Source: an uncultured Mollicutes bacterium
GTDB taxonomy: Bacteria > Bacillota_I > Bacilli_A > Acholeplasmatales > Anaeroplasmataceae
Assembly (NCBI GenBank): GCA_945923475.1
Contig: CAMELE010000001.1
Span: 1-35,874 of the forward strand
Direction: 5' to 3'
DNA length: 35,874 nt
In this document: positions 1-35,874 of the stretch, one piece after another
How positions within the stretch are numbered: the first letter of the stretch is position 1
How the letters are laid out: the number at the start of each line of letters is the position of its first letter
Translations under genes and position numbers: made by a program
The notes under the pieces: generated by a model
Told to the model about the DNA's origin: nothing
What the model saw: only the letters and a program-made list of their open reading frames with translations
Databases searched by the model: none

Positions 1-60
1 GGATCAGGATCAGGATCAGGATCAGGATCAGGATCAGGATCAGGATCAGGATCAGGATCA
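1..60. repeat. (GGATCA)x10 perfect hexanucleotide tandem repeat, inside the CDS above
   Basis: Direct reading of positions 1-60. Confidence 0.95.
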
Positions 61-317
61 GTCCGAACAGTGCCCTCATCTCTGTATGCAGTATGCCAAC
101 TACCAGCTGTATAAAACTCTATTAAAGCAACGTAAGAGTATCGTGTATTAGGAGTTAACCCAGTAATTAAAACGAAAGGCGTTCCAGTAGTAGAACTACC
201 TTCATACTCTTCACCATCCAATAGTACACTTATTTTTCTACTAACATTGTCATTGCTTAAGCCAGAACCGGTAAACCTTAAAGTATAGGCAGTTGAAGTA
301 ATGTCTATAGAAGCCAT
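1..317 (-). CDS. 5'-partial structural-like protein with C-proximal (Asp-Pro)n linker; runs off the window start
   Basis: ATG at 315-317 (minus) preceded by AGGAGGAAATTAA RBS. Open frame to position 1. The (GGATCA)10 at 1-60 encodes DPDPDP... in this frame. Confidence 0.55.
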   Translation of the reverse strand, partial: MASIDITSTAYTLRFTGSGLSNDNVSRKISVLLDGEEYEGSSTTGTPFVLITGLTPNTRYSYVALIEFYTAGSWHTAYRDEGTVRTDPDPDPDPDPDPDPDPDPD

Positions 318-835
318 TTAATTTCCTCCTTTTATCTTAAAAATTTCTAAAAGCATTTTTGAATTGCGGTTTTCGGTCCTTGTGCTTGATGCCGGTCGGA
401 CCACATTAACTGCTCCTATTTAAGCAAACAAAAATGCTCTTAAATTTTGTCATCATGTTCTTTTACTCCGCAAACGCTAACCCGCAGGTTGCCTTACGCT
501 TCCTTCCACCATCAAAGAACAATCAAACTCCATTTAAGAGCATTTCCTCGGTTTGTTTTCAGTATTCAATTTGGTTAGATTTAAATAGGAAATCTTACTT
601 ATTCCGCACCGATCAACATTAAAATTAACAATAGTGCCAAATCACCTTTAATATAAATATTCCTTACCTATTCTTAATCACTCTTTCGTTGTGGTTAACG
701 TCTTTTCTTCAGCCTGTTAGGAAAAGAAACCTATCGTTTTAAATAAACAACGCCGTCGCCATCTACGACCTTGCTACTTACTCAGGTACGATAAGCAGTT
801 TTTGCGATTACTATAAAGTATACTGCCAAATACTT

Positions 836-925
836 TGGTCGGAGATGAGGGAATCGAACCCACTCGAGCGACTAAGCGCACCGGTTTTACAGACCGGGGT
901 GTCTACCTTATCACGTTAATCTCCG
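836..925 (-). tRNA. tRNA-Tyr (anticodon GTA), class II with long variable arm, CCA encoded
   Basis: Hand fold of the reverse complement. Acceptor CGGAGAT/ATCTCCG. Anticodon stem CCGGT/ACCGG with loop CTGTAAA. T-arm GTGGG-TTCGATT-CCCTC, then A + CCA. Confidence 0.75.
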
Positions 926-1207
926 AAATATATTTCTTATAATCTTTAATAAAACGCCAATAATCTTCTCGATTTTATTTTGAGGGTTTTAATTAGGTTA
1001 ACCCACAACCTCCGATAGTGTGTCTACTGGACCAAGGAAATACCCGATCGCCGTATTTCGCTCTTTAAAAGATGGACGCTTCTAATCCTACTTCCTATCG
1101 TATAAAAGGACTTATCAATGACTTTTATACATATTGCCTTTATTACCTTTATAAACAAATTAGCATTACCCAGTGCTACCGCGAGGAGGTTTTGTTTTTA
1201 GCACCGC

Positions 1208-1294
1208 AGCCCCGCTGGGATTCGAACCCAGAACGACTCCTTCAAAGGGAAAACGGTTTTAGAGACCGCCGTGTTAACCGTTACACTACGGGGC
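1208..1294 (-). tRNA. amber suppressor tRNA (anticodon CTA, reads UAG); class-II-like long variable arm
   Basis: Reverse complement gives D-arm TAGTGTAACGGTTAACAC, anticodon stem GCGGT/ACCGT, loop CTCTAAA (U33, anticodon CUA, A37), ~20-nt variable region, T-arm CTGGG-TTCGAAT-CCCAG. Acceptor GCCCCGT/GCGGGGC carries a 1-nt register irregularity. Confidence 0.75.
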
Positions 1295-1299
1295 AATAA

Positions 1300-2055
1300 T
1301 TATATTAAATCCCACTCTTCATCAGAATAAGAATTAATATCTCTTTTTGTTGAGGGAAGACTATATCCTCTACACCATTTACGGATAGTGTTATCATTAA
1401 CTCCAAACTTTTTACCTAAAGAAGTAAAAGTCTATCCACGAATTAAATTTTTTAATTCATTTCTATCTGGTCGAGCTACTTTTCTATCTTTTAAATGATT
1501 ACAAGCACTACAACGAATACTTTTGTTATCAGATAATTCTTTTCCACAATCACAACAGTATCGTTTTTTTCTACGGTTATTTCTTAAAGGATAAGTATAT
1601 CCTTCTAATCGACGACTTTTACCGTGATTTATTGTAGAAATAACATCTTGCCCTACATTAAACTATTTTGCTATATTTCCTTGAGAAATATTAGAATTTT
1701 GTAATAAATCATAAATCTCTAATAATTGTTGTTTAGAAATTTTAGACTAACTATTACAATTATTTTGTCCACCAGTTGTTTCATTATAACCATTAAAATA
1801 AGTATCAAATAACTAAATATAATACTTTTCCTTTTGGTCTAATTCTTTTTGAGAACATTCTTCTAAAATCTCCCAAGTAAAACTATCTAATCCATATTTT
1901 CTAAAAGCTCTACATAAAGTTTTTTCATATTCTTCAGAATTAGGATTAAATGCTCTGCTTTTTTCTTTAGTCCATCTATTTTCAATATTGATAGACTATC
2001 CAATATAAGAATGATTATTTACTTTATTTGTAATTTTATAAATTCCACAACTCAT
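1300..2055 (-). CDS. GIY-YIG homing endonuclease (I-TevI-like, C-terminal zinc finger plus HTH), 251 aa, with five in-frame TAG codons
   Basis: Manual minus-strand translation: MSCGIYKITNKVNNHSYIG*SINIENRW...RYCCDCGKELSDNKSIRCSACNHL...GVNDNTIRKWCRGYSLP. One TAG falls in the canonical YIG-Q-S motif. 756 nt, an exact multiple of 3, ends TAA. Absent from the standard-code ORF track. Confidence 0.8.
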
Positions 2056-2142
2056 TAAACTACCTTCTTTCTTTTTCTATTATATATAAAAATTAAAAGA
2101 AGATAATAATAAAGATTCGACCTCGAAATTGAATTTTTTTAT

Positions 2143-2265
2143 TAATTCAACTTACGGAGTTTTCGCTTCATCTTATTAATGAGGCGCTGATTCATAACTT
2201 CACTATGGGAATACAACTTCGCAATGCGATTTTCATAATGCTCTTTAGTGCGATAAATCATAATT
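2143..2265 (-). CDS. small hypothetical protein (40 aa, basic)
   Basis: AAGGAG RBS 8 nt before the ATG. Followed on the minus strand by the inverted repeat TTGAATT...AATTCAA plus T-run, terminator-like, at ~2100-2140. Confidence 0.35.
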
Positions 2266-2390
2266 TTTCTCCTTAAATTGAATTTATGATCCAGAGAGGG
2301 TTATCTGCGTCATCTAGACCCAATTTTTATTCATTATATATTCTTTCAGAGTAGCAAATTCTTAATTAAATATATAACTTAGCAGAACTC

Positions 2391-2490
2391 TGGTGGCACG
2401 GCCGGCTGGACTCGAACCAGCAGATGCAGGAGTCAGGGCTCAAAAGTTGGACTTGCACCAACATTCTCGGTTTTATAGGACCGGAAGCCT
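2391..2490 (-). tRNA. tRNA-like element: T-arm GCTGG-TTCGAGT-CCAGC and acceptor 3' strand + CCA are clear; 5' half not confidently folded (possible Leu-CAA-like loop); may be degenerate
   Basis: Reverse complement ends ...GCTGGTTCGAGTCCAGCCGGCCGTGCCACCA. No complementary 5' acceptor strand found upstream even allowing G-U pairs. Confidence 0.3.
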
Positions 2491-2840
2491 ACTAACAGAA
2501 CTTATATAATACTACTTAACCCCGTCATATTATATAACCCATTTAACTGATTTTGAGAAAGTCCTGTGCCTTACCATTTTGGCGACGGCCGTATAAACAA
2601 GACACCAAAGAATTTCAATCAATTCATTTCATCTATTTGTCGATTAATTCTCTCTTACCCCAAACAGACTACACCTTCAACAGGCAATCAAAAATTATTT
2701 GTAAAACAATATCTCTGTATCTTCTGTTATAGAAAATTCGCAGTTTGTGGTGTCTTTGATATATTTAAGACGCGAACGCCGTGCTCAACCATTACACTAA
2801 TTACAGCTGATTATTGGAATCGAACCAATCCTGCGTTCGG

Positions 2841-2916
2841 TGGTACGGGATGAGGGACTCGAACCCACGACCTCCTGAATGTAAATCAGATGCGCTACCA
2901 GCTGCGCTAATCCCGT
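2841..2916 (-). tRNA. tRNA-Val (anticodon TAC), CCA encoded
   Basis: Acceptor ACGGGAT/ATCCCGT, D-arm GCGC-AGCTGGTA-GCGC, anticodon stem TCTGA/TCAGG with loop TTTACAT, T-arm GTGGG-TTCGAGT-CCCTC (U50-U64), A73 + CCA. Confidence 0.8.
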
Positions 2917-2925
2917 ATAAGCAAC

Positions 2926-3129
2926 TCAATTAATGAAAGTTGCTACAAAATCCTTTTCGAGCATATACATGGGAGCAGAAGCAAAACCGCCATCATCAAT
3001 CTTACAATACAGAATAATATTTTCTGCATTGGGATTGGAAGCACGAGTAATTGCTTTTACAAGCTCCTTATTATCAATGGAATTATAATAGCAACCAAAA
3101 TCAATAGAAGTCTTTTTCATTTTTTTCAA
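2926..3129 (-). CDS. hypothetical protein (67 aa)
   Basis: ORF track. The promoter/leader cassette sits immediately upstream (3130-3190). Confidence 0.6.
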   Translation of the reverse strand: MKKMKKTSIDFGCYYNSIDNKELVKAITRASNPNAENIILYCKIDDGGFASAPMYMLEKDFVATFIN

Positions 3130-3153
3130 TTCCTTTCTTAACTTTCTATATAT

Positions 3154-3182
3154 ATTATATTATATTTTTTATAAAAAATCAA
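3154..3182 (-). promoter_or_regulatory. sigma70-like promoter, minus-strand TTGATT-N17-TATAAT, one copy of the repeated promoter/leader cassette
   Basis: Minus-strand reading: -35 TTGATT (plus aatcaa 3177-3182), 17-nt spacer, -10 TATAAT (plus attata 3154-3159), then leader ATATATAGAAAGTTAAGAAAGGA and the ATG. Confidence 0.6.
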
Positions 3183-3213
3183 AAAAGTTATTTCAAACTA
3201 GACACATTAGAAA

Positions 3214-3290
3214 CATAATTTTAAGTTATGTGCGTTAACCAATTTCGCCAAAACCCCAATTGGAGTTTACAGGATTTGAACCTGTATACC
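3214..3290 (-). tRNA. apparently circularly permuted tRNA-Leu(UAA)-like unit: [variable region + T-arm + acceptor 3' strand + A] - ATT - [acceptor 5' strand + D-arm + anticodon arm]
   Basis: Minus-strand reading GGTAT ACAGG-TTCAAAT-CCTGT AAACTCC A | ATT | GGGGTTT T G GCG-AAATTGGTTAA-CGC A CATAA-CTTAAAA-TTATG. The acceptor halves pair 7/7 with one G-U. Only ~37 nt precede the T-arm and no T-arm follows the anticodon arm, so a normal gene order is impossible. Confidence 0.45.
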
Positions 3291-3322
3291 TTTCTAATGA
3301 AAGAATTGCTGTATGTGTCTTA

Positions 3323-3350
3323 TGGTCCGAGTGAGACGACTTGAACGTCC
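3323..3350 (-). tRNA. orphan tRNA 3' fragment (T-arm GGACG-TTCAAGT-CGTCT + CACTCGG + A + CCA) with no 5' half
   Basis: Only 35 nt separate it from the 3' end of the upstream tRNA-Pro. No complementary 5' acceptor strand found. Confidence 0.35.
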
Positions 3351-3385
3351 GGCTGTCAGTTCAAATCAAACTAAACAGCGCTTCG

Positions 3386-3459
3386 TGGTAGAAGACGTGG
3401 GATTCGAACCCCTATTCAAGCTCCCAAAGCTAGCGTGTTACCATTACACTACATCCTCT
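3386..3459 (-). tRNA. tRNA-Pro (anticodon TGG), CCA encoded
   Basis: D-arm TAGTGTAATGGTAACACG, anticodon stem CTAGC/GCTTG (one mismatch) with loop TTTGGGA (G37). T-arm GGGG-TTCGAAT-CCC. Acceptor pairs with G-U wobbles; +/-1 register ambiguity. Confidence 0.65.
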
Positions 3460-3469
3460 ATATTAAGCC

Positions 3470-3982
3470 TTATTTCAAAGGCTCTAATTTAAACTCTTCG
3501 GTTAAACGATATAAATGTAAAGAAATTTTACGATGACAATTAGGACACAAAATACATAAATTATTTGGATCATTATTGTCATGGTTTTCATCTTTATGAT
3601 GAACTTCTAAAATGCGTTTTTCTTCATCATAGCCGCATACAGCACATTTATGTTCATATAAATCAAAAGCAGTTTGACGATAATTATTTCCTTTAAAAGC
3701 AAAATGATTTTCGCCACTTTTAAATAAGGTATTATTCATACCATTAGCACAACTTCTACTACAATAAACATTTCCAGTAATAGAACGCTTTAATTCTGAA
3801 TTTCTTTTCCAAACTTCTTTTCCACAATTCGCACAATGACATAATGTGCTTCCTTTATGACTGCGACATTCAGATGAACAATAAAATGCTGAATTCTCTT
3901 TTAATTTAGCATTATATCGCTTTAATTCAATCTCATATTCTTTATTACATACTACACATTTCACTTTTACCATTGTCGGCAT
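3470..3982 (-). CDS. HNH homing endonuclease, standard code, about 170 aa
   Basis: ORF track 3470..4045. HNH motif EVHHKDENHDNNDPNNLCILCPNCH plus several CxxC zinc-finger pairs. Start refined to the ATG preceded by AAAGGAG (MPTMVKVKC...); ATGs at 4000 or 4045 are alternatives. Confidence 0.8.
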   Translation of the reverse strand: MPTMVKVKCVVCNKEYEIELKRYNAKLKENSAFYCSSECRSHKGSTLCHCANCGKEVWKRNSELKRSITGNVYCSRSCANGMNNTLFKSGENHFAFKGNNYRQTAFDLYEHKCAVCGYDEEKRILEVHHKDENHDNNDPNNLCILCPNCHRKISLHLYRLTEEFKLEPLK

Positions 3983-4096
3983 ATAACCAACTCCTTTCAT
4001 TATTATATGAAAGTTAGGTAAGAATGATTGTTCTCGAAAGACCAAAATCTGTCCAAAAGATTATGTGAACCCGATCTAGCGATCGAGCGATCGCAA

Positions 4097-4173
4097 TGGT
4101 TGTCTGGGAGGGACTCGAACCCTCGATCTCCCGATTATCAGTCGGACGCTCTAACCAACTGAGCTACCAAACA
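4097..4173 (-). tRNA. tRNA-Ile (anticodon GAT), CCA encoded
   Basis: Acceptor TGTTTGG/CCAGACA, D-arm GCTC-AGTTGGTTA-GAGC, anticodon stem TCCGA/TCGGG with loop CTGATAA, T-arm GAGGG-TTCGAGT-CCCTC. Confidence 0.8.
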
Positions 4174-4380
4174 TTATTTATTTTGAGAAAGAAGTAAAAG
4201 AACTTTTTCATCTTGATAATCCGGAAGACCAATTTCGTAGAAAATTTCTGCGATATAATAATCAGTTCTTCCATCTCTTTTGGACAAATAATTACAAAGA
4301 ATTTCAGCATTTTCTTTGAATTTGAAATCTATGGGAAAATACAAAGGACTATTTTGAATTGCAACACGATAACAAAGCAT
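4174..4380 (-). CDS. hypothetical protein (68 aa)
   Basis: ORF track. AAGGAG RBS upstream of the ATG at 4380. Confidence 0.55.
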   Translation of the reverse strand: MLCYRVAIQNSPLYFPIDFKFKENAEILCNYLSKRDGRTDYYIAEIFYEIGLPDYQDEKVLLLLSQNK

Positions 4381-4397
4381 AGTATTTCTCCTTATTA

Positions 4398-4488
4398 GAA
4401 CAAGACACCATTGATTTACGGCGTTCTACCATTGAACTAATCCCCTATATAGTGGCAGGGGATGAAAGGAATCGAACCTACACTTCCG
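4398..4488 (-). tRNA. second permuted-like tRNA unit: T-arm + acceptor 3' strand ATCCCCT + G + CCA, then CTATAT, then a perfectly complementary acceptor 5' strand AGGGGAT + canonical D-arm. Anticodon arm irregular (6-nt loop)
   Basis: Minus-strand reading ...GTAGG-TTCGATT-CCTTT C ATCCCCT G CCA CTATAT AGGGGAT TA GTTC-AATGGTA-GAAC G CCGTAAATCAATGG.... Too little room upstream of the T-arm for a 5' half. The downstream half runs into the RBS of the 4174..4380 gene. Confidence 0.35.
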
Positions 4489-4575
4489 GCTTGGTATGCA
4501 ATCAAAATTGCTGTTAATGTCTTTAACTTATATATTTATTATATAATATTTTTTTATAAATGTCAAAAAGTTTTA

Positions 4576-5433
4576 TTAAGTAGTTAAAAACGCATTATAA
4601 CCTTTTGATTTTAAATCATTAATTACTTTTATAGCATTTGCTTTGACAGAAAAAGCACCAACTTGAACTTTATAATACTTGCCAATCTTACGAATATAAG
4701 CATTTTTATAACCTGCTCCAATAGTATCAGGTAATGCTTTAATTTTCAATAAGAAAGCGTCAGCATTAGATTTAGATCCAAAAGCACCAAGTTGAACGCG
4801 ATAAATAATTTGCGGTTTAAGGTAAATAGCCACTACATTATCGACAGCGCGATTGCCCCAATCTTTAGTGATACAAGCTCCATTATGAAGAACTTTCGTG
4901 CTACCACCGCCATCAAGGTTAATTGCATAATCAACTTTTAATGCTAAAAGTAAATTCTACATTTCTGTAAATGCCATGCCTGGCTTTTCAATAGCAATTA
5001 AATAAATATTAAATTTATTATATGCTAATACCGTTCTACGAGCTTTATAATTTAACTCTTTGGCATAAGTAATTTGAGTTTTTTTGCCAGCCTTAATTAA
5101 TACTGGATAACCGCTAACAAAATCTTCAAACTTTTCTGTTCCAATTATACCGTATTTCAATTCACCATTAATGATACCAAAGCCTTCTTTATAAGAAGAA
5201 GTGGAATTAATGATTATACCATTATCCATATAATTAAAACAAGTGCTGCCATTATCCATGCTAAAGAAACCACCATTAGTTAAAATAGTAGGTTTAACCG
5301 CGCAACTATCATAGTATTGCTTTAAAGTCTAACGCGGTTGAGCGCATAAGGCCATATCTAACTTACTAATTTCTTCTTTTGGAATTTCAATAATTTTTAC
5401 ATATGAATAATTGCTTGGAGAATATATCTTCAT
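4576..5433 (-). CDS. phosphodiester-glycosidase-like (DUF2233-type) protein with two C-terminal SPOR-like peptidoglycan-binding repeats; 285 aa with two in-frame TAG codons
   Basis: With TAG as sense, track ORFs 4957..5259 and 4576..4833 join upstream sequence into one 858-nt frame. Hallmarks: ILTNGGFF and NLDGGGST (DUF2233-like), YRVQLGAFGSKSNA and YKVQVGAFSVKANA (SPOR-like). ATG at 5433 after AAGGAAGG. Confidence 0.65.
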
Positions 5434-5493
5434 CAAATCACCTTCCTTAATATTTTTAAGGTTTCAATGACTTTTATTAATGAAATATACCCT

Positions 5494-5570
5494 TGGCATC
5501 CCCGGAGCGATTCGAACGCCCGACACAAGGATTAGAAATCCTTTGTTCTATCCAACTGAACTACGGGGAC
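5494..5570 (-). tRNA. tRNA-Arg (anticodon TCT), CCA encoded
   Basis: Acceptor GTCCCCG/CGGGGAT, D-arm GTTC-AGTTGGATA-GAAC, anticodon stem AAGGA/TCCTT with loop TTTCTAA, T-arm GGGCG-TTCGAAT-CGCTC. Confidence 0.8.
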
Positions 5571-5686
5571 AAATTCGCTACAAGACTCTTCATTCTTCTT
5601 AATCCCATATTAAGCGCTTATTGCAAGCAAAAAAGTTGCTGTATGAGTCTTTATTTAGTTAAGAAAGGAAATACCATGATAATGGT

Positions 5687-5775
5687 AGGGCGAGGGAGAC
5701 TCGAACTCTCCATTGAGCGATTTGGCCTGTGAATTAGGCCTTGAACCTAAATCTTCGTAGTACTACCGTTATTTT
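5687..5775 (-). tRNA. tRNA-like element, fold unresolved (alternative T-arms GAGAG-TTCGAGT-CTCCC and TTAGG-TTCAAGG-CCTAA; CCA ends present)
   Basis: Hand folding gives two competing structures. No single canonical cloverleaf could be built. Confidence 0.3.
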
Positions 5776-5842
5776 ACCATTTAAACTACTCACAGATAAG
5801 TCGCCTAGTCTAGCCTTTGACTTACCACCCCAGATCGGCGAG

Positions 5843-6361
5843 TCAAGAAACCCGCGATTTCAACCAATAAACTGACATTCGTTCATTAGGCTGATTTGTC
5901 ATTTCACCTTTTGGCCCTAAGATTTCAGGATAAGGCCAAACATATTCATTAGCAGTCTTTTCATCAGGAAATTCAATTTCTGCATAGCAAAATTTCCCAT
6001 CAACTTCACTAATTTCAATCAAACGATTAGGATTGTAAATATCTTCAACCATGTAATAATCCTTAATAATAGGATTATAACCTTCATGTCGAGTTTTCTT
6101 AATCATTTCATAGAAATCTGAGGAAATTGGCGTTTCAATTTCTTCACGAGAAAGACCATCACCATATTTATAAGTCATCTTATAATCAACTTGATTGGTT
6201 TTAAGATTAATGGCTTTCCGCACTCGAATTTCTTCAAGCACTTTACCATCATTATCAAAGTCAATCATAAGATAGATTTGTTCAATTTTCTTATGACGGA
6301 CACTTTTTTCCTTCATCCAAGAAGGAATATTTTTAATATCAAACTTACGTTCGATTTCCAT
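5843..6361 (-). CDS. CYTH-domain (triphosphate-tunnel metalloenzyme / CyaB-like) protein, 172 aa
   Basis: N-terminal MEIERKF... is the CYTH EXEXK signature. Ends in TGA. Confidence 0.65.
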   Translation of the reverse strand: MEIERKFDIKNIPSWMKEKSVRHKKIEQIYLMIDFDNDGKVLEEIRVRKAINLKTNQVDYKMTYKYGDGLSREEIETPISSDFYEMIKKTRHEGYNPIIKDYYMVEDIYNPNRLIEISEVDGKFCYAEIEFPDEKTANEYVWPYPEILGPKGEMTNQPNERMSVYWLKSRVS

Positions 6362-6500
6362 TTTTATACTCCTTTAACTCTTGGAAATAAGTAAGAATCT
6401 ACTCATTTTTATCAATAATCTCTGGATTATAATTATAATACTTCATAGAAGCAATCTAATCTTTCCATTCAGCGATTAACTAATCTACGGTATAATTCAT
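6345..6500 (-). CDS. small hypothetical protein (51 aa) with three in-frame TAG codons
   Basis: GGTGAAATT then ATG. Continuous only if TAG is sense. Overlaps the CYTH gene start in the +1 frame. Confidence 0.3.
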
Positions 6501-6519
6501 AATTTCACCTACTTACTAT

Positions 6520-6595
6520 TGGGGTGACTGGCGGACTTCGAATCCGCGACATTCTGAGCCACAATCAGACGCTCTACCAACTGAGCTACAGCCAC
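6520..6595 (-). tRNA. tRNA-His (anticodon GTG), C73 + CCA encoded
   Basis: Acceptor GTGGCTG/CAGTCAC, D-arm GCTC-AGTTGGTA-GAGC, anticodon stem TCTGA/TCAGA with loop TTGTGGC, T-arm GCGGA-TTCGAAG-TCCGC. Confidence 0.8.
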
Positions 6596-6596
6596 A

Positions 6597-6684
6597 TGGT
6601 GCTTTTGATGAGACTCGAACTCATATGAACTTTACGTCCACTAGATTCTTAGTCTAGCATGTATACCAATTCCATCACAAAAGC
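6597..6684 (-). tRNA. class II tRNA-Leu (anticodon read as AAG; A34 is unusual), CCA encoded, abuts tRNA-His
   Basis: Acceptor GCTTTTG/CAAAAGC (perfect). Anticodon stem CTAGA/TCTAG with loop CTAAGAA. 16-nt variable arm. T-arm ATGAG-TTCGAGT-CTCAT. Confidence 0.6.
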
Positions 6685-6736
6685 ATTTTCTTATTTTTTA
6701 TATATTTATTATACAATATTTTTTTTATAAAGTCAA

Positions 6737-6780
6737 AAGGGGCCGATGTAAAGTATATTTACTTTACATCGGCCGTCGCG
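6737..6780 (-). terminator. rho-independent terminator hairpin for the AAA+ gene upstream
   Basis: GGCCGATGTAAAGTA-TATT-TACTTTACATCGGCC perfect inverted repeat, followed (minus-strand reading) by a T-rich run and the promoter cassette at ~6690-6735. Confidence 0.6.
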
Positions 6781-7920
6781 TTAATAAAGATACTGTTCAA
6801 TAGTATTTGCGACCTTAGTTAAAACAACAGACTTAATCACGCGCTCATTTTTAGCCTTTTCGATAGCTTCCTTACGCTTTTCTACATTGCTGATCGTCCA
6901 AAAGTCATCAGGATCAATGTAAATTTCAACCTTTTTCGGATCGGCCGTAATCATACCCTTTTCAATCTTAATTGAATCAGGAGTCAAGGCATAACGAATA
7001 GTCTTACTATCTGAGGCATAACCATCATACCATCTTTTATGATCGGCATTAGGATTGCTAAACAAATTAACTGAAACACCATAGGTATTATACACATCAC
7101 CATTTACCGTAGTAATAGTGATATTGAAACGAACATTGGAAGTTTGAGAAATATTAAGATCTTCAAGAGTTTCTGCCACACCATAACCCTGATTAAGTTC
7201 AAAAGCAATCGCGCGAAGATAATCATAAGTCATATTGGTAGTACGAGAAAAATTCACAATATCCTTAATACCACTCGCATATTTAGGCTTAACCTTATCA
7301 GTAAGATATTCTACAATCTCTTCCTCTGTTGGATAAGTAATCTTAAAATGATAATGAAAACGACCAGGCCGATTCAATAGATAAGTGCTAAGTCGATCAA
7401 CTTCATTACAAGTAATAACGAAAAGCTTCTTACCATTATCAAGACCATCAAAAAGAGAAAGCATTTCCTCCTGCGGAGAGGGGCCCGCATGGTCGTCAGA
7501 GTTATTAGAGAAATTCTTTTCAAACTCATCAAAAATAATTACGACTTCTTGCTCGATACTGGAAATAAAATCTGCGATACCGGGCACATAAGTATTAGCC
7601 AAGAGAACAGGATATCCGCTTTCAATAGCGTGATGAGAAAGAATACGAGCAAACAATGACTTGCCAATACCCTTCTGACCACTTAAAATAACACCAAGAT
7701 TACGGTCTGAATACTTAAAAGAATTAAGCACCTTATTGACTTTAACTTCGTGATTACCATAAATTTTTTCCTCATTGACCGCAAGGTCTGGACGAGAAGA
7801 AAGATAAAAACCTGCCATTTTATTAAAGCAGATTTCAAAAGACATAAGCGGAAGTCGCTTATAAGTCTTAACGTCCTCGCCATAAATCTGATAGCGAGAA
7901 CCAGCATTTACAATATTCAT
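6781..7920 (-). CDS. AAA+ family ATPase, about 379 aa
   Basis: Walker A GQKGIGKS, Walker B VVIIFDEFE. Start refined to MNIVNAG, preceded by AAGAGGA. The longer track ORF start overlaps tRNA-Ser. Confidence 0.8.
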   Translation of the reverse strand: MNIVNAGSRYQIYGEDVKTYKRLPLMSFEICFNKMAGFYLSSRPDLAVNEEKIYGNHEVKVNKVLNSFKYSDRNLGVILSGQKGIGKSLFARILSHHAIESGYPVLLANTYVPGIADFISSIEQEVVIIFDEFEKNFSNNSDDHAGPSPQEEMLSLFDGLDNGKKLFVITCNEVDRLSTYLLNRPGRFHYHFKITYPTEEEIVEYLTDKVKPKYASGIKDIVNFSRTTNMTYDYLRAIAFELNQGYGVAETLEDLNISQTSNVRFNITITTVNGDVYNTYGVSVNLFSNPNADHKRWYDGYASDSKTIRYALTPDSIKIEKGMITADPKKVEIYIDPDDFWTISNVEKRKEAIEKAKNERVIKSVVLTKVANTIEQYLY

Positions 7921-7947
7921 ACTTAATCCTCTTAATTTAAAATTTAA

Positions 7948-8035
7948 TGGCGGAGCCACCGCGAGTCGAACGCGGACTACCTATAAAGGTAGGAAAGCTT
8001 AGCAGGCTTTTGTGATACCATTACACCATAGCTCC
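7948..8035 (-). tRNA. tRNA-Ser (anticodon GCT), class II, G73 + CCA encoded
   Basis: Acceptor GGAGCTA/TGGCTCC. Anticodon stem AAAGC/GCTTT with loop CTGCTAA. Long variable arm CCTACC...GGTAG. T-arm CCGCG-TTCGACT-CGCGG. Confidence 0.8.
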
Positions 8036-8039
8036 ATTA

Positions 8040-8273
8040 TTTACACCTATATATGATTAGTTTATGCTTAATACTATATCCACAATAACTATGCTAAGTG
8101 CGATAATTACTAAAAATATAATACTTTCTATCGGATTTAATATTACCAAATAAATTTAAAACTCTCAATCCCTGTTTATAATGAGAAGTTTTATTATTTA
8201 CTTGATAATTAGCCCAATCAAGAATTTCTTGACCGCTAAAACAAGGATTTTTATAACTTAAAATATTTTTCAT
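8040..8273 (-). CDS. small hypothetical protein: 77 aa if the internal TAG is read as sense, 58 aa if TAG terminates
   Basis: GGAGG RBS then ATG at 8273. One in-frame TAG. The extended frame ends TAA next to tRNA-Ser. Confidence 0.4.
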
Positions 8274-8682
8274 ATTCTACCTCCTCTGCTTTTCTGGACT
8301 TGGAACCAGCCTATGGTAGCATTAGGTAGGCGACCGCACTTATCGTTCGCTAGGACAAAATTCACGCTCATCGCCAAAAATCAAATCATCAACATCTTTA
8401 AACATATCAGACAATCCTCCTTTTTTATTTAATTTTATGAAACAAAATAGAGAGTAGAAAAACAATTCATTTCTATGGAAGTGAGAGAAAACAACAATCT
8501 ATATATCAAACGAAAGGGGAAATCAAACAGAAAGATAAGTAAGAAAATGAACTAGATGTAAAAGACTCTCTCTATTGTATAGTCTTTTATTTCTATATAT
8601 TTAAATATATAGAAGAGTAGCCTTTCTAACAGGCATTCCAACAGCCTCGAGCAGCAAAGAGGTTCCTCATTTGTTGGTCTTT

Positions 8683-8758
8683 TGGTGGGCGGAGACAGAA
8701 TCGAACTGCCGACGCTAGGATCTTCAATCCTACGCTCTACCAGCTGAGCTATCCGCCC
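8683..8758 (-). tRNA. tRNA-Phe (anticodon GAA), CCA encoded
   Basis: Acceptor GGGCGGA/TCCGCCC (perfect), D-arm GCTC-AGCTGGTA-GAGC, anticodon stem TAGGA/TCCTA with loop TTGAAGA, T-arm GGCAG-TTCGATT-CTGTC. Confidence 0.85.
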
Positions 8759-8972
8759 ATAATATTTATATTGCTACGATTCCCGATTCTCCACGTAGTC
8801 ATTCTTCCTTTAAAATTTACTAAAAGAATGTGATATTTTATTTATCGTCCTACATCAACAATATAAATAGAACAAGACGCTATAAACAATCCTAAGCATA
8901 TGTATTTCGTACATTGATGTTTTAAAGTTTGCTGTTAGCGCCTTAATTATTCAAAAAGAAAGGAAAGATAAA

Positions 8973-9176
8973 TTATGCGTTTGCGGGTTCCGCGTTCTTC
9001 GGTCTGCGGAACTTTACATAACGCTCACCATCATGTCGGGACATCCAAATGATTGTGCCATCCTTAAAATGGAAATCATAAGTAAAATCCTTATCCTGTT
9101 CATCAATCTGATGGCAAAAGCCCTTACCGTACTTCTTAGAATAAACCTTGTCGCCGGGCTTAAATTTAAACTTCAT
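8973..9176 (-). CDS. hypothetical protein (67 aa)
   Basis: ORF track. Confidence 0.5.
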   Translation of the reverse strand: MKFKFKPGDKVYSKKYGKGFCHQIDEQDKDFTYDFHFKDGTIIWMSRHDGERYVKFRRPKNAEPANA

Positions 9177-9221
9177 TTAGATATCTCCTTTTGGATTATT
9201 TTAATTTACAAGACACAAATG

Positions 9222-9294
9222 AAATATTTGTTGGAATTGAACCAACTACAGTTTGTTTAACAGACAAATGCTCTACCAAATGAGCTAAAATATT
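9222..9294 (-). tRNA. tRNA-Asn (anticodon GTT) with an unusually AT-rich acceptor stem
   Basis: Acceptor AATATTT/AAATATT, D-arm GCTC-ATTTGGTA-GAGC, anticodon stem TTTGT/ACAAA with loop CTGTTAA, T-arm GTTGG-TTCAATT-CCAAC. Confidence 0.7.
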
Positions 9295-9370
9295 TTCAAT
9301 AGAAAATGATTGCTGTGTGTGTCTTTATTACTGTGATACCTCTTATTAAGAGGGCTTACGGCGTTACGCC

Positions 9371-10012
9371 TTAAATATATTTCCAGATATAACCATAAGC
9401 AGATTTTCGTTTACCATTCGCGCATTCTGCTATATGACTTCTAACTCCAGAACTATAATTTAAACATTTTTTATTTTTATAACACCACTATCCAGCTTCA
9501 GCTACTGATTCAAATGAATTAAGTAAATCTCCATTTTTATCATATTGTTTAATTGCTTTAGATTTTTCTTTTCTTAAATTTTCATTCGCTCGATTAATTA
9601 TCTAAATACAATTTTCTTTTGCTATTGAATAAACTAAATCTAGACTACAATGAAATAGTTCAGCTATTTCTATTGGACGAGGATTTATTTTTAATGCTTT
9701 TAAAATTTCTTTATGGTCATAAATTAATTTGCCATCGCCACCTTTAGTAGCATTATATCCATTCTAATAAGCATTTAATTTTTCAATCCAATAAATTTCT
9801 CTTTCTTCTGGATCGTCAGTCTCTTCAATTAGCTCAATATGAAAATGTTCTACTCCATATTTTCGCATTGCCGAATATAATGGACGTTTTTCATTGCGCT
9901 CTCTAAAAGCATCTTTACAATGTTCTTTAAAACGCTTCTCAATAAAAAACTCAGTTTTTCCAATATAAATTTTCTAATTTACATCATTGATAATTTTATA
10001 AATATATGCCAT
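9371..10012 (-). CDS. GIY-YIG homing endonuclease, 213 aa, with five in-frame TAG codons
   Basis: Minus-strand translation MAYIYKIINDVN*KIYIGKTEFFIEKRFKEHC...YWIEKLNAY*NGYNATKGGDG.... 642 nt, an exact multiple of 3, ends TAA. Invisible in the standard-code ORF track. Confidence 0.8.
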
Positions 10013-10146
10013 ATTCTTATCATCCTCCATTATTTTATGGAGTTTTTGGTTGCTAAATTATCTAAACGCAACCAAAATTTTAGTCCCACCGTTAGTTTAA
10101 ACAGAGCATACCATCGTGAAGGTGTGTGGTGACATTTTATGCTCCT

Positions 10147-10215
10147 TGCGGTCGGGCGATTCGAACGCCGTTTTTAGCTTATGAGGCTAACGAGCTACCT
10201 TTGCTCCACCACCGC
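10147..10215 (-). tRNA. tRNA-Met-like (anticodon CAT); short, 4-bp T-stem
   Basis: D-arm GAGC-AAAGGTA-GCTC, anticodon stem TTAGC/GCTAA with loop CTCATAA, T-arm GGCG-TTCGAAT-CGCC, acceptor GCGGTGG/CGACCGC with one mismatch. Confidence 0.55.
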
Positions 10216-10217
10216 AA

Positions 10218-10293
10218 TGGTCGGTCAAATTAGAATCGAACTAATATCCCTTGTCTTATGAGAACAATACTCTACCAATTAAGCTATTGACCG
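10218..10293 (-). tRNA. tRNA-Met (anticodon CAT; could be elongator Met or a lysidine-type Ile2), CCA encoded
   Basis: Acceptor CGGTCAA/TTGACCG (perfect), anticodon stem TTGTT/GACAA with loop CTCATAA, T-arm ATTAG-TTCGATT-CTAAT. Confidence 0.75.
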
Positions 10294-10455
10294 AAAATGG
10301 GATAGATATAATATTCGCGACCATTATATCTATTGGACTTTCTAACCCATCGTCCCAAAATTCTTAATAGACCTCATCAAATGGCCAACTTTTGTAGAGG
10401 CTTTTGTGCGACTCTGCATGCGCACTCACATAGACATAAGAATGATGCCAACGTA

Positions 10456-10533
10456 TGGCGACCCAGGCGGGGCTCGAACCCGCGGTCTTAGCCGTGACAG
10501 GGCTACGTGATATTCCAGCTTCACTACTGGGCC
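10456..10533 (-). tRNA. tRNA-Asp (anticodon GTC), G73 + CCA encoded
   Basis: Acceptor GGCCCAG/CTGGGTC, anticodon stem TAGCC/GGCTA with loop CTGTCAC, T-arm GCGGG-TTCGAGC-CCCGC. Confidence 0.8.
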
Positions 10534-10536
10534 ATA

Positions 10537-10614
10537 TGGTACTCCTGGTGGGATTCGAACCCAACGACTCTAGCGTGAAAGGCTAGTGACTTAAGCCCAC
10601 TTGTCGACAGGAGC
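10537..10614 (-). tRNA. tRNA-Glu (anticodon TTC), CCA encoded
   Basis: Acceptor GCTCCTG/CAGGAGT, anticodon stem CTAGC/GCTAG with loop CTTTCAC, T-arm TTGGG-TTCGAAT-CCCAC. Enlarged D-loop. Confidence 0.7.
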
Positions 10615-10684
10615 ATATTATTTATTTTATTCTACATTAGTAAAAACAGGATATACCACGTGAAGGTTGTAGAATTTATATCCC

Positions 10685-10758
10685 TGACCTCAGCCAGATT
10701 CGAACTGACATCTCAACCTTGAGAGGGTTGCCACCTAAGCCAATTAGTAGATGAGGCC
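10685..10758 (-). tRNA. tRNA-Glu (anticodon CTC); atypical D-arm
   Basis: Acceptor GGCCTCA/TGAGGTC, anticodon stem CAACC/GGTTG with loop CTCTCAA, T-arm GTCAG-TTCGAAT-CTGGC, A73. Confidence 0.6.
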
Positions 10759-10762
10759 ATAT

Positions 10763-10903
10763 TTAAGCACATCTATCATAATCTTGATTTTTGTGCTTTT
10801 GTTTTCGCTTAAACGAACCTTTACCTTTCTTCGCAGGAACTTTAAATCCTCTGCGCCGAAATAATTGAAGATATTCATTAAGCTCTTCCTTGTTTTTTTT
10901 CAT
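10763..10903 (-). CDS. small basic protein (46 aa, Lys/Arg-rich)
   Basis: ATG directly after the stop of the acidic peptide ORF. Sequence MKKNKEELNEYLQLFRRRGFKVPAKKGKGSFKRKQKHK.... The longer track ORF 10763..11011 overlaps the acidic peptide in another frame. Confidence 0.4.
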   Translation of the reverse strand: MKKNKEELNEYLQLFRRRGFKVPAKKGKGSFKRKQKHKNQDYDRCA

Positions 10904-10907
10904 ATAA

Positions 10908-11018
10908 CTTTTATTCACGGTATTCATCCTCATCTTCATAAAGGGAAAGATCCTGATAAGCAGCATATTCATCACTTTGAATCTCGCAAGCATAGCTTTC
11001 ATAGTAATCATTATACAT
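10908..11018 (-). CDS. small acidic peptide (36 aa, Tyr/Glu/Asp-rich)
   Basis: Lies immediately after the promoter/leader cassette at 11022-11090, ...GAAAGGAAGATTTAAATT then ATG. Sequence MYNDYYESYACEIQSDEYAAYQDLSLYEDEDEYRE. Confidence 0.4.
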
Positions 11019-11198
11019 AATTTAAATCTTCCTTTCTTAACTTTCTATAAATATTATAACTTATTTTTTATAAAATGTCAAAAGATTAAAAGACCAACCA
11101 AGAAGCGATATTTGTTAACGATGGTCGCCACTCCACCGCCGTCAATACTCATAAATGCTTATCATTTTCACATTAACCTACTAATTAAAGGAGGTGAC

Positions 11199-11286
11199 TG
11201 GTGCTTCGAGAGAGACTTGAACTCTCACCATCCATTCGGATAATCGGGTTTGAGCCGATCGCGTCTGCCAATTCCGCCATCAAAGC
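11199..11286 (-). tRNA. tRNA-Leu (anticodon CAA), class II, CCA encoded
   Basis: Acceptor GCTTTGA/TCGAAGC, anticodon stem ATCGG/CCGAT with loop CTCAAAC, long variable arm, T-arm GAGAG-TTCAAGT-CTCTC. Confidence 0.75.
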
Positions 11287-11289
11287 ATA

Positions 11290-11390
11290 ACTAAGAGGAT
11301 TTTTAAGAAGAATCCTCAAAACTTCTTTCTAATCTAATGGAAGTTTTAAGAAGATCTTCCAACTTCTTTCTAATCTTAATCGCACTTTAG
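11290..11390. repeat. tandem duplication of a ~48-bp unit, each unit a hairpin followed by AACTTCTTTCTAATCT
   Basis: Hairpin 1 GAGGATT-TTTAAGAAG-AATCCTC. Hairpin 2 GGAAG-TTTTAAGAAGAT-CTTCC. Confidence 0.6.
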
Positions 11391-11837
11391 GGCGGCCGTC
11401 CCTCCGCGGCGTCACGGTAAATATAATATAATTTTTTATCCAAAAAAAGGTTATGAGCCAAAAAGGGATAATTATTTAAGACATAATTATCAAGACTACG
11501 CTACTTTTCAAATTTTCTCTTCTTAGTGGGAAAAACTTTCTTAGCGCTGAAACCAAAATCACTATTAGCATTTTGTATATATTATCTTATTGTATATAAG
11601 TTTTATTAATATACCTTATCTATTATATCGTTTAGTATATTGTATTAAGTTTTAATTAATAAGATAATATTTCTGGCTGCTTTTATCACCAATCATATAA
11701 TCGGTTATATCAGGCAATGCTCCTAAACTTGCGGTTTATTCAACCGCCGTGCTTACTCTTTACACCATATAACCATTTCTATTCACTATTAGCGTTACCC
11801 ATCATCTACCTCGTGGCGGTTATGAATTTTAGATGAC

Positions 11838-11913
11838 TGGACCTCGTGAGAATCGAACTCACCTGATTTTCTGTGTGCAAGACAGACGACCACGCCATGC
11901 AGTCCCGAAGCCC
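11838..11913 (-). tRNA. tRNA-Ala (anticodon TGC)
   Basis: Acceptor GGGCTTC/GAGGTCC (G-U wobbles), D-stem GACT/GGTC, anticodon stem TCTGT/ACAGA with loop CTTGCAC, T-arm GTGAG-TTCGATT-CTCAC, A73. Confidence 0.65.
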
Positions 11914-11988
11914 GAAATGCGACTTATTTATGTATAGATGGAGTCGCCAACCACCATTTGAGTTTTACCAGATATCCCGAGGAGGGAT

Positions 11989-12064
11989 TGGTGCTGGAGA
12001 AAGGACTCGAACCTTCAGATTAATGATCCTAAATCATTCGCCTATGCCAATTCGGCTACACCAG
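11989..12064 (-). tRNA. tRNA with anticodon TAG (formally Leu) but a short class-I variable arm; CCA encoded
   Basis: Acceptor GCTGGTG/CTCCAGC (one mismatch), anticodon stem AATGA/TCATT with loop TTTAGGA, T-arm GAAGG-TTCGAGT-CCTTT. Confidence 0.55.
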
Positions 12065-12135
12065 CAAATAAAGAATTTTATAACCCACATCGCGAAGATT
12101 CGAACTTCGTCAATCGTTAGGACTCGAACCAACTT
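12065..12135 (-). tRNA. tRNA-like element with two tandem T-arm-like hairpins (CGAAG-TTCGAAT-CTTCG and GTTGG-TTCGAGT-CCTAA); no canonical cloverleaf found
   Basis: Hand folding failed to find matching acceptor or anticodon arms. Confidence 0.25.
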
Positions 12136-12305
12136 TTACTCTTCTGGATTCCCAGAACCCATGGCCTTGATTAATGTGAGTATAGCCACTATTTCACAAT
12201 AAGTTTTACTTCGCTTCCTTATATTTAGTCGGGCGTTTTCCGCAAGCCACATACTCTTTCGATCGGTGGTAGTTTAAACTTACAAAATCCGTGTTAACGC
12301 CCCAA

Positions 12306-12380
12306 TGGCGGGTGATGTAGGAATTGAACCTACCTAAGGCAGATTAACAGTCTGCTGCCTAACCACTAGGCTAATCACCC
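12306..12380 (-). tRNA. tRNA-Asn (anticodon GTT), second copy, CCA encoded
   Basis: Acceptor GGGTGAT/ATCACCC (perfect), D-arm GCCT-AGTGGTT-AGGC, anticodon stem GCAGA/TCTGC with loop CTGTTAA, T-arm TAGG-TTCAATT-CCTA. Confidence 0.8.
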
Positions 12381-12532
12381 ATAAAAGAAGGACTTTTTAA
12401 AATCCTTACTTTATATATTTATTATATTATATTTTTTTTAAAAAATCAACTTTTCTCTTTTACCCAAGTTTTTTATTTTCTTTTTTCTTTCTTCGTCTTA
12501 TATAAATATTATATAATATTTTTTATAAAATG

Positions 12533-12715
12533 TCAATAAGGTCTTTGAATTGGCATTAAATCATCTTCTGAAAGAAGCCACTTTTCACCATGTTCATCAA
12601 GGACTTCAATCTGATAATTTAATACTCGAATGACAGTGCATTTAAGATACTGTCTACGATAACAACGGCCGCGATAAGGGACAAAACAATAAGAATTACC
12701 AACTTCAATATTCAT
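12533..12715 (-). CDS. hypothetical protein (60 aa)
   Basis: ORF track. Promoter/leader cassettes on both sides. Confidence 0.5.
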   Translation of the reverse strand: MNIEVGNSYCFVPYRGRCYRRQYLKCTVIRVLNYQIEVLDEHGEKWLLSEDDLMPIQRPY

Positions 12716-12805
12716 TATTTATTTTCTCCTTTCTCAACTTTCTATATATATTATATTATATATTTTTAATAAAATCAAAAAAGTTCTTTTTGTTTAAGTA
12801 GATTA

Positions 12806-12890
12806 AATGGCACCAGGGGTACGAGTCGAACGCATTACCACGAGATTTGGAGTCACGCCCCAGTCCCTCCGGGATTAAGGTTCCCCTGAT
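12806..12890 (-). tRNA. tRNA-like element (~83 nt): acceptor ATCAGGG/CCCTGGT + G + CCA and D-arm plausible; anticodon arm unresolved
   Basis: T-arm-like TGCG-TTCGACT-CGTA. No clean 5-7-5 anticodon stem-loop. Confidence 0.3.
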
Positions 12891-12912
12891 ATAAAAACAA
12901 GACCTTAACTTT

Positions 12913-12983
12913 GTCCGGAAAATGGATTTGAACCATTAACTTAATCTTGAAGGATTATGACCTAACCTTTAGTCTATTCTGGA
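12913..12983 (-). tRNA. tRNA-like element with a 6-nt anticodon loop (CTTCAA; would read UCA if a 7th nucleotide is recruited); possibly a pseudogene
   Basis: Acceptor TCCAGAA/TTCCGGA (one A-C mismatch), D-arm GACT-AAAGGTTA-GGTC, stem TAATC/GATTA, T-arm AATGG-TTCAAAT-CCATT. Confidence 0.3.
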
Positions 12984-13061
12984 AGTTATTTTTGCTGTAA
13001 AGGTCTTTTTTTATTTTATAAATATATTATATATTATTTTTTTTAAAATGTCAAAAAATTT

Positions 13062-13367
13062 TTAACTTAATCCTAATCTTGCCATTAAATCAGCAACATT
13101 TTTCTTTTCATCTTTAGTAATTTCAATTGGGGTTTCTCCGCCTGCGGTTGCCCCATCTTCAAAATTCAAAACATTTGAATCCGTGGTTGCACCCGCTTCA
13201 CCAATCGGAGTCTTTGGGCATGTCATACTAATAGCAATTTGAATTCGCTCACCATTCTCGTTAGCCCAAAGATAATACTTTTTATCTCGCTCGCCGATCC
13301 AATCAGCGCCAAATGTTTCCGCCATCTTCTTGGCAATTTGCTCTTTGGCAATACTTCCTTTAGCCAT
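13062..13367 (-). CDS. hypothetical protein (101 aa)
   Basis: ORF track. Confidence 0.6.
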   Translation of the reverse strand: MAKGSIAKEQIAKKMAETFGADWIGERDKKYYLWANENGERIQIAISMTCPKTPIGEAGATTDSNVLNFEDGATAGGETPIEITKDEKKNVADLMARLGLS

Positions 13368-13379
13368 ATCTAATTCTCC

Positions 13380-14810
13380 TTAACTAAAATTATGTATAAA
13401 GTCTTTTAAAGACCTAAAATTATTAACTTTTTCTTCATCAGCATCTCTAAAACACCAAGGACACAAATACATATCAGTTCCTTTATGATAGTGAATATCC
13501 TCTGTATAATATAAATTATTACAACATTCGCATCGTTTACAATAAGTATCCGCACAACTATCGCAAACTAATTCATTCTCATCGCCTACGGAATTTGCTT
13601 CATCAAGGATTATACGAGAACCGCAACAAGCACAATAACCATAATTATCGTCTTCGTTTACTCCATAATTGAATTCACAGTCTCCACATCGCATATATTC
13701 TCCACTTTCGATAATAGTTTTACCGCATTGTAAACAAGGGACATCACCGCCAATAGACCAATGAGGAAGATCAGTCTCTAATGGATAATAATACAATTTT
13801 AAACTATAAATGGGTAAATAGCAAGAAGAATAAAGCAAATCATTATATTGAAGAGTATGCTCGCCAATATCTTCAACAATATCACCAATAGGATATAAAC
13901 GAGATAAAATAGGAATCCATGTCTCGGATAATCCAATAGTTTCTTCGTCAAAAGAAGTAGTGCTCATCCTATTAGAAACAGTATTAATACCTCCATCTAC
14001 CCATTCACGCAACTGAAAAGTCTTATCAAAAGTATTGATAATATCTTTAATTTTAATTAAAGCATTGGTTGTCATAAAAGGATATTGACGACCAGCCATT
14101 AAACCGCGTCGCTTATCTTCCATATAAAGAAGCATACGCCATTTCTTAGAATTCCAAAGAACATCTTCGGGGAAATGCGGAAGTTTCTGATTCTCTGCTC
14201 CGCGCAAATAGCAAATAAAAGTGCTTCTATCTACCATGTAAGACAAATTTCCTGCTCTATATTCGCCGTCAAGTGCATGGCAAGAGCGCCAATTATAAGT
14301 ATTTTCACTTACGCTTAAAAAATCCAAAGGATGAACTGAGAAACATAATGTTCCCTCGATCTTGTCCTCTTGGATAATACGACTTGCGTAATTCTGAATA
14401 TCTTCCAAAGAGCGTGGATTCTCTTCGAAATACTTAAAAGCCTTAACTAATTTCATTCCTCTTGGAATCTTTTTATCCTTATAAAAATAAGTATCTATAA
14501 CTGTATTGTTAAAGAATCCTTCTTTATTTACTGTAATAAAATCCTTTAAGTCTTCATTATTATAAGTATAATTAATTGTTTCAAGAAACTCTTCAAGACG
14601 ATGCTCTTTAGTTTTATCATCTAAGGAAAAAGATACCTTTTCCGGCCATTCATAAATTAAATGACCGTGAAAAAATTTAATTAAGTCTTTTTTGGCTTCG
14701 AGGAATCTTTCGAATAGTTCTTCTGTTTTTGGATTACTGATTCCTTGGGAGTAACTGATGACTTTGTTGAACTGTTTTCTAATGCTTTCGATGTCGAAGT
14801 CATATGACAT
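13380..14810 (-). CDS. large Cys-rich protein, paralog A (about 476 aa): conserved central domain plus C-terminal multi-CxxC zinc-ribbon region
   Basis: Shares GTLCFSVHPLDFLSVSEN...W.SC...GEYRAG...WNSKKWR with the 17318..18922 product, and a C-terminal CLQCG...CGDC...CACCG...CDSC...CKRCECC...CPWC. Start taken at MSYDFD by homology; the track ORF starts at 14831. Confidence 0.65.
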   Translation of the reverse strand: MSYDFDIESIRKQFNKVISYSQGISNPKTEELFERFLEAKKDLIKFFHGHLIYEWPEKVSFSLDDKTKEHRLEEFLETINYTYNNEDLKDFITVNKEGFFNNTVIDTYFYKDKKIPRGMKLVKAFKYFEENPRSLEDIQNYASRIIQEDKIEGTLCFSVHPLDFLSVSENTYNWRSCHALDGEYRAGNLSYMVDRSTFICYLRGAENQKLPHFPEDVLWNSKKWRMLLYMEDKRRGLMAGRQYPFMTTNALIKIKDIINTFDKTFQLREWVDGGINTVSNRMSTTSFDEETIGLSETWIPILSRLYPIGDIVEDIGEHTLQYNDLLYSSCYLPIYSLKLYYYPLETDLPHWSIGGDVPCLQCGKTIIESGEYMRCGDCEFNYGVNEDDNYGYCACCGSRIILDEANSVGDENELVCDSCADTYCKRCECCNNLYYTEDIHYHKGTDMYLCPWCFRDADEEKVNNFRSLKDFIHNFS

Positions 14811-15787
14811 TTGACTAATCCTCCAATACAATCTTTACAATACTCGCTGTGTGGGTTCGCAGGGTCAATCTCAAATGCCTCTTCACACTCCGCACACCAT
14901 TCAACATTACTGGGAATACAATCAGGACAATAAAAACATGTATGTCCATCTAATCCTTTTACTGGAAATGTTTCATATTCACTAAATAACTGACCGCATC
15001 CTCTACAATGAACGTAGAATCCATCGCCATCAGTTGGAAAATTCTTACAAATATTATCGAACCAAATACTATGATAATTACGATAATATTCAAAATTAGG
15101 AATATCTTTCTCTTTGAGCATGCGGATTACCTTATTAATCGTATCAAAAAGAGCACCCGCATTTAATGTTTCAATACGGTTATGTTCATTTTTATAACCT
15201 ACTGAAAGATTCACGCCACAAATTTTCCATTCAGGACATAAAACACTAATATCACTAAACGTGCCAAAATCCTCTACAAATCCAAAAGATTCAATGTAAT
15301 CAATGAATTTAGGATTGTAAAGATCATAAAACACACAATCATTTGTGCCTTGTCTATCCAACTGAATAATGTATTTCAGATTGGGAAATGGACACTCAAA
15401 ATATTGTAATACTAATGCTTCGGCGCCCAATCCACCAATTTCTTCATCAGTGGTAAAAATAATAGAAGGGCGCAAAGATGTATTTCTCAAAATATGAAGA
15501 ATCGCATATACTCCTGCTCTATCATCTGCGCCAAGACCATCGGGCGACCAAAGCACATTTTTTCTTGTATCATAATATAAATCTTTGACCGGTTTCTCAA
15601 ACACAGTATCAAGATGAGCCACTAAAGCAATCGGAATATCGCCAACCGCACAAACATACTCTTTAGTAATAACTACTTCAGTATATTTAGCTTTCAATAC
15701 ATCGGCAACATATTCTCTTAACTCATCTTGCGTCGAGCGAACCAGATATTCAAATAACCAAAGTTCATTAGTTTTAAAACCTCTCAC
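14681..15787 (-). CDS. M42/M28-family metallopeptidase-like protein with C-terminal zinc-ribbon extension (368 aa)
   Basis: Metal-ligand motifs AHLDTV, GADDRAG and TTDEEIGGLGA (compare M42 HMDEIG / DDR.G / QEEVGLRGA). C-terminal CRGCG...CFYCPDC...CAECE...CKDC. Its 3' end overlaps the next gene by ~130 nt. Confidence 0.7.
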   Translation of the reverse strand: MRGFKTNELWLFEYLVRSTQDELREYVADVLKAKYTEVVITKEYVCAVGDIPIALVAHLDTVFEKPVKDLYYDTRKNVLWSPDGLGADDRAGVYAILHILRNTSLRPSIIFTTDEEIGGLGAEALVLQYFECPFPNLKYIIQLDRQGTNDCVFYDLYNPKFIDYIESFGFVEDFGTFSDISVLCPEWKICGVNLSVGYKNEHNRIETLNAGALFDTINKVIRMLKEKDIPNFEYYRNYHSIWFDNICKNFPTDGDGFYVHCRGCGQLFSEYETFPVKGLDGHTCFYCPDCIPSNVEWCAECEEAFEIDPANPHSEYCKDCIGGLVKCHMTSTSKALENSSTKSSVTPKESVIQKQKNYSKDSSKPKKT

Positions 15788-15838
15788 AGTTTATTCTCCT
15801 ATCTTTTATCTTATATTTATATTATAACATTATTTTTT

Positions 15839-16639
15839 TTATTTGTCAATTGAGTCTTCTTCCGCCTCGGGGATAGGATTATTCTGCTTACTTGCTTGAA
15901 CGGCTTTATCTATAACACGAGAAAATATAAATGCGGTTTCACAATAATGACACGTCCCTTGTCGCTGACAACGCTGACCGCAATTGATGCGGTTTGGGCC
16001 AAAATCTTCGGGGATTCCACGATTATCCGCATTATAATTTAAATTAGTTAATAAAAGGTTTAGATTACCTTGCCAATGACCACTTTGATAGATATCCAAA
16101 AGCACAGCTTCTTTAGAGAGCGCAGGTTCATCGAATTCTAAAGTTGAGACATATGTTCCATAATAATCTACGTCTTCCGGTCGGACGTAGGAACCGCATA
16201 TTCCATTTTCTCTTGGAAGGTTATCGTCATAACACTTATTCGCAATCATACGAATTGGAACTTTTGCTTGTTGATTTAATTGTCTTAAATCAAATGTAAG
16301 TGGTGCTCCGATGAAAAGTTCGCTAACTCCAAGATCAAGAAGAACGCGGACTTCTGCCCATGTGGTAGCAGGATAAGCAAAATAATACTTTACATCGATA
16401 TTACATCCATTGCGGGTAAGCATATCTTCAAATGCTACAATAAGATCGACTTTATCCTTAAATGAATCAATCTCTTCCCAATTCACTTCTTCATTTTTGC
16501 GGATTCTGATAATATATCGTTTATTTGGGAATTTCTAAATCATATCATACATAATATTTATATCATTATAATTAACCATAAGTTCATCAGCCTTCTCGCG
16601 GACAACATCAGGTTGGCGCACAGAAACACAATATTTCAA
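15839..16639 (-). CDS. hypothetical protein, 266 aa, with one in-frame TAG and a probable TTG start
   Basis: The track ORF 15839..16486 extends upstream in frame through one TAG to a TTG 9 nt after AAAGGAG. An in-frame TGA lies just 5' of that, so no further extension. 801 nt, an exact multiple of 3. C-terminal CGQRCQRQGTCHYCE. Confidence 0.55.
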
Positions 16640-16663
16640 ATTATATCACTCCTTTATAATATA

Positions 16664-16692
16664 ATTATAACAAAAAACTCCAATTTTGTCAA
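16664..16692 (-). promoter_or_regulatory. perfect sigma70 consensus promoter TTGACA-N17-TATAAT driving the 15839..16639 gene
   Basis: Minus-strand reading TTGACAAAATTGGAGTTTTTTGTTATAAT, then TATATTATAAAGGAGTGATATAATTTG. Confidence 0.65.
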
Positions 16693-16737
16693 GAAAATTC
16701 TAAACGGCTTTTTACTTTTGGGCTTTCGGTATATGCG

Positions 16738-16790
16738 ACCAGCACCGGTCGGAGCAGATGACAAGAAAAAATGGACTGAAAAATTTTCAG
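16738..16790 (-). terminator. rho-independent terminator of the 16811..17227 gene
   Basis: AAATGGACTGAAAA-TTTTT-CAGTCCATTT hairpin followed by a T-run on the minus strand. Confidence 0.6.
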
Positions 16791-16810
16791 TCCATTTAAT
16801 CGTTTGGCTC

Positions 16811-17227
16811 TTAATCCTCGGCGACAATCTTGCGATAAGCCACTTTCTTTGAAGCCTTACCGCCATCAACGCCAGGGACAGAAACCTCAGTCTTCTCCGC
16901 GCGGTTTTCGCTCATAAGAGTGCGAAGTCGATAGCTTGCCTTCTGCGCGGAAACGTCTTCATCACCAAGAGCCTTGACAATCTCGGGGATAGTCATAAAC
17001 TCATCGCTGGAAAGAACATCATAAATCTGCTCGGTCAGCTCATCACCCTCAGCACGCTTGGCGGCCGCACGCTCCTTAGCCTTGGCAGTCTTCTTATCAA
17101 GCAATTCAATCTCATGCTCGCAAAATGCAATCACGTCATTGGGATCATACTTGATCTCACCAGTGTGCATAGCTTCGATAATTGCGGTCAGATAATCGCG
17201 CTTAGATACTTTAATTTCATTAGTCAT
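16811..17227 (-). CDS. hypothetical protein (138 aa), locally higher GC
   Basis: ORF track. Lys/Ala/Glu-rich. Followed by the terminator hairpin. Confidence 0.6.
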   Translation of the reverse strand: MTNEIKVSKRDYLTAIIEAMHTGEIKYDPNDVIAFCEHEIELLDKKTAKAKERAAAKRAEGDELTEQIYDVLSSDEFMTIPEIVKALGDEDVSAQKASYRLRTLMSENRAEKTEVSVPGVDGGKASKKVAYRKIVAED

Positions 17228-17317
17228 AATTTTTACCTTAACCTTTCATAAATAACAATTTTATTTTTAGGAAGTATTTCTTCCTTTACCTTACATAAAT
17301 ATTATATATTATTTTTT

Positions 17318-18922
17318 TTAAAAAATCAAAGAAGGTCTTTGATTTGGGTTGGTGCCAATAGCCCAAGAAATAAATTCCTTTTCACTAATATTAAAGAGGT
17401 CTCTGCCCTTTTTAGTGAGAGTTTCTCCATCGACATAATAATTAGAGCGCCAACCATCTCTATCTTCTTCAATTTCACCATTGAAGAAGGTTTTTACTTT
17501 TTTATCCTCACAGCAATCCCAACAAATATCTGTATAGAACCCAACTGGCTTCTTCTGGAATCGAAGGCGGATTTGCTTCATGTCATCATAGTCTTTGCGG
17601 ACTCCGCAACAAGGACAAACTTCTGTGTTTTCGTCATAACAATAAGCGCAGTAAGTTCTTCCATCGACATTGTAAGTGTCATCGACATAAACAATATCAC
17701 CACACTTATCGCACTTTACTGCACCCGAACAACTTGTGCAAATGGTCATTTCTGCGTTATTCTCTCTATCATCGAGGAGAGAATCATCAAGAAGCTCTCC
17801 GCAACACATACACTCAGATTCACCCGAGTAGTTAAGATCAACGCTTTTGTCCGTAGGAATTTTAGTGGAAACGTAAGCATTATGCTCTGAGTAGATATCA
17901 TTATACATGAAATTGGTATCAAGATTGAAATAAATATTTCTGTCAAGCTCGCCAATAATGTTATTACTGTAATTATGAATCTGATTTAAATACTTGGTAT
18001 AAGGGCCAAAACCAAGATTCTGCTCAGCAAGTTTTTTAATCCAAGCAAGACAAATACTTTCAAGATTTTCATTACAATAAGGATAACCCTTAATGCCAAG
18101 GATAAGGCTTTCATCTACGATGAAAAGTTCGCGCCAACGTTTACTATTCCACATTACAGGCTTACCAGCCTTATACCAAAGTTCCATATCCTTATCAGAT
18201 TTAAGGTAAGCTTCGAGGATAATGGGAGAATTCATCATCTCAACGGTTCCCTGACGGTATTCACCACCGCCATTCTGCCATCTCATACAAGAATCCCAAC
18301 CGCAATCATTATCACTCATAGTGATATAGTCAAGAGGATGAATAGAAAGACAGAGTTCACCAGAGATATTTTTCTGATTAAGGAACTGAGAATGAGCGAT
18401 ACGGAACTTTTCATAGATATCGCGGTCAATCTCCAAGATATCACTCATCTTACCAAGCATCTTACTAAGCTTCATACCCTTATTAATCATAAGAGTTTTA
18501 TTGTTATAAGTGAATTTAAAAGATTCCCCATCATAAATGTTAGACATTAAAGGCTCAACATCCAAAAGATTTACCAGATTAAAATACTGAGTATTAGAGA
18601 TGTCTGTTTTAAGATAAAGATCTCTTACCTTATTATTAAAGGTATTTCGGAATTCATATCCATCACCATTTCTGCCGAAATAATCATAAAAATCATCACT
18701 CATATCTTCATAAGTGCGAGAATAACTTACCTTACGAGAAATGATAAGATTATCTCCCAACATTTTATAAAGACTCTGCTTATTATAGGCCCAAAAACGG
18801 AGGATGTAGTCGAGAGATGCCTTCATATCGGAACTATCTCCACCGAGGCCCGCAAAATTACGGATATACCATTCAATCTTTTCGCAATCTTCTTTGGAAA
18901 GGAGTTCAAATAAATTAGCCAT
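17318..18922 (-). CDS. large Cys-rich protein, paralog B (534 aa)
   Basis: GELCLSIHPLDYITMSDN...WDSC...GEYRQG...WNSKRWR core. C-terminal CMCCG...CTSCSGAVKCDKCG...CAYC...CPCCG...CWDCC. Confidence 0.75.
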   Translation of the reverse strand: MANLFELLSKEDCEKIEWYIRNFAGLGGDSSDMKASLDYILRFWAYNKQSLYKMLGDNLIISRKVSYSRTYEDMSDDFYDYFGRNGDGYEFRNTFNNKVRDLYLKTDISNTQYFNLVNLLDVEPLMSNIYDGESFKFTYNNKTLMINKGMKLSKMLGKMSDILEIDRDIYEKFRIAHSQFLNQKNISGELCLSIHPLDYITMSDNDCGWDSCMRWQNGGGEYRQGTVEMMNSPIILEAYLKSDKDMELWYKAGKPVMWNSKRWRELFIVDESLILGIKGYPYCNENLESICLAWIKKLAEQNLGFGPYTKYLNQIHNYSNNIIGELDRNIYFNLDTNFMYNDIYSEHNAYVSTKIPTDKSVDLNYSGESECMCCGELLDDSLLDDRENNAEMTICTSCSGAVKCDKCGDIVYVDDTYNVDGRTYCAYCYDENTEVCPCCGVRKDYDDMKQIRLRFQKKPVGFYTDICWDCCEDKKVKTFFNGEIEEDRDGWRSNYYVDGETLTKKGRDLFNISEKEFISWAIGTNPNQRPSLIF

Positions 18923-18939
18923 ATCTTATCAACCTCTTT

Positions 18940-19040
18940 TTAATATCTTTCTTAACTTTATATATATATTATATTATATTTTTTTATAAAAATAAAGAAA
19001 GCCCTTTGCGGTCAATCAAAGGGCTTTCTTGCGAAAGGGG
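18940..19040 (-). promoter_or_regulatory. promoter/leader cassette preceded by the terminator hairpin AAAGCCCTTTG...CAAAGGGCTTT
   Basis: Plus strand ...tctttcttaactttatatatatattatattatatttttttataaaaataaagaaagccctttgcggtcaatcaaagggctttc. Confidence 0.55.
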
Positions 19041-19051
19041 TTTTATTATAT

Positions 19052-20413
19052 TTACTTACAAAGATTACCCATGAACATGAGCGGAAGAAGATCATCCGCG
19101 TTCTTGGAGTCCTTCATAAGGAAATACATCATCATAGGATTCTTAGAGAAATCCATGCCACCCTGACCGCTCATCATAGAGAGCATCAGCATGGTGTTCA
19201 TGTCAAACTCGCCACTATTCTCACTCATCATGAGGAAGGGGAGCATATTGCCGAACGGATTCTCCGCACTCGGCGCATTCTCAGGACTCTTCATAAAAGA
19301 ATCGAACAGAGAAACAACACGAGTATAGAAGTTAAAGTTGAAGCAATTCTTCGTAGGAAGAATCTTCTTCTCCTCACCAGCCTGCGGATCGACAACCGTA
19401 ATACCGCTATCGCCAACCTCAATTACGAACATAGCCTTGCGGTTATGAACAATAACCATGCCAGGGGCGATATCCTTGATGGCAACCGGCATCTTGTAAA
19501 GGAACTTACCGCCATCAAAGTTAAAGATATCGACGTCGATAATCTCTTTACTCTCAGGGTTGTAAGAAACCCAAGTGCCGTTCGCGTTCTTCACGGCCAA
19601 GCCATACATAGACATACGAATGTTATCAGTGGTGCAGGGGCCAAAATCAAAATTAAACGCCTTCATTTTCTTATTTCCTTTCTTATTATCAACATTATTG
19701 TTAAATGTATTTTGCTCGTTCAAAACTTTATTGATTTGATCATTAATATAATCACTATCAATCATAGCGCACTTATCTTTAATTGCGTCAATTTTGCTAC
19801 CAAGTGTAGTTGTATCAGAGGTAGAGGTAGCGAAAATTGCGTTAGAATTAATCGAAGCAACTTTTCCAGTTTCAAGACTGCAATCGCTATCAGGAACTAC
19901 CGTAATAGGTGTAGTATGTAGCTTTCCAAGAATCTTCTGGGCTTCTTCGTCGGAAATAGTATTTGCGCAAGAAAATTCTGTGTTCCATCCTGTCTTGTCA
20001 AACACTTTGGTATAATCAAGTCCATCCCAGGTCTTGCTTACATTATTATTCTTTTCAGTAGTCTTCTTATACTCGAAAAGTTTTTCAGAGCATTTATTAA
20101 CTGCATAATCATTTGTAAAAATATTACAAATATTATCAAGCAGATACTTACCAAAAGATCCATCAATGCCATCAACAAAAAAAGAATAATTCGTAAAGTA
20201 AACATCAGGGTAAATATCAAAGAAAATCTTATCATTGAGGTCAGATTTGACAACAATTCTGACCTTATTTTTAGAAGTTTTTAGTTTACGCCAAAAGACA
20301 TAATCAATCTTCTGATACTTATTATCTTGAACTGCTTGACTAAATCTATCTAAAATTTTATCAAAAATATTATGTGAGAATTCAAAAATTCCCATTACAT
20401 TAGTTCCAGCCAT
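19052..20413 (-). CDS. hypothetical protein (453 aa) with Met-rich C-terminal tail
   Basis: ORF track. GAGGAG RBS. C-terminal ...MLPFLMMSENSGEFDMNTMLMLSMMSGQGGMDFSKNPMMMYFLMKDSK.... Confidence 0.7.
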   Translation of the reverse strand: MAGTNVMGIFEFSHNIFDKILDRFSQAVQDNKYQKIDYVFWRKLKTSKNKVRIVVKSDLNDKIFFDIYPDVYFTNYSFFVDGIDGSFGKYLLDNICNIFTNDYAVNKCSEKLFEYKKTTEKNNNVSKTWDGLDYTKVFDKTGWNTEFSCANTISDEEAQKILGKLHTTPITVVPDSDCSLETGKVASINSNAIFATSTSDTTTLGSKIDAIKDKCAMIDSDYINDQINKVLNEQNTFNNNVDNKKGNKKMKAFNFDFGPCTTDNIRMSMYGLAVKNANGTWVSYNPESKEIIDVDIFNFDGGKFLYKMPVAIKDIAPGMVIVHNRKAMFVIEVGDSGITVVDPQAGEEKKILPTKNCFNFNFYTRVVSLFDSFMKSPENAPSAENPFGNMLPFLMMSENSGEFDMNTMLMLSMMSGQGGMDFSKNPMMMYFLMKDSKNADDLLPLMFMGNLCK

Positions 20414-20567
20414 TTAATCTCCTCTCCACTTCTCGTCGGATATATTCCATATCAATACTCGTCAAAGTGAGTTCAGTCTGGAAAGTCGTCGCGCCCGCAC
20501 TAATTTCCTTGATAATTCTTTCAAGTTCCTCAGTGTGATTCGCATAACACATAAACAAATTATCCAT
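20403..20567 (-). CDS. small hypothetical protein (54 aa)
   Basis: ATG overlaps the upstream stop as TAATG. MDNLFMCYANHTEELERIIKEISAGATTFQ.... Ends 11 nt into the next gene. Confidence 0.45.
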
Positions 20568-20842
20568 TACTCCACCCATTCTTTGGCATTTTCATCGTCC
20601 CAAAATAGAATAAACTCAGTATAAGCTGTACCATCCTTGTCTTTCTCAATAAGGATATTTAGCATATCATTGTAGCCACTATTTTCCGGATAATCAGTTT
20701 CCCAAATTTCACGAATGCTATAATAATCCTCATGCGGATTCGCCAAATGGGTAATAAATTCCTCTACGGTCCAAGTTTCAGTAGGTGAACAAAACACCAA
20801 GCCATGATACTCACTATGAACCGCAATTACTCTCTTAACCAT
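20567..20842 (-). CDS. hypothetical protein (91 aa)
   Basis: ORF track. Confidence 0.6.
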   Translation of the reverse strand: MVKRVIAVHSEYHGLVFCSPTETWTVEEFITHLANPHEDYYSIREIWETDYPENSGYNDMLNILIEKDKDGTAYTEFILFWDDENAKEWVE

Positions 20843-21077
20843 TGTTATCTTCTCCTAATATATCACAAATTGCCTGATGACTAAAAGTAATCTTTGCTTC
20901 AAGGTAAGGAACTGTTTTATCATCAGCGATAATAATTTCCACAAAAGCAATATCATATTTATAGAAATATACAATACGCTTAATTGCTTCCAAGTAATCA
21001 GAGGCTACCATTACGCCCTGAAAATCTTCCTTTTCTGGGTCTACTGCATGAACATGAGCTATGTAGTGATACTCCAT
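20835..21077 (-). CDS. hypothetical protein (80 aa)
   Basis: ORF track. Confidence 0.6.
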   Translation of the reverse strand: MEYHYIAHVHAVDPEKEDFQGVMVASDYLEAIKRIVYFYKYDIAFVEIIIADDKTVPYLEAKITFSHQAICDILGEDNNG

Positions 21078-21110
21078 AATAAATAACCTCTTTTTTTATT
21101 TTCTATATAT

Positions 21111-21139
21111 ATTATATATTATTTTTTTAAAAATGTCAA
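21111..21139 (-). promoter_or_regulatory. perfect sigma70 consensus promoter TTGACA-N17-TATAAT (cassette copy)
   Basis: Minus-strand reading TTGACATTTTTAAAAAAATAATATATAAT, followed by ATATATAGAAAATAAAAAAAGAGG and the ATG at 21077. Confidence 0.65.
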
Positions 21140-21146
21140 AAAGATC

Positions 21147-21431
21147 TTACCAACCACGACACACGAGCATGCTTATATAGTCAGTATCACAAAAGGCATT
21201 GCGAAGTTCGGCATAAACACGATTCACGTTAGCGAAAATTTCGCGTTCATCTTCATCAACAAGAGATAAATCTTCATCATTGTTAATGAAATAAACTTCG
21301 GTATAACTTTGGTCATCAAGGATAACGTCTAAAACATCATCAATGTCATTCTCTGACCATTCAGGAAAAGTATCACGAAGCCAAATTATAAATTGATTTT
21401 CATATACAATAGGTTTCAAAGTGTAATCCAT
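21147..21431 (-). CDS. hypothetical acidic protein (94 aa)
   Basis: ORF track. Cassette upstream (21432-21500). Confidence 0.6.
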   Translation of the reverse strand: MDYTLKPIVYENQFIIWLRDTFPEWSENDIDDVLDVILDDQSYTEVYFINNDEDLSLVDEDEREIFANVNRVYAELRNAFCDTDYISMLVCRGW

Positions 21432-21512
21432 ATAAAAAAAGTCCTTTCTTAACTTTCTATAAATATTATATAATAATATTTATAAAAAATCAAAAAAGGA
21501 CTTTTAATTTAT

Positions 21513-22184
21513 TTAATTATTGAATAAATCAGTATCAATGATGGCGAAATTCGCACGATGAATATATACTGCCTTGCCATCAATCGTCAACTGAGTAGTT
21601 TTAGGAAGATTCTTTGGAATACTCCAAGAGACGTTATCTCCTACAAACATACAAATGGGGTCGCCCATCTGAGACTGAATTACCACAATCTTACTACCGG
21701 CATCTGCATTGTTCAAATCCTTAGACTTCCAATACCACCAAGAAAGATCCCAATACTCATCCCAACTGCGATCAGTAGGCGCGGAAATGCTGGCTCCATT
21801 GCCACTTGTAGTCGAGGCTTCCGCGGGAATATCTACATCATACTGAGTAAGACGGCTATCAGCAAAAACAATAGTAGAACCGCAACTCTCAATACTCTTG
21901 CCATCAATGTCAATGCTTACAACCGACGAAAGAGAATAAGAACTAACCCAACTACCATCAGTGCTATAAGCCCATTCCTTTACCTTATTAGGCTTAATGT
22001 CGAAGGTCTCGCCTTCACACTGAAACCACTGAGCGCCATGATTATCATAGAAAGTAGCGAGGAAAGAAAGCTTAACATCGCCGTCCTCCGGCTCAGCGGT
22101 AATTGTAGTTGTTTCTGGACTGTCGCATGCGGTCAACGAAAGGCAAAGGATAATCGCAATAATACCACAAATAAATCTCTTCAT
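21513..22184 (-). CDS. putative lipoprotein (223 aa)
   Basis: N-terminal MKRFICGIIAIILCLSLTAC: signal peptide plus lipobox. Confidence 0.65.
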   Translation of the reverse strand: MKRFICGIIAIILCLSLTACDSPETTTITAEPEDGDVKLSFLATFYDNHGAQWFQCEGETFDIKPNKVKEWAYSTDGSWVSSYSLSSVVSIDIDGKSIESCGSTIVFADSRLTQYDVDIPAEASTTSGNGASISAPTDRSWDEYWDLSWWYWKSKDLNNADAGSKIVVIQSQMGDPICMFVGDNVSWSIPKNLPKTTQLTIDGKAVYIHRANFAIIDTDLFNN

Positions 22185-22187
22185 AAT

Positions 22188-22364
22188 TTAATGCTCCTTT
22201 GGATTATTTTCCATATAATTTTTGATACGTTCACCATCAAATCGAGAAGGACATTTGAGACAAATATAAGTATTATAACTACTGCACCAATGCTTCTCAG
22301 TTCCATCAGGATTGATGGTGGGATTTAAAGTGTCATACGCACAATAAATAGGTTCCATTTCCAT
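22188..22364 (-). CDS. small Cys-rich (zinc-ribbon-like) protein, 58 aa
   Basis: GAGGTAAAATA then ATG. MEMEPIYCAYDTLNPTINPDGTEKHWCSSYNTYICLKCPSRF.... Below the ORF-track size cutoff. Confidence 0.5.
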   Translation of the reverse strand: MEMEPIYCAYDTLNPTINPDGTEKHWCSSYNTYICLKCPSRFDGERIKNYMENNPKEH

Positions 22365-23083
22365 TATTTTACCTCACTACATCTTGTTAATGTGTTAATC
22401 TTTACATTCTTACGAACATCTTGTGATTTCACGGTTCCGCGGATATGATAAGTATTTCCAACAGTCCAATCACTCTTGGAAGAAGTAATCCACATAAACT
22501 GATTACCATCGGCATCACTCATAGAGTAAGCAATAGTATGACCATATTTGCTTTCAAGAGCGTGCTTATCATCAATTTTCACGGTGATATCAATGCGATC
22601 GCCGATATTGCCGATCCACTGAGCCAAACTCTCATCATACACAAGGGCATCAACTGCGTGCTTTACCACTTCTTCACGATAAAGCTCGCCATCTGCTCCG
22701 CCAACCTTATCCCAATCAAGACGAATTGGTTCAACGTCTGCGGGAAGCGCGGGAATTTCATCACATGAACGGAAATACCAACCCCACAACCGCGTATAAC
22801 GTGCGGAACTCATCTTAAACCAATCATTCTCTTCATCACAATTACCTTTGAAAATCGTGATGTAGCCCGCATCGCCAAATCCAAGAACCTGACGATGCGG
22901 AGCCATCTTAGTTGCTACCTCTTGGGATTTTTCAGGGTAAAGCTTGGCATACTCCGCGTCTTCATACCAACGCACCTGTCTCACATTAAGAGTTCGGGGA
23001 TGCTGAACCTGAATATACTTTTTTCCACCGGAAATATAAACATCACCGATTACTTTATATGACTGAAAACTCGGAGCTACCAT
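22364..23083 (-). CDS. hypothetical protein (239 aa)
   Basis: ORF track. Confidence 0.7.
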   Translation of the reverse strand: MVAPSFQSYKVIGDVYISGGKKYIQVQHPRTLNVRQVRWYEDAEYAKLYPEKSQEVATKMAPHRQVLGFGDAGYITIFKGNCDEENDWFKMSSARYTRLWGWYFRSCDEIPALPADVEPIRLDWDKVGGADGELYREEVVKHAVDALVYDESLAQWIGNIGDRIDITVKIDDKHALESKYGHTIAYSMSDADGNQFMWITSSKSDWTVGNTYHIRGTVKSQDVRKNVKINTLTRCSEVK

Positions 23084-23086
23084 ATT

Positions 23087-23374
23087 TTACGCCTCCCACA
23101 TACTAACTATGCTAAAATGTTTTTCGTGATCTAAGATATAAGCTTCAAGTGTTTCATATTTCTTAGAGTTATTACACTTATTATATAGCTCAAAAGAGTC
23201 TTTCATACTATCAAAATAATCCTCAATGGACAAATCGTGATAAACACAAGACCAAAGAAAATCATCATAAGTTTTTTCTTCATAAAAAGAAAGAAGCATT
23301 TCATATGCATCTGAAAGATCACCGCAAGCTAAAACGGGGCTAAATTCATCCCATATTAAATAAACTCTTTTCAT
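23087..23374 (-). CDS. hypothetical protein (95 aa)
   Basis: ORF track. Confidence 0.6.
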   Translation of the reverse strand: MKRVYLIWDEFSPVLACGDLSDAYEMLLSFYEEKTYDDFLWSCVYHDLSIEDYFDSMKDSFELYNKCNNSKKYETLEAYILDHEKHFSIVSMWEA

Positions 23375-23685
23375 AGAATTGTTCGCTCCTCAATATAATA
23401 TTTATGGCTCTTAAACTGAATTGCGAAACCTTCGGTTGTGGTATAGTGAGACTTCATTGCTTTAAGTTTACTATACCAATCTTTCAAACTGGCAACCTCG
23501 TTCCACCACTTTTCCGGTTCAGTGGTAAGATAAGAACTGGTGAATCGTACAGTATCATTAAGGAATCGCTCATACATTGCTTCCTCTTGGAGAGAAAGAA
23601 CTGTCTCCTGAGCGTCATCAATAGTTTCTGCAAGAAGAACAATCTCCTCAGTCTCATTGTCCCTAATAGCGTAAATCGTTTTCAT
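23371..23685 (-). CDS. hypothetical protein (104 aa)
   Basis: ORF track. Confidence 0.6.
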   Translation of the reverse strand: MKTIYAIRDNETEEIVLLAETIDDAQETVLSLQEEAMYERFLNDTVRFTSSYLTTEPEKWWNEVASLKDWYSKLKAMKSHYTTTEGFAIQFKSHKYYIEERTIL

Positions 23686-23700
23686 AATTAAACCTCCTTG

Positions 23701-23970
23701 TTAATTCTCCATCAAATAATCAAATCCATAACCACACAAATGACCTTCCTCAATCCAAGAGACAAAGCAAGCACCGCCTTCTCTATTGGGCCATTCGGAA
23801 CAAGAGAGATTCCATTGCTGAATACTAAGATGATTAAAATATTCAAGAATTTTATCAATTGCGCTCTCGTCGCAAGTCATTACATCATAACCACCATGGC
23901 CATACTCAACGCAAATATTCTCAATATCTTCTTCAATTTTAGAATAAGGAATATTAACAGTGCCAAGCAT
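23701..23970 (-). CDS. hypothetical protein (89 aa)
   Basis: ORF track. Confidence 0.6.
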   Translation of the reverse strand: MLGTVNIPYSKIEEDIENICVEYGHGGYDVMTCDESAIDKILEYFNHLSIQQWNLSCSEWPNREGGACFVSWIEEGHLCGYGFDYLMEN

Positions 23971-24076
23971 AAGCGTCTCTCCTTTTTTTTATCTTCTCTT
24001 TAACTTTCTATAAATATTATAATATATTTTTTTATAAAAATAAAGAAAGACCTTATGATTTACATAAGGTCTTTAA

Positions 24077-24355
24077 TCATCGCCGTATAGAGAAATGGAG
24101 CAAACCCGCAATCATTTCGCGGTTCTTAATATCTTTCTTGAGAGTCTCAGGGCAACAACCAGTAGTTTCCTCAATATAAGAAATGAGTTCCGCATTGCGG
24201 GCACGCGCTTCCGCGAGCTCTTTCTTCGCGGTTTCCAGTTCCTCTTGGGCTTCCACAAGTTCTCTACAAAGTTGAAGATTACGCGCTTGAAGTTTAACCT
24301 TCTCGCGCTCAAAAGCAAGGTCTTTCGCGCTCTTCTTATACTTACTCGTTGCCAT
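24077..24355 (-). CDS. coiled-coil protein (92 aa)
   Basis: ORF track. Heptad-like LQARNLQLCRELVEAQEELETAKKELAEARARNAEL. Confidence 0.6.
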   Translation of the reverse strand: MATSKYKKSAKDLAFEREKVKLQARNLQLCRELVEAQEELETAKKELAEARARNAELISYIEETTGCCPETLKKDIKNREMIAGLLHFSIRR

Positions 24356-24941
24356 TAAGATTCATCTCCTTATTATAAAGCTCCTCGTAAATCTGACAAG
24401 TCTCAGGATAAACATATACGCCATACTGATTATAATATTCAATAGCGAAATGCTCCTCAAAGGTTTCAATCTGAGCATCAATCTCAATGTTAGAATAACC
24501 CTTAACCTTGATATACACCGGATCGCCAACACGTTCGTTAGAGACAGAATTATAATAATCAATGCGATAATACTCTTCGCGCATTTCATTATCCTCTTCC
24601 TCTTCAAGGCCATTAGCTCGATCCCAAAGAGTGTCAAGCATCTGCTCATAAGGGAAGAAACCAAACTCAGGGAACTTTTTACCGAAGACCATTTCAATGC
24701 CTTCGGGATACTCTTCGAACTCAGACACTTCAAATGCACTGAGAAAATCGTTGACATTGCTATATTCAATTTCCTCATTGGTGCCGATCTGATAAATAAA
24801 TGGCAAACCACATTCAATATCTGCAACGATCGCATTCACAGTCGCAGTATAGTGCTCGTATTCCTTTTCGTCCATAATAGAAAAGCCATCAATAAACATT
24901 TCATCAGCCCAGCTATCTTTATAATTAACATAATAAAACAT
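24342..24941 (-). CDS. acidic hypothetical protein (199 aa)
   Basis: ORF track. Confidence 0.65.
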   Translation of the reverse strand: MFYYVNYKDSWADEMFIDGFSIMDEKEYEHYTATVNAIVADIECGLPFIYQIGTNEEIEYSNVNDFLSAFEVSEFEEYPEGIEMVFGKKFPEFGFFPYEQMLDTLWDRANGLEEEEDNEMREEYYRIDYYNSVSNERVGDPVYIKVKGYSNIEIDAQIETFEEHFAIEYYNQYGVYVYPETCQIYEELYNKEMNLNGNE

Positions 24942-24962
24942 ATTGATTACTCCTCCACAATC

Positions 24963-25277
24963 TTAATGAACATCAATACCTTCAACCGCATTTTTGCAAT
25001 TCCAAAGAATATCGAAAGCCTTTGCGATCTCTTCCGTGTTAACTAACTTGGCAGGAGAGAGATCTATTGCGTCAAAAGCTTCTACGACATTGCTTTCTTC
25101 TTCGAGGTCTTCATAATGAATGGTCTTAAAAATATAAGTTTCATCATGACAAATTGCAATCTTATTAACAAAAAGGCAGAAACTATACTTATGATTATCA
25201 CCTTTGCAGATGACAAACTTATCGTGATAGCCATCGTCAAAAACGATTGCATTAATAAACTTCTCCATAATTATCAT
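24963..25277 (-). CDS. hypothetical protein (104 aa)
   Basis: ORF track. Confidence 0.6.
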   Translation of the reverse strand: MIIMEKFINAIVFDDGYHDKFVICKGDNHKYSFCLFVNKIAICHDETYIFKTIHYEDLEEESNVVEAFDAIDLSPAKLVNTEEIAKAFDILWNCKNAVEGIDVH

Positions 25278-25304
25278 TCCCTTTCTTTCATTAACATTTG
25301 TTGC

Positions 25305-25487
25305 TTATTCTTTTACATTTCGAATAAAACTTTCGAGAATTGAAATGTTCAAAGTAAGTTCATCAAGCTCATCGCTATCAATGATACCTTGCCAGTCAAG
25401 CATATCAACATAGGTGTCAATTGTTTCAAGAGCCTCAACTGCGTCTTCCTTAGTAAAGGGCTTTTCTACCAACTTCATAATTATCAT
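25305..25487 (-). CDS. hypothetical protein (60 aa)
   Basis: ORF track. Cassette at 25488-25550. Confidence 0.5.
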   Translation of the reverse strand: MIIMKLVEKPFTKEDAVEALETIDTYVDMLDWQGIIDSDELDELTLNISILESFIRNVKE

Positions 25488-25723
25488 TCCCTTTCTTAAC
25501 TTTCTATATATATTATATATTATTTTTTATAAAAAATCAATAAAACTCTTTTTTGGAGGTATCATACAATCAAGGATTTAGCGTATATAATATAGCCTAT
25601 TCAAGTTTGTTAGCAGAACTATCATACCCACTTATAATCTAACCTTATTGAATAGCGTCCTTGAACAGTATGGACTGAAACTTTATCCTATTGGGGAAGA
25701 GAATGCCCTTCCAGAGTTTTATA

Positions 25724-26041
25724 TTAAGTATTGTGGATATCTACACAACAATACTCGTCAATAAAGAGACTTCTACCTAGGTTTGCAAATTCGCAGTCAA
25801 GCTCGCTGACGGAAAGTCCAGTGTTATCGCGGACAGGCCAAACCTCCCACTCAATGCCTTCCCTTACCTCTTCTTGGTCGTAATCCTCAAAGATATGGGT
25901 ATAACCCTCGATTACGTCATAAGCCAGTTCTCTGCCAATTTCATCGGCTTCTGCGACATTATCAACCTCGAAGACACCACCAGTATTGATACCATGGAGT
26001 CCGCAATAAATATCTTCATAAGCATAAATCATTACAACCAT
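25724..26041 (-). CDS. acidic hypothetical protein (105 aa)
   Basis: ORF track. Confidence 0.6.
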   Translation of the reverse strand: MVVMIYAYEDIYCGLHGINTGGVFEVDNVAEADEIGRELAYDVIEGYTHIFEDYDQEEVREGIEWEVWPVRDNTGLSVSELDCEFANLGRSLFIDEYCCVDIHNT

Positions 26042-26289
26042 TAGATAGTCTCCTTATCAACTTCCATAATCTTTACATAGTAGTCGCCATAGCTGTGAAC
26101 GAAAAACCCATCAAATGAAGGCTTTTTATGATATGAGATAGATTTATTTTTTTCCCAACGTTCTTGCGCTTCCTTTTCTTTCTTTCGTCCTGCTTCAAAA
26201 GCCTTTTCCTCAGTAGAATAAAGGCCAAGCACTGCGGTATCATCACCGCCAAAACTATCATAATGATAACAAAGAGCATAAATAGTCAT
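26041..26289 (-). CDS. hypothetical protein (82 aa)
   Basis: ORF track. Confidence 0.55.
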   Translation of the reverse strand: MTIYALCYHYDSFGGDDTAVLGLYSTEEKAFEAGRKKEKEAQERWEKNKSISYHKKPSFDGFFVHSYGDYYVKIMEVDKETI

Positions 26290-26573
26290 TAATTACATAC
26301 CTCCGTATAATAAGTTCCAAGAGAGCCATCTGCGTTAATCCAAGAGACAATCAGCACGTAAACCATTTCGATGCCGATTGTATCGAAAACGCAGGGGATT
26401 TCAATATTATACTCGCGGATTCGACCCTCGCCCTTAGCCTTAGAGAAAAGAATTTCAACCGCGTTGGCGATATGAATGCCATCCTTAGAAACGAGCATTG
26501 CGTATTCATCATCTTCTGGATCAGTATACTTTCTACCAATTAGATCCCAAAGCTCTACATACATAATTTTCAT
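26289..26573 (-). CDS. hypothetical protein (94 aa)
   Basis: ORF track. Confidence 0.6.
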   Translation of the reverse strand: MKIMYVELWDLIGRKYTDPEDDEYAMLVSKDGIHIANAVEILFSKAKGEGRIREYNIEIPCVFDTIGIEMVYVLIVSWINADGSLGTYYTEVCN

Positions 26574-26661
26574 TTCCTTTCTTAACTTTATATATATATT
26601 ATATTATATTTTTTTATAAAAATAAAATAAGGACTTATGAATTAACATAAGTCCTTATTAT

Positions 26662-27066
26662 TTACTTTAACTCAATAGGTTCAAGTCGATCAACATACTC
26701 TCCCGCAAAAACCTTCAACCAAGGGTTTGCGCGATTAGCCTTTGCGCTTGCAAGGGTTTCATTATACTCTTGGATTTCTTCATAAAGCTCGGTTGCGCCA
26801 AGGTTGTTATCATTATCGGTATAATCCTGTTCAAGTCGCCATTCAAGAGCTTCTCGACGAGCCGTATATTTCTCATAGAGAGCATCACTATATACATTTT
26901 CATTGATAACTGCAATAGTGGAAAATACCACTACAATTCCAAAGATAATCGCGCCAAGTAAGCCGACAATCGAACTAACATAACCAAGAGTAGAATATTT
27001 ATCAAAACCCCAAGCTGCGAGGGCAATAAAGCCCGCAAGCGCAAGAATAAAAACTACATAAAGCAT
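26662..27066 (-). CDS. membrane protein (134 aa, two N-terminal TM helices)
   Basis: MLYVVFILALAGFIALAAWGF...IVGLLGAIIFGIVVVFSTIAV. Confidence 0.65.
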   Translation of the reverse strand: MLYVVFILALAGFIALAAWGFDKYSTLGYVSSIVGLLGAIIFGIVVVFSTIAVINENVYSDALYEKYTARREALEWRLEQDYTDNDNNLGATELYEEIQEYNETLASAKANRANPWLKVFAGEYVDRLEPIELK

Positions 27067-27079
27067 AATTATCTTCTCC

Positions 27080-27286
27080 TTAATGAATAAAATATTGAAT
27101 TACTCCATACACTCCTGATATGGTTGGGAGCGCGGAAATTACAAGTAGAAGAGTTCCGGTAATGATACAAGCATCAATCAGAAACATATCTTCAAAAGGG
27201 TCAGCGCTATCGGCAAGTTTGAAGATATATAAGGCAAGTCTTGCTATAATTAATCCAAGAATAATTTCTACAATAAACTCTACCAT
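27080..27286 (-). CDS. small membrane protein (68 aa)
   Basis: ORF track. Two hydrophobic segments. Confidence 0.5.
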   Translation of the reverse strand: MVEFIVEIILGLIIARLALYIFKLADSADPFEDMFLIDACIITGTLLLVISALPTISGVYGVIQYFIH

Positions 27287-27353
27287 ATATCCTCCTCCTT
27301 AATCTAAGTCATCGAACAAAATAGATAAAATGCCAAGAGCGCAAAAACAAAGA

Positions 27354-27533
27354 ATTATTACTTTAAGCATAGAAGACTGACTGAATGAAACCGACAAACA
27401 GGCAAAGCAACATGCCCATACCGCAGTAATAATACTTCTCATTGAGAGGCATAGTATCATCATTCAGTAGATCCATATACATAAAGCCGAAAAATACTAA
27501 TATAATAAATAGCATAATAATCATTTCTCCCAT
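27354..27533 (-). CDS. small membrane protein (59 aa)
   Basis: MGEMIIMLFIILVFFGFMYMDLLNDDTMPLNEKYYYCGMGMLLCLFVGFIQSVFYA. Below the track cutoff. Confidence 0.4.
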
Positions 27534-28258
27534 ATCTTTTTTCCTCCTCGCTTCTGCTTTCTCTTGGTCGCGGTATCAATCGTTTTTCTATGGACGCTCT
27601 CGATCTTCGCAGTCGGGCCATTTTTCATGAACTGATTCAAGTTCAAAGGGGCGGGGCCAAACACATCTACACAAACATTCTTGTGATAGATATCCGTCTC
27701 TTTATGATTGTGGTCGTGGCCGTGAAGATCGAGAGCCCAGTCCTGCTTAATCGGTTCGTGAGAAAGCATAAGTTTCTCACCAATAATGAGCGCGCCAGGA
27801 AAGACATAATCAAATAATTTATTATCAGCTTTAACTAACCAATATTCAAATGGACGATTAAAAGCATATCCCTCCTCAATTGTATAAATACAATCAGGAT
27901 ATAAACATTTCATTTCCATAAGAGCTTCATCTTTTTGATAAATTTCTTTATCAAATTTTTTCTTCCAAATTTGGCGTTGATAATTTGATGGACCAGAATC
28001 ATGATTACCCATAATTAGTATTTTTAATCCACCTCGTAATTTTTTAACGCACTCAATTTTTCCTACATCACCTAAATGAATTAATACATCCTTTTTTCCA
28101 ACTTTAGAATTAATGCTTTTTATTAATTCATCGGTAGAAAGACGATTACATCCTTTAGCTAATTCTTCATCATCAAAATGAGTGTCTGAAATTACATAAC
28201 AAGATTGATATTCTTTCCATAAATCATTAAAAAATGGATAAATGCCAGGTAAATTCAT
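27521..28258 (-). CDS. calcineurin-like metallophosphoesterase (245 aa)
   Basis: Motifs ISDTHFDD, LGDVG, GNHD, GHDHNH. Start at MNLPG; its AAGGAG RBS overlaps the stop of the gene upstream. Confidence 0.8.
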   Translation of the reverse strand: MNLPGIYPFFNDLWKEYQSCYVISDTHFDDEELAKGCNRLSTDELIKSINSKVGKKDVLIHLGDVGKIECVKKLRGGLKILIMGNHDSGPSNYQRQIWKKKFDKEIYQKDEALMEMKCLYPDCIYTIEEGYAFNRPFEYWLVKADNKLFDYVFPGALIIGEKLMLSHEPIKQDWALDLHGHDHNHKETDIYHKNVCVDVFGPAPLNLNQFMKNGPTAKIESVHRKTIDTATKRKQKRGGKKIWEK

Positions 28259-28263
28259 TAGTA

Positions 28264-29163
28264 TCACTCCTTTTGTAAATATTTATTACCAAGTAATAAG
28301 TCTAAAGTAATGTTATCACGTTCCCAATAAGGGATCCTTACTAAAGAAATATTATGAGATAAAGCATAATCATTTTTTATTTTATCTCGTTTTTGTGTAG
28401 CTTCTAATTCTCCCCAAGTAGGAACTTCCATAAAATGTTGTTCTCCGTCAAATTCAATTAATCTATTATAATCAGGTAAATAAAAGTCATATCTTAAATT
28501 ACCTAAATTTTTATATTTATATTCTTTAATATAAGTAATATTATTTTCAGATAAAATATTACTTATATGGTATTCTCCAAGAGACGTTTTTAAACAACCA
28601 CAAGAAATTTTTCTTCCACTTAATAAAGATTTACTTGAAGTATCACATTCATTACCACAATCACATCGACAATGCCAAATAATACGGTTATTTTTTCTTT
28701 CAGGTTGTTCAAATAATACAGTTAATTTACCAAAACGCTAACCAATTAAATCTTTTTTAGTTAAATTAGCTACCATTTCTTTATGTAAACACCCACAAGA
28801 CTATGTATTTCCAGTGGTTAAATCGTTAGTTGCATAATAAACAATATTACCACATTCGCATTGGCATTCCCAAATAATACGGTTATCTTTTCTTTTACCA
28901 GAATCTTTAATAACAGTTAAACGTCCAAATTTTTGGCCTACTAAATCTTTTTTGGTATTATTACTTGCTACTTCTTTCCTATAACAACCGCAAGATTTAG
29001 TGCTACCATTTCTTAACCTATTTAAACTAATACTTTTTATATTACCACAATCACACTAACATTTCCAATAAGTAGAACTATGTGTTTTAGTTTTTTCTAC
29101 ATCTATTTCTAAAGCAGTTAGACGTCCAAATTTCTAACCACTTATATCCTTATATTTTCCCAT
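28264..29163 (-). CDS. HNH-type homing endonuclease-like protein: three tandem zinc-finger modules (G-Q-[KR]-F-G-[RK]-L-T ... W-x-C-x-C-x-C-G-N ... S-C-G-C) plus a C-terminal PD-(D/E)XK-like (Vsr/DUF559-like) domain; 299 aa with four in-frame TAG codons
   Basis: Minus-strand translation MGKYKDISG*KFGRLTAL...YWKC*CDCGN...; second module DLVGQKFGRLTVI...IIWECQCECGN uses CAA at the same positions; third DLIG*RFGKLTVL...IIWHCRCDCGN. C-terminal YDFYLPDYNRLIEFDGEQHF. 900 nt, an exact multiple of 3, ends TGA. Confidence 0.75.
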
Positions 29164-29174
29164 TTATATCCTCC

Positions 29175-29450
29175 TTAAAACATATAGGCATTAAATTTAT
29201 ACATATAGAACTCTCCATCTATAAGACGAAGTTTATCAACTTCTTTATAGAATTCTACTCGCCACCAATCGGGTTTAGGAAGAGGGAGATCATAGTATTC
29301 GATTCGCTGAGTTTCCATAATATCTTCTTCGATTGCGCCTTCAATGAAAGCGAGATATAACTCTTGTATTTCTGCTTCAGAAATATTGGCGAAGGTCCAA
29401 GACTTACCATTCATTTCATCTTCAATTTTATAACAAGTAATTTCTTTCAT
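29175..29450 (-). CDS. hypothetical protein (91 aa)
   Basis: ORF track. Confidence 0.6.
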   Translation of the reverse strand: MKEITCYKIEDEMNGKSWTFANISEAEIQELYLAFIEGAIEEDIMETQRIEYYDLPLPKPDWWRVEFYKEVDKLRLIDGEFYMYKFNAYMF

Positions 29451-29461
29451 AATTATTCTCC

Positions 29462-29782
29462 TTACATTTCAACTGCATCAACGAAATCAATAAAGACATC
29501 ATCGGCGACGTTATTCATCATATCGAGATAAGAAGAGAATTTCTTCGTCCAATCGCCAGTCATCTCGCCGTGGTAAAGATACCAATCATTATCAGGGTCT
29601 TTCTGAATCTCTTCAAACTGACGTTCCATAAGACTATCATCTACCGTATCTCGACAATACTCCATAAACATTTCCTGCATATCGGCTTCGGACGCATTCA
29701 GGAAATAGAAATTATGGTCTCCGGCCGTATCACAAAGAATGCCAATGGAATGAGTTTTAATCTTAGAATTAGAAGTAGTCAT
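29462..29782 (-). CDS. hypothetical protein (106 aa)
   Basis: ORF track. Cassette plus hairpin at 29783-29880. Confidence 0.6.
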   Translation of the reverse strand: MTTSNSKIKTHSIGILCDTAGDHNFYFLNASEADMQEMFMEYCRDTVDDSLMERQFEEIQKDPDNDWYLYHGEMTGDWTKKFSSYLDMMNNVADDVFIDFVDAVEM

Positions 29783-29880
29783 AATTTTTATTTCCTTTCT
29801 TTACTTTATATATATATTATATATTATTTTTTATAAAAAATCAAAAAAGGATTTGCGATTTGCGCAAATCCTTTTAAAAA

Positions 29881-30096
29881 TTAGAGAAGGGGAGCATAAT
29901 TATAATAAATAATCATATCTTCCAATGCATCTTTGTAAAGTTTTGTATCAAATTTACGACAATGGAATCGTTTCTCAACATTCTCTTCAATCGCGGACAT
30001 AGCGATTTCGAGAGCGTCAGATCCACTTATATTTGTAGCGCAATAAATCTCATCACAGAACGCGTCATAAATGAATAAGACAGGCATATGCTTCAT
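29881..30096 (-). CDS. hypothetical protein (71 aa)
   Basis: ORF track. Confidence 0.55.
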   Translation of the reverse strand: MKHMPVLFIYDAFCDEIYCATNISGSDALEIAMSAIEENVEKRFHCRKFDTKLYKDALEDMIIYYNYAPLL

Positions 30097-30154
30097 ATAT
30101 TATTCCTCCATTAATTGATTTTACCCAAAATTTTTGTTATAATATATTTAGAAA

Positions 30155-30400
30155 TTAAAAGATTTCAATCGCGCCTTCAAAAAGATTGAGAAACTCTTCG
30201 GCAGTTTCAGAAGACACGAGAATGCTTGTTGAAGCATTGAATTGCCAATCAATGTAAATAAACGAGAGTGGTCCACCGCCCGCTTCCGCAATTTCCTTTG
30301 CATAAGTTTCAGAATTCGCTGGTCGAATTTCGACGGCATTAATATTGTTAGTATTAATAAGATATTTAAAACCGCGGAAGTTGTGTAAAATTACAATCAT
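30155..30400 (-). CDS. hypothetical protein (81 aa)
   Basis: ORF track. The overlapping 30148..30339 ORF is in another frame and rejected. Confidence 0.55.
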   Translation of the reverse strand: MIVILHNFRGFKYLINTNNINAVEIRPANSETYAKEIAEAGGGPLSFIYIDWQFNASTSILVSSETAEEFLNLFEGAIEIF

Positions 30401-30666
30401 TTGAATGCCTCCTCAGAAATAAAATTTTTGAGTTGTCTTAGAATTGCGGTACCATTAGAATACCTATCATCAAAGACATACTCATAATGAGATTTATCAT
30501 TCATATAAAAGTCAAGTTTTGTTTCAAAAGTTTCAGCAGAAATACTGTCATCATCTGAATTATCCTTGGTAGTATGAGAAACAAGAACTGTGACGATTTC
30601 ATTTACATTGAAGAAAACGCTGTCGCCATTAGACATTTTTAAATAAATTAAATCACCTTTGTTCAT
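30397..30666 (-). CDS. hypothetical protein (89 aa)
   Basis: ORF track. Confidence 0.6.
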   Translation of the reverse strand: MNKGDLIYLKMSNGDSVFFNVNEIVTVLVSHTTKDNSDDDSISAETFETKLDFYMNDKSHYEYVFDDRYSNGTAILRQLKNFISEEAFK

Positions 30667-30667
30667 T

Positions 30668-31267
30668 TTATTTCTCCACGATATAATCTTTCGCTACATC
30701 CGTTCCTTCTGGAATATAAAGATAAGCTCGCGTTGACTTAGAGCAGACAAAGAACCACTCTCTCCAATCGCCATAACGCGGGAGACGCTTCTCAATGTGC
30801 GGAACCTGATTAGAGTAAACAATTACTGTGTCATTCACGGGATGGGTCTCAGTACTCATAATGCCATCAATGCTGAGTGTAAGATAAGTATAATAAACAC
30901 TCTCACCTTCAAAGGCACGGTAAGTATAGATATTGCCATCGTTATCTATACTTGTTAACTCTTGGGCTTCCGTAATCATATAATCATACTTAGAATAGTC
31001 ATCAACAGCCGAAGACATCATAACTCCGCCAAACATGCTTACGGCGAGGTAAAGACAAACGCCGATCCAAAAGGCAGGAATAATTTGACGGAGAATATCA
31101 ACGCGGTCGCGATGAGACCAATTGCGGAAATGCTTAGCCTTAGGATCGGAAAGAGTGCTATAATACCTATAACTACGATAAGCAGAATGAATGGCGAAAA
31201 TCAGAAAAATAATTAAGGTCGGTAGAACAAATCCGCCCACCAGCGTTTTCAAGAAGAAGATAAACAT
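30668..31267 (-). CDS. membrane protein (199 aa, 2-3 TM)
   Basis: MFIFFLKTLVGGFVLPTLIIFLIFAI...IPAFWIGVCLYLAVSMFGGVM. Confidence 0.65.
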   Translation of the reverse strand: MFIFFLKTLVGGFVLPTLIIFLIFAIHSAYRSYRYYSTLSDPKAKHFRNWSHRDRVDILRQIIPAFWIGVCLYLAVSMFGGVMMSSAVDDYSKYDYMITEAQELTSIDNDGNIYTYRAFEGESVYYTYLTLSIDGIMSTETHPVNDTVIVYSNQVPHIEKRLPRYGDWREWFFVCSKSTRAYLYIPEGTDVAKDYIVEK

Positions 31268-31296
31268 ATTTAAAAACTCCTTTAAAGAATAGGTTT

Positions 31297-31390
31297 AAGT
31301 TTATCGCAACAATTGAAATCTCTCATACAGCCATTTTCTTCGTTAAAACAAGAGCAACCTTTCTTGCACGTCTTTTCGAGAGATAACGGA
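31297..31390 (-). pseudogene. duplicated 3'-end fragment of the Cys-rich gene at 32194..32643, lying just downstream of the HNH gene
   Basis: 31301-31335 matches 32219-32253 at 34 of 35 positions, with further similarity beyond. Encodes ...KTCKKGCSCFNEENGCMRDFNCCDKLKPIL*, compared with ...LCYSEENGCMRDFNCCNNIKYILGN* in the intact gene. Confidence 0.55.
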
Positions 31391-32119
31391 TTAGTCGATA
31401 TTATTTCGATTTTTTGACGGAATTAGATCGTCAATAGTTAAATCTTCATATTGTAAATATGAGATACGAATTAATGGTATATTATGTTCTTTGCACCATT
31501 TATTTTTATATTCGTCTCTATCCTAAATTTTTTTAATGTCTTCTCCCCATCCTCCATCTGGTTCTGTATGTTGACGGCCATCATATTCTATAAGATATTT
31601 ATTATCAACATAAAAATCAAACCGCAAAGGATAGTTAGTTTCAGGATTACGACAATCTTTAAATTTTTTTTCCATTTCAAAAGGGATATTATTCTCAGTT
31701 AATAATTGAGAAATTTTTAATTCTCCAATTGAAATTTTTAAACATCCACAAGAATTTACTTTATGAGTTCGTAATTCATAAGGTCTTACGTAGACAATGT
31801 TTCCGCAATCACACTAACACTATATTTTATAAGTGCCACTTGGTGATCTATGATTAAAGTCTCTTTTTATTGCGGTTAATTTACCGAAGCGATGACCTAT
31901 AATATCATCACTTTTATGACGATTCATTCGTTCTTCTTGAATTAAACATCCGCAAGACTTACATCCGCCCGAAGTTAAAAGATTTGTATAAGCGAAATGC
32001 TCTTTACCACAATCACAACGGCATTTCCAAACAATATTACCATGTTTACGTTCAGAAGTTTCTTCTATAACAGTTAGCTTTCCAAAACGCTAACCAATTA
32101 AATTTTGTTTTTTTGCCAT
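31391..32119 (-). CDS. HNH-type homing endonuclease-like protein (paralog of 28264..29163; two zinc-finger modules plus a PD-(D/E)XK-like C-terminus), 242 aa with four in-frame TAG codons
   Basis: MAKKQNLIG*RFGKLTVI...VWKCRCDCGK...CKSCGC...IIGHRFGKLTAI...KI*C*CDCGN...NSCGCL...RFDFYVDNKYLIEYDGRQH...KKI*DRDEYK. 729 nt, an exact multiple of 3, ends TAA. Confidence 0.75.
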
Positions 32120-32193
32120 AAATAAAATCTCCTTTTACAAGTTTTTGCGACTCCCCTTAATATTAAGGAAATTTTATTTATATTTTATGAAAC

Positions 32194-32643
32194 TTAATTG
32201 CCCAAAATATACTTAATATTATTGCAACAATTGAAATCTCTCATACAGCCATTCTCTTCTGAATAACAAAGACAGCCATTTTGGCATGTAGTTTTTACAA
32301 TGTCGGGATTACGGACATTCGTGACGGCTTGCATATTTCCAACGATTTCTCGCTTTTGGATCATTTTTGGCGTGTCGGGAGAAGCATCAAATGCGCAGTT
32401 CACATTTTGTTCACAATTTGCGCATGTGCTAAGTTTTGCGAAACATTTATCGCAATAAGTGTTTCCTTTGTCGTCAATAATCATTTGCTTATGGAAAATT
32501 GGAGTATGACAAACTTTACAAATATACTTAGTGTCGCTAAAGCTATTACAAACGGGCTGATTGGGGTCGGGTGAATATCCTACTATTGGACAAGCGCCAT
32601 TAGACAAAAGGTAAGCGCAATTCTTACATAGGAAAGTCATCAT
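32194..32643 (-). CDS. Cys-rich protein (149 aa, many CxxC pairs)
   Basis: ORF track. Its 3' end is the source of the duplicated fragment at 31297-31390. Confidence 0.65.
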   Translation of the reverse strand: MMTFLCKNCAYLLSNGACPIVGYSPDPNQPVCNSFSDTKYICKVCHTPIFHKQMIIDDKGNTYCDKCFAKLSTCANCEQNVNCAFDASPDTPKMIQKREIVGNMQAVTNVRNPDIVKTTCQNGCLCYSEENGCMRDFNCCNNIKYILGN

Positions 32644-32894
32644 AGCATTTTAGCAGAATATGGAGCATCTTCGCCGTCAAACTTTAGAATTTTATCGGCA
32701 AGATCGTGATTGACGCGCAAAGGGCCATCGTCAAGAGGGGTAAATGCGATAGTGATAAGATCGTCGAAATATTCTTCGGCCCAACGGCCGGCTTCTGCGA
32801 GGGTTTCCGCGAAGATAAAACCGCATGTAAGTCTATCCATTTTATCAGAATTGTCCCAATAGCGTGCTTCATAATAAACAGGGCATTGTTTCAT
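32640..32894 (-). CDS. hypothetical protein (84 aa)
   Basis: ORF track. Confidence 0.6.
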   Translation of the reverse strand: MKQCPVYYEARYWDNSDKMDRLTCGFIFAETLAEAGRWAEEYFDDLITIAFTPLDDGPLRVNHDLADKILKFDGEDAPYSAKML

Positions 32895-32910
32895 ATTTAT
32901 TTTCCTTTCT

Positions 32911-33249
32911 TTAAGAAATTGTAGAGATTAGAAAAATCTCGGGATCATCAAGGCTTTCGATGGGGATTTTGAGAAACTTTGCGTAAGCTCCCTTCATTGT
33001 GTCATTAAGGCGATAATATTCCTGCGGAGCGATGAAAATGTTGTCGATGCGGACGGCCTCGCCAGCGGAAGACTTACCGAGAAGATAGCCGAAGATAGGA
33101 TTTTCGTCATTATCATAGCAGCTTGCGCGATGCCAATAACCTTCCTCGGTGAGCTGTTCAATGGTCTCAGCCATATTATCATAGTTTTCAAGAAGGTTCT
33201 TGGAGACTTTGTAGCCACACACGAGCTTAGAACCAAAATCAACAGACAT
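32911..33249 (-). CDS. hypothetical protein (112 aa)
   Basis: ORF track. Confidence 0.6.
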   Translation of the reverse strand: MSVDFGSKLVCGYKVSKNLLENYDNMAETIEQLTEEGYWHRASCYDNDENPIFGYLLGKSSAGEAVRIDNIFIAPQEYYRLNDTMKGAYAKFLKIPIESLDDPEIFLISTIS

Positions 33250-33250
33250 A

Positions 33251-33448
33251 TTACTTATCCTCCTTAAAAATAGAATTGATAAAAGTGTTATACTCAGTGG
33301 GTTTTACATAATACGCGGTTTTTGTTTCATTATCCCAAAAAACCATCACAAGTTTATCCGACCCAGAATTCTTTACGGAAATTGAATGAATATGGGTCGT
33401 ATTGATGATATGAGTTTGACCTTGATTATCAATAAGTTTAGCAAGCAT
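33251..33448 (-). CDS. hypothetical protein (65 aa); last gene of the minus-strand block
   Basis: ORF track. Promoter/leader cassette at ~33455-33520. Confidence 0.55.
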   Translation of the reverse strand: MLAKLIDNQGQTHIINTTHIHSISVKNSGSDKLVMVFWDNETKTAYYVKPTEYNTFINSIFKEDK

Positions 33449-33846
33449 TTTTTATCACCTTTAATAGTTTTTCTTTATTTTATATTTATATTATATATTA
33501 AAATTTAATAAAAATCAATAAATGTTTTTTGAATTAAATAAAAAATAAACCGCGCTTGGGCAAACATATTAAATGTAATTAAAATAGGTAAAAATTGTAG
33601 GCAATTTTTCATAGTCGCCTATGTGGATATTAGAGATCGCTATGCTTAGGACAGAAGGAATATTAGACGGGAAAACCGCGTTAGTTAAAATTGTAGAAAA
33701 TTTTTACCATTTTGTATTAAAATGTAAGACAAATTATTACTTTTAGAAAAATATTTAAAAATTTGTGGGCAAACGCAATTAAAAGTATTAAAAAAATTTT
33801 TATTTATTATAGAACAATTAAAAAGAAAAGGAGGAGGACTTATAAA

Positions 33847-34404
33847 TTGACTAAAAAGGAATTGATAACTTTTTTCCACGACAAATACTATTATAAGAAA
33901 GGTAGTATGAGAGCGGTTAAAGATATTGAATAGATTGCTGAAAAGGAACATTATCAAGTTATAAAAAATAGTCCTGATAATTATGATTTATATGAAACAG
34001 GAGCGGTATTAGATTTTACTAAACCTATTAAAATAAATAGAGAGATCCCGCCTTTGGCTTCACATAAAGCATATAATGGAGTTCCGCTTTATTTATTTAC
34101 ATACACATTCGCTTATTATATTAACTTTGAGTTATGGTGTTATGTAATGAATAAAAAGAATGGAGATTATATTCATTTCAATGATATTTTAAATACAGAT
34201 ATTTAGTATTGTAAAGATATAGAAGATATTGTATTTAATTTTGACTTATTAGTTCATCATGGATACCTAAGAGAGCGTAAAGATTGTCTCGAATTTTATG
34301 CTTATCCGATTAAAGATGGAATTCAACTTCCATTAGATTATATTTTTCAATCGGAAGATAATAAAAAAGTATCAAGATTGGCTCCATTTAAATATTTAGA
34401 ATAA
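33847..34404 (+). CDS. hypothetical protein (185 aa) with two in-frame TAG codons; first gene of the plus-strand block
   Basis: AAAAGGAGGAGGA RBS, then TTG 8 nt later (an in-frame ATG at 33907 is an alternative). Open through two TAGs to TAA at 34402-34404. No standard-code ORF exists here. Confidence 0.5.
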
Positions 34405-34433
34405 TATTTTAATTGCTTAAAGGAGTCGCTAAT

Positions 34434-34610
34434 ATGCCAAATGCTAATAAAATTATATATTCATTAAGAATATATTTAGAATTAGAAAAGAAAGGAATAT
34501 ATCCAATAACAACAACCGCAAATCCGCGGAAGCCTAACTTTATGTGTTGGATATATGAAAAGACTCCGGAGTTAGTTTAGGCTCTGGATGAATTAATGGG
34601 CAAGAAATAA
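34434..34610 (+). CDS. small DUF5659-like protein (58 aa) with one in-frame TAG
   Basis: AAAGGAG RBS. MPNANKIIYSLRIYLELEKKGIYPI...NFMCWIYEKTPELV*ALDELMGKK. The family assignment is from memory of the motif. Confidence 0.45.
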
Positions 34611-35041
34611 TGAGCCTATTTAAGATTCATAAAGAAGTTTTATAGAGTGGTAATTTTACTTCAATAAACACTCCTACGTTGGGTTAGGCTACTGGGAGTT
34701 TAACATTGAATGGTTTAAGATTATATTTATATTTAGCTGGTAATACTAATAATTTTGTTTGGACTATGAATCCGACCGCCTATGCCAATTGGTTAGGAAA
34801 AGATTATTCAAAGGCGAGTGAAGCAAGGGCAGTCCGCAAGGCTATTGATGCTGGCATAAATGATTTAAAGAATAATAACTATTTAGTCGAAACCGCGGAA
34901 GGAAAATATGATTTTTATGATAATTGTAATGATTTTCCGGAACAAAAAGTTCCGAAAGGATAGGTTGTTATTCAAAAATAGACAATTAGTAATAGTAAAG
35001 TGGAACAAAAAGTTCCGAAAGAAGACAAATTTGAGTTTTAA
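34610..35041 (+). CDS. putative replication-initiator / replisome-organizer-like protein (winged-helix N-terminal domain); 143 aa if the three in-frame TAGs are read through, or ending at 34963 if the third TAG terminates
   Basis: ATG overlaps the preceding stop as TAATG. LNGLRLYLYLAGNTNNFVWTM...LGKDYSKASEARAVRKAIDAGINDL resembles DnaD / phage replisome-organizer wHTH domains. Track ORF 34706..34963 is the TAG-free core. The iteron cluster lies at its 3' end. Confidence 0.5.
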
Positions 35042-35176
35042 CATTAAATTCGGAACCGTTAGTTCCATTCATTTAAAATGTGATGAATTATTAGGGACTG
35101 CGGAACCGTTAGTTCCAAAATGCCCCTTATGTTTGGAACCGTTAGTTCCGAATTGCCTATATTTTCGGAACAAAAA
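34939..35176. promoter_or_regulatory. cluster of six 15-bp palindromes GGAAC-N5-GTTCC (three with AAAAA spacer, three with CGTTA spacer): iteron- or operator-like, putative replication origin
   Basis: GGAACAAAAAGTTCC at ~34939, 35005 and 35162. GGAACCGTTAGTTCC at ~35055, 35103 and 35136. Confidence 0.6.
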
Positions 35177-35180
35177 GTTC

Positions 35181-35222
35181 CTATTAATATATATATAATA
35201 GATAATATTTAATATATATCGG
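35181..35222. other. AT-rich tract directly after the iterons, candidate DNA-unwinding element
   Basis: attaatatatatataatagataatatttaatatatatc, essentially 100% A+T. Confidence 0.4.
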
Positions 35223-35265
35223 CTGGGTAATTCAGGGGCAGTAATGAGAGTAAAAGGAGTAAAAT

Positions 35266-35502
35266 ATGAGTTATAGTTATGAAGAAATAAGAGGCGGAAA
35301 AGGCAATCCTTCAATAGTAAGATTTGTAAGAGGAACGCAAGAACAGTTTGATAAGATGATAGATAAAACAAATATGATAAAGCCTGATCTATATATGAAA
35401 GATAATACTATTTATTTTGTTGTTCCAGACGATACAAAACCAGTAAAGGTAGCATTTGATAATGATAGATCTGAGTCAATAGAAGAAAATCCATTTCTTT
35501 AG
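35266..35502 (+). CDS. hypothetical protein (78 aa)
   Basis: ORF track. AAAAGGAG RBS. Confidence 0.55.
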   Translation: MSYSYEEIRGGKGNPSIVRFVRGTQEQFDKMIDKTNMIKPDLYMKDNTIYFVVPDDTKPVKVAFDNDRSESIEENPFL

Positions 35503-35669
35503 GAATTCATTTGATTTATAATAAATAATATATTATAATATAAATAATAAAAGAAAGAAATATAATTTTGAAGTGAAAACCGGGGTAGGTTATTTCTGTG
35601 TAAAGCAGGGGTATTTATTCCGGGGAACGATTCAAAAAATGAAATGAAAGTAAGGATTTGAAAACTGAA

Positions 35670-35874
35670 ATGAAATTTACAACTGAAGAACTGAAGAAGA
35701 ATAATGGAGAAAAGGTAGGCGTTTTCCGCAATTGGAATGTAATTGCTACTACTAAGAAAGAGTTTTTTAATAGGGAGAATACGCAAGGCGCATACCTTAT
35801 TTGGGATGACTGTAATAAATTAGTTTTTAATGGTAAGGTTCTTGGTCGAATTACTGAGCAAGGTAAGATAGAAT
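35670..35874 (+). CDS. 3'-partial hypothetical protein; runs off the window end
   Basis: ATG at 35670. Open frame MKFTTEELKKNNGEKVGVFRNWNVIATTKKEFFNRENTQGAYLIWDDCNKLVFNGKVLGRITEQGKIE... to the window end. Confidence 0.4.
   Translation, partial: MKFTTEELKKNNGEKVGVFRNWNVIATTKKEFFNRENTQGAYLIWDDCNKLVFNGKVLGRITEQGKIE

Follow-up and report, generated by a model that had tools for sequence, protein, structure and literature searches.

Reading of the amber codon TAG as glutamine (Gln) with the help of a phage-encoded tRNA-CUA is already well documented in gut phages, with validation from proteomic data (bioRxiv 10.1101/2021.08.26.457843; PMC9523058; PMC10607447). Gut phages that use genetic code 15 include the crAss-like, Lak, Jade, Sapphire, Agate, Garnet, Amethyst, and Topaz clades, in which 26-71% of genes per clade are recoded (Borges et al., bioRxiv 10.1101/2021.08.26.457843). 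In Agate, a homing endonuclease is recoded with TGA (bioRxiv 10.1101/2021.08.26.457843). The proteomic validation of code 15 came from Peters et al. (PMC9523058). Another described system is phAss-1 (proposed Phassvirus), a 136-kb gut phage with many tRNAs and with tRNA-Sup-CTA genes, in which TAG interrupts 28% of ORFs and occupies conserved Gln positions (Babkin et al. 2023, PMC10607447).

The stretch of DNA analyzed here (35,874 nucleotides, referred to as the window) is very probably part of a ~190-kb human-gut phage genome that uses code 15 and reads UAG as Gln through its own tRNA-CUA. Like the code-15 gut phages, it displays in-frame TAGs opposite Gln, a phage tRNA-CUA, low GC (35%), and recoding of a fraction of its genes. 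Lysis-related, structural, and homing endonuclease genes are likewise among those recoded. The source, human gut under a non-westernized diet, is also shared, the relatives of this phage coming from Hadza and Nepal assemblies; the size of ~190 kb is within the range of the larger clades. Unlike those clades, the window has a lower recoded fraction (11 of ~60 genes) and shows no "code-change module" of release factor 2 (RF2) or an aminoacyl-tRNA synthetase, and the suppressor tRNA carries a long variable region. A long variable region was not mentioned for any recoded-phage suppressor tRNA in the searchable literature, an empty search that is not proof of absence. No terminase is present in the window, so the phage is likened to the code-15 clades without being placed in one of them. 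With phAss-1 it shares a large gut genome, many tRNAs, a TAG-reading tRNA, TAG at conserved Gln positions, and the lack (here, within the window) of a dedicated synthetase. A tblastn search of the GenBank phage collection, which may or may not include phAss-1, returned no full-length relative of the NAGPA-SPOR protein described below or of a 534-aa core protein; this search of two proteins provided no evidence of kinship with phAss-1.

An initial annotation of the window had proposed that TAG is recoded to a sense codon, probably Gln, and this proposal is borne out by the DNA of relatives, stop-codon switching, an amino-acid tally, and tRNA covariation. As that annotation reported, at least eleven frames on both strands contain TAG. 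We found 31 in-frame TAGs in 11 ORFs with good codon usage, and these frames are continuous only when TAG is read through. TAA and TGA are absent in-frame from all 11, and a codon-usage score shows that coding codon usage persists on both sides of the TAGs. All 11 TAG-containing frames are genuinely coding. The remark that no checked gene ends in TAG also holds: the 58 calls of a score-based code-15 gene set end in TAA (48) or TGA (10) and never in TAG. Because ~18% of the stop trinucleotides, counted in all six frames together, are TAG, ~10 TAG stops would be expected among 58 genes, and the probability of finding none is ~1e-5. Gene sets called under code 11 do include TAG-terminated ORFs, each of which is a fragment of one of the 11 longer frames or of 8037-8273. 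TAG never serves as a terminator, and no gene requires it as one. The coding fraction increased from 59-64% under code 11 to 70-74% under code 15, a comparison suggested by the initial annotation, and treating TGA as the sense codon instead brought no gain in the coding fraction of window gene calls. Not all of the TAG-containing ORFs listed earlier survived scrutiny. Codon usage is non-coding in ORFs 946-1158 and 35069-35494 and in the stretches that extend 30397-30822 and 20567-20974 at their N termini, and the TAGs there were discounted as evidence.

The idea that recoding extends across this phage genome proved too broad. TAG is restricted to 11 of the ~60 window genes, and the other ~6,570 codons contain none. 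Of the 70 Gln codons in an AT-rich class of genes, 27 (39%) are TAG, compared with none of the 131 in the other genes (Fisher p = 8e-15), and the GC3 of the TAG-bearing class is 18% vs 33% for the rest. Recoding is a property of a subset of genes and is not genome-wide. The AT-rich TAG class consists of homing endonucleases, an endolysin-like NAGPA-SPOR protein, and a plus-strand cluster; in one relative (L011), the window region is adjoined by tail-fibre-like genes, one with 5 TAGs and one with 2. No release factor, glutaminyl-tRNA synthetase (GlnRS), or other "code-change" gene was found in the window.

Four of the recoded genes encode homing endonucleases. A GIY-YIG enzyme of 251 aa (1300..2055, minus strand) has 5 TAGs at codons 20, 81, 103, 131, and 208, two of them within the Pfam GIY-YIG domain (residues 3-91); most of its inter-TAG segments have a positive codon-usage score, and its paralogues show CAA, AAA, and other codons opposite TAG. 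A GIY-YIG/NUMOD1 enzyme of 219 aa (9371..10030, minus strand) has 4 TAGs (codons 19, 89, 143, and 181), again two within GIY-YIG (residues 7-93), and all of its segments score positive. It occurs in only 2 related loci, a patchy presence consistent with a mobile element. The other two are paralogues with zinc-finger-like repeats. The first, with three repeat modules (28264..29163, minus strand, 299 aa), has TAGs at codons 10, 36, 121, and 142 and matches PHROG families 374, 559, and 9084 (HNH or homing endonuclease) with an E value of 4e-60. The module alignment reported in the initial annotation is exact: with X for TAG, two modules read GXKFGRLT and GXRFGKLT where the sister module has CAA (GQKFGRLT), and WKCXCDCG corresponds to WECQCECG, again with CAA. 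The second (31391..32119, minus strand, 242 aa; 4 TAGs, codons 10, 100, 102, and 199) matches the same PHROG families 374, 559, and 9084, and its paralogues have CAA or AAA opposite TAG. Both had been called HNH genes, a label that their PHROG families carry along with homing endonuclease; Pfam HNH is missing from them, and the only gene with it, 3470-4045, is free of TAG. The remaining domain calls stood, since in the two GIY-YIG genes Pfam places the GIY-YIG domain across TAGs, and in the NAGPA-SPOR gene it places NAGPA (formerly DUF2233) plus SPOR across TAG codon 159.

This endolysin-like protein of 285 aa (4576..5433, minus strand; TAG codons 35 and 159) consists of NAGPA (52-205) and SPOR (212-285), and its PHROG endolysin matches fall on the SPOR part; in the JGI/IMG annotation it is cut to 100 aa. 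Two further minus-strand genes are conserved. A 51-aa gene (6345..6500) with TAG codons 7, 15, and 34 and a codon score of 16.9 is kept in 8 relatives, of which L020 has Gln at all three TAG positions and L019 at the second. A 266-aa protein of unknown function (15839..16639) has a single TAG at codon 35, which is common to 10 of 10 genomes and is flanked by positive coding scores; at two further Gln columns, most genomes have CAG or CAA and 1-2 have TAG. The plus-strand cluster holds four recoded genes. The gene of unknown function at 33847..34404 (TAGs at 33931-33933 and 34204-34206) scores positive in all three segments, and the closest relative, L037, has the gene in identical organization with the same TAGs. 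The small gene at 34413..34610 (TAG at 34578-34580) has a TAA stop that overlaps the ATG of 34610..35041, and its homologues in L038-L045 have same-frame TAGs at different positions. The 143-aa gene at 34610..35041 has 4 TAGs (codons 12, 26, 118, and 124) and a positive score in every segment; in L043, L044, and L047, the in-frame TAGs of the homologous gene fall elsewhere. The 82-aa gene at 35266..35514 has one TAG (35500-35502) three codons ahead of its TGA stop. Nine relatives have Gln opposite this TAG (ENPFLQESI), and the reverse is seen in RGTQEQFDKM, where a Gln of the window is TAG in 11 of 11 relatives.

Which amino acid is inserted at these codons? A protein-level tally of homologues is partly circular because many database homologues were themselves translated with TAG as Q, leaving DNA-level checks as the only independent evidence. 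Among 25 loci compared at the DNA level, 15 of the 20 more distant ones have CAA or CAG in place of TAG159 of the NAGPA-SPOR gene, and the codons in place of TAG35 are CAG, CAA, GAA, or GAG. For an invariant Gln of SPOR, 4 loci use TAG and 22 use CAA or CAG. Recent CAG-to-TAG changes were found in genes 15839-16639 and 20400-20579, and individual TAGs are conserved among genomes with 74-99% protein identity. In these comparisons, TAG behaves as evolutionarily interchangeable with CAA and CAG. Stop codons behave differently: among ~420 orthologous stops (56 genes, related contigs), TAA and TGA interchanged 42 times, and none changed to TAG. A BLOSUM tally over 52 columns opposite TAG gave 90.8 for Q, followed by E (48.5), K (48.1), S (-7), Y (-74), L (-91), and W (-135). 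From alignments only, we infer that the inserted amino acid is Gln.

The putative suppressor tRNA, a member of a 21-gene tRNA array, lies at 1206..1295 on the minus strand (ARAGORN; Rfam tRNA 56.2 bits, gathering score 29). The anticodon CUA recognized earlier is confirmed by ARAGORN, and the coordinates (1208-1294 before) are corrected. It is atypical and departs from a plain tRNA-Gln: its 90 nt include a 21-nt variable region, and it has a U1-U72 (pyrimidine-pyrimidine) mismatch and G73 but no encoded CCA. Its minimum-free-energy fold is a cloverleaf in which the variable arm stem has at most 3-4 bp. The slot between tRNA-Val and tRNA-Tyr is the same in 11 related contigs. Six distinct sequences keep all 19 stem pairs paired (100%), 11 of the 19 with compensatory changes (a result equalled by 0 of 500 shuffles), and none departs from the anticodon loop CUCUAAA. 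This pattern indicates that the tRNA is under selection for both the cloverleaf and the anticodon. Some genomes have a 73-nt form; genomes with the 90-nt version have the same TAG sites, and CAG-to-TAG changes arise anew in both. A sister recoded clade has a homologous form in which CCA is encoded directly after G73.

Gln-inserting amber suppressors of E. coli include supE (tRNA-Gln with CUA) and Gln-mischarging acceptor-end mutants of su+3 tRNA-Tyr, a class-II-shaped tRNA able to accept Gln. Recognition by GlnRS is favored by a weak or mismatched 1:72 pair together with G73 and U35. The phage tRNA shares the anticodon CUA, the weak or mismatched 1:72, and G at 73 with these suppressors, and its 1:72 mismatch, G73, G2:C71, G10, and U35 presumably resemble the identity set of E. 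coli tRNA-Gln. Unlike them, it is natural, encoded by phages, and conserved in two of their clades; it has C:G or A:U instead of G:C at 3:70 and A instead of U at position 38. A class-II-like long variable region with G73 is also a feature of bacterial tRNA-Ser, and therefore the charging specificity cannot be read from the sequence.

A rival reading is readthrough with Ser, Leu, Tyr, Lys, Glu, Trp, or pyrrolysine. The length of 90 nt, the 21-nt variable region, and G73 recall tRNA-Ser, and a long arm points to Ser, Leu, or Tyr; ARAGORN labels the gene Pyl, purely from the anticodon; Lys and Glu are the next most frequent residues opposite TAG; and TGG alternates with TAG twice. We regard such a reading as very improbable. 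Gln is far ahead in the tally (90.8 vs 48 for E or K, with negative values for S, Y, L, and W), close relatives change CAG to TAG and never AAG, GAG, or TCG to TAG, genomes with either tRNA form share TAG sites and gain CAG-to-TAG changes, the variable arm stem is short, and pyl genes are absent from the window. The two TGG-to-TAG differences, each in a single genome (window 8037-8273, codon 60; L045 in ORF 27299-27463), would fit a nonsense mutation as well as a Trp-to-Gln change. Their resemblance to ordinary nonsense mutations also suits the view that TAG is still a stop, that the interrupted frames are mobile homing endonuclease genes and accessory genes decaying as pseudogenes, and that the tRNA is incidental or non-functional. 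Homing endonucleases often decay, and the four among the 11 TAG-bearing genes are patchy among relatives. However, decay would not leave TAG as the sole interrupting codon, single TAGs conserved between genomes, TAGs at conserved Gln positions including the invariant SPOR Gln, and a coding signal past each TAG. Nor would it account for the absence of TAG-terminated genes and of stops switching to TAG in relatives, or for strong compensatory evolution of a tRNA with a fixed anticodon. This view deserves next to no credence and is effectively refuted by the SPOR and NAGPA Gln correspondences, the stop switching, and the tRNA covariation.

Incomplete reassignment differs from the Gln reading in degree only. 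Suppression would be leaky, UAG would remain a stop for host release factor 1 (RF1), and TAG would act mainly as a translational attenuator yielding a mix of truncated and full-length products. Neither an RF1 antagonist nor an RF2 gene was seen in the window, ~50 genes exclude TAG from all 131 of their Gln codons, in line with a cost of reading TAG, and competition with host termination is assumed by published models (bioRxiv 10.1101/2021.08.26.457843). Yet a gene with 4-5 TAGs would need efficient suppression to make more than negligible amounts of full-length product, and TAG supplies 39% of the Gln codons of its class, at essential conserved positions. On balance, we consider mainly attenuating TAGs unlikely.

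How would efficient reading of UAG as Gln operate during infection? A host enzyme would charge the tRNA-CUA with Gln, either GlnRS or a non-discriminating GluRS plus GatCAB. As the host presumably uses the standard code, the tRNA would have to out-compete host RF1. The ~50 TAG-free genes would be translatable immediately, and the TAG-bearing class would give full-length protein only after the suppressor has built up. This class would comprise the homing endonucleases, the NAGPA-SPOR protein, the plus-strand cluster, and, beyond the window, the tail-fibre genes of the relative. Such delayed translation of the TAG-bearing class would follow the timing or "code-switch" model that has been put forward for other phages with recoding.

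The window has a GC content of 35% over its 35.9 kb, and nearly all of its protein genes lie on the minus strand, which they share with 21 tRNA genes that ARAGORN located between 836 and 12983. Genes with a recognisable function encode an AAA ATPase, an M28/M20-like peptidase, a DUF5052 protein, a metallophosphoesterase, and a NAGPA (DUF2233)-SPOR protein whose SPOR part is similar to phage endolysins; there are also two GIY-YIG genes, one HNH gene, and two zinc-finger-repeat homing endonucleases. The 534-aa core protein encoded at 17318-18922 has 85-98% identical relatives on IMG/VR contigs that range from 97 to 197 kb, with the largest at ~181-197 kb. Database members of the lineage number in the hundreds, on contigs of up to ~199 kb, and exact-protein look-ups traced close relatives to assemblies of the human gut, in one case with 'Hadza...Nepal' in the contig name. 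In the GenBank phage collection, no relative of the window was found by megablast or by tblastn with core genes, and tblastn with the NAGPA-SPOR protein gave matches to the SPOR domain only. A NAGPA-SPOR profile search of genome contigs yielded no bacterial homologues or host clues. The only hint of a host comes from SPOR-domain matches to endolysins of Faecalibacterium phages, which may point to the Firmicutes. The left edge of the window cuts a gene (1-317(-)) that begins at 317 and leads into an extended Asp-Pro dipeptide repeat (...DPDPDPDPDP); at this position a related contig (locus L011) has another gene, for a 507-aa tail-fibre-like protein. About where the window has its 13.4-14.8 kb gene, a further related locus (L127, 23-1576) encodes a 517-aa YcaO-domain protein (Pfam E 9e-23). 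A YcaO label for window 13380-14831 was dropped, the 483-aa product being unrelated to the L127 protein and having no Pfam match.

Eleven frames of the window are interrupted by TAG, 31 times in all, and never by TAA or TGA, and a codon-usage model trained on long TAG-free genes found coding usage on either side of the TAGs. The initial annotation had read TAG as a sense codon, probably Gln, an interpretation that proved correct on domain, stop, and DNA-level comparative evidence. It had expected domain matches to span the former stops, and they do: the Pfam GIY-YIG domain spans two TAGs in each GIY-YIG gene, and the Pfam NAGPA domain spans the TAG at codon 159 of the NAGPA-SPOR gene (4576-5433(-)). 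Its description of an internal repeat in 28264-29163 was likewise exact, as modules 1 and 3 carry TAG where module 2 has CAA, both in G-x-K/R-F-G-R/K-L-T and in W-x-C-x-C-x-C-G. Re-calling genes with table 15 instead of table 11, the check it had proposed, raised the coding fraction from 59% to 70% in a score-based gene set and from 64% to 74% in a length-greedy set; reading TGA as sense gave 58% and 66%, respectively. Raw six-frame ORF statistics did not separate code 15 from code 4. The absence of TAG stops also held up, because of the 58 code-15 genes 48 have a TAA stop, 10 a TGA stop, and none a TAG stop. TAG makes up ~18% of stop trinucleotides when the six reading frames are summed, so this count is far from chance (~1e-5). 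Furthermore, every TAG-ended ORF of the code-11 sets is a piece of a longer TAG-interrupted frame.

Some candidates were set aside. The length-greedy code-15 calls at 21558-22328, 25691-26098, and 26115-26585 (+) are antisense artefacts, and the codon-usage score was used instead. ORFs 946-1158 and 35069-35494, like the 5' extensions of 30397-30822 and 20567-20974, have non-coding codon usage; they are not genes and not TAG evidence, although the initial annotation may have included some of them. At codon 60 of 8037-8273(-), which has a weak codon-usage signal beyond the TAG, the window has TAG where nine relatives read TGG (Trp); this may reflect either a true nonsense mutation or truncation, or a replacement of Trp by Gln. 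A comparable TGG-to-TAG difference occurs in ORF 27299-27463 of another related locus (L045), and both of these single-genome differences are ambiguous between nonsense and Trp-to-Gln.

Which amino acid does TAG specify? Evidence comes from codon-level alignment of window genes with orthologues of related contigs. In gene 15839-16639, the TAG at codon 35 is kept in 10 of 10 genomes, and two further columns mostly read CAG or CAA, with TAG in one or two genomes. One more CAG/TAG column was found in 20400-20579. In 35266-35514, the TAG near the C-terminus is Gln in nine relatives, and one Gln codon of the window is TAG in all 11 relatives. All three TAGs of the 51-aa gene at 6345-6500 are Gln in one relative (L020). 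The NAGPA-SPOR gene was compared at the DNA level across 25 loci. Its TAG at codon 159 is CAA or CAG in 15 of 20 more distant loci, and its TAG at codon 35 is replaced by CAG, CAA, GAA, or GAG among distant loci. In the SPOR motif RVQLGAF, four sister-clade loci have TAG at the invariant Gln, which the remaining 22 encode by CAA or CAG. A BLOSUM62 tally over 52 TAG-containing columns was highest for Gln (90.8), followed by Glu (48.5) and Lys (48.1), and this scoring of aligned residues excludes Ser (-7), Tyr (-74), Leu (-91), and Trp (-135) as the predicted residue. Database homologues with Q at both NAGPA sites (120) were set aside; this evidence is partly circular, because the proteins were translated or called with TAG as Q. 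Stop positions were compared as well. Among ~420 orthologous stop positions in 56 genes there were 42 changes between TAA and TGA and none from a stop to TAG. If TAG served as a terminator, such an absence would be very improbable, since one transition turns TAA into TAG.

The initial annotation had placed the recoding across the phage genome. TAG is indeed sense in the 11 genes, but its use is not uniform. It accounts for 27 of 70 Gln codons (39%) in the TAG-bearing class and for 0 of 131 elsewhere, where 6,574 codons were compared (Fisher p = 8e-15). The remaining Gln codons differ as well, with 3 CAG and 40 CAA in the TAG-bearing class versus 72 CAG and 59 CAA in TAG-free genes. In a nine-gene set, TAG-bearing genes had a GC content of 29.9% versus 37.1% in other genes, a GC3 of 18% versus 33%, and an NNG share of 16% versus 38%. 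Members of the TAG-bearing class are four homing endonuclease genes, the gene for the endolysin-like NAGPA-SPOR protein, 15839-16639, the 51-aa gene, and the entire plus-strand cluster at 33.8-35.5 kb. Just past the left end of the window, L011 adds tail-fibre-like genes with five and two TAGs. The split is sharp, and the recoded set includes an endolysin-like gene and, in L011, tail-fibre-like genes, most window genes having no assigned function. The AT-richness of the TAG-bearing genes and their scarcity of CAG suggest a class of their own in evolution or expression, or horizontal circulation among recoded phages. The homing endonuclease genes lie between tRNAs and are polymorphic for presence among relatives: the first GIY-YIG gene (1300-2055(-)) is in four fetched loci, the second (9371-10030(-)) in two, and the HNH gene (3470-4045(-)) in none.

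A putative suppressor tRNA with a CUA anticodon (tRNA-CUA) is encoded at 1206-1295(-), where the initial annotation had also seen it. It scores 56 bits against the Rfam tRNA model and folds as a cloverleaf, and ARAGORN labels it Pyl, a label that follows from the anticodon alone. Loci over the tRNA array and the right end of the window were also fetched from related contigs. In 11 of 11 close relatives, tRNA-CUA occupies the slot between tRNA-Val and tRNA-Tyr, filled by three very different, unrelated-looking sequences among near-identical phages. The form in the window and seven relatives is 90 nt long and has a 21-nt variable region; the closest relative and two others have a 73-nt class-I form (L011 7688-7760), and one relative has a 72-nt form (L020 6666-6737). 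The sister clade, which consists of ~140-kb TAG-recoded phages, has a 91-nt form (L059 2930-3020) that is 87-89% identical to that of the window, lies elsewhere in the tRNA array, and has CCA encoded straight after G73 (L059, L066). It also has ordinary tRNA-Gln(UUG) and tRNA-Gln(CUG) genes. Each of the 19 stem pairs tested is Watson-Crick or GU throughout six distinct tRNA-CUA sequences, and 11 pairs changed on both sides, which no shuffle equalled; the anticodon loop CUCUAAA is invariant. Evidently, tRNA-CUA evolves under selection and is encoded beside the genes that would need it.

In E. coli, the GlnRS identity set for tRNA-Gln consists of a weak or unpaired 1:72, G73, G2:C71, G10, U35, and A37, and the full rule set adds G3:C70, U38, and a short variable loop within a class-I architecture. 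tRNA-CUA resembles this set in its weak 1:72 pair, a pyrimidine-pyrimidine mismatch (U-U, U-C, or C-U) in 5 of 5 variants, in G73, G2:C71, and G10, which are common to all forms, and in U35 and A37. However, 3:70 is C:G or A:U rather than G:C, position 38 is A rather than U, and the window form has a 21-nt variable region rather than a short loop. New CAG-to-TAG substitutions were seen in genomes with the long and in those with the short tRNA-CUA, so both forms are associated with Gln-equivalent TAG. No clear parent of the long form was found among the Tyr, Ser, Leu, and Gln tRNAs of the phage (best non-CUA identity 0.73-0.76). No description of a long-variable-arm suppressor tRNA or of its allelic replacement was found in the literature, an empty search being no proof of novelty.

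Other tRNA genes of these phages are also unusual. A tRNA-like gene at 12913-12983(-) scores 46 bits against the Rfam model, has a 6-nt anticodon loop (CUUCAA), and receives no anticodon from ARAGORN ('tc'); it is kept in relatives as 'tt' or 'tc' (L013-L016, L019, L021). The sister clade has tRNAs with 8-nt anticodon loops and four-base 'anticodons' tgtt and taaa (L059 3891-3965, 9154-9227); L061, L064, and L066 also have tRNAs with 8-nt anticodon loops. The tRNA array of this clade includes a tmRNA with the tag peptide DNNYFDSHMAA. A tRNA-SeC(tca) that ARAGORN called in L019 and L021 has no counterpart in the window and is likely a false positive.

Could TAG be a true stop and the interrupted frames pseudogenes? 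This explanation is excluded by the Gln codons at the NAGPA-SPOR TAG sites in distant loci, the TAG at the invariant SPOR Gln, the lack of stop-to-TAG changes, and the compensatory stem changes of tRNA-CUA. That TAG is read as another amino acid is very unlikely, since the BLOSUM62 tally peaks at Gln and relatives show CAG-to-TAG changes, the class-II-like shape of tRNA-CUA leaving a small doubt. There is a slim chance that the class-II-shaped 90-91-nt form is an undescribed Gln-accepting architecture, or that it inserts another residue (e.g. Ser) in some strains; if the latter were true, UAG would mean different things in phages that are nearly identical. Pyrrolysine decoding was rejected, because the TAG columns align with Gln and Pfam scans of the 20 largest and the TAG-bearing window ORFs found no pylS or pylBCD domains. 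The alignments instead demonstrate that in this lineage TAG behaves as a Gln-equivalent sense codon. A leaky, incomplete reassignment would differ from this reading only in degree.

A model for decoding can be proposed in which tRNA-CUA would be charged with Gln by a host enzyme. No release-factor or synthetase gene was found within the window. The host probably uses the standard code, in which case UAG read-through would compete with RF1. As in the code-switch timing model, TAG-free genes would be expressible at once and TAG-bearing genes would await the suppressor.

Recoding of TAG to Gln in phages has been documented (Borges et al., bioRxiv 10.1101/2021.08.26.457843; Peters et al., PMC9523058; Babkin et al., PMC10607447), and in crAss-like phages TAG-spanning peptides were detected by LC-MS/MS (PMC9523058). 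A suppressor tRNA with anticodon CUA is reported in ~40% of published TAG-recoded genomes. Only 26-71% of the genes of alternatively coded phages are recoded, the emphasis being on structural and lysis genes; one clade also has a recoded homing endonuclease (bioRxiv 10.1101/2021.08.26.457843). In the phage studied here, too, only part of the genes are recoded, homing endonucleases among them, and the endolysin-like gene, together with the tail-fibre-like genes of L011, may reflect a similar emphasis. The defining code-15 features that DNA can reveal, namely in-frame TAGs in intact conserved genes, their alignment with Gln, the absence of TAG terminators, and a tRNA with anticodon CUA, were all found. 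The phage is a further member of the documented code-15 phages, from a lineage absent from the GenBank phage collection, and it enlarges the recoded set by one more lineage of large phages. Standard-code annotation in public databases is broken for this lineage, because JGI/IMG gives the 285-aa NAGPA-SPOR gene as a 100-aa hypothetical protein (window 4957-5259(-); P0121, P0135, P0136), a piece bounded by the TAG at codon 159 and an internal start. The standard code breaks the TAG-bearing genes, and this abundant human-gut phage lineage therefore needs table 15. The unusual suppressor tRNA and its allelic replacement provide an accessible test case for phage-built orthogonal decoders. The clean two-class pattern (TAG at 39% versus 0% of Gln codons) and the heavily recoded homing endonucleases are both relevant to the proposal that a code change may time the expression of late genes and selfish genes.

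Follow-up and report, generated by a model that had tools for sequence, protein, structure and literature searches.

The window analysed here, a 35,874-nucleotide stretch of phage DNA, carries on its minus strand a tRNA(CUA) gene that is best explained as a member of a large family from uncultured phages, in which a tRNA-Gln core bears two tandem anticodon-type hairpins. The extra arm of this tRNA is a second anticodon-like hairpin carrying the Gln anticodon, a feature that had gone unnoticed in an earlier note on the same DNA. On balance we lean toward the view that the tRNA is a Gln-inserting suppressor in which this second hairpin (hairpin 2) acts as a pseudo-anticodon, restoring anticodon identity for the host charging enzyme.

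The window tRNA is a real tRNA gene. It occupies 1207..1295 on the minus strand, with U1 at 1295 and the discriminator G73 at 1207, so the earlier note, which gave 1208-1294, had the right place and ends that fell short. At c[1206,1295] ARAGORN predicted a tRNA of 90 nt whose anticodon is CTA, and the Rfam model RF00005 matched the minus strand over 1207-1295 with a score of 56.2 bits, well above its gathering score of 29 (E = 4.3e-10), which bears out the tRNA claimed at this locus and answers the tRNA-finder check that the note had proposed. Read 5' to 3', the 5' part is U1-GCCCCG / UA / GUGU-AACGGUUA-ACAC / G / GCGGU-CUCUAAA-ACCGU, and the 3' part is the variable region UUUCCCUUUGAAGGAGUCGUU (21 nt) / CUGGG-UUCGAAU-CCCAG / CGGGGC-U72 / G73. 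The anticodon stem-loop, D arm and T arm were all as the note had described them, and the variable region that it had put at ~20 nt is 21 nt long. The acceptor and T stems have the canonical 7/5 arrangement, and the D arm consists of a 4-bp stem and an 8-nt loop with GG. The 3' strand of the acceptor stem, CGGGGCU (1208..1214, minus strand), pairs with 1289-1295, giving G2:C71, C3:G70 and a U.U mismatch at position 1:72; CCA is absent from the gene, and CGG comes next after G73. The decoding anticodon arm (hairpin 1), GCGGU-CUCUAAA-ACCGU, lies at 1253..1269 on the minus strand, with CUA at 1262-1260. It has the features of an amber suppressor (CUA at 34-36, a 7-nt loop, U33, a purine, A37, at position 37 and a 5-bp stem), and its stem covaries in the family alignment. 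Compensatory changes were found at 15 of the 19 cloverleaf stem pairs across 28 relatives.

The window tRNA recurs unchanged in three viral contigs (L009, L027 and L031); two more (L006 and L013) contain a copy that differs by 1 nt. A megablast search with window positions 1-12000 found no match among GenBank phages. When three family members were searched against GenBank phages by blastn, the sole match was phAss-1, whose genome contains an 88-nt homologue already annotated as 'tRNA-Sup-CTA'. Annotation tools label such genes Pyl, Sup or 'TERM', and their length invites confusion with Ser, Leu or Tyr tRNAs. ARAGORN labelled the window gene 'tRNA-Pyl', an identity that we rejected, since the label reflects the anticodon only and the tRNA has a 21-nt variable region and a normal D loop with GG. 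Characteristic of tRNA-Pyl are a 3-nt variable loop, a small D loop, a 6-bp anticodon stem and linked pylS/pylBCD genes; a Pfam scan of ten window proteins found no pyl genes. That the gene is a decaying or non-functional pseudogene is scarcely credible. Signs of decay could be seen in the U.U pair at 1:72, the lack of an encoded CCA and the unusual variable region, but identical copies persist in several contigs, the Rfam score is 56 bits, a U.U pair at 1:72 also occurs in 7 of the 45 listed family members described below and in 6 of 54 normal tRNA-Gln genes, and genes of the same window need a UAG decoder.

One of these genes adjoins the tRNA, as the earlier note had pointed out. It encodes a GIY-YIG homing endonuclease (1300..2055, minus strand; Pfam PF01541), has five in-frame TAGs in its translation, and ends in a TAA stop 4 nt upstream of the tRNA 5' end. 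The TAG of its YIG-TAG-S motif falls in a column that is Gln in 120 of 120 homologues, and in one standard-code homologue, whose codon we read directly, the Gln of YIG-Q-S is encoded by CAG. An independent check on the meaning of TAG came from a lysin-like gene with NAGPA and SPOR domains (4576..5433, minus strand), in which two in-frame TAGs stand opposite Gln, in 88 of 120 homologues at one site and in 110 of 120 at the other; its JGI homologues P0161 and P0206, which use the standard code, have Gln at both sites. For three standard-code homologues, translation with code 11 gives the recorded proteins at the TAG-aligned Gln sites. Altogether, 22 in-frame TAGs were found in 7 of the 34 minus-strand ORFs examined, and five genes have 2-6 each. 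The TAG-containing genes use CAA and have no CAG at all. None of the ORFs examined ended in TAG under an ORF definition that did not count TAG as a stop. A second recoding, of TGA, was considered and rejected, as TGA occurred solely as a terminal stop in the ORF set examined. Because TAG aligns with an invariant or dominant Gln, CAG is missing from the TAG-containing genes and the tRNA has a Gln-type acceptor end, these comparisons indicate that UAG is read as Gln in the window phage, in agreement with the earlier assignment of the recoded positions to Gln.

The long variable arm had led the earlier note to call the tRNA class-II-like and to offer two readings, a Gln-accepting suppressor derived from a class II scaffold or a suppressor inserting Ser, Leu or Tyr. 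A 21-nt variable region with a 4-bp hairpin is indeed of class II length (more than about 10 nt), but it does not amount to a strong class II arm. The loop of the hairpin is 7 nt and its spacer 5 nt, unlike the 214 Leu, Ser and Tyr tRNAs of the same loci, which mostly have 3-4-nt loops and 0-3-nt spacers. The D arm, with its 4-bp stem and small, 8-nt loop, is class-I-like, and the discriminator is G73 rather than A73. Since A73 would be expected for Leu and Tyr, G73 excludes both; it is also the discriminator of tRNA-Ser. True class-II CUA suppressors are present in other phage contigs, and a suppressor of class II descent that accepts Ser, Leu or Tyr would account for the 21-nt variable region. 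However, TAG aligns with Gln and not with Ser, Leu or Tyr, and the 13 listed long-arm CUA tRNAs that lie outside the Gln-type set carry a different signature from that of the window tRNA, nine of them having G1:C72 and ten A73. We consider such a suppressor extremely improbable and this reading already largely refuted. The Gln half of the other proposal stands, given the meaning of TAG and the acceptor end; its class II origin is not supported.

Hairpin 2 lies at 1237..1251 on the minus strand and consists of the stem UUCC/GGAG and the 7-nt loop C-U-U-U-G-A-A, whose central triplet UUG (1245-1243) is a Gln anticodon. It is followed by the 5-nt spacer UCGUU (1232..1236, minus strand), which leads to the T stem, has the length of an ordinary variable loop and ends in a U that can pair with A15. 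The 4-bp stem and its loop CUUUGAA were seen by comparison with relatives. Minimum free energy folding, applied to the tRNA and to the variable region alone, gave a weak hairpin (a stem of 3 bp, -1.5 kcal/mol) that shuffled sequences equalled, so the hairpin cannot be established by single-sequence folding, and ARAGORN draws the region unpaired. When 28 relatives were aligned with MAFFT and folded with RNAalifold, the four standard stems appeared but the extra hairpin was not called, because MAFFT had placed the motif out of register; covariation of hairpin 2 was measured instead on a register-fixed 19-nt alignment. Two other features of the region were weighed and set aside: the loop of hairpin 2 is complementary to the T loop (UUUGAA vs. 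UUCGAA), but not in CUG-type or Ile-type members, and some second hairpins have in their 3' strand a Shine-Dalgarno-like GGAGG, which is not conserved.

Two scans of viral contigs, in which the variable region was left unconstrained, recovered at least 58 distinct long-arm CUA tRNAs. A Gln anticodon, CUG (39) or UUG (6), occupies the middle of a 7-nt loop with two or more closing base pairs in 45 of the 58 listed, compared with 3.4 expected from shuffled variable regions and with 5 of 205 Leu, Ser and Tyr arms. These counts were taken among the matches listed, from sequences that are phylogenetically related, and the percentage of hairpin-2 pairing is inflated because the two inner stem pairs are part of the selection rule. 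The hairpin-2 stem, which is 2-5 bp long across the family, covaries at 0.461, compared with 0.177 for shuffled alignments (0 of 500 reached the observed value) and at most 0.18 for slid partners. Within the loop, U35 and G36 are invariant in all 45 listed members and position 34 is solely C or U, either of which makes a Gln anticodon. The loop logo (C/U, U, C/U, U, G, A, A/G) is that of the tRNA-Gln anticodon loops of the same loci. Of the 45 listed members, 41 have a 3' spacer of 5-7 nt, compared with 0-3 nt in nearly all Leu, Ser and Tyr tRNAs. When we anchored a scan on hairpin 2 itself, requiring the motif 3' of the anticodon arm in tRNAs of at least 80 nt, the decoding anticodon was CUA only among the matches listed, the one exception being an ordinary Leu arm. 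Short-arm, Gln-like CUA tRNAs that lack hairpin 2 also exist, often directly beside long-arm ones. Ten short-arm UCA tRNAs, candidate opal suppressors, contained no CCA (Trp) mimic, and the only long-arm UCA tRNAs found were tRNA-Sec. A scan of GTDB genomes listed 119 matches to a loose pattern, mostly due to chance, among which seven were real family members. All seven are on contigs of metagenome-assembled genomes, whose organism labels are a weak guide to the host; the host of the window phage is loosely indicated as Bacillota.

The identity set defined for E. coli tRNA-Gln comprises the anticodon, including U35 and G36, the pairs 1-72, 3-70 and 10-25, and G73 (PMC9976931). A comparison with such identity elements, which the earlier note had recommended, gave a largely Gln-type result. 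At 1:72, 42 of the 45 listed members have a weak pair or a mismatch (U:A 19, A.C 10, U.U 7, A:U 4, U.C 1, U.G 1), as do bona fide phage tRNA-Gln (U:A in 43 of 54 and U.U in 6 of 54), whereas other tRNAs have G:C in 655 of 1095 cases. The acceptor end of the family matches that of bona fide tRNA-Gln and not that of other tRNAs. In the window tRNA, U1.U72 is weak, as is U1:A72 in the E. coli GlnRS set, and both G2:C71 (40 of the 45 listed members) and G73 (34 of 45) are present, as is G10:C25 (GC in 25 of 28 relatives). Its C3:G70 differs from the G3:C70 of E. coli; the listed family members have C:G in 30 and G:C in 15 cases, and bona fide phage tRNA-Gln have G:C in 30 and C:G in 18. The decoding anticodon has U35 but A36, while a complete U-U-G is found in hairpin 2. 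These signature counts for the acceptor end and discriminator replaced an isotype assignment by nearest-neighbour global alignment of the tRNA core, which was too noisy to use (top matches to Lys, Gln, Ile and Trp).

A second family, of phage tRNA-Ile(UAU), appears to be an independent parallel to the Gln CUA family. In 52 of 57 listed long-arm tRNA-Ile(UAU) genes, a 7-nt loop in the equivalent place has the standard Ile anticodon, GAU, in its middle; their second-hairpin stems covary strongly, at 0.651 compared with 0.175 for shuffled alignments, and all have A73. Cultured phages also carry such tRNAs: Sinorhizobium phage Phosso (383344-383436 of its record) and the Synechococcus phages S-SKS1 (178514-178594) and S-SRM01 (32945-33020). 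In cross-controls, the Gln and Ile triplets were found in the opposite family in only 1 of 58 and 1 of 57 cases. The pairs observed are CUG or UUG (Gln) with decoding CUA, for UAG, and GAU (Ile) with decoding UAU, for AUA. The Ile mimic loops have A at position 33 in 48 of 52 and mostly U at position 37, so most lack A37, which, modified to t6A, is a determinant for E. coli IleRS.

We propose that hairpin 1, with its 5-bp stem and loop C-U-CUA-A-A in the canonical place after the D arm, reads UAG on the ribosome. Hairpin 2, with its 4-bp stem and loop C-U-UUG-A-A at the site of a class II arm, displays an intact Gln anticodon. Charging with Gln, whether by host GlnRS or by a non-discriminating GluRS followed by GatCAB, would depend on U35 and G36. 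As G36 is lost in the CUA anticodon, hairpin 2 may supply the missing determinant, with the weak 1:72 pair, G2:C71, G73 and G10:C25 acting as acceptor and core determinants, and it probably allows the host charging enzyme still to recognise tRNA(CUA). We infer from sequence both that a synthetase reads hairpin 2 and how it might do so. The likeliest route to the anticodon pocket would be for the two hairpins to swap, so that hairpin 2 takes the place stacked beneath the D stem, a step that is speculation on our part. Several points speak against a reading of hairpin 2 by the synthetase. Both GlnRS and IleRS are monomeric and bind tRNA on the inner side of its L, and in a class-II-like fold a variable arm ends a long way from the anticodon pocket. 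The engineered pseudo-anticodon of Mukai required an additional fused domain, and the hairpin is weak, at -1.5 kcal/mol alone and 2-5 bp in the family. The C3:G70 pair and the mostly A33/U37 loops of the Ile mimics also count against it. We are more tentative about the broader proposition that phages separate codon reading from recognition by a class I synthetase by means of a second, non-decoding hairpin that carries the cognate anticodon.

Hairpin 2 could instead be a relic of arm duplication or a structural brace in a Gln-inserting suppressor that is charged through its acceptor end and U35 alone, like E. coli supE. The members of each pair, CUA/CUG and UAU/GAU, are one base apart, so duplication of an arm and mutation of one copy would explain the origin simply; amber suppressors can be glutaminylated through U35 and acceptor features (PMC9976931; Borges preprint), and the short-arm Gln-like CUA tRNAs do without hairpin 2. 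A relic would be expected to drift, yet its Gln triplet has been kept across the listed members while the stems of the acceptor, the D arm and hairpin 2 have diverged and show covariation, and GAU has likewise been kept, independently, in the Ile family. We consider this explanation rather unlikely. A still less probable one is that hairpin 2 binds some partner other than a synthetase, such as a modification enzyme, a phage factor, an anticodon nuclease for which it serves as a decoy, or a sensor-regulator of the Gln or Ile machinery. The whole loop is conserved, including U33 and A37 in the Gln set, and the anticodon pocket of the synthetase is geometrically hard to reach, both of which suit such a partner. 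On the other hand, the conserved triplet is the exact cognate anticodon of the assigned amino acid in two unrelated isotypes, the changed anticodon base is one that both cognate enzymes read, and the ten window proteins scanned included no candidate factor. The tRNA might also decode with either hairpin, reading both UAG and CAA/CAG, since hairpin 2 of the Gln set retains U33 and A37 and is followed by a spacer of variable-loop length. This we regard as very improbable: stems of merely 2-5 bp would have to serve as anticodon stems, A33 in 48 of the 52 listed Ile counterparts is incompatible with a U-turn, and the need is not obvious, for although ARAGORN found no tRNA-Gln encoded in the window, the host supplies them.

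The favored reading, a Gln-inserting suppressor with a pseudo-anticodon, has partial counterparts among known systems. Like E. coli supE-type suppressors and the suppressors of code 15 phages, the window tRNA combines CUA with a Gln-type acceptor end (weak 1:72, G2:C71, G73), and like the latter it is encoded by a phage with in-frame TAG at Gln positions. Those suppressors are, however, described as ordinary tRNAs, and the searchable papers on them do not mention an extra hairpin or a Gln anticodon loop; nor did our literature search find a description of a two-hairpin architecture in natural tRNAs. With class II tRNAs (bacterial Leu, Ser, Tyr and Sec), the family shares an extra stem-loop before the T arm and a length of ~90 nt, but it differs in its class-I-like D arm, 7-nt loop and 5-7-nt spacer, in the conserved sequence of that loop and in its Gln-like discriminator and first pair. 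The synthetases that charge nev-tRNAs and allo-tRNAs, LeuRS and SerRS, take no account of the anticodon, whereas the cognate enzymes of the present families, GlnRS and IleRS, do read it. Both kinds resemble the window tRNA in the mismatch between anticodon and amino acid and in their long variable arms, and some occur in phages (PMC5389517, PMC3333845), but the nematode nev-tRNAs serve an alternative code for Leu and the acceptor/T arrangement of allo-tRNAs is 8/4 or 9/3; we rejected an allo-tRNA identity for the 7/5 window tRNA. Plant-virus tRNA-like structures and the thrS mRNA operator also have hairpins that present a cognate anticodon in a non-canonical place and are bound by the cognate synthetase (PMC9976931). 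These do not decode, whereas the mimic in the window tRNA would coexist with a decoding anticodon. There is also an engineered precedent, in which the variable arm of an amber suppressor was tipped with an anticodon-arm mimic meant to recruit the anticodon-binding domain of a synthetase; such a pseudo-anticodon can raise aminoacylation if the synthetase has an extra domain of that kind (Mukai 2020, PMC7590224). That system is synthetic and modest in effect, and it uses an allo-tRNA chassis and HisRS with a fused binding domain; the family described here occurs in nature and has no known modified enzyme.

How the suppressors of recoded phages are charged has been listed as an open question (Borges et al.), and a pseudo-anticodon offers a concrete and testable hypothesis for charging by an unmodified host. 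If it is correct, it would explain how the suppressors of code 15 phages are charged without a phage-encoded synthetase, and the window tRNA would be one of an undescribed natural class, the 'two-anticodon-arm' tRNAs. The finding also matters for the annotation of these tRNA genes, which now appear under such labels as Pyl, Sup and 'TERM'. More broadly, it would represent a new principle of tRNA identity, in which the identity and decoding anticodons are placed on separate arms, a principle that apparently evolved twice, for Gln and for Ile, and it would provide genetic-code engineering with a natural design for efficient suppressor and codon-reassigning tRNAs charged by the host, an idea that has so far been tried only synthetically.

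UAG is a sense codon in the window, where it means Gln and where the genes need it to be read as such. On translation of minus-strand ORFs, TAG proved to lie in frame in two GIY-YIG endonuclease genes (1300–2055 and 9371–10012), a NAGPA/SPOR lysin-like gene (4576–5433) and the genes of two paralogous repeat proteins (28264–29163 and 31391–32119). All five genes carry two to six TAGs and no CAG, with CAA present, whereas both CAG and CAA occur in the long genes without TAG at 13–27 kb, so that the recoded and standard-code sets differ in their choice of Gln codon. The ORFs examined end in TAA (28) or TGA (6) and in nothing else, TAG not having been counted as a stop when they were defined, and none of them showed TGA recoding. 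The paralogous repeat proteins, which have no Pfam match, contain four TAGs each, a common C-terminal domain and internal repeats of the form G-Q/H-K/R-F-G-K/R-L-T ... C-x-C-D/E-C-G-N.

The earlier note had aligned the recoded positions to Gln in paralogs and placed a TAG-containing endonuclease gene beside the suppressor tRNA. We can confirm both points: G-TAG-KFGRLT matches G-Q-KFGRLT inside the same repeat protein, and the GIY-YIG gene adjoining the tRNA reads YIG-TAG-S. The latter TAG corresponds to Gln in 120 of the 120 database homologues listed. In the lysin, the homologues listed have Gln (88/120), Glu (28), Arg (1) or a gap (3) at the first TAG site and Gln (110/120), Lys (7), Arg (2) or Tyr (1) at the second. 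Because database homologues may themselves stem from recoded phages, which would make the comparison circular, we examined their DNA. One endonuclease homologue (P0062) has TAG at the same YIG site, but for three JGI homologues (P0099, P0161 and P0206) the standard code reproduces the recorded proteins, and the codon at the YIG-Q site of P0099 is CAG. TAG has also been assigned to Gln in other TAG-recoded phages (PMC10607447; Borges preprint; PMC9523058).

The window's tRNA(CUA) is structurally sound. ARAGORN called a tRNA with anticodon CTA at c[1206,1295], and the Rfam tRNA model matched 1207–1295 (56.2 bits, E = 4.3e-10). The anticodon, D and T arms and the ~20-nt variable region are as first described, and the location was right, although the ends move from 1208–1294 to 1295 and 1207. 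Read from the minus strand, the gene comprises the acceptor 5′ strand U1-GCCCCG and linker UA, the D arm GUGU-AACGGUUA-ACAC followed by G26, the decoding anticodon arm GCGGU-CUCUAAA-ACCGU (hairpin 1), a variable region of 21 nt (UUUCCCUUUGAAGGAGUCGUU), the T arm CUGGG-UUCGAAU-CCCAG, and the acceptor 3′ strand CGGGGC-U72 with discriminator G73. Two further details correct the first description: position 1:72 is a U·U mismatch, and CCA is not encoded. Within the variable region lies an anticodon-like hairpin (hairpin 2), UUCC-CUUUGAA-GGAG, with UUG at 1245–1243, a single unpaired U 5′ of the stem and UCGUU 3′ of it. Single-sequence folding energies of the tRNA and variable region were weak. Among the IMG/VR matches listed, three viral contigs of 181–196 kb carry identical copies and two more carry a 1-nt variant.

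The gene is one of 21 tRNA genes that ARAGORN called in a minus-strand array (836–12983), which includes no tRNA-Gln. The array is interspersed with the two free-standing GIY-YIG genes, an HNH gene (3470–3982), and AAA ATPase and lysin genes. It includes a tRNA-Leu whose anticodon, AAG (A34), is unusual (6597–6684, minus strand) and a tRNA-like gene (12913–12983, minus strand; Rfam 46 bits) whose anticodon loop has 6 nt, C-U-U-C-A-A, and which ARAGORN labeled 'Glu|SeC' with anticodon 'tc' and no assignment. A minus-strand ORF running past the window end (3–317) has a long terminal (Asp-Pro)n repeat, DPDPDPDPDPDPDPD. As to the host, CUA family members in GTDB lie on MAG contigs labeled Bacillota, Acutalibacteraceae and Erysipelotrichaceae, and endolysins of Faecalibacterium phages are the nearest match to the lysin SPOR domain; the phAss-1 authors likewise favor Clostridia (PMC10607447).

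CUA suppressors for Gln are a known type of phage gene. Among GenBank phages, only phAss-1 ('Caudoviricetes code 15 clade') has a similar one, an already annotated 88-nt 'tRNA-Sup-CTA' that is separated by a few bases from a Gln-like CUA tRNA of 72 nt. Two IMG/VR scans whose only requirements were a CUA anticodon loop and, after a gap, a T loop returned at least 120 loci each; combined with later scans, they yielded 58 different CUA tRNAs with a variable region of at least 13 nt among the matches listed. Alignment of these regions revealed a common 7-nt loop on a short closing stem, C/U-U-[CUG or UUG]-A-A/G, which is the anticodon loop of tRNA-Gln. The commonest version, C-U-CUG-A-A, differs from the true anticodon loop, C-U-CUA-A-A, only at position 36. 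Among the matches listed, 45 of the 58 (the CUA family) have CUG (39) or UUG (6) centered in a loop of 7 nt with a closing stem of at least 2 bp, versus 3.4 in shuffled variable regions; Leu/Ser/Tyr variable arms of the same loci passed this test in 5 of 205 cases. Among the long tRNAs listed by a motif-anchored scan, hairpin 2 lay 3′ of the anticodon arm only where the anticodon was CUA, with the exception of one ordinary Leu arm.

Across the 45 matches listed, U35 and G36 of hairpin 2 never vary, and C and U alone occur at position 34. In a register-fixed alignment, stem covariation was 0.461 versus 0.177 in shuffles (0/500 reached it) and at most 0.18 with slid partners, these counts and values coming from related sequences that share descent. 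The two inner stem pairs are part of the selection rule for the 45; the third occurs as UA, GC, CG, AU and UG. RNAalifold on a MAFFT alignment of relatives missed the hairpin. Selection maintains the Gln anticodon in the loop of hairpin 2. A relic of duplication is one of the main rival explanations for this hairpin, and another is conservation for a synthetase-independent role.

Neither the class II scaffold that the earlier note considered for a Gln acceptor nor its alternative, a Ser-, Leu- or Tyr-inserting suppressor, is borne out. CUA family tRNAs have a 7-nt hairpin-2 loop, a 3′ spacer of 5–7 nt (41/45 of the matches listed), a 4-bp D stem with a 7–8-nt loop and a Gln-like acceptor end, while in 214 Leu/Ser/Tyr tRNAs of the same loci the variable loop is mostly 3–4 nt and the stem ends 0–3 nt from the T stem. 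Several members share an identical D arm, GGUGUAAUGGUUAGCAC, with bona fide phage tRNA-Gln(UUG) genes. At the acceptor end, the family agrees with tRNA-Gln: the 1:72 pair is weak or mismatched in 42/45 (U:A in 43/54 bona fide tRNA-Gln, G:C in 655/1095 other tRNAs), G2:C71 occurs in 40/45 (43/54 and 432/1095, respectively) and G73 in 34/45 (35/54 and 251/1095). Weak 1:72, G2:C71 and G73 are the published acceptor-side Gln determinants, with U35 and G36 on the anticodon side (PMC9976931). A family member is best described as a tRNA-Gln with a tandem pair of anticodon arms, in the order D arm, position 26, hairpin 1, 1–2 nt, hairpin 2, 5–6 nt and T arm, the 5–6 nt resembling the variable loop of a normal tRNA.

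The 13 motif-free long-arm CUA tRNAs among the matches listed look Leu/Tyr/Ser-like, given their large D arms, G1:C72 (9) and A73 (10). At loci L008, L015, L021, L038, L081, L113, L132, L047, L068, L080, L098 and L138, some on contigs of >400 kb, the CUA suppressors are true class II tRNAs whose D arms are large and whose variable stems are ordinary, and most have A73; TAG may have a meaning other than Gln in these phages. At other viral loci, a two-hairpin tRNA lies 3–5 nt from a short-arm Gln-like CUA tRNA with U1·C72 or U1:A72 (L001, 5901–5975 and 5979–6069; also L045, L058, L117, L130 and L468), a partner absent from the window. In L029 (435–512) and L032 (3312–3389), the two-hairpin suppressor adjoins a 78-nt CUA tRNA-like gene whose T arm is aberrant (GGGUCGGCACC) and whose D loop is long.

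Among long-arm tRNAs with class I D arms, we met the same two-hairpin build in phage tRNA-Ile(UAU) genes. GAU, the ordinary Ile anticodon, is centered in a 7-nt loop at the same position in 52 of 57 distinct long-arm UAU tRNAs among the matches listed (shuffles, 1.9; Leu/Ser/Tyr arms, 1/205), all 52 of which have A73, and the stems covary richly (0.651 versus 0.175). GAU occurred in 1/58 CUA tRNAs and CUG/UUG in 1/57 UAU tRNAs listed, and the opal (UCA) tRNAs sampled had no second anticodon-like arm. Such genes occur on viral contigs (L073, L084 and L158–L273) and in the cultured phages Phosso of Sinorhizobium (PV764938.1, 383344–383436) and S-SKS1 (NC_020851.1, 178514–178594) and S-SRM01 (NC_070963.1, 32945–33020) of Synechococcus, being unannotated in two of these three. 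In the Ile loops, position 33 is mostly A and position 37 mostly U, so that they are not complete anticodon-loop copies; dual decoding by both hairpins is the third main rival explanation. In both families, the decoding and displayed anticodons differ by a single base. GlnRS and IleRS are both class I synthetases, and the identity determinants of IleRS include G34, the base changed in UAU. That G36 is a GlnRS determinant is stated directly in a review (PMC9976931).

The full-text literature searched, which covered few subscription journals, describes no natural tRNA whose variable arm resembles an anticodon arm, and the papers on recoded phages in it do not remark on the extra arm. In an engineered precedent, the synthetase had to be fused to an additional binding domain (PMC7590224), and the tip of a variable arm in a class-II-like fold lies far from the anticodon pocket. 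We infer that hairpin 2 would be recognized by whichever enzyme begins Gln charging, and that it would make up for the G36 lost from the decoding anticodon. Since hairpin 1 has a canonical 5′ side and hairpin 2 a canonical 3′ side, we speculate that an exchange of the hairpin stacked under the D stem is the most likely way in which hairpin 2 would be brought to the anticodon pocket.

Follow-up and report, generated by a model that had tools for sequence, protein, structure and literature searches.

A GIY-YIG homing endonuclease gene with in-frame TAG codons beside an amber-suppressor tRNA gene in a phage that appears to read TAG as glutamine

An open reading frame interrupted by five TAG codons lies among the clustered tRNA genes of a phage of about 160 kb, in a stretch of 35,874 nucleotides (positions 1 to 35,874 of contig CAMELE010000001.1, assembly GCA_945923475.1 of an uncultured Mollicutes bacterium; hereafter the window). 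The locus raises the question of whether this is a functional gene, which amino acid its TAG codons specify, and whether it is an established resident of the genome or a recent arrival. The explanation that we favour, with a probability of roughly 0.8, is a functional, free-standing GIY-YIG endonuclease carried on a mobile cassette in a phage whose genetic code assigns TAG to glutamine, the TAGs being decoded by the adjacent tRNA(CUA). The features discussed are collected in Table 1.

Table 1. Positions of the endonuclease gene, its TAG codons and the neighbouring elements in the window.
Feature	Position	Strand	Remarks
GIY-YIG homing-endonuclease ORF	1300..2055	minus	251 sense codons and TAA stop; five in-frame TAGs, read as Gln
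N-terminal GIY-YIG nuclease domain	1771..2055	minus	residues 1 to ~95; Y6, Y17, R27, E76, N91
Putative DNA-binding region	1366..1734	minus	helix-turn-helix at residues 108-143, four-Cys cluster, second helix-turn-helix at residues 198-230
TAG codon 20	1998..1996	minus	directly after Y17-I18-G19
TAG codon 81	1815..1813	minus	within the GIY-YIG domain, variable column
TAG codon 103	1749..1747	minus	low-confidence linker (pLDDT falls to ~70), variable column
TAG codon 131	1665..1663	minus	first helix-turn-helix (IAK-Q-FNVG)
TAG codon 208	1434..1432	minus	immediately ahead of the C-terminal helix-turn-helix
Mobile cassette, 842 bp	1300..2141	minus	ORF and 86 nt upstream, including ribosome-binding site GAAGG
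39-codon ORF	2142..2261	minus	its stop codon forms the upstream cassette boundary (ORF list, junction alignment)
Amber-suppressor tRNA(CUA), 90 nt	1206..1295	minus	ARAGORN; Rfam tRNA 56 bits; anticodon 1262..1260
Variable-region hairpin	1237..1251	minus	UUCC-CUUUGAA-GGAG; 7-nt loop built like a Gln(UUG) anticodon loop

The reading frame runs from an ATG at 2055..2053 to a TAA at 1302..1300, and its translation begins MSCGIYKITNKVNNHSYIG-TAG-SINIENRW. It holds five internal TAGs, no TAA, no TGA and no frameshift, which agrees with the first-pass annotation, where the first signature had been read as YIG-TAG-S in a frame with five in-frame TAGs. A Pfam match to GIY-YIG (PF01541; 34.5 bits against a cut-off of 22.6, E 2.5e-8) covers residues 3-91 and crosses two of the TAGs, and full-length homologues span 100% of the frame; the in-frame TAGs are therefore not there by chance.

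The family profile matches I-TevI of the phage T4 td intron (1mk0/1ln0) with an E value of 1.4e-12, and an AF2 model of the protein (pLDDT 89) superposes on 1mk0 with a TM score of 0.87, an rmsd of 1.8 A and 30% identity. Pfam, the I-TevI profile and the model thus agree on the homing-endonuclease gene that had been proposed at 2055..1300. The two GIY-YIG domains are colinear from residue 1, and codon 20 aligns to Ser20 of I-TevI. Residues Y6, Y17, R27, E76 and N91 are all present in the window protein and invariant in the family alignment; they are equivalent to Y6, Y17, R27, E75 and N90, the known catalytic residues of I-TevI. Both proteins appear to follow a common plan, in which the N-terminal nuclease is joined through a linker carrying a Cys cluster to a helix-turn-helix at the C-terminus. 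The window protein differs in a putative additional helix-turn-helix in its centre, and its gene is free-standing between other genes, whereas that of I-TevI lies in a group I intron. The cysteines of its cluster (C167/C170...C182/C185) are invariant across the family, and the model predicts helices in this part of the protein, with two helix-turn-helix-like units. Unlike the nuclease domain, which matches I-TevI, this part found no significant PDB match in a structure search with the AF2 model, and its Pfam matches of helix-turn-helix type are weak, all lying under the curated cut-offs. The region with the Cys cluster and the two helix-turn-helix units presumably binds DNA. By sequence and predicted fold, the gene is a GIY-YIG homing endonuclease of the I-TevI/Seg type.

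What the TAG at codon 20 stands for was examined by a recount at the DNA level in 194 distinct copies of the gene, 136 of which contain no in-frame stop and are thus readable in the standard code. The codon-20 column of these 136 copies holds CAA in 81, CAG in 22, AAA or AAG in 18 and other codons in 15, that is CAA/CAG in 103 copies (76%) and Lys in 13%. At the protein level the column is Q in 120 of 120 homologues, a figure that is partly circular, as database homologues with Q at TAG sites were themselves translated with TAG as Q (the L001 case). Protein column counts were dropped as sole evidence for this reason, and codon-level counts were used instead. The first TAG does occupy a conserved position, as had been claimed, the Gln column being invariant in the subfamily and mostly CAA/CAG in standard-code homologues. 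A YIG-Q-S motif is canonical within this subfamily but not in I-TevI, which reads YVG-S-A. To speak of a catalytic-motif Gln was an overstatement, since the residue is Ser in I-TevI and Lys in some of the homologues: Gln20 is invariant within the subfamily but is not known to be catalytic. Taken alone, the codon-20 column would be compatible with Lys too.

Comparison with close relatives adds a second line of evidence. TAG20 is kept in all eight of them, down to 64% identity, and the other positions turn over. At codon 131, both the 85% and the 78% relative carry CAA and the 64% relative carries CGA; codon 208 is CAA, AAA and GAA in the 85%, 78% and 64% relatives, respectively. Reverse swaps occur as well, with the CAA codons 109 and 119 of the window gene being TAG in the 78% relative; TAG and CAA are thus exchanged at four aligned columns. 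Of the four TAGs beyond codon 20, for which a check of the columns for Gln enrichment had been suggested, 131 and 208 agree with Gln through the CAA of the relatives; in the protein-level column of codon 131, Q is the commonest residue (39 of 120), with the same circularity from translating TAG as Q. Codons 81 and 103 do not follow: at codon 81 the 97% and 85% relatives keep TAG, the 78% relative has TCA and the 64% relative has AAA, and at codon 103 the five closest copies retain TAG where the 64% relative has TGT. Both appear uninformative on the identity of the TAG residue. Because the codon-20 column is mostly CAA/CAG and close relatives swap TAG for CAA, the reading of TAG as Gln in this phage is well supported at the codon level, and the first TAG is indeed a clean indicator of the reassignment. 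Published proteomics (PMC9523058) concerns other phages only.

A candidate decoder lies close by. The tRNA(CUA) begins 4 nt past the stop codon of the endonuclease gene, on the same strand. It has a U1.U72 mismatch, G2-C71, G10 and G73, which match the published Gln identity elements; outside the anticodon, these comprise the acceptor stem, a weak pair at 1-72, the 10-25 pair and G73 (PMC9976931). Among 77 distinct long phage tRNA(CUA), the 1-72 pair is U-A in 25, U.U in 17 and A.C in 11, G73 is present in 57 and G10 in 73. A family-specific DNA pattern hit one protein gene by chance (L171) and one ordinary 71-nt tRNA (L174), and both were set aside. The window tRNA shares CUA with U33 and A37, the weak 1-72 pair, G73 and G10 with the E. 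coli supE-type tRNA-Gln(CUA) and with phage tRNA(CUA) of 71-79 nt. Phage tRNA(CUA) have been reported to serve as substrates for E. coli GlnRS, and in cell-free tests 28 of 29 inserted Gln (PMC12636597). On its acceptor features, which are of Gln type, the window tRNA would be charged with Gln; its variable region is atypical for a tRNA-Gln. A type II identity had also been considered, the neighbouring tRNA-Tyr being 90 nt long as well and GUA lying one mutation from CUA.

The variable region is 21 nt long and holds an extra hairpin with a loop that copies a Gln anticodon loop, whereas ordinary suppressors, with a type I cloverleaf, have a variable loop of 4-5 nt. As in type II tRNAs (Ser, Leu and bacterial Tyr), there are five helices, with the extra arm between the anticodon and T arms; the window tRNA differs from these in the fixed sequence of the 7-nt hairpin loop and in the linker of 5-6 nt that follows. 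The same design was found in 69 of the 77 distinct long tRNA(CUA) and in none of 129 Ser, Leu and Tyr tRNAs of the same loci, against a mean of 1.35 per shuffle, by a motif-anchored script with shifted-register and shuffle controls and with pair counts on two pairs. Its stem covaries, the loop consensus is [C/U]-U-[C/U]-U-G-A-[A/G], and the last base of the linker covaries with base 15 (A-U 45, G-C 6) as the normal position 48 does. RNAalifold, run on a MAFFT alignment of 41 long tRNA(CUA), recovered the four standard helices and not the extra hairpin, because MAFFT had put this region out of register in some rows. We found no description of the extra arm in the literature searched, which lacked most subscription journals, and it may have been described earlier.

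A tentative proposal, which we regard as possible but less likely than not, is that these two-arm tRNA(CUA) form a widespread class of phage suppressors, in which the copied Gln loop supplies the U35 and G36 that a CUA anticodon lacks and so enables charging with Gln by the host. A second hairpin would have been added where the anticodon stem gives way to the normal variable loop, displaying the copy of the Gln anticodon loop (C/U-U-[C/U]UG-A-A/G), and either the host Gln-charging enzyme would read this side arm, or the side arm would take the place of the anticodon in an alternative fold. The homing endonuclease would then ride beside, and depend on, this side-arm device.

The endonuclease gene is mobile in its setting. 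It sits in the tRNA array between a small ORF and the suppressor tRNA gene as part of the 842-bp cassette, which is present in L237 and L001 and missing from two other phages, L192 and L252. In these, 5 nt (GGAGT) stand in its place and the flanks are 95-99% identical by blastn, which puts the breakpoints at 2141/2142 and 1299/1300; the cassette-free junction in L192 (7913..7975) contains AAGTTGAATTAAGGAGTTTATTGCCCCGTAGTGTAATGG. Alleles with and without the cassette also differ in the D-loop (AATGG against AACGG). Relatives of the gene occupy other sites, about 100 nt downstream of tRNA(CUA) in L003 and between tRNA-Tyr and tRNA-Gly in L168. A search of 2100..2900 with Rfam at a permissive threshold returned nothing for the odd tRNA-like element there. 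The alignments suggest that the cassette is a recent gain in this genome, or a recent loss in the others, and its source is most likely another TAG-recoded phage. It had been argued that the gene is adapted to the recoded genome rather than recently imported. The former part stands for the lineage, which has resided in TAG-recoded phages for a long time, as shown by the retention of TAG20 to 64% identity and by its Gln codons (5 TAG, 8 CAA and 0 CAG). The latter part does not stand, because the cassette is missing from phages that are near-identical in its flanks. Judged from these comparisons, the gene is adapted to the code and yet was mobile in the recent past, and it is not long established in this genome.

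A similar setting is known from T4 SegB, which cuts related phages in their tRNA region and causes its own region to be inherited preferentially (PMC2330249). SegB and the window gene are both free-standing GIY-YIG genes inside a phage tRNA array; the window cassette lies 4 nt away from the nearest tRNA gene, and some phages have it where others that are near-identical do not. Unlike SegB, the window gene is written in a recoded code, and its neighbour is the very tRNA needed for its translation. The target site of the endonuclease may be the 5' end of the tRNA(CUA) gene or its close vicinity.

TAG is spread unevenly over the window. Genes with at least two TAGs lie in AT-rich regions (27-32% GC) and contain no CAG, and in TAG-free genes CAG occurs 62 times. 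The TAGs are concentrated in four endonuclease-like ORFs, whereas large neighbouring genes on the same strand have none; TAG use therefore differs between gene classes of one genome, and a difference between early and late genes has been reported in recoded phages (Borges et al., 10.1101/2021.08.26.457843). All 51 ORFs of the gene set terminate in TAA (42) or TGA (9), a count that is informative for TAG-free genes only, the set having been built with TAG as a sense codon. TAG terminators are rare in AT-rich genomes in any case. A megablast search with 25 kb of the window against GenBank phages gave no match.

We propose that the five TAGs of the endonuclease gene are decoded as Gln by the neighbouring tRNA(CUA). 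Gene and tRNA probably share one transcript, because both lie on one strand with only 4 nt between the stop codon and the first base of the tRNA. As the first TAG is at codon 20, translation under the standard code of the host would halt after 19 residues, and full-length nuclease would require an active suppressor tRNA; the TAGs may thereby delay or restrict its production. The position of the first TAG is suggestive in this respect. In recoded copies, the codon-20 column holds 26 TAG and 9 CAA/CAG, against 134 TAG and 189 CAA/CAG at other Gln-type codons, an enrichment (odds ratio 4.1, p 2.6e-4) that is uncorrected for common descent; a single event may lie behind many of the 26 copies. The same gating logic was proposed by Borges et al. 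(10.1101/2021.08.26.457843) for the TGA-recoded group I intron endonuclease of Agate phages, in which in-frame stops would postpone production. Like the window gene, the Agate endonuclease makes heavy use of the reassigned stop codon, which the genes around it avoid. It differs in being intron-borne with TGA read as Trp, as opposed to a free-standing gene with TAG read as Gln that adjoins the suppressor tRNA.

Other readings of the locus have to be set against this one. That the frame is a decaying homing-endonuclease pseudogene with TAGs as nonsense mutations is scarcely credible and already contradicted by the data. Homing-endonuclease genes often decay once fixed, and a frame with five internal stops would, in the standard code, usually be taken for a dead gene, but there are neither TAA or TGA stops nor frameshifts, dN/dS is 0.17-0.36 against four relatives (97, 85, 78 and 64% identity), and the same TAG is kept in diverged relatives that show TAG/CAA swaps. 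The cognate tRNA(CUA) adjoins the gene, and other genes in the window also carry in-frame TAGs and no CAG. Judged by the swaps at four columns together with the dN/dS values, the endonuclease gene is intact and under selection, and not a pseudogene. It is also very unlikely that TAG is read as Tyr, Ser, Leu, Lys or pyrrolysine. The acceptor end of the tRNA is Gln-like (U1.U72, G2-C71, G73), unlike the G1-C72/A73 of the Tyr tRNA, and of the Leu tRNA compared, in the same array, its 7-nt-loop hairpin is found in none of the 129 Ser, Leu and Tyr arms, and the TAG/CAA exchange among close relatives points the same way. These outweigh the total length of 90 nt and the long variable region, which recall type II tRNAs, the equal length of the neighbouring tRNA-Tyr(GUA), the place of Lys as second commonest residue in the codon-20 column, and the published screens, in which one of the 29 phage tRNA(CUA) was found to insert Ala and one pair to insert Tyr (PMC12636597). 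The acceptor features, together with the shape of the hairpin in the variable region, led us to reject a type II identity (Tyr, Ser or Leu); the ARAGORN label 'tRNA-Pyl' was rejected as well, since it reflects only the CUA anticodon.

Harder to dismiss is the reading in which the TAGs have no regulatory role and arose by synonymous C-to-T transitions (CAG to TAG) in an AT-rich mobile gene whose codons are only weakly selected, TAG20 being an inherited accident; we regard it as quite possible, if somewhat short of even odds. The AT-richness and complete lack of CAG in all window genes with at least two TAGs look as if TAG had replaced CAG wholesale, the TAGs other than codon 20 drift freely among relatives, and the enrichment at codon 20 takes no account of phylogeny. 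It fits less well with the retention of TAG20 in every close relative while other TAGs turn over, and with the big same-strand neighbours that carry no TAG, as TAG use varies by gene class. A functional endonuclease gene with its TAGs decoded as Gln by the adjacent tRNA remains our preferred reading of the locus.

Recoded homing endonucleases have already been reported (Borges et al., 10.1101/2021.08.26.457843), and as such the window gene is an ordinary case of a known recoding; the suppressor tRNA with its mimic of a Gln anticodon loop is the more unusual item here. Public protein databases already hold translations with TAG as Q, which makes protein alignments alone circular evidence for the reassignment. 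How host enzymes charge phage suppressors was left open by Borges et al. (10.1101/2021.08.26.457843). If it is true that the side arm enables charging with Gln in a standard-code host, this would answer part of that question, and the side arm would be a natural design principle for engineered suppressor tRNAs. The junction between endonuclease and suppressor tRNA is well suited for testing whether recoding times or confines nuclease production, because the gene is 4 nt from its decoding tRNA and the cassette comes and goes between near-identical genomes. For the phages themselves, the locus indicates that selfish endonuclease genes circulate among recoded phages and are themselves written in the altered code.

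By its features the window resembles a section of a large phage genome. The GC content is 34.8%, and nearly identical stretches were found on viral contigs of 159–163 kb. The minus strand carries 21 tRNA genes. A 71-nt tRNA at the far end of the array passes the Rfam tRNA model with 46 bits, has an abnormal anticodon loop ("tc") and was left untyped by ARAGORN.

Features of the window
Feature	Coordinates	Strand	In-frame TAGs	Remarks
GIY-YIG gene under study	2055..1300	minus	5	ATG at 2055, TAA 1302..1300; 251 codons; TAG at codons 20, 81, 103, 131, 208
Second GIY-YIG gene	9371..10030		4
Repeat-containing gene, nuclease-like C-terminus	28264..29163		4
Repeat-containing gene, nuclease-like C-terminus	31391..32119		4
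Phosphodiester-glycosidase/SPOR gene	4576..5433		2
Genes at the right end		plus	present
HNH gene	3470..4045		0	no CAG
Contrasting genes	6781..7959, 13380..14831, 17318..18922, 19052..20413		0	CAG used
tRNA genes	836 to 12983	minus		21 genes
tRNA(CUA), amber suppressor	1295..1206	minus
Variable-region hairpin of tRNA(CUA)	1237..1251	minus
Cassette	1300..2141			842 bp
39-codon ORF	2142..2261
tRNA-like element	about 2391..2525	minus
71-nt tRNA	12913..12983	minus

The GIY-YIG homing endonuclease gene is intact and no pseudogene. Its frame contains neither TAA nor TGA and no frameshift, and its dN/dS against four relatives (97, 85, 78 and 64% identity) is 0.23, 0.23, 0.17 and 0.36, respectively. 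The frame, the five TAGs and the N-terminus, MSCGIYKITNKVNNHSYIG-TAG-SINIENRW, were checked, and the coordinates and reading of the first-pass annotation were correct. The Pfam GIY-YIG domain spans residues 3–91 (E 2.5e-8, over the curated cut-off). The product matched 670 database proteins at E <= 0.001, and in the best 120 of these query coverage is at least 90%, the matches being mostly full-length. The family profile is colinear with the catalytic domain of I-TevI (E 1.4e-12), and the AlphaFold model (mean pLDDT 89) superimposes on the I-TevI structure 1mk0 with a TM score of 0.87 and an rmsd of 1.8 Å. Throughout the family, residues Y6, Y17, R27, E76 and N91 do not vary. Past a low-confidence linker, sub-threshold Pfam hits and the model, the only basis here, suggest two helix-turn-helix units on either side of an invariant four-Cys cluster; a comparison of this region with solved structures gave no significant match.

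The assignment of TAG to Gln in this gene is well supported. At the protein level the codon-20 column is Q in 120/120 of the best homologues among the 670, a count that is partly circular because database entries render TAG as Q. In P0001, the closest homologue (97% identical), the DNA has TAG at each of the five sites and the Q was written by database translation, and the same holds for Q at TAG in the homologues P0002, P0003 and P0006. For all four (loci L001 and L163–L170) the DNA read under the standard table does not yield the database protein, and since TAG was translated as Q, their Q residues give no independent support for the reassignment. Codons were read directly from homologue DNA on bacterial and archaeal genome contigs and on viral contigs. 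The sample for codon 20 comprised 194 distinct copies, 136 of which have no in-frame stop and are readable in the standard code. These 136 have CAA (81), CAG (22), AAA/AAG (18) or other codons (15) at this column, and the true majority is therefore Gln (76%), with Lys next (13%). TAG occupies the column in 33 distinct copies.

Eight close copies, the window and relatives of 97, 85, 78 and 64% identity, were compared codon by codon. Codon 20 is TAG in 8/8. At codon 131 the window TAG is matched by CAA in the 85% and 78% relatives and CGA in the 64% relative, and at codon 208 by CAA (85%), AAA (78%) and GAA (64%). Conversely, codons 109 and 119 are CAA in the window and TAG in the 78% relative. 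TAG and CAA are thus exchanged at four columns. Of the four TAGs beyond codon 20, those at 131 and 208 are borne out by CAA in relatives, whereas codons 81 (TCA in the 78% and AAA in the 64% relative) and 103 (TGT in the 64% relative) are variable columns that are uninformative on the identity of TAG. The Gln codons of the gene are TAG (5) and CAA (8), with no CAG.

The Gln at codon 20 had been described as a catalytic-motif residue, and this needs correction. I-TevI carries Ser at this position; Gln20 is a subfamily signature adjoining the YIG tripeptide and no known catalytic residue. Among copies recognised as recoded by other positions, codon 20 is TAG in 26 and CAA/CAG in 9, against 134 and 189 at other Gln-type codons (odds ratio 4.1, p 2.6e-4), a test that overstates independence because the copies are related. 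A stop at this codon, encoding an invariant residue, would give the tightest possible block on endonuclease production, and a gating role for the TAG is plausible.

In-frame TAGs are confined mostly to a few genes of the window (see table), and its large minus-strand genes have none. CAG is absent from every gene with at least two TAGs and occurs 62 times in total in the TAG-free genes. The window genes form two classes, one TAG-bearing (at least two), AT-rich and mostly endonuclease-like, the other TAG-free and using CAG freely; the HNH gene, with neither codon, is an exception. A split between genes avoiding and genes using the reassigned codon is known, and a TGA-rich intron endonuclease within an early gene has been reported, its stops being proposed to postpone endonuclease production (Borges et al., 10.1101/2021.08.26.457843). 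The gene in the window is therefore a further example of known recoding.

Two viral contigs, L192 (161 kb) and L252 (159 kb), are 95–99% identical to the window on both flanks and have 5 nt, GGAGT, in place of the cassette. The absent segment consists of the ORF and 86 nt upstream with its ribosome-binding site. It runs exactly from the stop codon of the 39-codon ORF on one side to 4 nt short of the tRNA(CUA) gene on the other. The cassette is carried by L001, L002 and L237 at 96–97% protein identity. More distant relatives have the endonuclease gene in other places: in L003 it follows a related tRNA(CUA) at a distance of about 100 nt, and in L168/L169 it stands between tRNA-Tyr and tRNA-Gly. 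Such presence and absence in shifting contexts is typical of free-standing homing endonucleases, and the closest analogue is SegB of the T4 tRNA cluster (PMC2330249). The proposal that the gene is adapted to the recoded genome rather than recently imported holds for the lineage, which is well settled in the recoded code. For the window copy it needs correction, given the cassette-free relatives: either this copy arrived recently, or the relatives have recently lost theirs.

In the tRNA(CUA) gene, the D loop (window 1279) reads AACGG in the cassette-bearing window, L001 and L237 and AATGG in the cassette-free L192 and L252 (n=5). This difference lies some 20 nt away from where the cassette inserts and may reflect target-site immunity or mere linkage. 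A 290-nt segment between tRNA(CUA) and tRNA-Tyr is present in L001 (2182..2471), L192 (8286..8575) and L252 and missing at about 976 in the window; L167 has a tRNA-Gln(CUG) gene between these two tRNA genes. The tRNA-like element, kept in cassette-free relatives, combines a well-formed T arm (GCUGG-UUCGAGU-CCAGC) with a 3' CCA and two more hairpins. It shows no canonical cloverleaf; ARAGORN needs a relaxed threshold to report it and then assigns an "anticodon" of 4 bases, and Rfam gave nothing.

The Rfam tRNA model accepts the tRNA(CUA) itself, at 56 bits. Its U1.U72 mismatch, G2-C71, G10 and G73 agree with the Gln identity elements published for positions other than the anticodon (PMC9976931). 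A variable region of 21 nt brings its length to 90 nt, and this region contains a hairpin, UUCC-CUUUGAA-GGAG, whose 7-nt loop is shaped like a Gln(UUG) anticodon loop. The tRNA(CUA) of L003 (2801..2898) has another stem and a Gln(CUG)-like loop, CGCAC-CUCUGAA-GUGUG. Viral contigs were scanned with a pattern of a fixed CUA anticodon arm and T loop and a required long spacer, which gave 94 loci; the first and second scans together yielded 77 distinct long tRNA(CUA) sequences. UYUG lies within a 7-nt loop with at least two closing pairs in 69/77, and in 54/62 of the subset from the motif-free first-scan pattern. It was found in 0/129 distinct Ser, Leu and Tyr tRNAs of the same loci, and shuffled variable regions averaged 1.35 such cases, with 7 at most. 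Beyond the window, Gln-anticodon-like arms occur in L003, L172, L173 and about 90 more viral loci (L175–L309).

The loop consensus is C32-U33-[C/U]34-U35-G36-A37-A38. Anticodon loops of tRNA-Gln genes in the same loci are CUUUGAC, CUCUGAC, CUUUGAA and CUCUGAA, and these tRNAs themselves begin with U or A. The stems are of 21 different sequences, and control registers shifted along them do not pair. A MAFFT alignment shows 88% pairing at the two closing pairs of the stem, where both partners have changed in 10 and 3 sequences. The last base of a 5–6-nt linker 3' of the hairpin covaries with base 15 (A-U 45, G-C 6), like normal position 48. The hairpin thus seems to be an insertion that separates the anticodon stem from a variable loop of otherwise normal form. 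In phage tRNAs for Thr, Lys, Trp, Ile and His, which also have long arms, the hairpins are short and of tetraloop type and do not copy an anticodon. Variable regions of 13–19 nt with such small hairpins, again lacking an anticodon copy, were seen in many normally short-armed phage tRNAs, these five types together with Asn, Cys and Gln (L003, L015, L083, L084, L109, L206, L225, L243, L263, L265, L266 and L305).

U35 and G36 are strong determinants for GlnRS (PMC9976931), and the second of them is missing from a CUA anticodon. Recognition by GlnRS could be restored by a side arm displaying a Gln anticodon loop, with the arm read in place of the anticodon, or through an alternative fold; this arm and the anticodon arm share a hinge and are similar in length. 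Phage tRNA(CUA) are reported to be charged by E. coli GlnRS, with Gln inserted in 28/29 cases (PMC12636597). Alternatively, the arm might bind some other factor, act as a decoy or be a structural relic, the last being disfavoured because the loop is fixed while the stems covary. No mention of such an arm was found in PMC12636597, in recoding surveys or in other searchable literature, which is incomplete, and priority cannot be claimed.

As a whole the initial observation is confirmed. The GIY-YIG homing endonuclease gene is intact and mobile and uses the recoded code. The endonuclease is a good but ordinary case of known phage recoding, and the two-armed suppressor tRNA beside it is the part deserving follow-up.

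What the first reader, a model, noticed from the sequence alone, without database searches (positions are those of the whole stretch)
3130..33520. ~55-bp promoter/leader/RBS cassette repeated about 18 times, frequently a perfect sigma70 consensus
- Copies on the plus strand at about 3130, 4530, 6690, 11030, 12400, 12490, 12720, 13005, 15790, 17280, 18940, 21090, 21440, 23990, 25490, 26580, 29790 and 33460.
- On the minus strand the cassette reads a -35 box (TTGACA, TTGATT or TTTATT variants), a 17-nt A/T spacer, the -10 box TATAAT, then ATATATAGAAAGTTAAGAAAGGA(N6-9)ATG.
- Most copies are immediately preceded by a perfect inverted-repeat terminator hairpin with a different sequence at each site.
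- This gives a highly modular transcription-unit architecture with near-identical translation initiation regions.
Basis: seen in the sequence. Interest (0 to 1): 0.6.

Follow-up and report, generated by a model that had tools for sequence, protein, structure and literature searches.

The report
Repeated early-promoter cassettes in a phage
The repeats are 18 near-identical bacterial-type promoters, about half fused to a standard ribosome-binding leader, that start the early genes and tRNA clusters of a large uncultivated phage; this is a familiar design for big lytic phages, though unusually uniform and well conserved here.

Summary
The repeat is real: 18 same-strand copies at the listed positions, where chance predicts none. 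Each has a -35 box (TTGACA/TTGACT in 7, TTGATT in 8, TTTATT in 3), a spacer of exactly 17 A/T bases, TATAAT, then ATATATA(G/T)AA. Two details are overstated. Only 8-9 copies carry the GAAAGTTAAGAAAGGA leader and an ATG 34-35 nt after the -10. Only 5 of 18 have a strong hairpin directly upstream. At least five copies drive RNA genes (tRNAs, a Y-RNA-like RNA), not proteins.

Across 14 related phage contigs the cassette is the most conserved sequence in the region (97.9%, against 95.5% at second and 83.2% at third codon positions). It is also a recombination substrate: four relatives lack four genes and carry a chimeric cassette at the junction.

Best reading: host sigma-A/sigma-70-type early promoters with a standard short 5'UTR, partly fused to terminators. 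They are functionally equivalent to the PeSL cassettes of T4-type phages and the early promoters of Kayvirus/SPO1-like phages. This is a new member of a known kind, of modest interest.

Side observations: probable TAG sense-codon recoding, a minimal twister ribozyme, and a divergent YrlA-type Y RNA.

The parts
33449..33518 (-). Cassette copy (-35 TTGATT 33518-33513, -10 33495-33490), 42-nt gap to ATG 33448; most divergent spacer
   Evidence: (E 1.2e-4)
29783..29875 (-). Terminator hairpin 29875-29845, then cassette (-35 TTGATT 29844, -10 ends 29816), leader subtype, ATG 29782
   Evidence: hairpin dG -16.1
26565..26659 (-). Terminator hairpin 26659-26626 whose T-tract forms the -35 (TTTATT), -10 ends 26598, leader subtype, ATG 26564
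   Evidence: dG -17.9
25479..25540 (-). Cassette (-35 TTGATT, -10 ends 25512), leader subtype, ATG 25478; recombination partner of copy 24016 in relatives
23971..24074 (-). Terminator hairpin 24074-24046, then cassette (-35 TTTATT, -10 ends 24016), 46-nt gap to ATG 23970
   Evidence: (dG -17.1)
21432..21493 (-). Cassette (-35 TTGATT, -10 ends 21465), leader subtype, ATG 21431
21078..21139 (-). Cassette, perfect consensus TTGACA-17-TATAAT (-10 ends 21111), different A-rich leader, ATG 21077
18923..19030 (-). Terminator hairpin 19030-18995, then cassette (-35 TTTATT, -10 ends 18968), partial leader, ATG 18922 (534-aa gene)
   Evidence: dG -21.2
17228..17329 (-). Cassette (-35 TTGATT overlaps the end of the 534-aa gene, -10 ends 17301), 74-nt gap with a small hairpin, ATG 17227
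15788..15849 (-). Cassette, perfect consensus with TGn extended -10 (-10 ends 15821), GTG start 15787 (peptidase-like gene)
12984..13054 (-). Cassette, perfect consensus (-10 ends 13026), no ribosome-binding site; drives odd tRNA at 12983-12913
12716..12778 (-). Cassette (-35 TTGATT, -10 ends 12750), leader subtype, ATG 12715
12508..12536 (-). Cassette core, perfect consensus; upstream member of a tandem promoter pair ahead of tRNA-Asn
12381..12449 (-). Cassette (-35 TTGATT, -10 ends 12421), 41 nt to tRNA-Asn 12380-12306 and the tRNA cluster behind it
11019..11081 (-). Cassette, perfect consensus (-10 ends 11053), leader subtype, ATG 11018 (or 11011), then tRNA-Glu/Glu/Asp/Met/Met
6685..6774 (-). 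Terminator hairpin 6774-6741, then cassette (TTGACT, -10 ends 6708), 24 nt to tRNA-Leu 6684-6597 and tRNA-His
   Evidence: dG -24.7
4401..4566 (-). Cassette, perfect consensus (-35 4566, -10 ends 4538), directly driving a divergent YrlA-like (Y RNA, tRNA-mimic) element at about 4537-4401
3121..3182 (-). Cassette (-35 TTGATT, -10 ends 3154), exact 29-mer leader, ATG 3120
16664..16692 (-). Non-family perfect sigma-70 consensus promoter (TTGACA-17-TGTTATAAT) with a non-A/T spacer; terminator 16797-16769 lies upstream
35511..35539 (+). Weak family-like copy on the opposite strand, near the strand-switch region
   Evidence: E 5.4e-4

Best explanation
The cassettes are early promoters read by the host's housekeeping RNA polymerase holoenzyme (sigma-70 family; sigma-A in a probable Clostridia or other Firmicute host).

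Inferred mechanism:
1. RNA polymerase binds the -35 box, the exact 17-nt A/T spacer and TATAAT.
2. The alternating A/T stretch TATAATATATATA melts easily.
3. Transcription most likely starts at the A 7 nt after the -10.
4. In about half of the copies the transcript begins with a fixed, unstructured, purine-rich and nearly C-free 5'UTR of about 27 nt. Its AGAAAGGA pairs with the 3' end of 16S rRNA and places the ATG 34-35 nt after the -10.
5. The other copies launch tRNA clusters or a Y-RNA-like RNA.
6. In five copies an upstream intrinsic terminator ends the previous unit, and its T-tract merges into the -35/UP region.

Shown here: because the same ~55 nt recur every ~1.7 kb, they also act as patches of homology where recombination removes or adds gene modules.

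Not shown here: RNA polymerase binding, the start site, timing and promoter strength.
For: Identity and placement:
- 18 copies against 0 expected by chance.
- All copies are on the coding strand, at gene or tRNA starts, and all spacers are exactly 17 nt.
- 6 family copies are 12/12 matches to TTGACA-17-TATAAT.
- Within ~45 nt of A/T, the only G/C positions are those of the -35 consensus.

Conservation across 14 relatives (85-98% identical):
- -10 99.9%, -35 99.1%, spacer 98.0%, leader 97.1%.
- For comparison: codon positions 1/2/3 are 93.7/95.5/83.2%, tRNAs 93.6%, other non-coding DNA 93.9%.
- Locus-specific variants are kept in 684 of 725 cases, so each copy is conserved in place rather than homogenised.

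Broader sample:
- Distant phages keep the -35 and -10 at 17 nt with completely different spacers.
- In 147 sites fetched by the core alone, the conserved block runs to 10 nt past the -10, with A at the predicted start (83%). A start codon most often follows 33-34 nt after the -10.
- The 5'UTR is short, mostly unstructured and carries an 8-nt anti-SD match.

Recombination:
- Relatives L063, L064, L074 and L080 lack window 24041-25495. The junction sequences read in L063 and L064 are chimeric cassettes with different crossover points.
- 0, 1 or 2 genes lie between the same two cassettes in different genomes.
- 12 of 63 breakpoint clusters fall in the 6.2% of the window occupied by cassettes, p=5e-4.

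Precedents with experimental support: PeSLs and Kayvirus early promoters.
Against: - No transcription start site or expression data exist, and the host is unknown. It is hinted only by the binning of similar contigs into Clostridia and Erysipelotrichia MAGs.
- Conservation of the whole spacer and of 10 nt after the -10 goes beyond what sigma-70 recognition alone normally requires.
- 11 of 18 copies have weakened -35 boxes (TTGATT, TTTATT).
- Long, A/T-rich, highly conserved early promoters are also typical of virion RNA polymerases of jumbo phages.
- The breakpoint enrichment uses a crude null, because indels favour intergenic DNA anyway. Many indels in this region are caused by endonuclease-gene insertions instead.
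Confidence: 0.8

Rival explanations
1. The cassettes are promoters for a phage-encoded transcription apparatus rather than unmodified host sigma-A holoenzyme. This could be a virion or non-virion RNA polymerase as in AR9/phiKZ-like jumbo phages, or a phage sigma or activator that reads the conserved spacer and start region.
For: - The conserved block is long (about 45-55 nt), A/T-rich and nearly invariant, including the spacer (98%) and 10 nt after the -10.
- AR9 virion-RNAP early promoters are likewise extended A/T-rich motifs with a fixed start site (AAATATATATTAT-N6-G).
- Related contigs are about 100-200 kb, close to jumbo size.
- Many copies have a weak -35.
Against: - The motif is bipartite, with exact 17-nt spacing and a canonical TTGACA in 6 copies.
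- The only G/C positions in the cassette are those of the -35 consensus.
- Distant phages keep the -35 and -10 but have unrelated spacers.
- A non-family perfect sigma-70 promoter with a TGn extension also occurs (16692-16664).
- The nearest protein relatives are Herelleviridae-like phages, which use host sigma-A for early genes (own knowledge for SPO1).
- No RNA polymerase or sigma domains appeared among about 17 large proteins sampled near cassettes. That sample is small.
Confidence: 0.1
2. The invariant start region and leader (ATATATAGAAAGTTAAGAAAGGA) is mainly the recognition site of a phage-encoded post-transcriptional regulator. Candidates are a RegB-like endoribonuclease or a RegA-like translational repressor that switches all early messages off together. 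The promoter function is real but does not explain the leader's conservation.
For: - The identical 29-nt -10/leader/SD occurs in phages whose neighbouring proteins are only 25-60% identical to the window's, or not detectably related, and behind unrelated spacers.
- The leader is 97.1% conserved across relatives.
- A Shine-Dalgarno sequence alone needs only about 8 nt.
Against: - That sample was selected by exact match to the 29-mer.
- In a sample fetched by the promoter core alone, only 12 of 147 sites have this leader within 2 mismatches. What is general is only a C-free purine-rich tract.
- No candidate regulator was identified.
- The leader is explained adequately as start site, unstructured UTR and strong SD.
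Confidence: 0.12
3. The repeats are primarily mobile or recombinational elements (site-specific recombination or homing sites, or self-spreading cassettes), and their promoter likeness is secondary.
For: - Chimeric cassettes sit at deletion junctions, and gene number varies between fixed cassettes.
- Breakpoints are enriched at cassettes.
- The identical 29-mer occurs in distantly related phages.
- PeSLs were proposed to be mobile.
Against: - Crossover points differ between relatives (after the -10 in L063, within the spacer in L064). That indicates ordinary homologous recombination, not a fixed site.
- Orthologous copies keep their locus-specific variants in 94% of cases, so there is little homogenisation or turnover.
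- Every copy is oriented with, and placed at, a gene start.
- Most indels in the tRNA region are tied to endonuclease genes instead.
Confidence: 0.05

Closest known systems
PeSL (promoter-early stem-loop) cassettes of T4-type phages (phi1/RB49, PST/T4, nt-1/KVP40)
   Same: Composite intergenic repeat made of an A/T-rich upstream region, a near-consensus sigma-70 promoter with a 17-nt spacer, a stem-loop terminator, and a Shine-Dalgarno sequence with start codon. Tens of copies per genome, mostly ahead of small genes of unknown function. They coincide with insertions, deletions and replacements between close relatives. Here: 18 copies in 30 kb, chimeric cassettes at deletion junctions, and breakpoint enrichment.
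   Different: - A stem-loop accompanies only 5 of 18 copies, always upstream of the -35, never inside the promoter.
- The spacer, start region and leader are far more uniform.
- About a third of the copies drive tRNA or Y-RNA-like genes.
- The phage is not T4-like (nearest protein hits are Herelleviridae-like), and the host is probably a Firmicute.
- Mini-circles were not tested.
Early sigma-A promoters of large Firmicute myoviruses (Kayvirus vB_SauM-515A1; SPO1 host-takeover module, the latter from own knowledge)
   Same: Dozens of strong consensus promoters (58 in Kayvirus) with a 17-bp spacer, used by host RNA polymerase, with the start site about 6 nt after the -10 and intrinsic terminators delimiting units. 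The window's ATPase is about 40% identical to proteins of such phages.
   Different: Kayvirus early promoters have a TRTGn extended -10 and no reported conserved spacer or leader. Here the extension is absent in all but one family copy. The spacer, 10 nt past the -10 and (in half the copies) the whole 5'UTR are conserved.
Virion-RNA-polymerase early promoters of AR9/phiKZ-like jumbo phages
   Same: Long, A/T-rich, highly conserved early promoter motif with a fixed start site.
   Different: Those motifs are single-block and have no -35 element. Here the motif is bipartite with TTGACA at exactly 17 nt, and the spacer is replaceable in distant phages.
Intergenic promoter repeats of halovirus HF2
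   Same: Repeated intergenic A/T-rich elements of 29-58 bp that carry promoters (abstract listed, PMC8707807).
   Different: An archaeal virus with archaeal promoter architecture. Only the principle of repeated promoter modules is shared.

Membership tests
Sigma-70-family (housekeeping sigma) promoter | -10 hexamer matching TATAAT | tested here: met
   18 of 18 copies are exactly TATAAT. 99.9% conserved across relatives.
Sigma-70-family (housekeeping sigma) promoter | -35 hexamer matching TTGACA | tested here: met
   TTGACA in 6 copies, TTGACT in 1, TTGATT in 8, TTTATT in 3. 99.1% conserved. The 3 weakest coincide with terminator T-tracts.
Sigma-70-family (housekeeping sigma) promoter | Spacer of 17 +/- 1 bp | tested here: met
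   All 18 spacers are exactly 17 nt.
Sigma-70-family (housekeeping sigma) promoter | Located upstream of, and oriented with, the transcribed gene | tested here: met
   All 18 lie on the coding strand, 24-74 nt before a start codon or RNA gene. The exceptions are the tandem-upstream copy 12508 and the Y-RNA-like target of copy 4538.
Sigma-70-family (housekeeping sigma) promoter | Transcription starts 6-8 nt after the -10, dependent on host holoenzyme | not testable with these tools
   No RNA data are available. A is favoured (83%) at position 7 after the -10 in 147 sites, which is only suggestive.
PeSL cassette (T4-type phages) | Near-consensus early promoter with an A/T-rich upstream region, SD and start codon at the 3' end | tested here: met
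   SD and start codon are present in 12-13 of 18 copies.
PeSL cassette (T4-type phages) | Stable stem-loop (terminator/attenuator) inside or next to every promoter | tested here: not met
   A strong hairpin is present at only 5 of 18 copies, always upstream of the -35.
PeSL cassette (T4-type phages) | Association with indel or replacement breakpoints between close relatives | tested here: met
   12 of 63 breakpoint clusters fall in 6.2% of the sequence, p=5e-4. Chimeric cassettes at a 4-gene deletion. 0, 1 or 2 genes between fixed cassettes.
PeSL cassette (T4-type phages) | Host genome is a T4-like myovirus | tested here: not met
   No DNA match to cultured phages. The best protein relatives are Bcp1, EF24C and Staphylococcus myoviruses.
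PeSL cassette (T4-type phages) | Formation of encapsidated mini-circles by recombination between neighbouring cassettes | not testable with these tools
   This needs read-level or PCR data.
Intrinsic (rho-independent) terminator | G+C-containing hairpin followed by a T-tract, at the end of the upstream gene | tested here: met
   Five sites: 29875-29845, 26659-26626, 24074-24046, 19030-18995 and 6774-6741, with 12-15 bp stems and the T-tract merging into the -35. The other 13 copies do not have one.
Virion-RNAP early promoter (AR9/phiKZ type) | Single extended A/T-rich block without a -35 element; phage encodes split beta/beta' RNA polymerase subunits | tested here: inconclusive
   The motif here is bipartite with a canonical -35. 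No RNAP domains appeared in about 17 sampled large proteins, but complete genomes were not available.

The most novel reading that the evidence does not exclude
The cassette may be more than a good sigma-A promoter. It could be a standardised expression module that moves between unrelated large gut phages and is read by a dedicated phage factor. That factor could be a nuclease or repressor acting on the invariant 5' leader, or a polymerase modifier reading the T(n)A(n) spacer, giving one-switch control of all early genes. The supporting observations are an identical 29-nt -10/leader/SD shared by phages with 25-60% identical or unrelated neighbouring proteins, and a cassette more conserved than second codon positions.
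Probability: 0.12. Interest if true: 0.6.

Novelty: new member of a known kind. Interest (0 to 1): 0.33.

Why it matters
For this clade of large, uncultivated, probably Clostridia-infecting phages, the cassette gives a ready-made map of early transcription units. It also supplies a strong, compact promoter/5'UTR part that could be tested for use in Firmicutes. It extends the PeSL idea (regulatory cassettes that double as recombination substrates for gene shuffling) from T4-type phages of Gram-negative hosts to an unrelated phage group. The degree of conservation, higher than in protein-coding positions, is a useful marker for finding such phages in metagenomes. None of this changes current understanding of phage transcription.

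Tried and rejected
1. Megablast and blastn of the window and of one cassette against 50,697 cultured phage records found nothing. The 534-aa protein also had no tblastn match. No cultured relative or host could be named.
2. A genome-collection scan for the leader found only 8 MAG contigs, three of them 148-180 kb and probably mis-binned phages. There was no evidence that the leader copies a host gene.
3. I suspected a circularly permuted tRNA gene downstream of cassette 4538 (3' half, CCA, linker, 5' half; covarying acceptor strands). This was rejected as a novelty. Rfam's YrlA (Y RNA-like, tRNA mimic) model matches the relatives' version end to end, and YrlA has this architecture.
4. ARAGORN on artificial permuted joins called tRNAs, but only after 1,800 joins were tried, so I discounted it.
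6. The search for RNA polymerase or sigma domains near cassettes was negative, but the sample was small. No Ro60/TROVE partner for the Y-RNA-like element was found in the window.
7. Homogenisation by gene conversion as the main cause of uniformity was rejected. Locus-specific variants persist in 94% of comparisons.

Full report
**What the window is.** The 35.9-kb window has about 35% G+C, and almost all genes lie on the minus strand. Its first 13 kb carry 21 tRNA genes. The rest is mostly small genes without known function, plus an AAA ATPase, a peptidase-like protein and a phosphoesterase. There is no nucleotide match to 50,697 cultured phage records. The ATPase is about 40% identical to proteins of Bacillus, Enterococcus and Staphylococcus myoviruses. 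Close relatives (85-98% DNA identity) are IMG/VR contigs of about 100-197 kb, mostly from one human-associated data set. The window is therefore part of a large, uncultivated, lytic-type phage. It corresponds to roughly the first 40 kb of its closest relative's 190,907-bp contig (inferred from the coordinates).

**Checking the observation.** All 18 listed sites carry, on the minus strand, a -35-like hexamer, exactly 17 A/T-rich bases and TATAAT.
- A profile built from these sites recovers the same 18 copies (E from 5e-11 to 1.2e-4) and nothing else on that strand. It also finds one weak plus-strand copy at 35511-35539.
- A further perfect consensus promoter with an unrelated spacer and a TGn extension lies at 16692-16664.
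- Shuffled sequence gives no matches, either to the 29-mer (8 observed) or to a degenerate core (13 observed).
- The -35 box is TTGACA in 6 copies, TTGACT in 1, TTGATT in 8 and TTTATT in 3. Six family copies are 12/12 consensus matches.

- The leader ATATATAGAAAGTTAAGAAAGGA occurs within 3 mismatches in only 8 copies. An ATG 34-35 nt after the -10 is found in 8-9 copies, and three more have gaps of 42-46 nt.
- A strong hairpin directly upstream exists at only 5 of 18 copies. In the three TTTATT copies, the 'weak -35' is simply the T-tract of that terminator.

**What the copies drive.** Twelve or thirteen copies precede protein genes. The copy at 13026 precedes an odd tRNA. The tandem pair at 12508 and 12421 precedes tRNA-Asn and the cluster behind it. 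The copy at 6708 precedes tRNA-Leu and tRNA-His. The copy at 4538 precedes a structured RNA. I first took that RNA for a circularly permuted tRNA gene. It is better explained as a divergent YrlA-type Y RNA, a known tRNA mimic:
- The relatives' version matches Rfam YrlA end to end (33.5 bits, E 4.7e-6, below the gathering score of 69).
- The window's version scores 18 bits.
- YrlA RNAs are known from bacteria and phages.

**Conservation.** I aligned the window to 14 related contigs and scored, at each position, the fraction of relatives identical to the window.

| Sequence class | Identity across relatives |
|---|---|
| Cassette, -35 through SD | 97.9% |
| -10 hexamer | 99.9% |
| -35 hexamer | 99.1% |
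| Spacer | 98.0% |
| Leader | 97.1% |
| Codon positions 1 / 2 / 3 | 93.7% / 95.5% / 83.2% |
| tRNA genes | 93.6% |
| Other non-coding DNA | 93.9% |

Where a copy departs from the family consensus, the relatives keep that local variant in 684 of 725 cases. When they change, 30 of 41 changes are towards the consensus. The uniformity is therefore maintained mainly by purifying selection on each copy, not by rapid homogenisation among copies.

**Breadth.** The exact 29-nt -10/leader/SD is present in 52 stretches of IMG/VR contigs. Some of these phages have only 25-60% identical or unrelated neighbouring proteins and quite different spacers, yet keep a -35 box at 17 nt. The degenerate promoter core is present in at least 120 stretches from many metagenomes. 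In 147 distinct sites fetched by the core alone:
- The conserved block continues as TATAAT-ATATATA-(G/T)-AA, with A (83%) at the position where sigma-70 promoters usually start.
- It is followed by a purine-rich, nearly C-free tract.
- A start codon most often follows 33-34 nt after the -10.
- The exact GAAAGTTAAGAAAGGA leader is one sub-type (12 of 147 within 2 mismatches).

The predicted 5'UTR of about 27 nt is mostly unstructured. Its AGAAAGGA matches 8 nt of the Firmicute-type anti-Shine-Dalgarno sequence (the anti-SD sequence is from textbook knowledge).

**Recombination.** Homology blocks between the window and its relatives end in or beside cassettes more often than expected: 12 of 63 breakpoint clusters fall in 6.2% of the sequence, binomial p=5e-4. 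The null is crude because indels prefer intergenic DNA. Two events are clear at the sequence level.
- Relatives L063, L064, L074 and L080 lack window 24041-25495 (four genes). The junctions read in L063 and L064 carry a single chimeric cassette: the upstream half of copy 25512 joined to the leader and gene of copy 24016. The crossover lies after the -10 in L063 and within the spacer in L064.
- Between the orthologues of copies 21465 and 21111 there are 0 genes (L061), 1 (the window) or 2 (L062, L065).

About a third of relative-specific insertions (33 of 79) have a cassette inside or at an edge. The other indels, especially among the tRNAs, are insertions of endonuclease-type genes.

**Mechanism and rivals.** The best-supported reading is host sigma-A/sigma-70-type early promoters fused to a standard short 5'UTR. 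They are sometimes joined to the terminator of the preceding unit, and they double as recombination substrates.

The main rival is recognition by phage-encoded transcription machinery, because virion-RNAP early promoters of AR9-like jumbo phages are also long, A/T-rich and invariant. Four points argue against it:
- The motif is bipartite, with a canonical -35 at a fixed 17 nt.
- The cassette's only G/C positions are those of TTGACA.
- Distant phages swap the spacer freely.
- No RNA polymerase or sigma domains appeared among about 17 large neighbouring proteins. That sample is small.

A leader-binding regulator remains possible but is not required by the data.

**Comparison with known systems.** The closest described element is the PeSL of T4-type phages. 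It combines an A/T-rich upstream region, a consensus sigma-70 promoter, a stem-loop and SD/ATG, occurs about 50 times per genome, lies ahead of genes of unknown function and marks shuffling breakpoints. The cassette works like a PeSL but is not a member in the strict sense. The stem-loop is absent from 13 of 18 copies, and the phage is not T4-like. Experimentally mapped early promoters of Kayvirus (58 copies, 17-bp spacer) are the nearest precedent among phages of Firmicutes.

**Verdict.** The feature is real and correctly interpreted in outline. It is a new member of a known kind, of modest interest.

Noticed in passing
window-wide; tRNA at 1206-1295 (-); genes 5433-4576, 16579-15839, 29163-28264, 32119-31391, 10012-9371, 2055-1300 (all -): TAG is probably read as a sense codon.
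- A tRNA with anticodon CUA is encoded.
- TAG ends only 1 of 42 standard ORFs of at least 80 aa (TAA 32, TGA 9).
- Reading TAG as sense raises minus-strand ORF coverage from 21.8 to 27.1 kb and fills ORF-free gaps.
- Pfam domains (NAGPA, GIY-YIG) run straight through in-frame TAGs.
- TAGs in two genes are kept as TAG in all 9 relatives.
- In distant homologues TAG aligns mostly with another stop, K, Q or E, which is compatible with Gln but unproven.
- The suppressor tRNA is 90 nt with a long variable arm, which is odd for a tRNA-Gln.
- None of the genes placed first after a cassette contains a TAG.
   Followed up: partly
window 4401-4537 (-); L039 4534-4655 (-) and orthologues in L002, L013, L015, L023, L036, L043, L049: A tRNA-like RNA with permuted order lies directly after cassette 4538: T-arm, 3' acceptor strand, G-CCA, short linker, 5' acceptor strand, D-arm, all enclosed by a leader/trailer helix.
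- The acceptor and T stems covary.
- The relatives' version folds well (z=-2.8) and matches Rfam YrlA (Y RNA-like) end to end at 33.5 bits, below the gathering score of 69.
- The window's version is more degenerate (18 bits).
- It is likely a divergent phage Y RNA. Its 7-bp acceptor with encoded CCA resembles the RNase P-cleaved mycobacterial YrlA.
- No Ro60/TROVE gene was found in the window.
   Followed up: yes
window 8278-8328 (-): A sub-threshold match to the type-P1 twister self-cleaving ribozyme (41.1 bits, gathering score 67.2, E 3e-8 on the short region). It keeps the conserved core nucleotides and lacks only the optional P3 hairpin. It lies between tRNA-Phe and tRNA-Ser in a stretch conserved in relatives.
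   Followed up: partly
window 2055-1300, 10012-9371, 29163-28264, 32119-31391, 3982-3470 (all -): Free-standing mobile-type genes: two GIY-YIG endonucleases, one HNH endonuclease, and two paralogous proteins with repeated LxGxxFGxLT and CxCxCG motifs. The two GIY-YIG genes and the two repeat proteins are absent from most relatives at exactly these positions. All four are rich in in-frame TAG (4-5 each).
   Followed up: partly
window 12806-12890 (-) and 3183-3257 (-): Uncalled tRNA-like remnants lie immediately upstream of cassettes 12750 and 3154. One is a T-loop/acceptor-like 3' end ...GGTTCGACTCGTACCCCTGGTGCCA. The other is a 25-bit sub-threshold tRNA match. ARAGORN finds nothing there. The tRNA at 12913-12983 has an abnormal anticodon-loop call.
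   Followed up: partly
L121 3970-5226 (-), L051 4701-6110 (-), L144 3094-4638 (-), L168 3262-5769 (+), L184, L088, L011: Genes near the same promoter type in this phage group include RNA ligases, a DUF2828/DUF7788 protein, a major-vault-protein-like protein, DNA gyrase A and B, a NAMPT-like enzyme and an SPFH/flotillin protein. The RNA ligases, many tRNAs, a Y-RNA-like RNA and a ribozyme together suggest a substantial investment in RNA metabolism and repair.
   Followed up: no
window about 32000-35874: GC skew changes sign here, and a family-like promoter appears on the plus strand at 35511-35539. Relatives differ by 1-2 kb replacements between 33259 and 35245. They carry two more tandem cassettes about 1 kb beyond the window's right end.
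   Followed up: no

Follow-up and report, generated by a model that had tools for sequence, protein, structure and literature searches.

Circularly permuted tRNA-like genes in a phage tRNA array and their relation to a short P1/ACAGCAA element

Introduction

The red alga Cyanidioschyzon merolae has circularly permuted tRNA genes, and such genes are also on record for a few other algae and one archaeon; the handful of eukaryotic and archaeal lineages that carry them have a splicing endonuclease. We know of no splicing endonuclease in bacteria, and the only tRNA introns known to us from bacteria and their viruses are self-splicing group I introns, which exceed 200 nt and lie in the anticodon loop. 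Permuted gene order is also found in the bacterial ssrA genes of two-piece tmRNA, which encode the T-arm and the acceptor 3' strand with CCA first and whose processed pieces are not known to be ligated.

Two further classes of small RNA join their ends in a stem. YrlA (Rfam RF02553) holds a tRNA-like module inside the stem formed by its 5' and 3' ends, with the Ro60-binding motif GNCGAAN0-1G on the 5' strand (PMC4201824); in M. smegmatis, YrlA has a closed 7-bp acceptor stem and is cleaved by RNase P and extended with CCA in vivo (Chen et al. 2014, PMC4201824). The dictyostelid Class I RNAs (RF01414), of ~60 nt, start with AAG, end with CUGU and have their 5' and 3' ends paired in a short covarying stem (Kjellin et al. 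2021, PMC7919456); an unstructured motif containing ACAGCAA lies directly 3' of the 5' strand of this stem and is followed by a variable middle. They have a DUSE promoter ~60 nt upstream, have been reported from Dictyostelia only, and no tRNA cargo has been described for them; in Dictyostelium, RNAs built on a similar frame are end products and stable (PMC7919456).

Results

Two permuted units in a phage tRNA array

An earlier note, made from the sequence alone, had proposed that the window (the whole stretch of DNA that was analysed, 35,874 nucleotides) contains a circularly permuted tRNA gene, the 3' half of which is encoded 5' of its own 5' half. The T-arm, acceptor pair, A73, ATT linker, D-arm and anticodon arm that it assigned to this gene, here called unit 1, are all present on the minus strand, and there is indeed no space for a 5' half ahead of the T-arm, since the previous CCA (3324-3322) lies 36 nt upstream. 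Its suggestion of a second unit with the same architecture is borne out as well, by unit 2, with a perfect acceptor pair at 4463-4440. Both sites had been placed correctly, but their true extents are wider, at 3199-3321 and 4402-4523 on the minus strand (Table 1). [quoted passage not shown]

Table 1. Coordinates of the two permuted units and of further P1/ACAGCAA frames in the window.
Feature	Position	Strand	Basis or remark
Unit 1, complete permuted tRNA-Leu(UAA)-like gene, P1 5' to P1 3' strand	3321-3199	minus	R1, fold, ARAGORN
Unit 1, P1 5' strand AAGACACAU	3321-3313	minus	pairs with 3207-3199; helix covaries in family
Unit 1, ACAGCAA motif	3312-3306	minus	exact match; invariant in alignments A1 and A2
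Unit 1, hairpin CUUUC-AUUA-GAAAG, interpreted as class II long variable arm	3303-3290	minus	sequence; MFE fold
Unit 1, T-arm ACAGG-UUCAAAU-CCUGU	3285-3269	minus	sequence, R1 match
Unit 1, loop-closed acceptor helix: AAACUCC (3268-3262), A73 (3261), AUU (3260-3258), GGGGUUU (3257-3251)	3268-3251	minus	7/7 pairs
Unit 1, predicted RNase P site	between 3258 and 3257	minus	prediction
Unit 1, D-arm, 3-bp stem GCG/CGC, 11-nt loop with GG	3248-3232	minus	sequence, fold
Unit 1, anticodon arm CAUAA-CUUAAAA-UUAUG, anticodon UAA (3223-3221)	3230-3214	minus	sequence, fold, ARAGORN
Unit 1, P1 3' strand AUGUGUCUA, then conserved GUU	3207-3196	minus	repeat family D18
Unit 2, sigma-70-like promoter: TTGACA (4566-4561), 17-nt spacer, TATAAT (4543-4538)	4566-4538	minus	8-copy repeat family D1
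Unit 2, complete permuted tRNA-Gly(ACC)-like gene	4523-4402	minus	R1; ARAGORN after in-silico maturation
Unit 2, P1 5' strand AAGACAUUA (4523-4515) and ACAGCAA (4514-4508)	4523-4508	minus	sequence
Unit 2, split anticodon arm, 3' part; anticodon ACC (4495-4493)	4499-4486	minus	positions 30-31 GC; loop AUACCAA; positions 39-43 GCCGG
Unit 2, T-arm and loop-closed acceptor: AUCCCCU, G73, CCA (4455-4453), CUAUAU, AGGGGAU	4481-4440	minus	sequence
Unit 2, predicted RNase P site	between 4447 and 4446	minus	prediction
Unit 2, D-arm GUUC-AAUGGUA-GAAC, G26, anticodon-stem positions 27-29 (CCG)	4437-4419	minus	sequence
Unit 2, P1 3' strand UGGUGUCUU, then conserved GUU	4410-4399	minus	repeat family D18
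P1/ACAGCAA frame, short hairpin cargo; P1 AAGACUC/GAGUCUU covaries with other copies	5651-5582	minus	R1 31.0 bits
P1/ACAGCAA frame, short hairpin cargo	8944-8874	minus	R1 28.8 bits
P1/ACAGCAA frame around ordinary tRNA-Asn (9294-9221)	9325-9210	minus	R1 33.9 bits
P1/ACAGCAA frame around odd tRNA (12983-12913), directly after promoter copy	13007-12899	minus	R1 30.5 bits

The earlier note had allowed that a complete canonical tRNA might have been overlooked; as encoded, neither unit gives an ARAGORN call or an Rfam tRNA above threshold. The Rfam tRNA model RF00005 (gathering score 29) reaches 25.4 bits at unit 1 for 3183-3257, a segment made up of the 5' half and downstream junk, and 14.5 bits for 3261-3328. 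A strict scan for the architecture returned exactly two sites in the window, units 1 and 2, both on the tRNA strand. Simulated sequence yields at least two strict-scan matches in 14% of runs, and a first, loose scan had given ~4.7 random matches per window; statistics on the motif alone are therefore weak, and comparative tests were used in their place.

The acceptor helix of unit 1 contains a single G-U pair (G3:U70), and its 3-bp D-stem, 11-nt D-loop, long variable arm and A73 are features of class II leucine tRNAs; the hairpin at 3303-3290 is kept in the ARAGORN leucine call for the join that retains the long variable arm. The minimum-free-energy fold computed with ViennaRNA is the proposed structure (z = -3.9), and the match to the covariance model R1, described below, runs over its full length (model positions 1-127, 73.5 bits, E 2e-13).

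Unit 2 matches the full length of the same model (78.3 bits, E 2e-14). Its acceptor segment (ATCCCCT-G-CCA-CTATAT-AGGGGAT at 4463-4440, 7/7 pairs) is preceded by the T-arm and followed by a perfect D-arm. The anticodon loop had been described as irregular; this appearance is explained by an arm that is split across the ends of the transcript (CCG|GC-AUACCAA-GCCGG), and joining CCG (4421-4419) to 4499-4486 produces a perfect 5-bp stem with a canonical 7-nt loop. After in-silico maturation ARAGORN reads unit 2 as a 75-nt tRNA-Gly(acc), with an anticodon (ACC) and a discriminator (G73) that are atypical for tRNA-Gly. Downstream of unit 2 lie a Shine-Dalgarno site and the ATG, at 4380, of a 67-aa ORF.

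The window holds 21 ordinary tRNAs, 16 of which encode CCA; neither Leu-UAA nor any Gly is among them. When genes of this kind were compared with the ordinary tRNAs beside them, to see whether the two sets of anticodons are complementary, 7 of 22 were redundant, against 6.4 expected. Genes for GIY-YIG and HNH endonucleases are also part of the array, as are several tRNA fragments, and junctions between adjacent tRNAs give weak R1 matches (10289-10170 and 6632-6563). The units stand behind bacterial sigma-70-like promoters or inside tRNA operons, a phage context. Pfam scans of 20 ORFs of the window detected no RNA ligase, RtcB, kinase or RNase/RNA endonuclease, and no TROVE/Rsr domain; the window spans 36 kb, the related contigs ~160-197 kb.

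Conservation in related phages and covariation across a family

The permuted order of both units is kept in all ten of the closely related phage contigs, and a normal-order ortholog of unit 1 or unit 2, which the earlier note had named as evidence that would count against it, was not found among them. Anticodons differ among near-identical orthologs (UAA/UGA, ACC/GCC, GGA/GUA), which is unusual for ordinary tRNAs: nine related contigs carry UGA instead of UAA in unit 1, and in the nearest relative (L243) the anticodon of unit 2 is GCC, the standard glycine anticodon.

Neither the window nor its close ortholog contributed to model R1, which rests on 30 units from other contigs. The permuted layout is kept in dozens of unrelated phage contigs, and every helix covaries. 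In the family alignment 88% of cells are paired, compared with 59% in shuffles, and none of 500 shuffles reached the observed score; the acceptor helix is 96% paired. All 9 pairs of P1, which took no part in selecting the sequences, vary on both sides across the family. The sequence of P1 is variable except for a G:C pair at the third position, and the conserved motif is ACAGCAA. We regard this comparative evidence as decisive for the reality of the two units.

Acceptor loops of the family contain N-CCA in 7/34 and 8/40 units (two counts), against ~1.6% by chance. About half of the members would be unable to decode, having a GNRA or 6-nt loop at the anticodon position or an acceptor closed by a tetraloop. 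Stand-alone modules of ~60 nt, consisting of the frame and an anticodon stem-loop only, occur in tandem arrays. Among 186 non-tRNA cargos, 68 are anticodon stem-loop mimics (6.9 +/- 2.5 in shuffles), most commonly of Lys-UUU and Asn-GUU.

Interrupted normal-order genes and in-silico joining

A closed form of the P1/ACAGCAA element, ~40-50 nt long and with a GUU-type loop, interrupts 40 normal-order phage tRNA genes that have a paired acceptor, a D-arm and a T-arm. Deletion of the element restores a canonical anticodon arm in 21 of the 40 under strict rules, with 16 different anticodons among the restorable genes. The insert follows positions 27-29 in 19 of these 21 (position 28 in 14, position 27 in 4). 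The break points of the permuted units cluster at positions 26-29, mostly the same site as that of the insert in normal-order genes; unit 1 is broken in the variable region.

Joining the ends of the permuted units gives a canonical anticodon arm in 19/34. Both ends are needed for the arm in 17/34 units, compared with 15.7% when partners are mismatched. A search for the arm only 3' of the D-arm had found it in 4/34 units, suggesting that they do not decode; for most members this was the wrong place, as each end of the transcript holds part of the arm. With the order restored in units 1 and 2, all four arms are present along with U8, G18G19, the T-loop UUCRA, U33 and a purine at 37. ARAGORN called a full-length tRNA for 19/19 joined and acceptor-opened units and for none of the unrearranged genomic units, a test that is partly circular because joins were selected for yielding an anticodon arm; the matured forms of units 1 and 2 were called tRNA-Leu(taa), class II, and tRNA-Gly(acc). 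Conservation, covariation, the interrupted normal-order genes and these calls together support the original proposal of a circularly permuted tRNA gene.

Comparison with known systems

As in C. merolae, the 3' half precedes the 5' half on one strand, a short spacer separates the acceptor strands (4 nt in unit 1 and 10 nt in unit 2, discriminator included), and the ends of the precursor pair; inserts at unusual tRNA positions likewise occur in the same genomes or lineages, and the break point coincides with the position of the insert. The units differ from those of C. merolae in belonging to bacteriophages rather than to a eukaryote or an archaeon, in their preferred site, the 5' strand of the anticodon stem at positions 27-29, and in their termini. 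The earlier note had proposed a search for a bulge-helix-bulge motif at the 3'-linker-5' junction; the termini form a continuous P1 helix of 8-9 bp with a 7-nt one-sided ACAGCAA bulge and 3' G(UU), and no 3-nt/4-bp/3-nt motif was found there.

With group I introns the element shares insertion into tRNA genes of bacteria and phages and the need for its removal if a functional anticodon arm is to form, but at ~40-50 nt it has another conserved core, lies mostly in the anticodon stem, and is also found in permuted and stand-alone form. Two-piece tmRNA has the same permuted gene order, with the T-arm and acceptor 3' strand ahead of the acceptor 5' strand. No tag reading frame or pseudoknots are evident in the phage units, including unit 1, although it has G3:U70 and A73; ARAGORN found no tmRNA in the window, and the Rfam permuted-tmRNA model gave one weak match at chance level, at a different locus.

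Apart from tRNA models, YrlA alone among the Rfam families matches the units (18-40 bits). Unit 2 and the family align to RF02553 with the T-arm, loop-closed acceptor and D-arm in the same order within a terminal stem; unit 2 scores 18 bits, unit 1 gives no score, and the best family member reaches 39.6, the gathering score being 69. The phage units differ from YrlA in lacking GNCGAAN0-1G, and many have a complete restorable anticodon arm, which YrlA does not. A YrlA-type Y RNA had been the first working hypothesis and was demoted because of the missing Ro-binding motif, the lack of a TROVE gene among those found, the sub-threshold scores and the restorable anticodon arm.

The phage modules and the Class I RNAs have in common an AAG start, a covarying end stem, the motif adjacent to this stem and a CUGU end, as judged from logos and pair counts. 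The RF01414 consensus, GaUcuC-CUUACAGCAAU...GagAuC-UG, aligns over its full length with short phage modules, eight of which score 22.8-28.4 bits (gathering score 41.5); the module at 8874-8944 of the window gave no RF01414 match. The Class I RNAs are eukaryotic and have a DUSE promoter, whereas the phage units have sigma-70-like promoters or lie in tRNA operons.

Discussion

Units 1 and 2 have a permuted architecture that is conserved, that covaries and that stands in an exact circular-permutation relation to normal-order phage tRNA genes. The reading that we favour is that both are circularly permuted tRNA genes from a phage family that is widespread, and that they mature by ligation of their ends; we give it about an even chance of being right. 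Each unit would be transcribed as an RNA of ~122 nt, unit 2 from its own promoter and unit 1 together with upstream tRNAs, in which the rest of the anticodon or variable region is followed by the T-arm, the acceptor 3' strand, a loop, the acceptor 5' strand, the D-arm and the start of the anticodon stem. P1 would clamp the ends of the RNA and let the tRNA body fold despite the permuted order of the chain. The element would then be excised and the flanking tRNA ends joined, giving a circular intermediate in the case of permuted genes, and RNase P and 3' trimming would open the acceptor loop; unit 2 encodes CCA, and unit 1 would need it added. The expected products are a continuous tRNA-Leu(UAA) of ~88 nt and a tRNA-Gly(ACC) of ~75 nt, with predicted ligation junctions ...GAACGCCG^GCAUACCAAGCCGG for unit 2 and ...AAAAUUAUG(N0-6)^(N0-2)CUUUCAUUAGAAAGG for unit 1.

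The lack of Leu-UAA and Gly among the 21 ordinary tRNAs, the GCC anticodon of the nearest relative, the enrichment of N-CCA and the precedent of YrlA, cut by RNase P and given CCA (PMC4201824), speak for this reading. Against it stand the missing bulge-helix-bulge, an element whose length falls well short of a group I intron, and the lack of a ligase, RtcB or endonuclease among the 20 scanned ORFs; about half of the family is non-decoding, the same frame also flanks an ordinary tRNA-Asn, orthologs change their anticodons, ACC with G73 is atypical for Gly, and in Dictyostelium a similar frame belongs to RNAs that are stable end products (PMC7919456).

We suggest only tentatively, as something that would on balance surprise us, that the P1/ACAGCAA hairpin is a new, short (~40-50 nt) intron-like element, removed by a ribozyme or by an endonuclease and a ligase in an excision and ligation pathway new to bacteria and phages, that the circular intermediate would be the first outside eukaryotes and archaea, and that the element is kin, in mechanism or by descent, to the Dictyostelium Class I RNAs. 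The intron model gives no account of the stand-alone modules in tandem arrays. Permuted and hairpin-interrupted phage tRNA genes sharing one element would imply an undescribed route of tRNA maturation or regulation; the family would explain phage tRNAs missed by standard finders, here Leu-UAA and the sole Gly, and the Class I motif would gain a possible and testable mechanistic context.

Because about half of the family cannot decode, a tRNA-mimic role is a serious rival, if in our view an unlikely one. The units would then be unprocessed, non-decoding tRNA mimics on a protein-binding or processing handle, like a Y RNA or a Class I RNA particle; P1 and ACAGCAA would bind a phage or host factor, and the cargo would engage or decoy anticodon nucleases or modification enzymes. 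Such mimics or decoys would amount to a new kind of phage counter-measure against host factors that recognise tRNA. The excess of anticodon stem-loop mimics over shuffles (68/186 against 6.9 +/- 2.5) fits this explanation, as do the non-anticodon loops and tetraloop-closed acceptors in roughly half of the units, the anticodon as a hot spot of change between orthologs, YrlA as the sole non-tRNA Rfam match (18-40 bits) and the end-to-end alignment of the handle with the Class I RNA in eight short modules. These Rfam matches, however, are all below the gathering scores, GNCGAAN0-1G is absent, and TROVE/Rsr was not found among the 20 window ORFs scanned; nor does a mimic account for restorable tRNA genes with 16 anticodon types, for an element at one precise position of the stem, or for two units that fill gaps in the tRNA set of the window.

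We consider it improbable that the units are two-piece tRNAs or tRNA-like RNAs, whose acceptor loop is cut open by RNase P and 3' processing without later ligation. The pieces would be held together by the acceptor stem, the split anticodon stem and P1, and the element would be kept as an arm or trimmed, much as in two-piece tmRNA with its permuted ssrA or in the RNase P-cleaved YrlA of M. smegmatis. The cleavage and CCA extension of YrlA without ligation (PMC4201824) are consistent with this arrangement. So are the closed 7-bp acceptor with encoded CCA, the lack of a ligase or splicing enzyme among the window ORFs scanned, and the break of unit 1 in the variable region, which accommodates a long arm in class II tRNAs. 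It is at odds with the position of the element in most members, on the 5' side of the anticodon stem, behind positions 27-29, in normal-order genes as well; given the general contacts between tRNA and ribosome, an arm of ~45 nt or a nick at this place would probably not be compatible with decoding.

That the units are non-functional recombination remnants of tandem tRNAs, as the earlier note had offered as its alternative, or a chance pair of partial tRNAs (a 'dimeric tRNA' artefact) is barely credible: GIY-YIG and HNH genes and tRNA fragments in the array and the weak R1 matches at adjacent-tRNA junctions would suit such an origin, but it is rejected because the same layout and covarying P1 and acceptor helices recur in dozens of unrelated contigs, with R1 E-values of about 1e-13, both units kept in ten related contigs and a promoter of its own for unit 2, and covariation effectively refutes it.

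We found no earlier description of this phage family in the literature, and it may be among the 10,006 viral structured-RNA candidates of one survey (PMC10690425). A search of an annotated phage collection returned ordinary tRNA matches only and no relative; a scan of cellular genomes gave mostly chance matches, with a few true members in Clostridia, Lachnospiraceae and Chitinophagales-assigned contigs.

Two permuted tRNA-like units in the tRNA array

ARAGORN placed 21 tRNAs in the window, all on the minus strand (836-12983), and a strict architecture scan returned two sites only, unit 1 (3321-3199) and unit 2 (4523-4402), both on the tRNA strand. An earlier note had proposed a candidate tRNA gene at 3214-3290 with its 3' half encoded upstream of its own 5' half, and a second case at 4398-4488; read on the minus strand, the first layout was exactly as described, and the second was present with its perfect acceptor pair, a T-arm before it and a perfect D-arm after it. 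Neither ARAGORN nor Rfam placed a canonical tRNA at either site; such a placement would have spoken against the proposal. Two hits were reached in 14% of simulated-sequence runs, and motif statistics by themselves are therefore not decisive. The unit 1 fold was independently reproduced by ViennaRNA (z = -3.9).

Unit 1 has the look of a tRNA-Leu(UAA), judging from its D-arm (3-bp D-stem, 11-nt D-loop), a hairpin, CUUUC-AUUA-GAAAG, at the place of the class II variable arm, and A73; its anticodon arm is intact after the D-arm and the break falls in the variable region. The ordinary tRNAs of the window include Leu-AAG, Leu-CAA and Leu-UAG; Leu-UAA is absent and there is no Gly. The anticodon loop of unit 2 is irregular as encoded, as previously remarked, and end joining in silico restored the arm (CCG|GC-AUACCAA-GCCGG) in a 75-nt tRNA with G73, the CCA being encoded within the acceptor loop. 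Its nearest relative, in the viral contig L243, shows 2 differences over 130 positions and carries GCC, the standard glycine anticodon. Both units were kept, in permuted order, in all ten related contigs (~160-197 kb), and a normally ordered homolog, which the earlier note would have taken as contrary evidence if neither half were expressed, was found at neither locus among the ten.

Features read in the window
Feature	Position	Strand	Basis or detail
Unit 1 T-arm, ACAGG-UUCAAAU-CCUGU	3285-3269	minus	sequence read
Unit 1 acceptor 3' strand AAACUCC, then A, then AUU	3268-3262 (AAACUCC)	minus	sequence read
Unit 1 acceptor 5' strand GGGGUUU, then D-arm	3257-3251 (GGGGUUU)	minus	sequence read
Unit 1 anticodon arm, CAUAA-CUUAAAA-UUAUG	3230-3214	minus	sequence read
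Unit 2 AUCCCCU-G-CCA-CUAUAU-AGGGGAU, flanked by T-arm and perfect D-arm	4463-4440	minus	sequence read
Frame copy enclosing ordinary tRNA-Asn	9325-9210	minus	frame read
Frame copy around ARAGORN tRNA 12983-12913	13007-12899	minus	directly after promoter copy
Promoter-like repeat (TTGACA, 17 nt, TATAAT), eight copies	3182-3130, 4566-4514, 6736-6684, 11081-11029, 12449-12397, 12536-12484, 12778-12726, 13054-13002	minus	repeat family
Matches to HDV-like ribozyme of F. prausnitzii	1151-1205, 11779-11837	minus	Rfam, sub-threshold (26.1 bits; gathering score 44)
Match to type-P1 twister ribozyme	8278-8328	minus	Rfam, sub-threshold (41.1 bits; gathering score 67.2)
Suppressor tRNA, anticodon CUA	1206-1295	minus	tRNA read
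tRNA-Glu(UUC)-like gene, missed by ARAGORN	~2593-2389	minus	acceptor ACGGCCG/CGGCCGU, D-arm, anticodon stem CAGGA/UCCUG
Partial permuted-order module just 3' of tRNA-Val: T-arm, mini hairpin, D-arm, UUCG hairpin	2829-2781	minus	R1 22.2 bits, E 0.017
9-bp long-range helix AAGACACCA/UGGUGUCUU plus GUU, after partial module	2756-2597	minus	encloses ~140 nt without ACAGCAA
Two orphan segments: T-arm, acceptor 3' strand, CCA	5710-5683, 3350-3322	minus	no recognisable 5' half

A covarying frame shared with other phages

Each unit lies between a leader (AAGACA..ACAGCAA) and a trailer (UGUCUU-GUU) able to form a helix together; this helix, P1, together with ACAGCAA and G(UU), constitutes the frame, and it covaries among the window copies (AAGACAC/GUGUCUU, AAGACUC/GAGUCUU, AAGACCUU/AAGGUCUU). 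Unit 2 is preceded by a sigma-70-like promoter copy, one of eight in the array, which as read from sequence drive small ORFs and RNA units across it. For the framed tRNA at 12983-12913, with an anticodon loop of 6 or 8 nt, ARAGORN gave an undetermined two-base anticodon call.

IMG/VR viral contigs were scanned with a degenerate pattern (ACAGCAAY, 10-40 nt, GGTTCRAWTCC) from which P1 was left out; at least 120 contigs matched, and among the matches listed T-arm, closed acceptor and D-arm followed one another in full in 40 non-identical hits. The 9 nt preceding ACAGCAA had a perfect complement, 7 nt or longer, just ahead of the conserved G in 30 of the 40; shuffled leaders gave this in 8% of cases. 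When 33 units were aligned, 88% of cells were paired, versus 59% after shuffling and ~40% with the partners slid; the observed score was reached by none of 500 shuffles, and every P1 pair and every acceptor pair changes on both sides. R1, a covariance model trained on 30 units from other contigs, to which neither the window nor its close ortholog contributed, was covered in full by unit 2 (78.3 bits, E 2e-14) as well as by unit 1 (73.5 bits, E 2e-13), and matched four other window frames at 29-34 bits. True family members were rare in cellular genomes and lay mostly on MAG contigs assigned to Clostridia and Lachnospiraceae, a placement which agrees with the window's promoters and Shine-Dalgarno sites.

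Normal-order genes that carry the element as an insert

In the loci, many of the tRNA hits from Rfam were 106-143 nt long and proved to be normal-order genes interrupted by the element in circularly permuted form. Exon 1 comprises the acceptor 5' strand, D-arm and positions 26-28; the insert runs from an A-rich linker through the P1 3' strand, G(UU) loop, P1 5' strand and ACAGCAA to a U-rich linker; exon 2 comprises positions 29-31, the anticodon loop, positions 39-43, variable loop, T-arm and acceptor 3' strand. Forty such genes had paired acceptor, D-arm and T-arm, and under strict rules deletion of the element restored a canonical anticodon arm in 21 (insert after position 28 in 14, after position 27 in 4), with 16 different anticodons; the restored arms include CU|CGC-CUUUUAA-GCGAG for Lys, CG|GGU-CUGUUAA-ACCCG for Asn and GG|GGA-CUUGUAA-UCCCC for Thr. 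An interrupted gene in contig L070 (minus strand, motif at oriented index 2495) has the restored loop CUUUAAA and, with anticodon UUA, is a potential ochre (UAA) suppressor.

For the permuted units, the segment after the D-arm was joined to the segment after the ACAGCAA linker, and 19 of the 34 thereby gained a canonical anticodon arm; both ends were needed in 17 of 34, and mismatched partners gave 15.7%. A non-decoding mimic, first suggested by a hairpin after the D-arm in just 4 of 34 units, was revised on this result. The break fell at positions 26-29 in 14 of the 19 and at position 43 in three, unit 1 among these, and ARAGORN called every one of the 19 matured units a full-length tRNA and none of the genomic units. 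On the restored arms, break points and ARAGORN calls, we conclude that the permuted units are, in gene sequence, genuine circular permutations of tRNA genes that bear the element, with the opening in the element's terminal loop; the permuted reading of the earlier note is thereby upheld, and the interrupted normal-order genes agree with it. Near-identical orthologs differ in anticodon, with ACC/GCC (window and L243), UAA/UGA (L021, L244-L251) and GGA/GUA (L064 and L071 vs L086), and change seems to be concentrated at the anticodon.

Permuted tRNA genes are already known as a concept; new here are the domain of life and the junction element. Literature searches turned up no account of phage tRNA genes that are permuted or interrupted by a hairpin, and no Rfam 15 family reached threshold on the units or interrupted genes. 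Permuted genes in phages imply a processing route not yet described.

Cargos of the frame

In the fetched loci, 274 of 574 ACAGCAA sites form the frame (P1, ACAGCAA, cargo, P1', G), against 37 with shuffled leaders. With identical copies collapsed, 44 of the cargos were permuted tRNA-like modules and 8 were ordinary tRNAs, which left 186 others; head-to-tail arrays were frequent. Among the 186, 68 had a 5-bp hairpin with a 7-nt YU-NNN-R-N loop (shuffles, 6.9 +/- 2.5), mostly textbook anticodon loops, commonest Lys-UUU and Asn-GUU. Tandem ~60-nt modules of frame and anticodon stem-loop only, spaced down to 4-6 nt, occur at 2746-3048 of L011 and in L014, L016, L018, L012 and others, with anticodons including Lys-UUU, Asn-GUU, Ser-GCU and Thr-CGU; one idea is that they are decoys for anticodon-directed enzymes.

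Maturation of the units

We reasoned that the element would be excised and the flanking tRNA ends ligated, giving a circular intermediate. Because the passage from the gene's layout to a charged, mature tRNA is inferred from sequence, and because of the contrary points that follow, we give this route an even chance. The junction holds no bulge-helix-bulge motif, which the earlier note had proposed to look for, and no RNA ligase, RtcB or RNA endonuclease is encoded among the 20 window ORFs. About half of the units have either a GNRA or 6-nt loop where the anticodon belongs, or a tetraloop-closed acceptor, and anticodon overlap with ordinary tRNAs of the same locus is 7 of 22 redundant versus 6.4 expected. 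Stand-alone anticodon-stem-loop modules do not fit an intron-only model, and the same frame flanks an ordinary tRNA-Asn. An unligated two-piece product from the units is unlikely, and a stable tRNA mimic borne on a handle is, in our estimate, equally improbable. A group I intron was rejected, the element being far too small. Recombination debris, the alternative offered in the earlier note, deserves almost no weight, since the family is conserved with covarying helices.

Likeness to known RNAs

YrlA was the sole non-tRNA Rfam match to the units, always sub-threshold (18-40 bits vs a gathering score of 69). Like the units, it has T-arm, closed acceptor and D-arm in this order within a terminal stem. 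The YrlA of M. smegmatis, whose acceptor is 7 bp long, is known to be cleaved in vivo by RNase P and to have CCA added (PMC4201824). A YrlA-type reading, considered first, was revised on the sub-threshold scores, the absence from the units of the Ro60-binding motif GNCGAAN0-1G, which defines YrlA, and the lack of a TROVE-domain gene among the 20 window ORFs.

The frame aligns end to end with the Rfam model of Dictyostelium Class I RNA (consensus GaUcuC-CUUACAGCAAU...GagAuC-UG); eight short modules scored 22.8-28.4 bits, where the gathering score is 41.5, and all Class I hits fell on modules. The published definition, an AAG start, short covarying terminal stem, CUGU end and ~60 nt, with an unstructured ~11-nt motif adjoining the stem's 5' strand, agrees feature by feature with the phage frame, and no Class I RNA genes are reported outside Dictyostelia (PMC7919456). 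Because the window's own short module gave no Class I RNA hit in Rfam, the link is one of architecture and stays sub-threshold.

Other features of the array

One HDV-like match follows the suppressor tRNA(CUA) directly on its 3' side and the other follows tRNA-Ala in the same way, a placement resembling that of the 'theta' ribozymes reported beside phage tRNAs. The type-P1 twister match is conserved at equal score in the related contig L021 (2327-2377), and a hatchet ribozyme scoring above threshold in Rfam (68.6 bits; gathering score 51) lies at 1620-1705 of L011, in a phage tRNA array also bearing frame modules; such arrays seem rich in small ribozymes. The suppressor tRNA(CUA), together with multiple in-frame TAG codons in ORFs at 1300-2079, 9371-10057, 28264-29163 and 31391-32134 (minus strand; two GIY-YIG homing endonucleases among them), suggests that TAG serves as a sense codon over part of the genome.

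The tRNA-Glu(UUC)-like gene has a ~128-nt insert in its anticodon loop, without ACAGCAA and shorter than group I introns typically are. L021 has a recognisable tRNA (6365-6437) upstream of the unit 1 ortholog, where the window has an orphan segment. A GGATCA hexamer is tandemly repeated, in ~10 copies, at the window edge (1-66).

Follow-up and report, generated by a model that had tools for sequence, protein, structure and literature searches.

The free-standing homing genes of the T-even phages and of ICP1 (Seg/Mob; 'intronless homing') are inserted between conserved genes or at their ends, show presence/absence polymorphism and co-conversion of flanking markers, and are placed at sequence-exchange boundaries (PMC10055350). 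The enzymes of the Seg/Mob type are GIY-YIG or HNH nucleases. Another group of homing enzymes is the EDxHD family, which includes a free-standing 'Hef' type and has I-Bth0305I as its prototype (PMC3239194). Members of this family are phage-borne and mobile, carry an E...D...H...D pattern of residues and bind DNA through a region N-terminal to the nuclease, which in I-Bth0305I consists of two NUMOD2/HTH motifs; the prototype resides in a group I intron or intein. The Escherichia coli Vsr protein (1cw0/1vsr), in turn, is a stand-alone repair nickase acting at T:G mismatches, with its own zinc site and intercalating Trp residues. A further point of comparison is offered by the recoded phages, the code-15 gut phages and the Agate phages (10.1101/2021.08.26.457843; PMC9523058; PMC10607447): in code 15 TAG is read as Gln, a suppressor tRNA is supplied by the phage, an early-looking gene block is free of recoding and a recoded endonuclease gene lies in standard-code surroundings. 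For the Agate phages, Borges et al. described a TGA-rich intron endonuclease, for which recoding was proposed to delay production (10.1101/2021.08.26.457843).

Gene A and its paralog B, both found in a window of 35,874 nucleotides, probably encode homing endonucleases of the free-standing type and belong to a large, tRNA-rich phage with genetic code 15. The kinds of element involved, a free-standing homing endonuclease of the Vsr-like/EDxHD type and a code-15 phage, are known ones, and the mildly novel aspects are the array of Cys5 modules and the concentration of TAG codons in selfish nuclease genes. The likeness to the Seg/Mob-type genes lies in the features listed above; the nuclease of A is Vsr-like, although the window also contains two GIY-YIG genes and one HNH gene. 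Like I-Bth0305I, gene A is phage-borne and mobile and has its putative DNA-binding region N-terminal to the nuclease; it appears to share the residue pattern as well, with an equal D-to-H spacing. It differs in carrying three Cys5 modules, in its use of code 15 and in the lack of any detectable sequence-level match to 3r3p, and A lies between genes and B at the 3' end of a gene, both being free-standing. Vsr, unlike A, is not mobile and has no modular N-terminal array. As for the phage itself, megablast and tblastn searches of GenBank phage records with the window backbone found no close relative, and its related contigs measure 160-197 kb.

Gene A occupies positions 28264-29163 on the minus strand, running from an ATG at 29163-29161 to a TGA at 28266-28264, and encodes 299 amino acids under code 15. 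These coordinates had been given correctly by the first-pass annotation, but the gene is on the minus strand and a plus-strand translation is meaningless; the plus-strand reading of the interval yields no ORF and was rejected. Four in-frame TAG codons, each a CTA on the plus strand, are present at codons 10 (29134-29136), 36 (29056-29058), 121 (28801-28803) and 142 (28738-28740), the first of these specifying the first Gln of the protein. The N-terminal part consists of three copies of a Cys-rich module of ~55 amino acids, as had been proposed. Module 1 (aa 5-60; 28984-29151, minus strand) holds TAG codons 10 and 36, module 2 (aa 72-125; 28789-28950, minus strand) holds codon 121 and has CAA at the two columns that are TAG in module 1, and module 3 (aa 137-190; 28594-28755, minus strand) holds codon 142. 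Each copy follows the pattern DL.G(Q).FG.LT, two beta strands ending in W.C.C.CG(N), and then S-C-G-C. The three copies had been called near-identical, whereas their pairwise identity is just 44-52% at the protein level and 59-65% at the DNA level; all five Cys residues of each module, however, are invariant in an alignment of 35 homologs (A1). A search of the databases at E<=1e-5 returned 7681 homologs of A, among them a cluster (P0001) that is 98% identical to it. Together with the module copies counted in homologs and the low dN/dS of the frame, both given below, this places the feature well outside what chance would produce.

The second gene, B, is likewise real and was correctly placed at 31391-32119; it is on the minus strand and encodes 242 amino acids with two Cys5 modules, a Vsr-like domain and four in-frame TAG codons (codons 10, 100, 102 and 199). 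Both proteins finish in the motif [FY]DF...IE[FY]DG.QH...RD..K, of which the part up to DG.QH had been noted previously. In A this motif belongs to a nuclease domain of Vsr-like/EDxHD type (aa ~193-299; 28267-28587, minus strand), in which E197, D226, E237, D239, H243, D260 and K263 are invariant among the 35 homologs of alignment A1, and these residues appear to fit the E-D-x-H-D signature of the EDxHD family. The spacing of 17 from D226 to H243 equals that from D196 to H213 of I-Bth0305I, whereas the H-to-D spacing differs (17 vs 9); spacing and invariance are the grounds on which the catalytic residues of the two enzymes are proposed to correspond. Searches of PDB sequences, with A alone or with a 35-sequence profile, gave no match, including none to 3r3p, and the kinship with Vsr and I-Bth0305I was revealed by fold comparison only: the structural neighbours of A are Vsr, I-Bth0305I and other PD-(D/E)XK folds. 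The AF2 model of A has a pLDDT of 88. Pfam matches of the C-terminal domain stay below threshold in both proteins (B, DUF2726 at 18.9 bits against a gathering threshold of 24.7; A, only DUF5889 at 16.8 bits), and the homologs P0018 and P0029 match DUF2726, a member of the PD-(D/E)XK clan, at 25.4 and 26.0 bits, above the 24.7 gathering threshold. The resemblance to Vsr and PD-(D/E)XK nucleases suggested earlier holds. Matches to NCBIfam were noise only, and Pfam matches of homologs to Myosin_N, DUF4438_C, EPF and similar models were rejected as repeat or Cys artefacts.

The mobility of A was assessed in eleven collinear genomes of relatives, recruited from IMG/VR with the metallophosphatase gene downstream of A as a probe, and in the long metagenomic contigs L001 and L002. 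The site of A is empty in seven genomes (L013-L019), occupied by A in four and occupied by another family member in three. Gene A itself is present in the window, in L009 (96.7% identity), in L001 (69%) and in L002 (64%), and in the last two it is more conserved than any neighbouring gene; the alternative occupant, found in L010-12, is 38% identical and contains 12 TAG codons. The empty site in L013-L019 reads TAAGGAGGATATAAATGATTCCTGG and comprises the stop codon of the upstream gene, a ribosome-binding site (RBS) and the start of the metallophosphatase gene. At the left junction of A (29164-29177, minus strand), which was compared with these empty sites for both the window and L009, the TAA stop of the upstream gene is followed by GGAGGATATAA. 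The RBS at this junction precedes the ATG of A (29161-29163) in the window and the metallophosphatase start in the endonuclease-less genomes L013-L019; A takes over this resident RBS, its first codon standing precisely where the downstream gene used to start. At its other end, the last codons of A, AAG GAG TGA, form a new RBS for the metallophosphatase gene (AAGGAG in the last two sense codons; 28267-28272, minus strand), which was therefore carried by the cassette.

The metallophosphatase gene lies directly downstream of A (27521-28258, minus strand; Pfam Metallophos). Between alleles with A and empty alleles, its nucleotide identity climbs from 45-48% beside A to at least 87% after ~450 nt, while the L010-type element is accompanied by a shorter divergent tract of ~150 nt in the same gene. 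Judged by this gradient, the first ~450 nt of the metallophosphatase gene are foreign relative to the endonuclease-less relatives and are the footprint of a co-converted flank, and the gene probably carries or adjoins the homing target of A. Yet another family member is found, in L018 only, at a third site on the downstream side of the metallophosphatase gene. With its empty, occupied and alternatively occupied sites, the A locus is a clean natural case of intronless homing.

The site of B is occupied in the window and in L013 and empty in nine relatives. The two copies of B are 99.0% identical at the nucleotide level, whereas the metallophosphatase genes of the same two genomes are 72% identical. 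Upstream of B lies a gene for a Cys-rich protein (32194-32643, minus strand), which is probably the target gene of B: the ~35 codons at its end arrived with B as a replacement copy, and ~105 nt of its original 3' end survive as a remnant (31268-31390, minus strand) that the B cassette has pushed to the downstream side of B. The presence/absence of A and B among collinear relatives is precise and confined to fixed intergenic or gene-end sites, and together with the co-conversion of flanks it constitutes, for both genes, the pattern by which homing genes are recognised. The example thereby includes both a co-conversion gradient and a cassette with a replacement gene end.

A homing cycle of the following kind would account for these data. 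In a mixed infection, the enzyme encoded by A would cut the endonuclease-less allele near the metallophosphatase start, and that encoded by B would cut in the 3' end of gene 32194-32643. Recombinational repair would then copy the endonuclease gene with 0.1-0.45 kb of flanking sequence into the cut genome, and the allele of the carrier itself would be immune to the enzyme because its flank has diverged or been replaced. Full-length enzyme would be made only once the suppressor tRNA of the phage is available, since every copy has a TAG within its first 7-20 codons, and this dependence would uncouple expression of the endonuclease from that of TAG-free neighbours with which it is apparently co-transcribed. 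Cleavage by A and B, their target sites, zinc binding and dimerisation are inferred. Searches for intron RNA families (Rfam) across the window found none.

The first-pass annotation had proposed that the repeats and the paralog calibrate the TAG codon as Gln, and the proposal holds, with orthologs and family-wide statistics adding greatly to its strength. When the modules are aligned at the nucleotide level, the expected correspondence of TAG and CAA is found at two columns, column 6 (TAG/CAA/TAG in A; TAG/CAT in B) and column 34 (TAG/CAA/CGA in A; CGT/TAG in B), but not at the remaining two TAG-bearing columns, which align with AAA, AAG, ATT, AAT, GAA and CAT. In the A orthologs of L001 and L002, TAG is exchanged with CAA or CAG at five positions besides codon 10, which is TAG in all four A orthologs; codon 36 is CAG in L001, codon 121 is CAA in L002 and AAA in L001, and codon 142 is CAA in both. 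Across ten family members of the phage group, the codons facing TAG are mostly CAA (31), AAA (19) and GAA (13), with four Ser codons, all in one column, and three Tyr codons. Of the 496 module copies that 119 database homologs contain, 303 have Q at column 6, and the remaining module columns with TAG in A or B all have K or Q among their commonest residues. Outside the modules, a TAG of the family members in L010-12 and L018 falls on the Gln of DG.QH, a position conserved at ~90%. When log-likelihoods were summed across 30 TAG positions, with the homologs restricted to those below 55% identity to the clade, Q came out best, the values relative to Q being -13 for K, -49 for R, -53 for E, -59 for L, -108 for S, -126 for W and -130 for Y, some of the database homologs possibly originating from recoded phages and having been pre-translated with TAG as Q. 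The 55 genes of the window end in TAA (46) or TGA (9) and never in TAG, and no TAG-free gene needs TAG as a stop. These observations establish that TAG is read as Gln in the phage of gene A (code 15), and they constitute independent, internally controlled support for this assignment in an uncultivated ~190-kb phage lineage.

The TAG codons are readable because the phage encodes an amber-suppressor tRNA with the anticodon CUA (1206-1296, minus strand; ARAGORN, and Rfam tRNA at 56 bits), located in an array of 21 tRNAs. This tRNA is 90 nt long and folds into a cloverleaf with an unpaired U1.U72, G73, G10 and U35; its variable region of 20 nt forms a hairpin of only 3 bp, compared to 6 bp in the tRNA-Ser of the same phage. 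It is near-identical in five related contigs, two of which show one C/T difference in the D-loop, and identity among all six copies is 99-100%. Among the glutamine identity elements are an unpaired 1:72, G73, the 10-25 pair and U35, and changes confined to the acceptor stem have sufficed to give Gln identity to a long-armed amber tRNA-Ser (PMC9976931). Given these identity elements and this precedent, the odd shape of the tRNA does not contradict Gln. A derivation from the adjacent tRNA-Tyr was considered and dropped, as the overall identity is 56% and the Ser, Glu and Arg tRNAs are at least as similar.

Three competing readings concern the identity of the nuclease and the meaning of TAG. The first-pass annotation had described A as an HNH-family endonuclease combining two nuclease-type modules, and this receives apparent support from the PHROG database, where A and B match entries 374 (E 3e-63) and 559 (2e-40), both named 'HNH endonuclease', and from RefSeq phage records, in which homologs of both halves carry the same name. 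Further strong matches are to PHROG 9084 ('homing endonuclease') and 7140 ('intron encoded nuclease'), and these entries, like Pfam DUF2726, are database bins and do not stand for characterised systems. The name of PHROG 374/559 and of the RefSeq records is an inherited label: it stems from proteins of the family, phiCP39-O gp07 among them, that join this Cys module to an HNH_3-like tail, and RefSeq applies it wholesale to the Vsr-like domain. Neither A nor B matches Pfam HNH, HNH_3 or other HNH models at E<=1, whereas the genuine HNH gene of the window (3470-4000) does give a match; there is no HNH fold among the structural matches, and the N-terminal modules have neither a His-Me finger nor a significant structural neighbour. 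Only one nuclease domain is present, the Vsr-like one, and the HNH reading, which is extremely improbable, is already refuted by sequence and predicted fold. The correction would apply widely, since a very common phage family called 'HNH endonuclease' in PHROGs and RefSeq has a Vsr/EDxHD domain here. Even less credible is a reading in which TAG is a genuine stop and A and B are decaying pseudogenes or encode short N-terminal peptides only. Under table 11 the frame of A is indeed broken four times, and endonuclease genes often decay; however, dN/dS over the whole TAG-containing frame is 0.21-0.31 for A, in lineages with dS ~1, and 0.18 for B. Such values at this divergence rule out pseudogene status for A and show the frame to be under purifying selection. 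The same reading is also countered by catalytic and Cys residues that are all invariant downstream of the TAGs, by the exchange of TAG with CAA/CAG in orthologs, by ~50 other genes that never need TAG as a terminator and by the conserved tRNA(CUA). Decoding of TAG as another residue such as Ser or Tyr is highly unlikely as well, though marginally less remote. It would agree with the 90-nt length of the tRNA, its type II-like variable region and G73, with an anticodon arm that it shares almost fully with the neighbouring tRNA-Tyr and with a best pairwise identity to tRNA-Ser (59%). Against it stand the likelihood deficits of 108 (Ser) and 130 (Tyr) ln units over the 30 TAG positions, the short variable hairpin and the Gln-type acceptor end, 10-25 pair and U35 (PMC9976931).

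With TAG read as Gln, it has to be explained why the codon is concentrated in endonuclease genes. It accounts for 17/38 Gln codons in the five endonuclease genes, compared to 12/167 elsewhere in the window (odds ratio 10.5, Fisher p 1.3e-7). Four are found in A, four in B, and five and four in the pair of GIY-YIG genes of the tRNA array, while the HNH gene at 3470-4000 has none, which is uninformative because it contains only one Gln codon. In the block at 13-33.5 kb, two of the 117 Gln codons in the 37 other minus-strand genes are TAG; both are located close to the 5' end of a longest-ORF call, probably upstream of the true start, which leaves no credible in-frame TAG in these genes. Genes other than endonucleases that contain TAG are located at 4576-5433, 33907-34404 and 34610-35041. 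A translational gate is only slightly favoured over neutral AT drift as the cause of this bias. In the neutral account, which has a real though less than even chance of being correct and leaves the identity of the endonucleases unchanged, the enrichment is a by-product in AT-rich selfish genes under weak translational selection, in which mutation pressure spread TAG once it had become synonymous with CAA/CAG, and selection clears TAG from genes that are highly expressed or translated before the suppressor tRNA accumulates; no regulatory device is involved. The five endonuclease genes have a GC3 of 0.11-0.17, compared to 0.25-0.50 in their neighbours, and use no CAG at all. TAG and CAA may therefore be no more than AT-rich alternatives in genes for which there is no early need; the two codons are equal in G+C, and a TAG share of 45% is near an even split. 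In line with this, the AT-rich NAGPA/SPOR gene (GC3 0.20) has two TAGs. The bias is not exclusive to endonuclease genes, as the codon also occurs in this gene and in a pair of plus-strand genes located at 33.9-35.0 kb; the single Gln codon of the HNH gene speaks neither for nor against. What drift explains less readily is the position of the codon. The column-6 Gln of the first module is TAG in 10/10 family members examined in the phage clade, whereas later modules mix CAA, TAG, AAA and CAT at this column, and 7/8 endonuclease lineages use TAG for their very first Gln (binomial p ~0.02 at a 45% share, the lineages not being fully independent). In addition, the analogous TGA bias in the intron endonuclease of the Agate phages is significant by gene-family statistics (10.1101/2021.08.26.457843).

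For the gate, it is relevant that A appears to be co-transcribed with TAG-free neighbours, in a unit that is delimited by a terminator together with a promoter-like site (29875-29816). In a promoter scan the number of matches did not exceed shuffled expectation (35 vs 28 +/- 5), and only the 29875-29816 pair was notable. Compared to the Agate phages, where the codon is TGA and the endonuclease intron-encoded, the codon here is TAG and the endonucleases are free-standing, with four genes of two nuclease classes biased in a single 36-kb window. The earlier single observation that selfish nucleases favour a recoded stop is thereby extended to TAG and to free-standing endonucleases.

The N-terminus of A contains neither a NUMOD nor an HTH motif, their place being taken by the three Cys5 modules, which adopt a beta3-alpha shape in the AF2 model. 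The modules presumably bind zinc and read the DNA target; this role is assigned by analogy only, since fold comparison gave no significant structural neighbour for the module. A more far-reaching proposal, which should be considered rather unlikely, is that code-15 phages keep unrelated selfish nucleases (Vsr-like and GIY-YIG) behind an early TAG, the code switch licensing their activity late or in suppressor-expressing cells, and that the Cys5 arrays are an unrecognised modular DNA-reading unit, making the enzyme a natural zinc-module nuclease. The module is absent from Pfam and from solved structures, and arrays of it could interest those who study or engineer DNA recognition. Its copy number ranges from 1 to 8 per homolog, a variation that would be expected of a modular DNA-binding array, whose function would parallel that of the NUMOD motifs in other endonucleases of phages.

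At the window's right end, two genes on the plus strand, divergent from the main block, contain two (33907-34404) and four (34610-35041) in-frame TAG codons, and the use of TAG as a sense codon is therefore not limited to the endonuclease genes. Two in-frame TAG codons are also present in a minus-strand gene located inside the tRNA array (4576-5433), which is 95-99% conserved among the relatives and encodes a NAGPA (phosphodiester glycosidase) and SPOR domain protein that may have a role in the cell wall or in lysis.

The amber-suppressor tRNA(CUA) (1206-1296, minus strand) has an atypical structure, with U1.U72 unpaired and G73 present at the acceptor end, and with a variable region of 20 nt containing a hairpin of just 3 bp; CCA is not encoded in the gene. 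This tRNA is near-identical in five IMG/VR relatives, two of which show one C/T difference in the D-loop. A UUG or CUG (Gln) anticodon is found in none of the 21 tRNAs of the window. Furthermore, a tRNA-like gene on the minus strand (12913-12983; Rfam tRNA, 46 bits) has an anticodon loop of 6 nt, CUUCAA, for which ARAGORN calls a 2-nt anticodon. Despite the presence of an 80-nt tRNA(UCA) in the related phage contig L005 (at 7726-7805), TGA is an ordinary stop codon in the window, where it ends 9 of 55 genes.

Three further minus-strand homing-endonuclease genes are positioned between the tRNA genes, all with a GC3 of 0.11-0.15: two of the GIY-YIG type (1300-2055 and 9371-10030), with five and four in-frame TAG codons, respectively, and a true HNH gene (3470-4000) with none. 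The equivalent sites of the relative L008 lack all three; the adjoining genes there (NAGPA, 5843-6361 and AAA) share 96-99% identity with those of the window. In other relatives, the tRNA array contains different endonuclease genes at other sites.

Upstream of gene A, the three-module endonuclease gene, a strong terminator-like hairpin (13 bp and a T-run) is directly followed by a promoter-like site, TTGATT-17-TATAAT (29816-29875, minus strand), which suggests that the genes from 29782 to 27521, A included, form a single transcription unit. In the related contigs L010-L012, the site of A is occupied by another member of the family (at 5059-5988) with 12 TAG codons. One of these stands where the S.GE motif has a Glu that is invariant elsewhere, and another coincides with the near-invariant Gln of DG.QH.

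The cassette of the two-module paralog B brought a substitute for the terminal ~35 codons of the Cys-rich gene upstream of B (copy at 32194-32300, minus strand), and the old 3' end of this gene persists 3' of B as an untranslated remnant of ~105 nt (31268-31390, minus strand). Directly upstream of B, the 74-nt spacer contains a perfect 14-nt palindrome, CCTTAATATTAAGG (32155-32168), which is also kept in the relative L013 and may act as an operator or form a hairpin. Two minus-strand genes encode large proteins of 476 aa (13380-14810) and 534 aa (17318-18922), both with a Cys-rich C-terminal region; a tblastn search of GenBank phages with the latter gave no matches.

In RefSeq phage genomes (for example NC_023574, NC_015263 and NC_041872) and in PHROGs 374 and 559, the Vsr-like nuclease domain of the A/B family is routinely labeled 'HNH endonuclease', which looks like a systematic mislabel.
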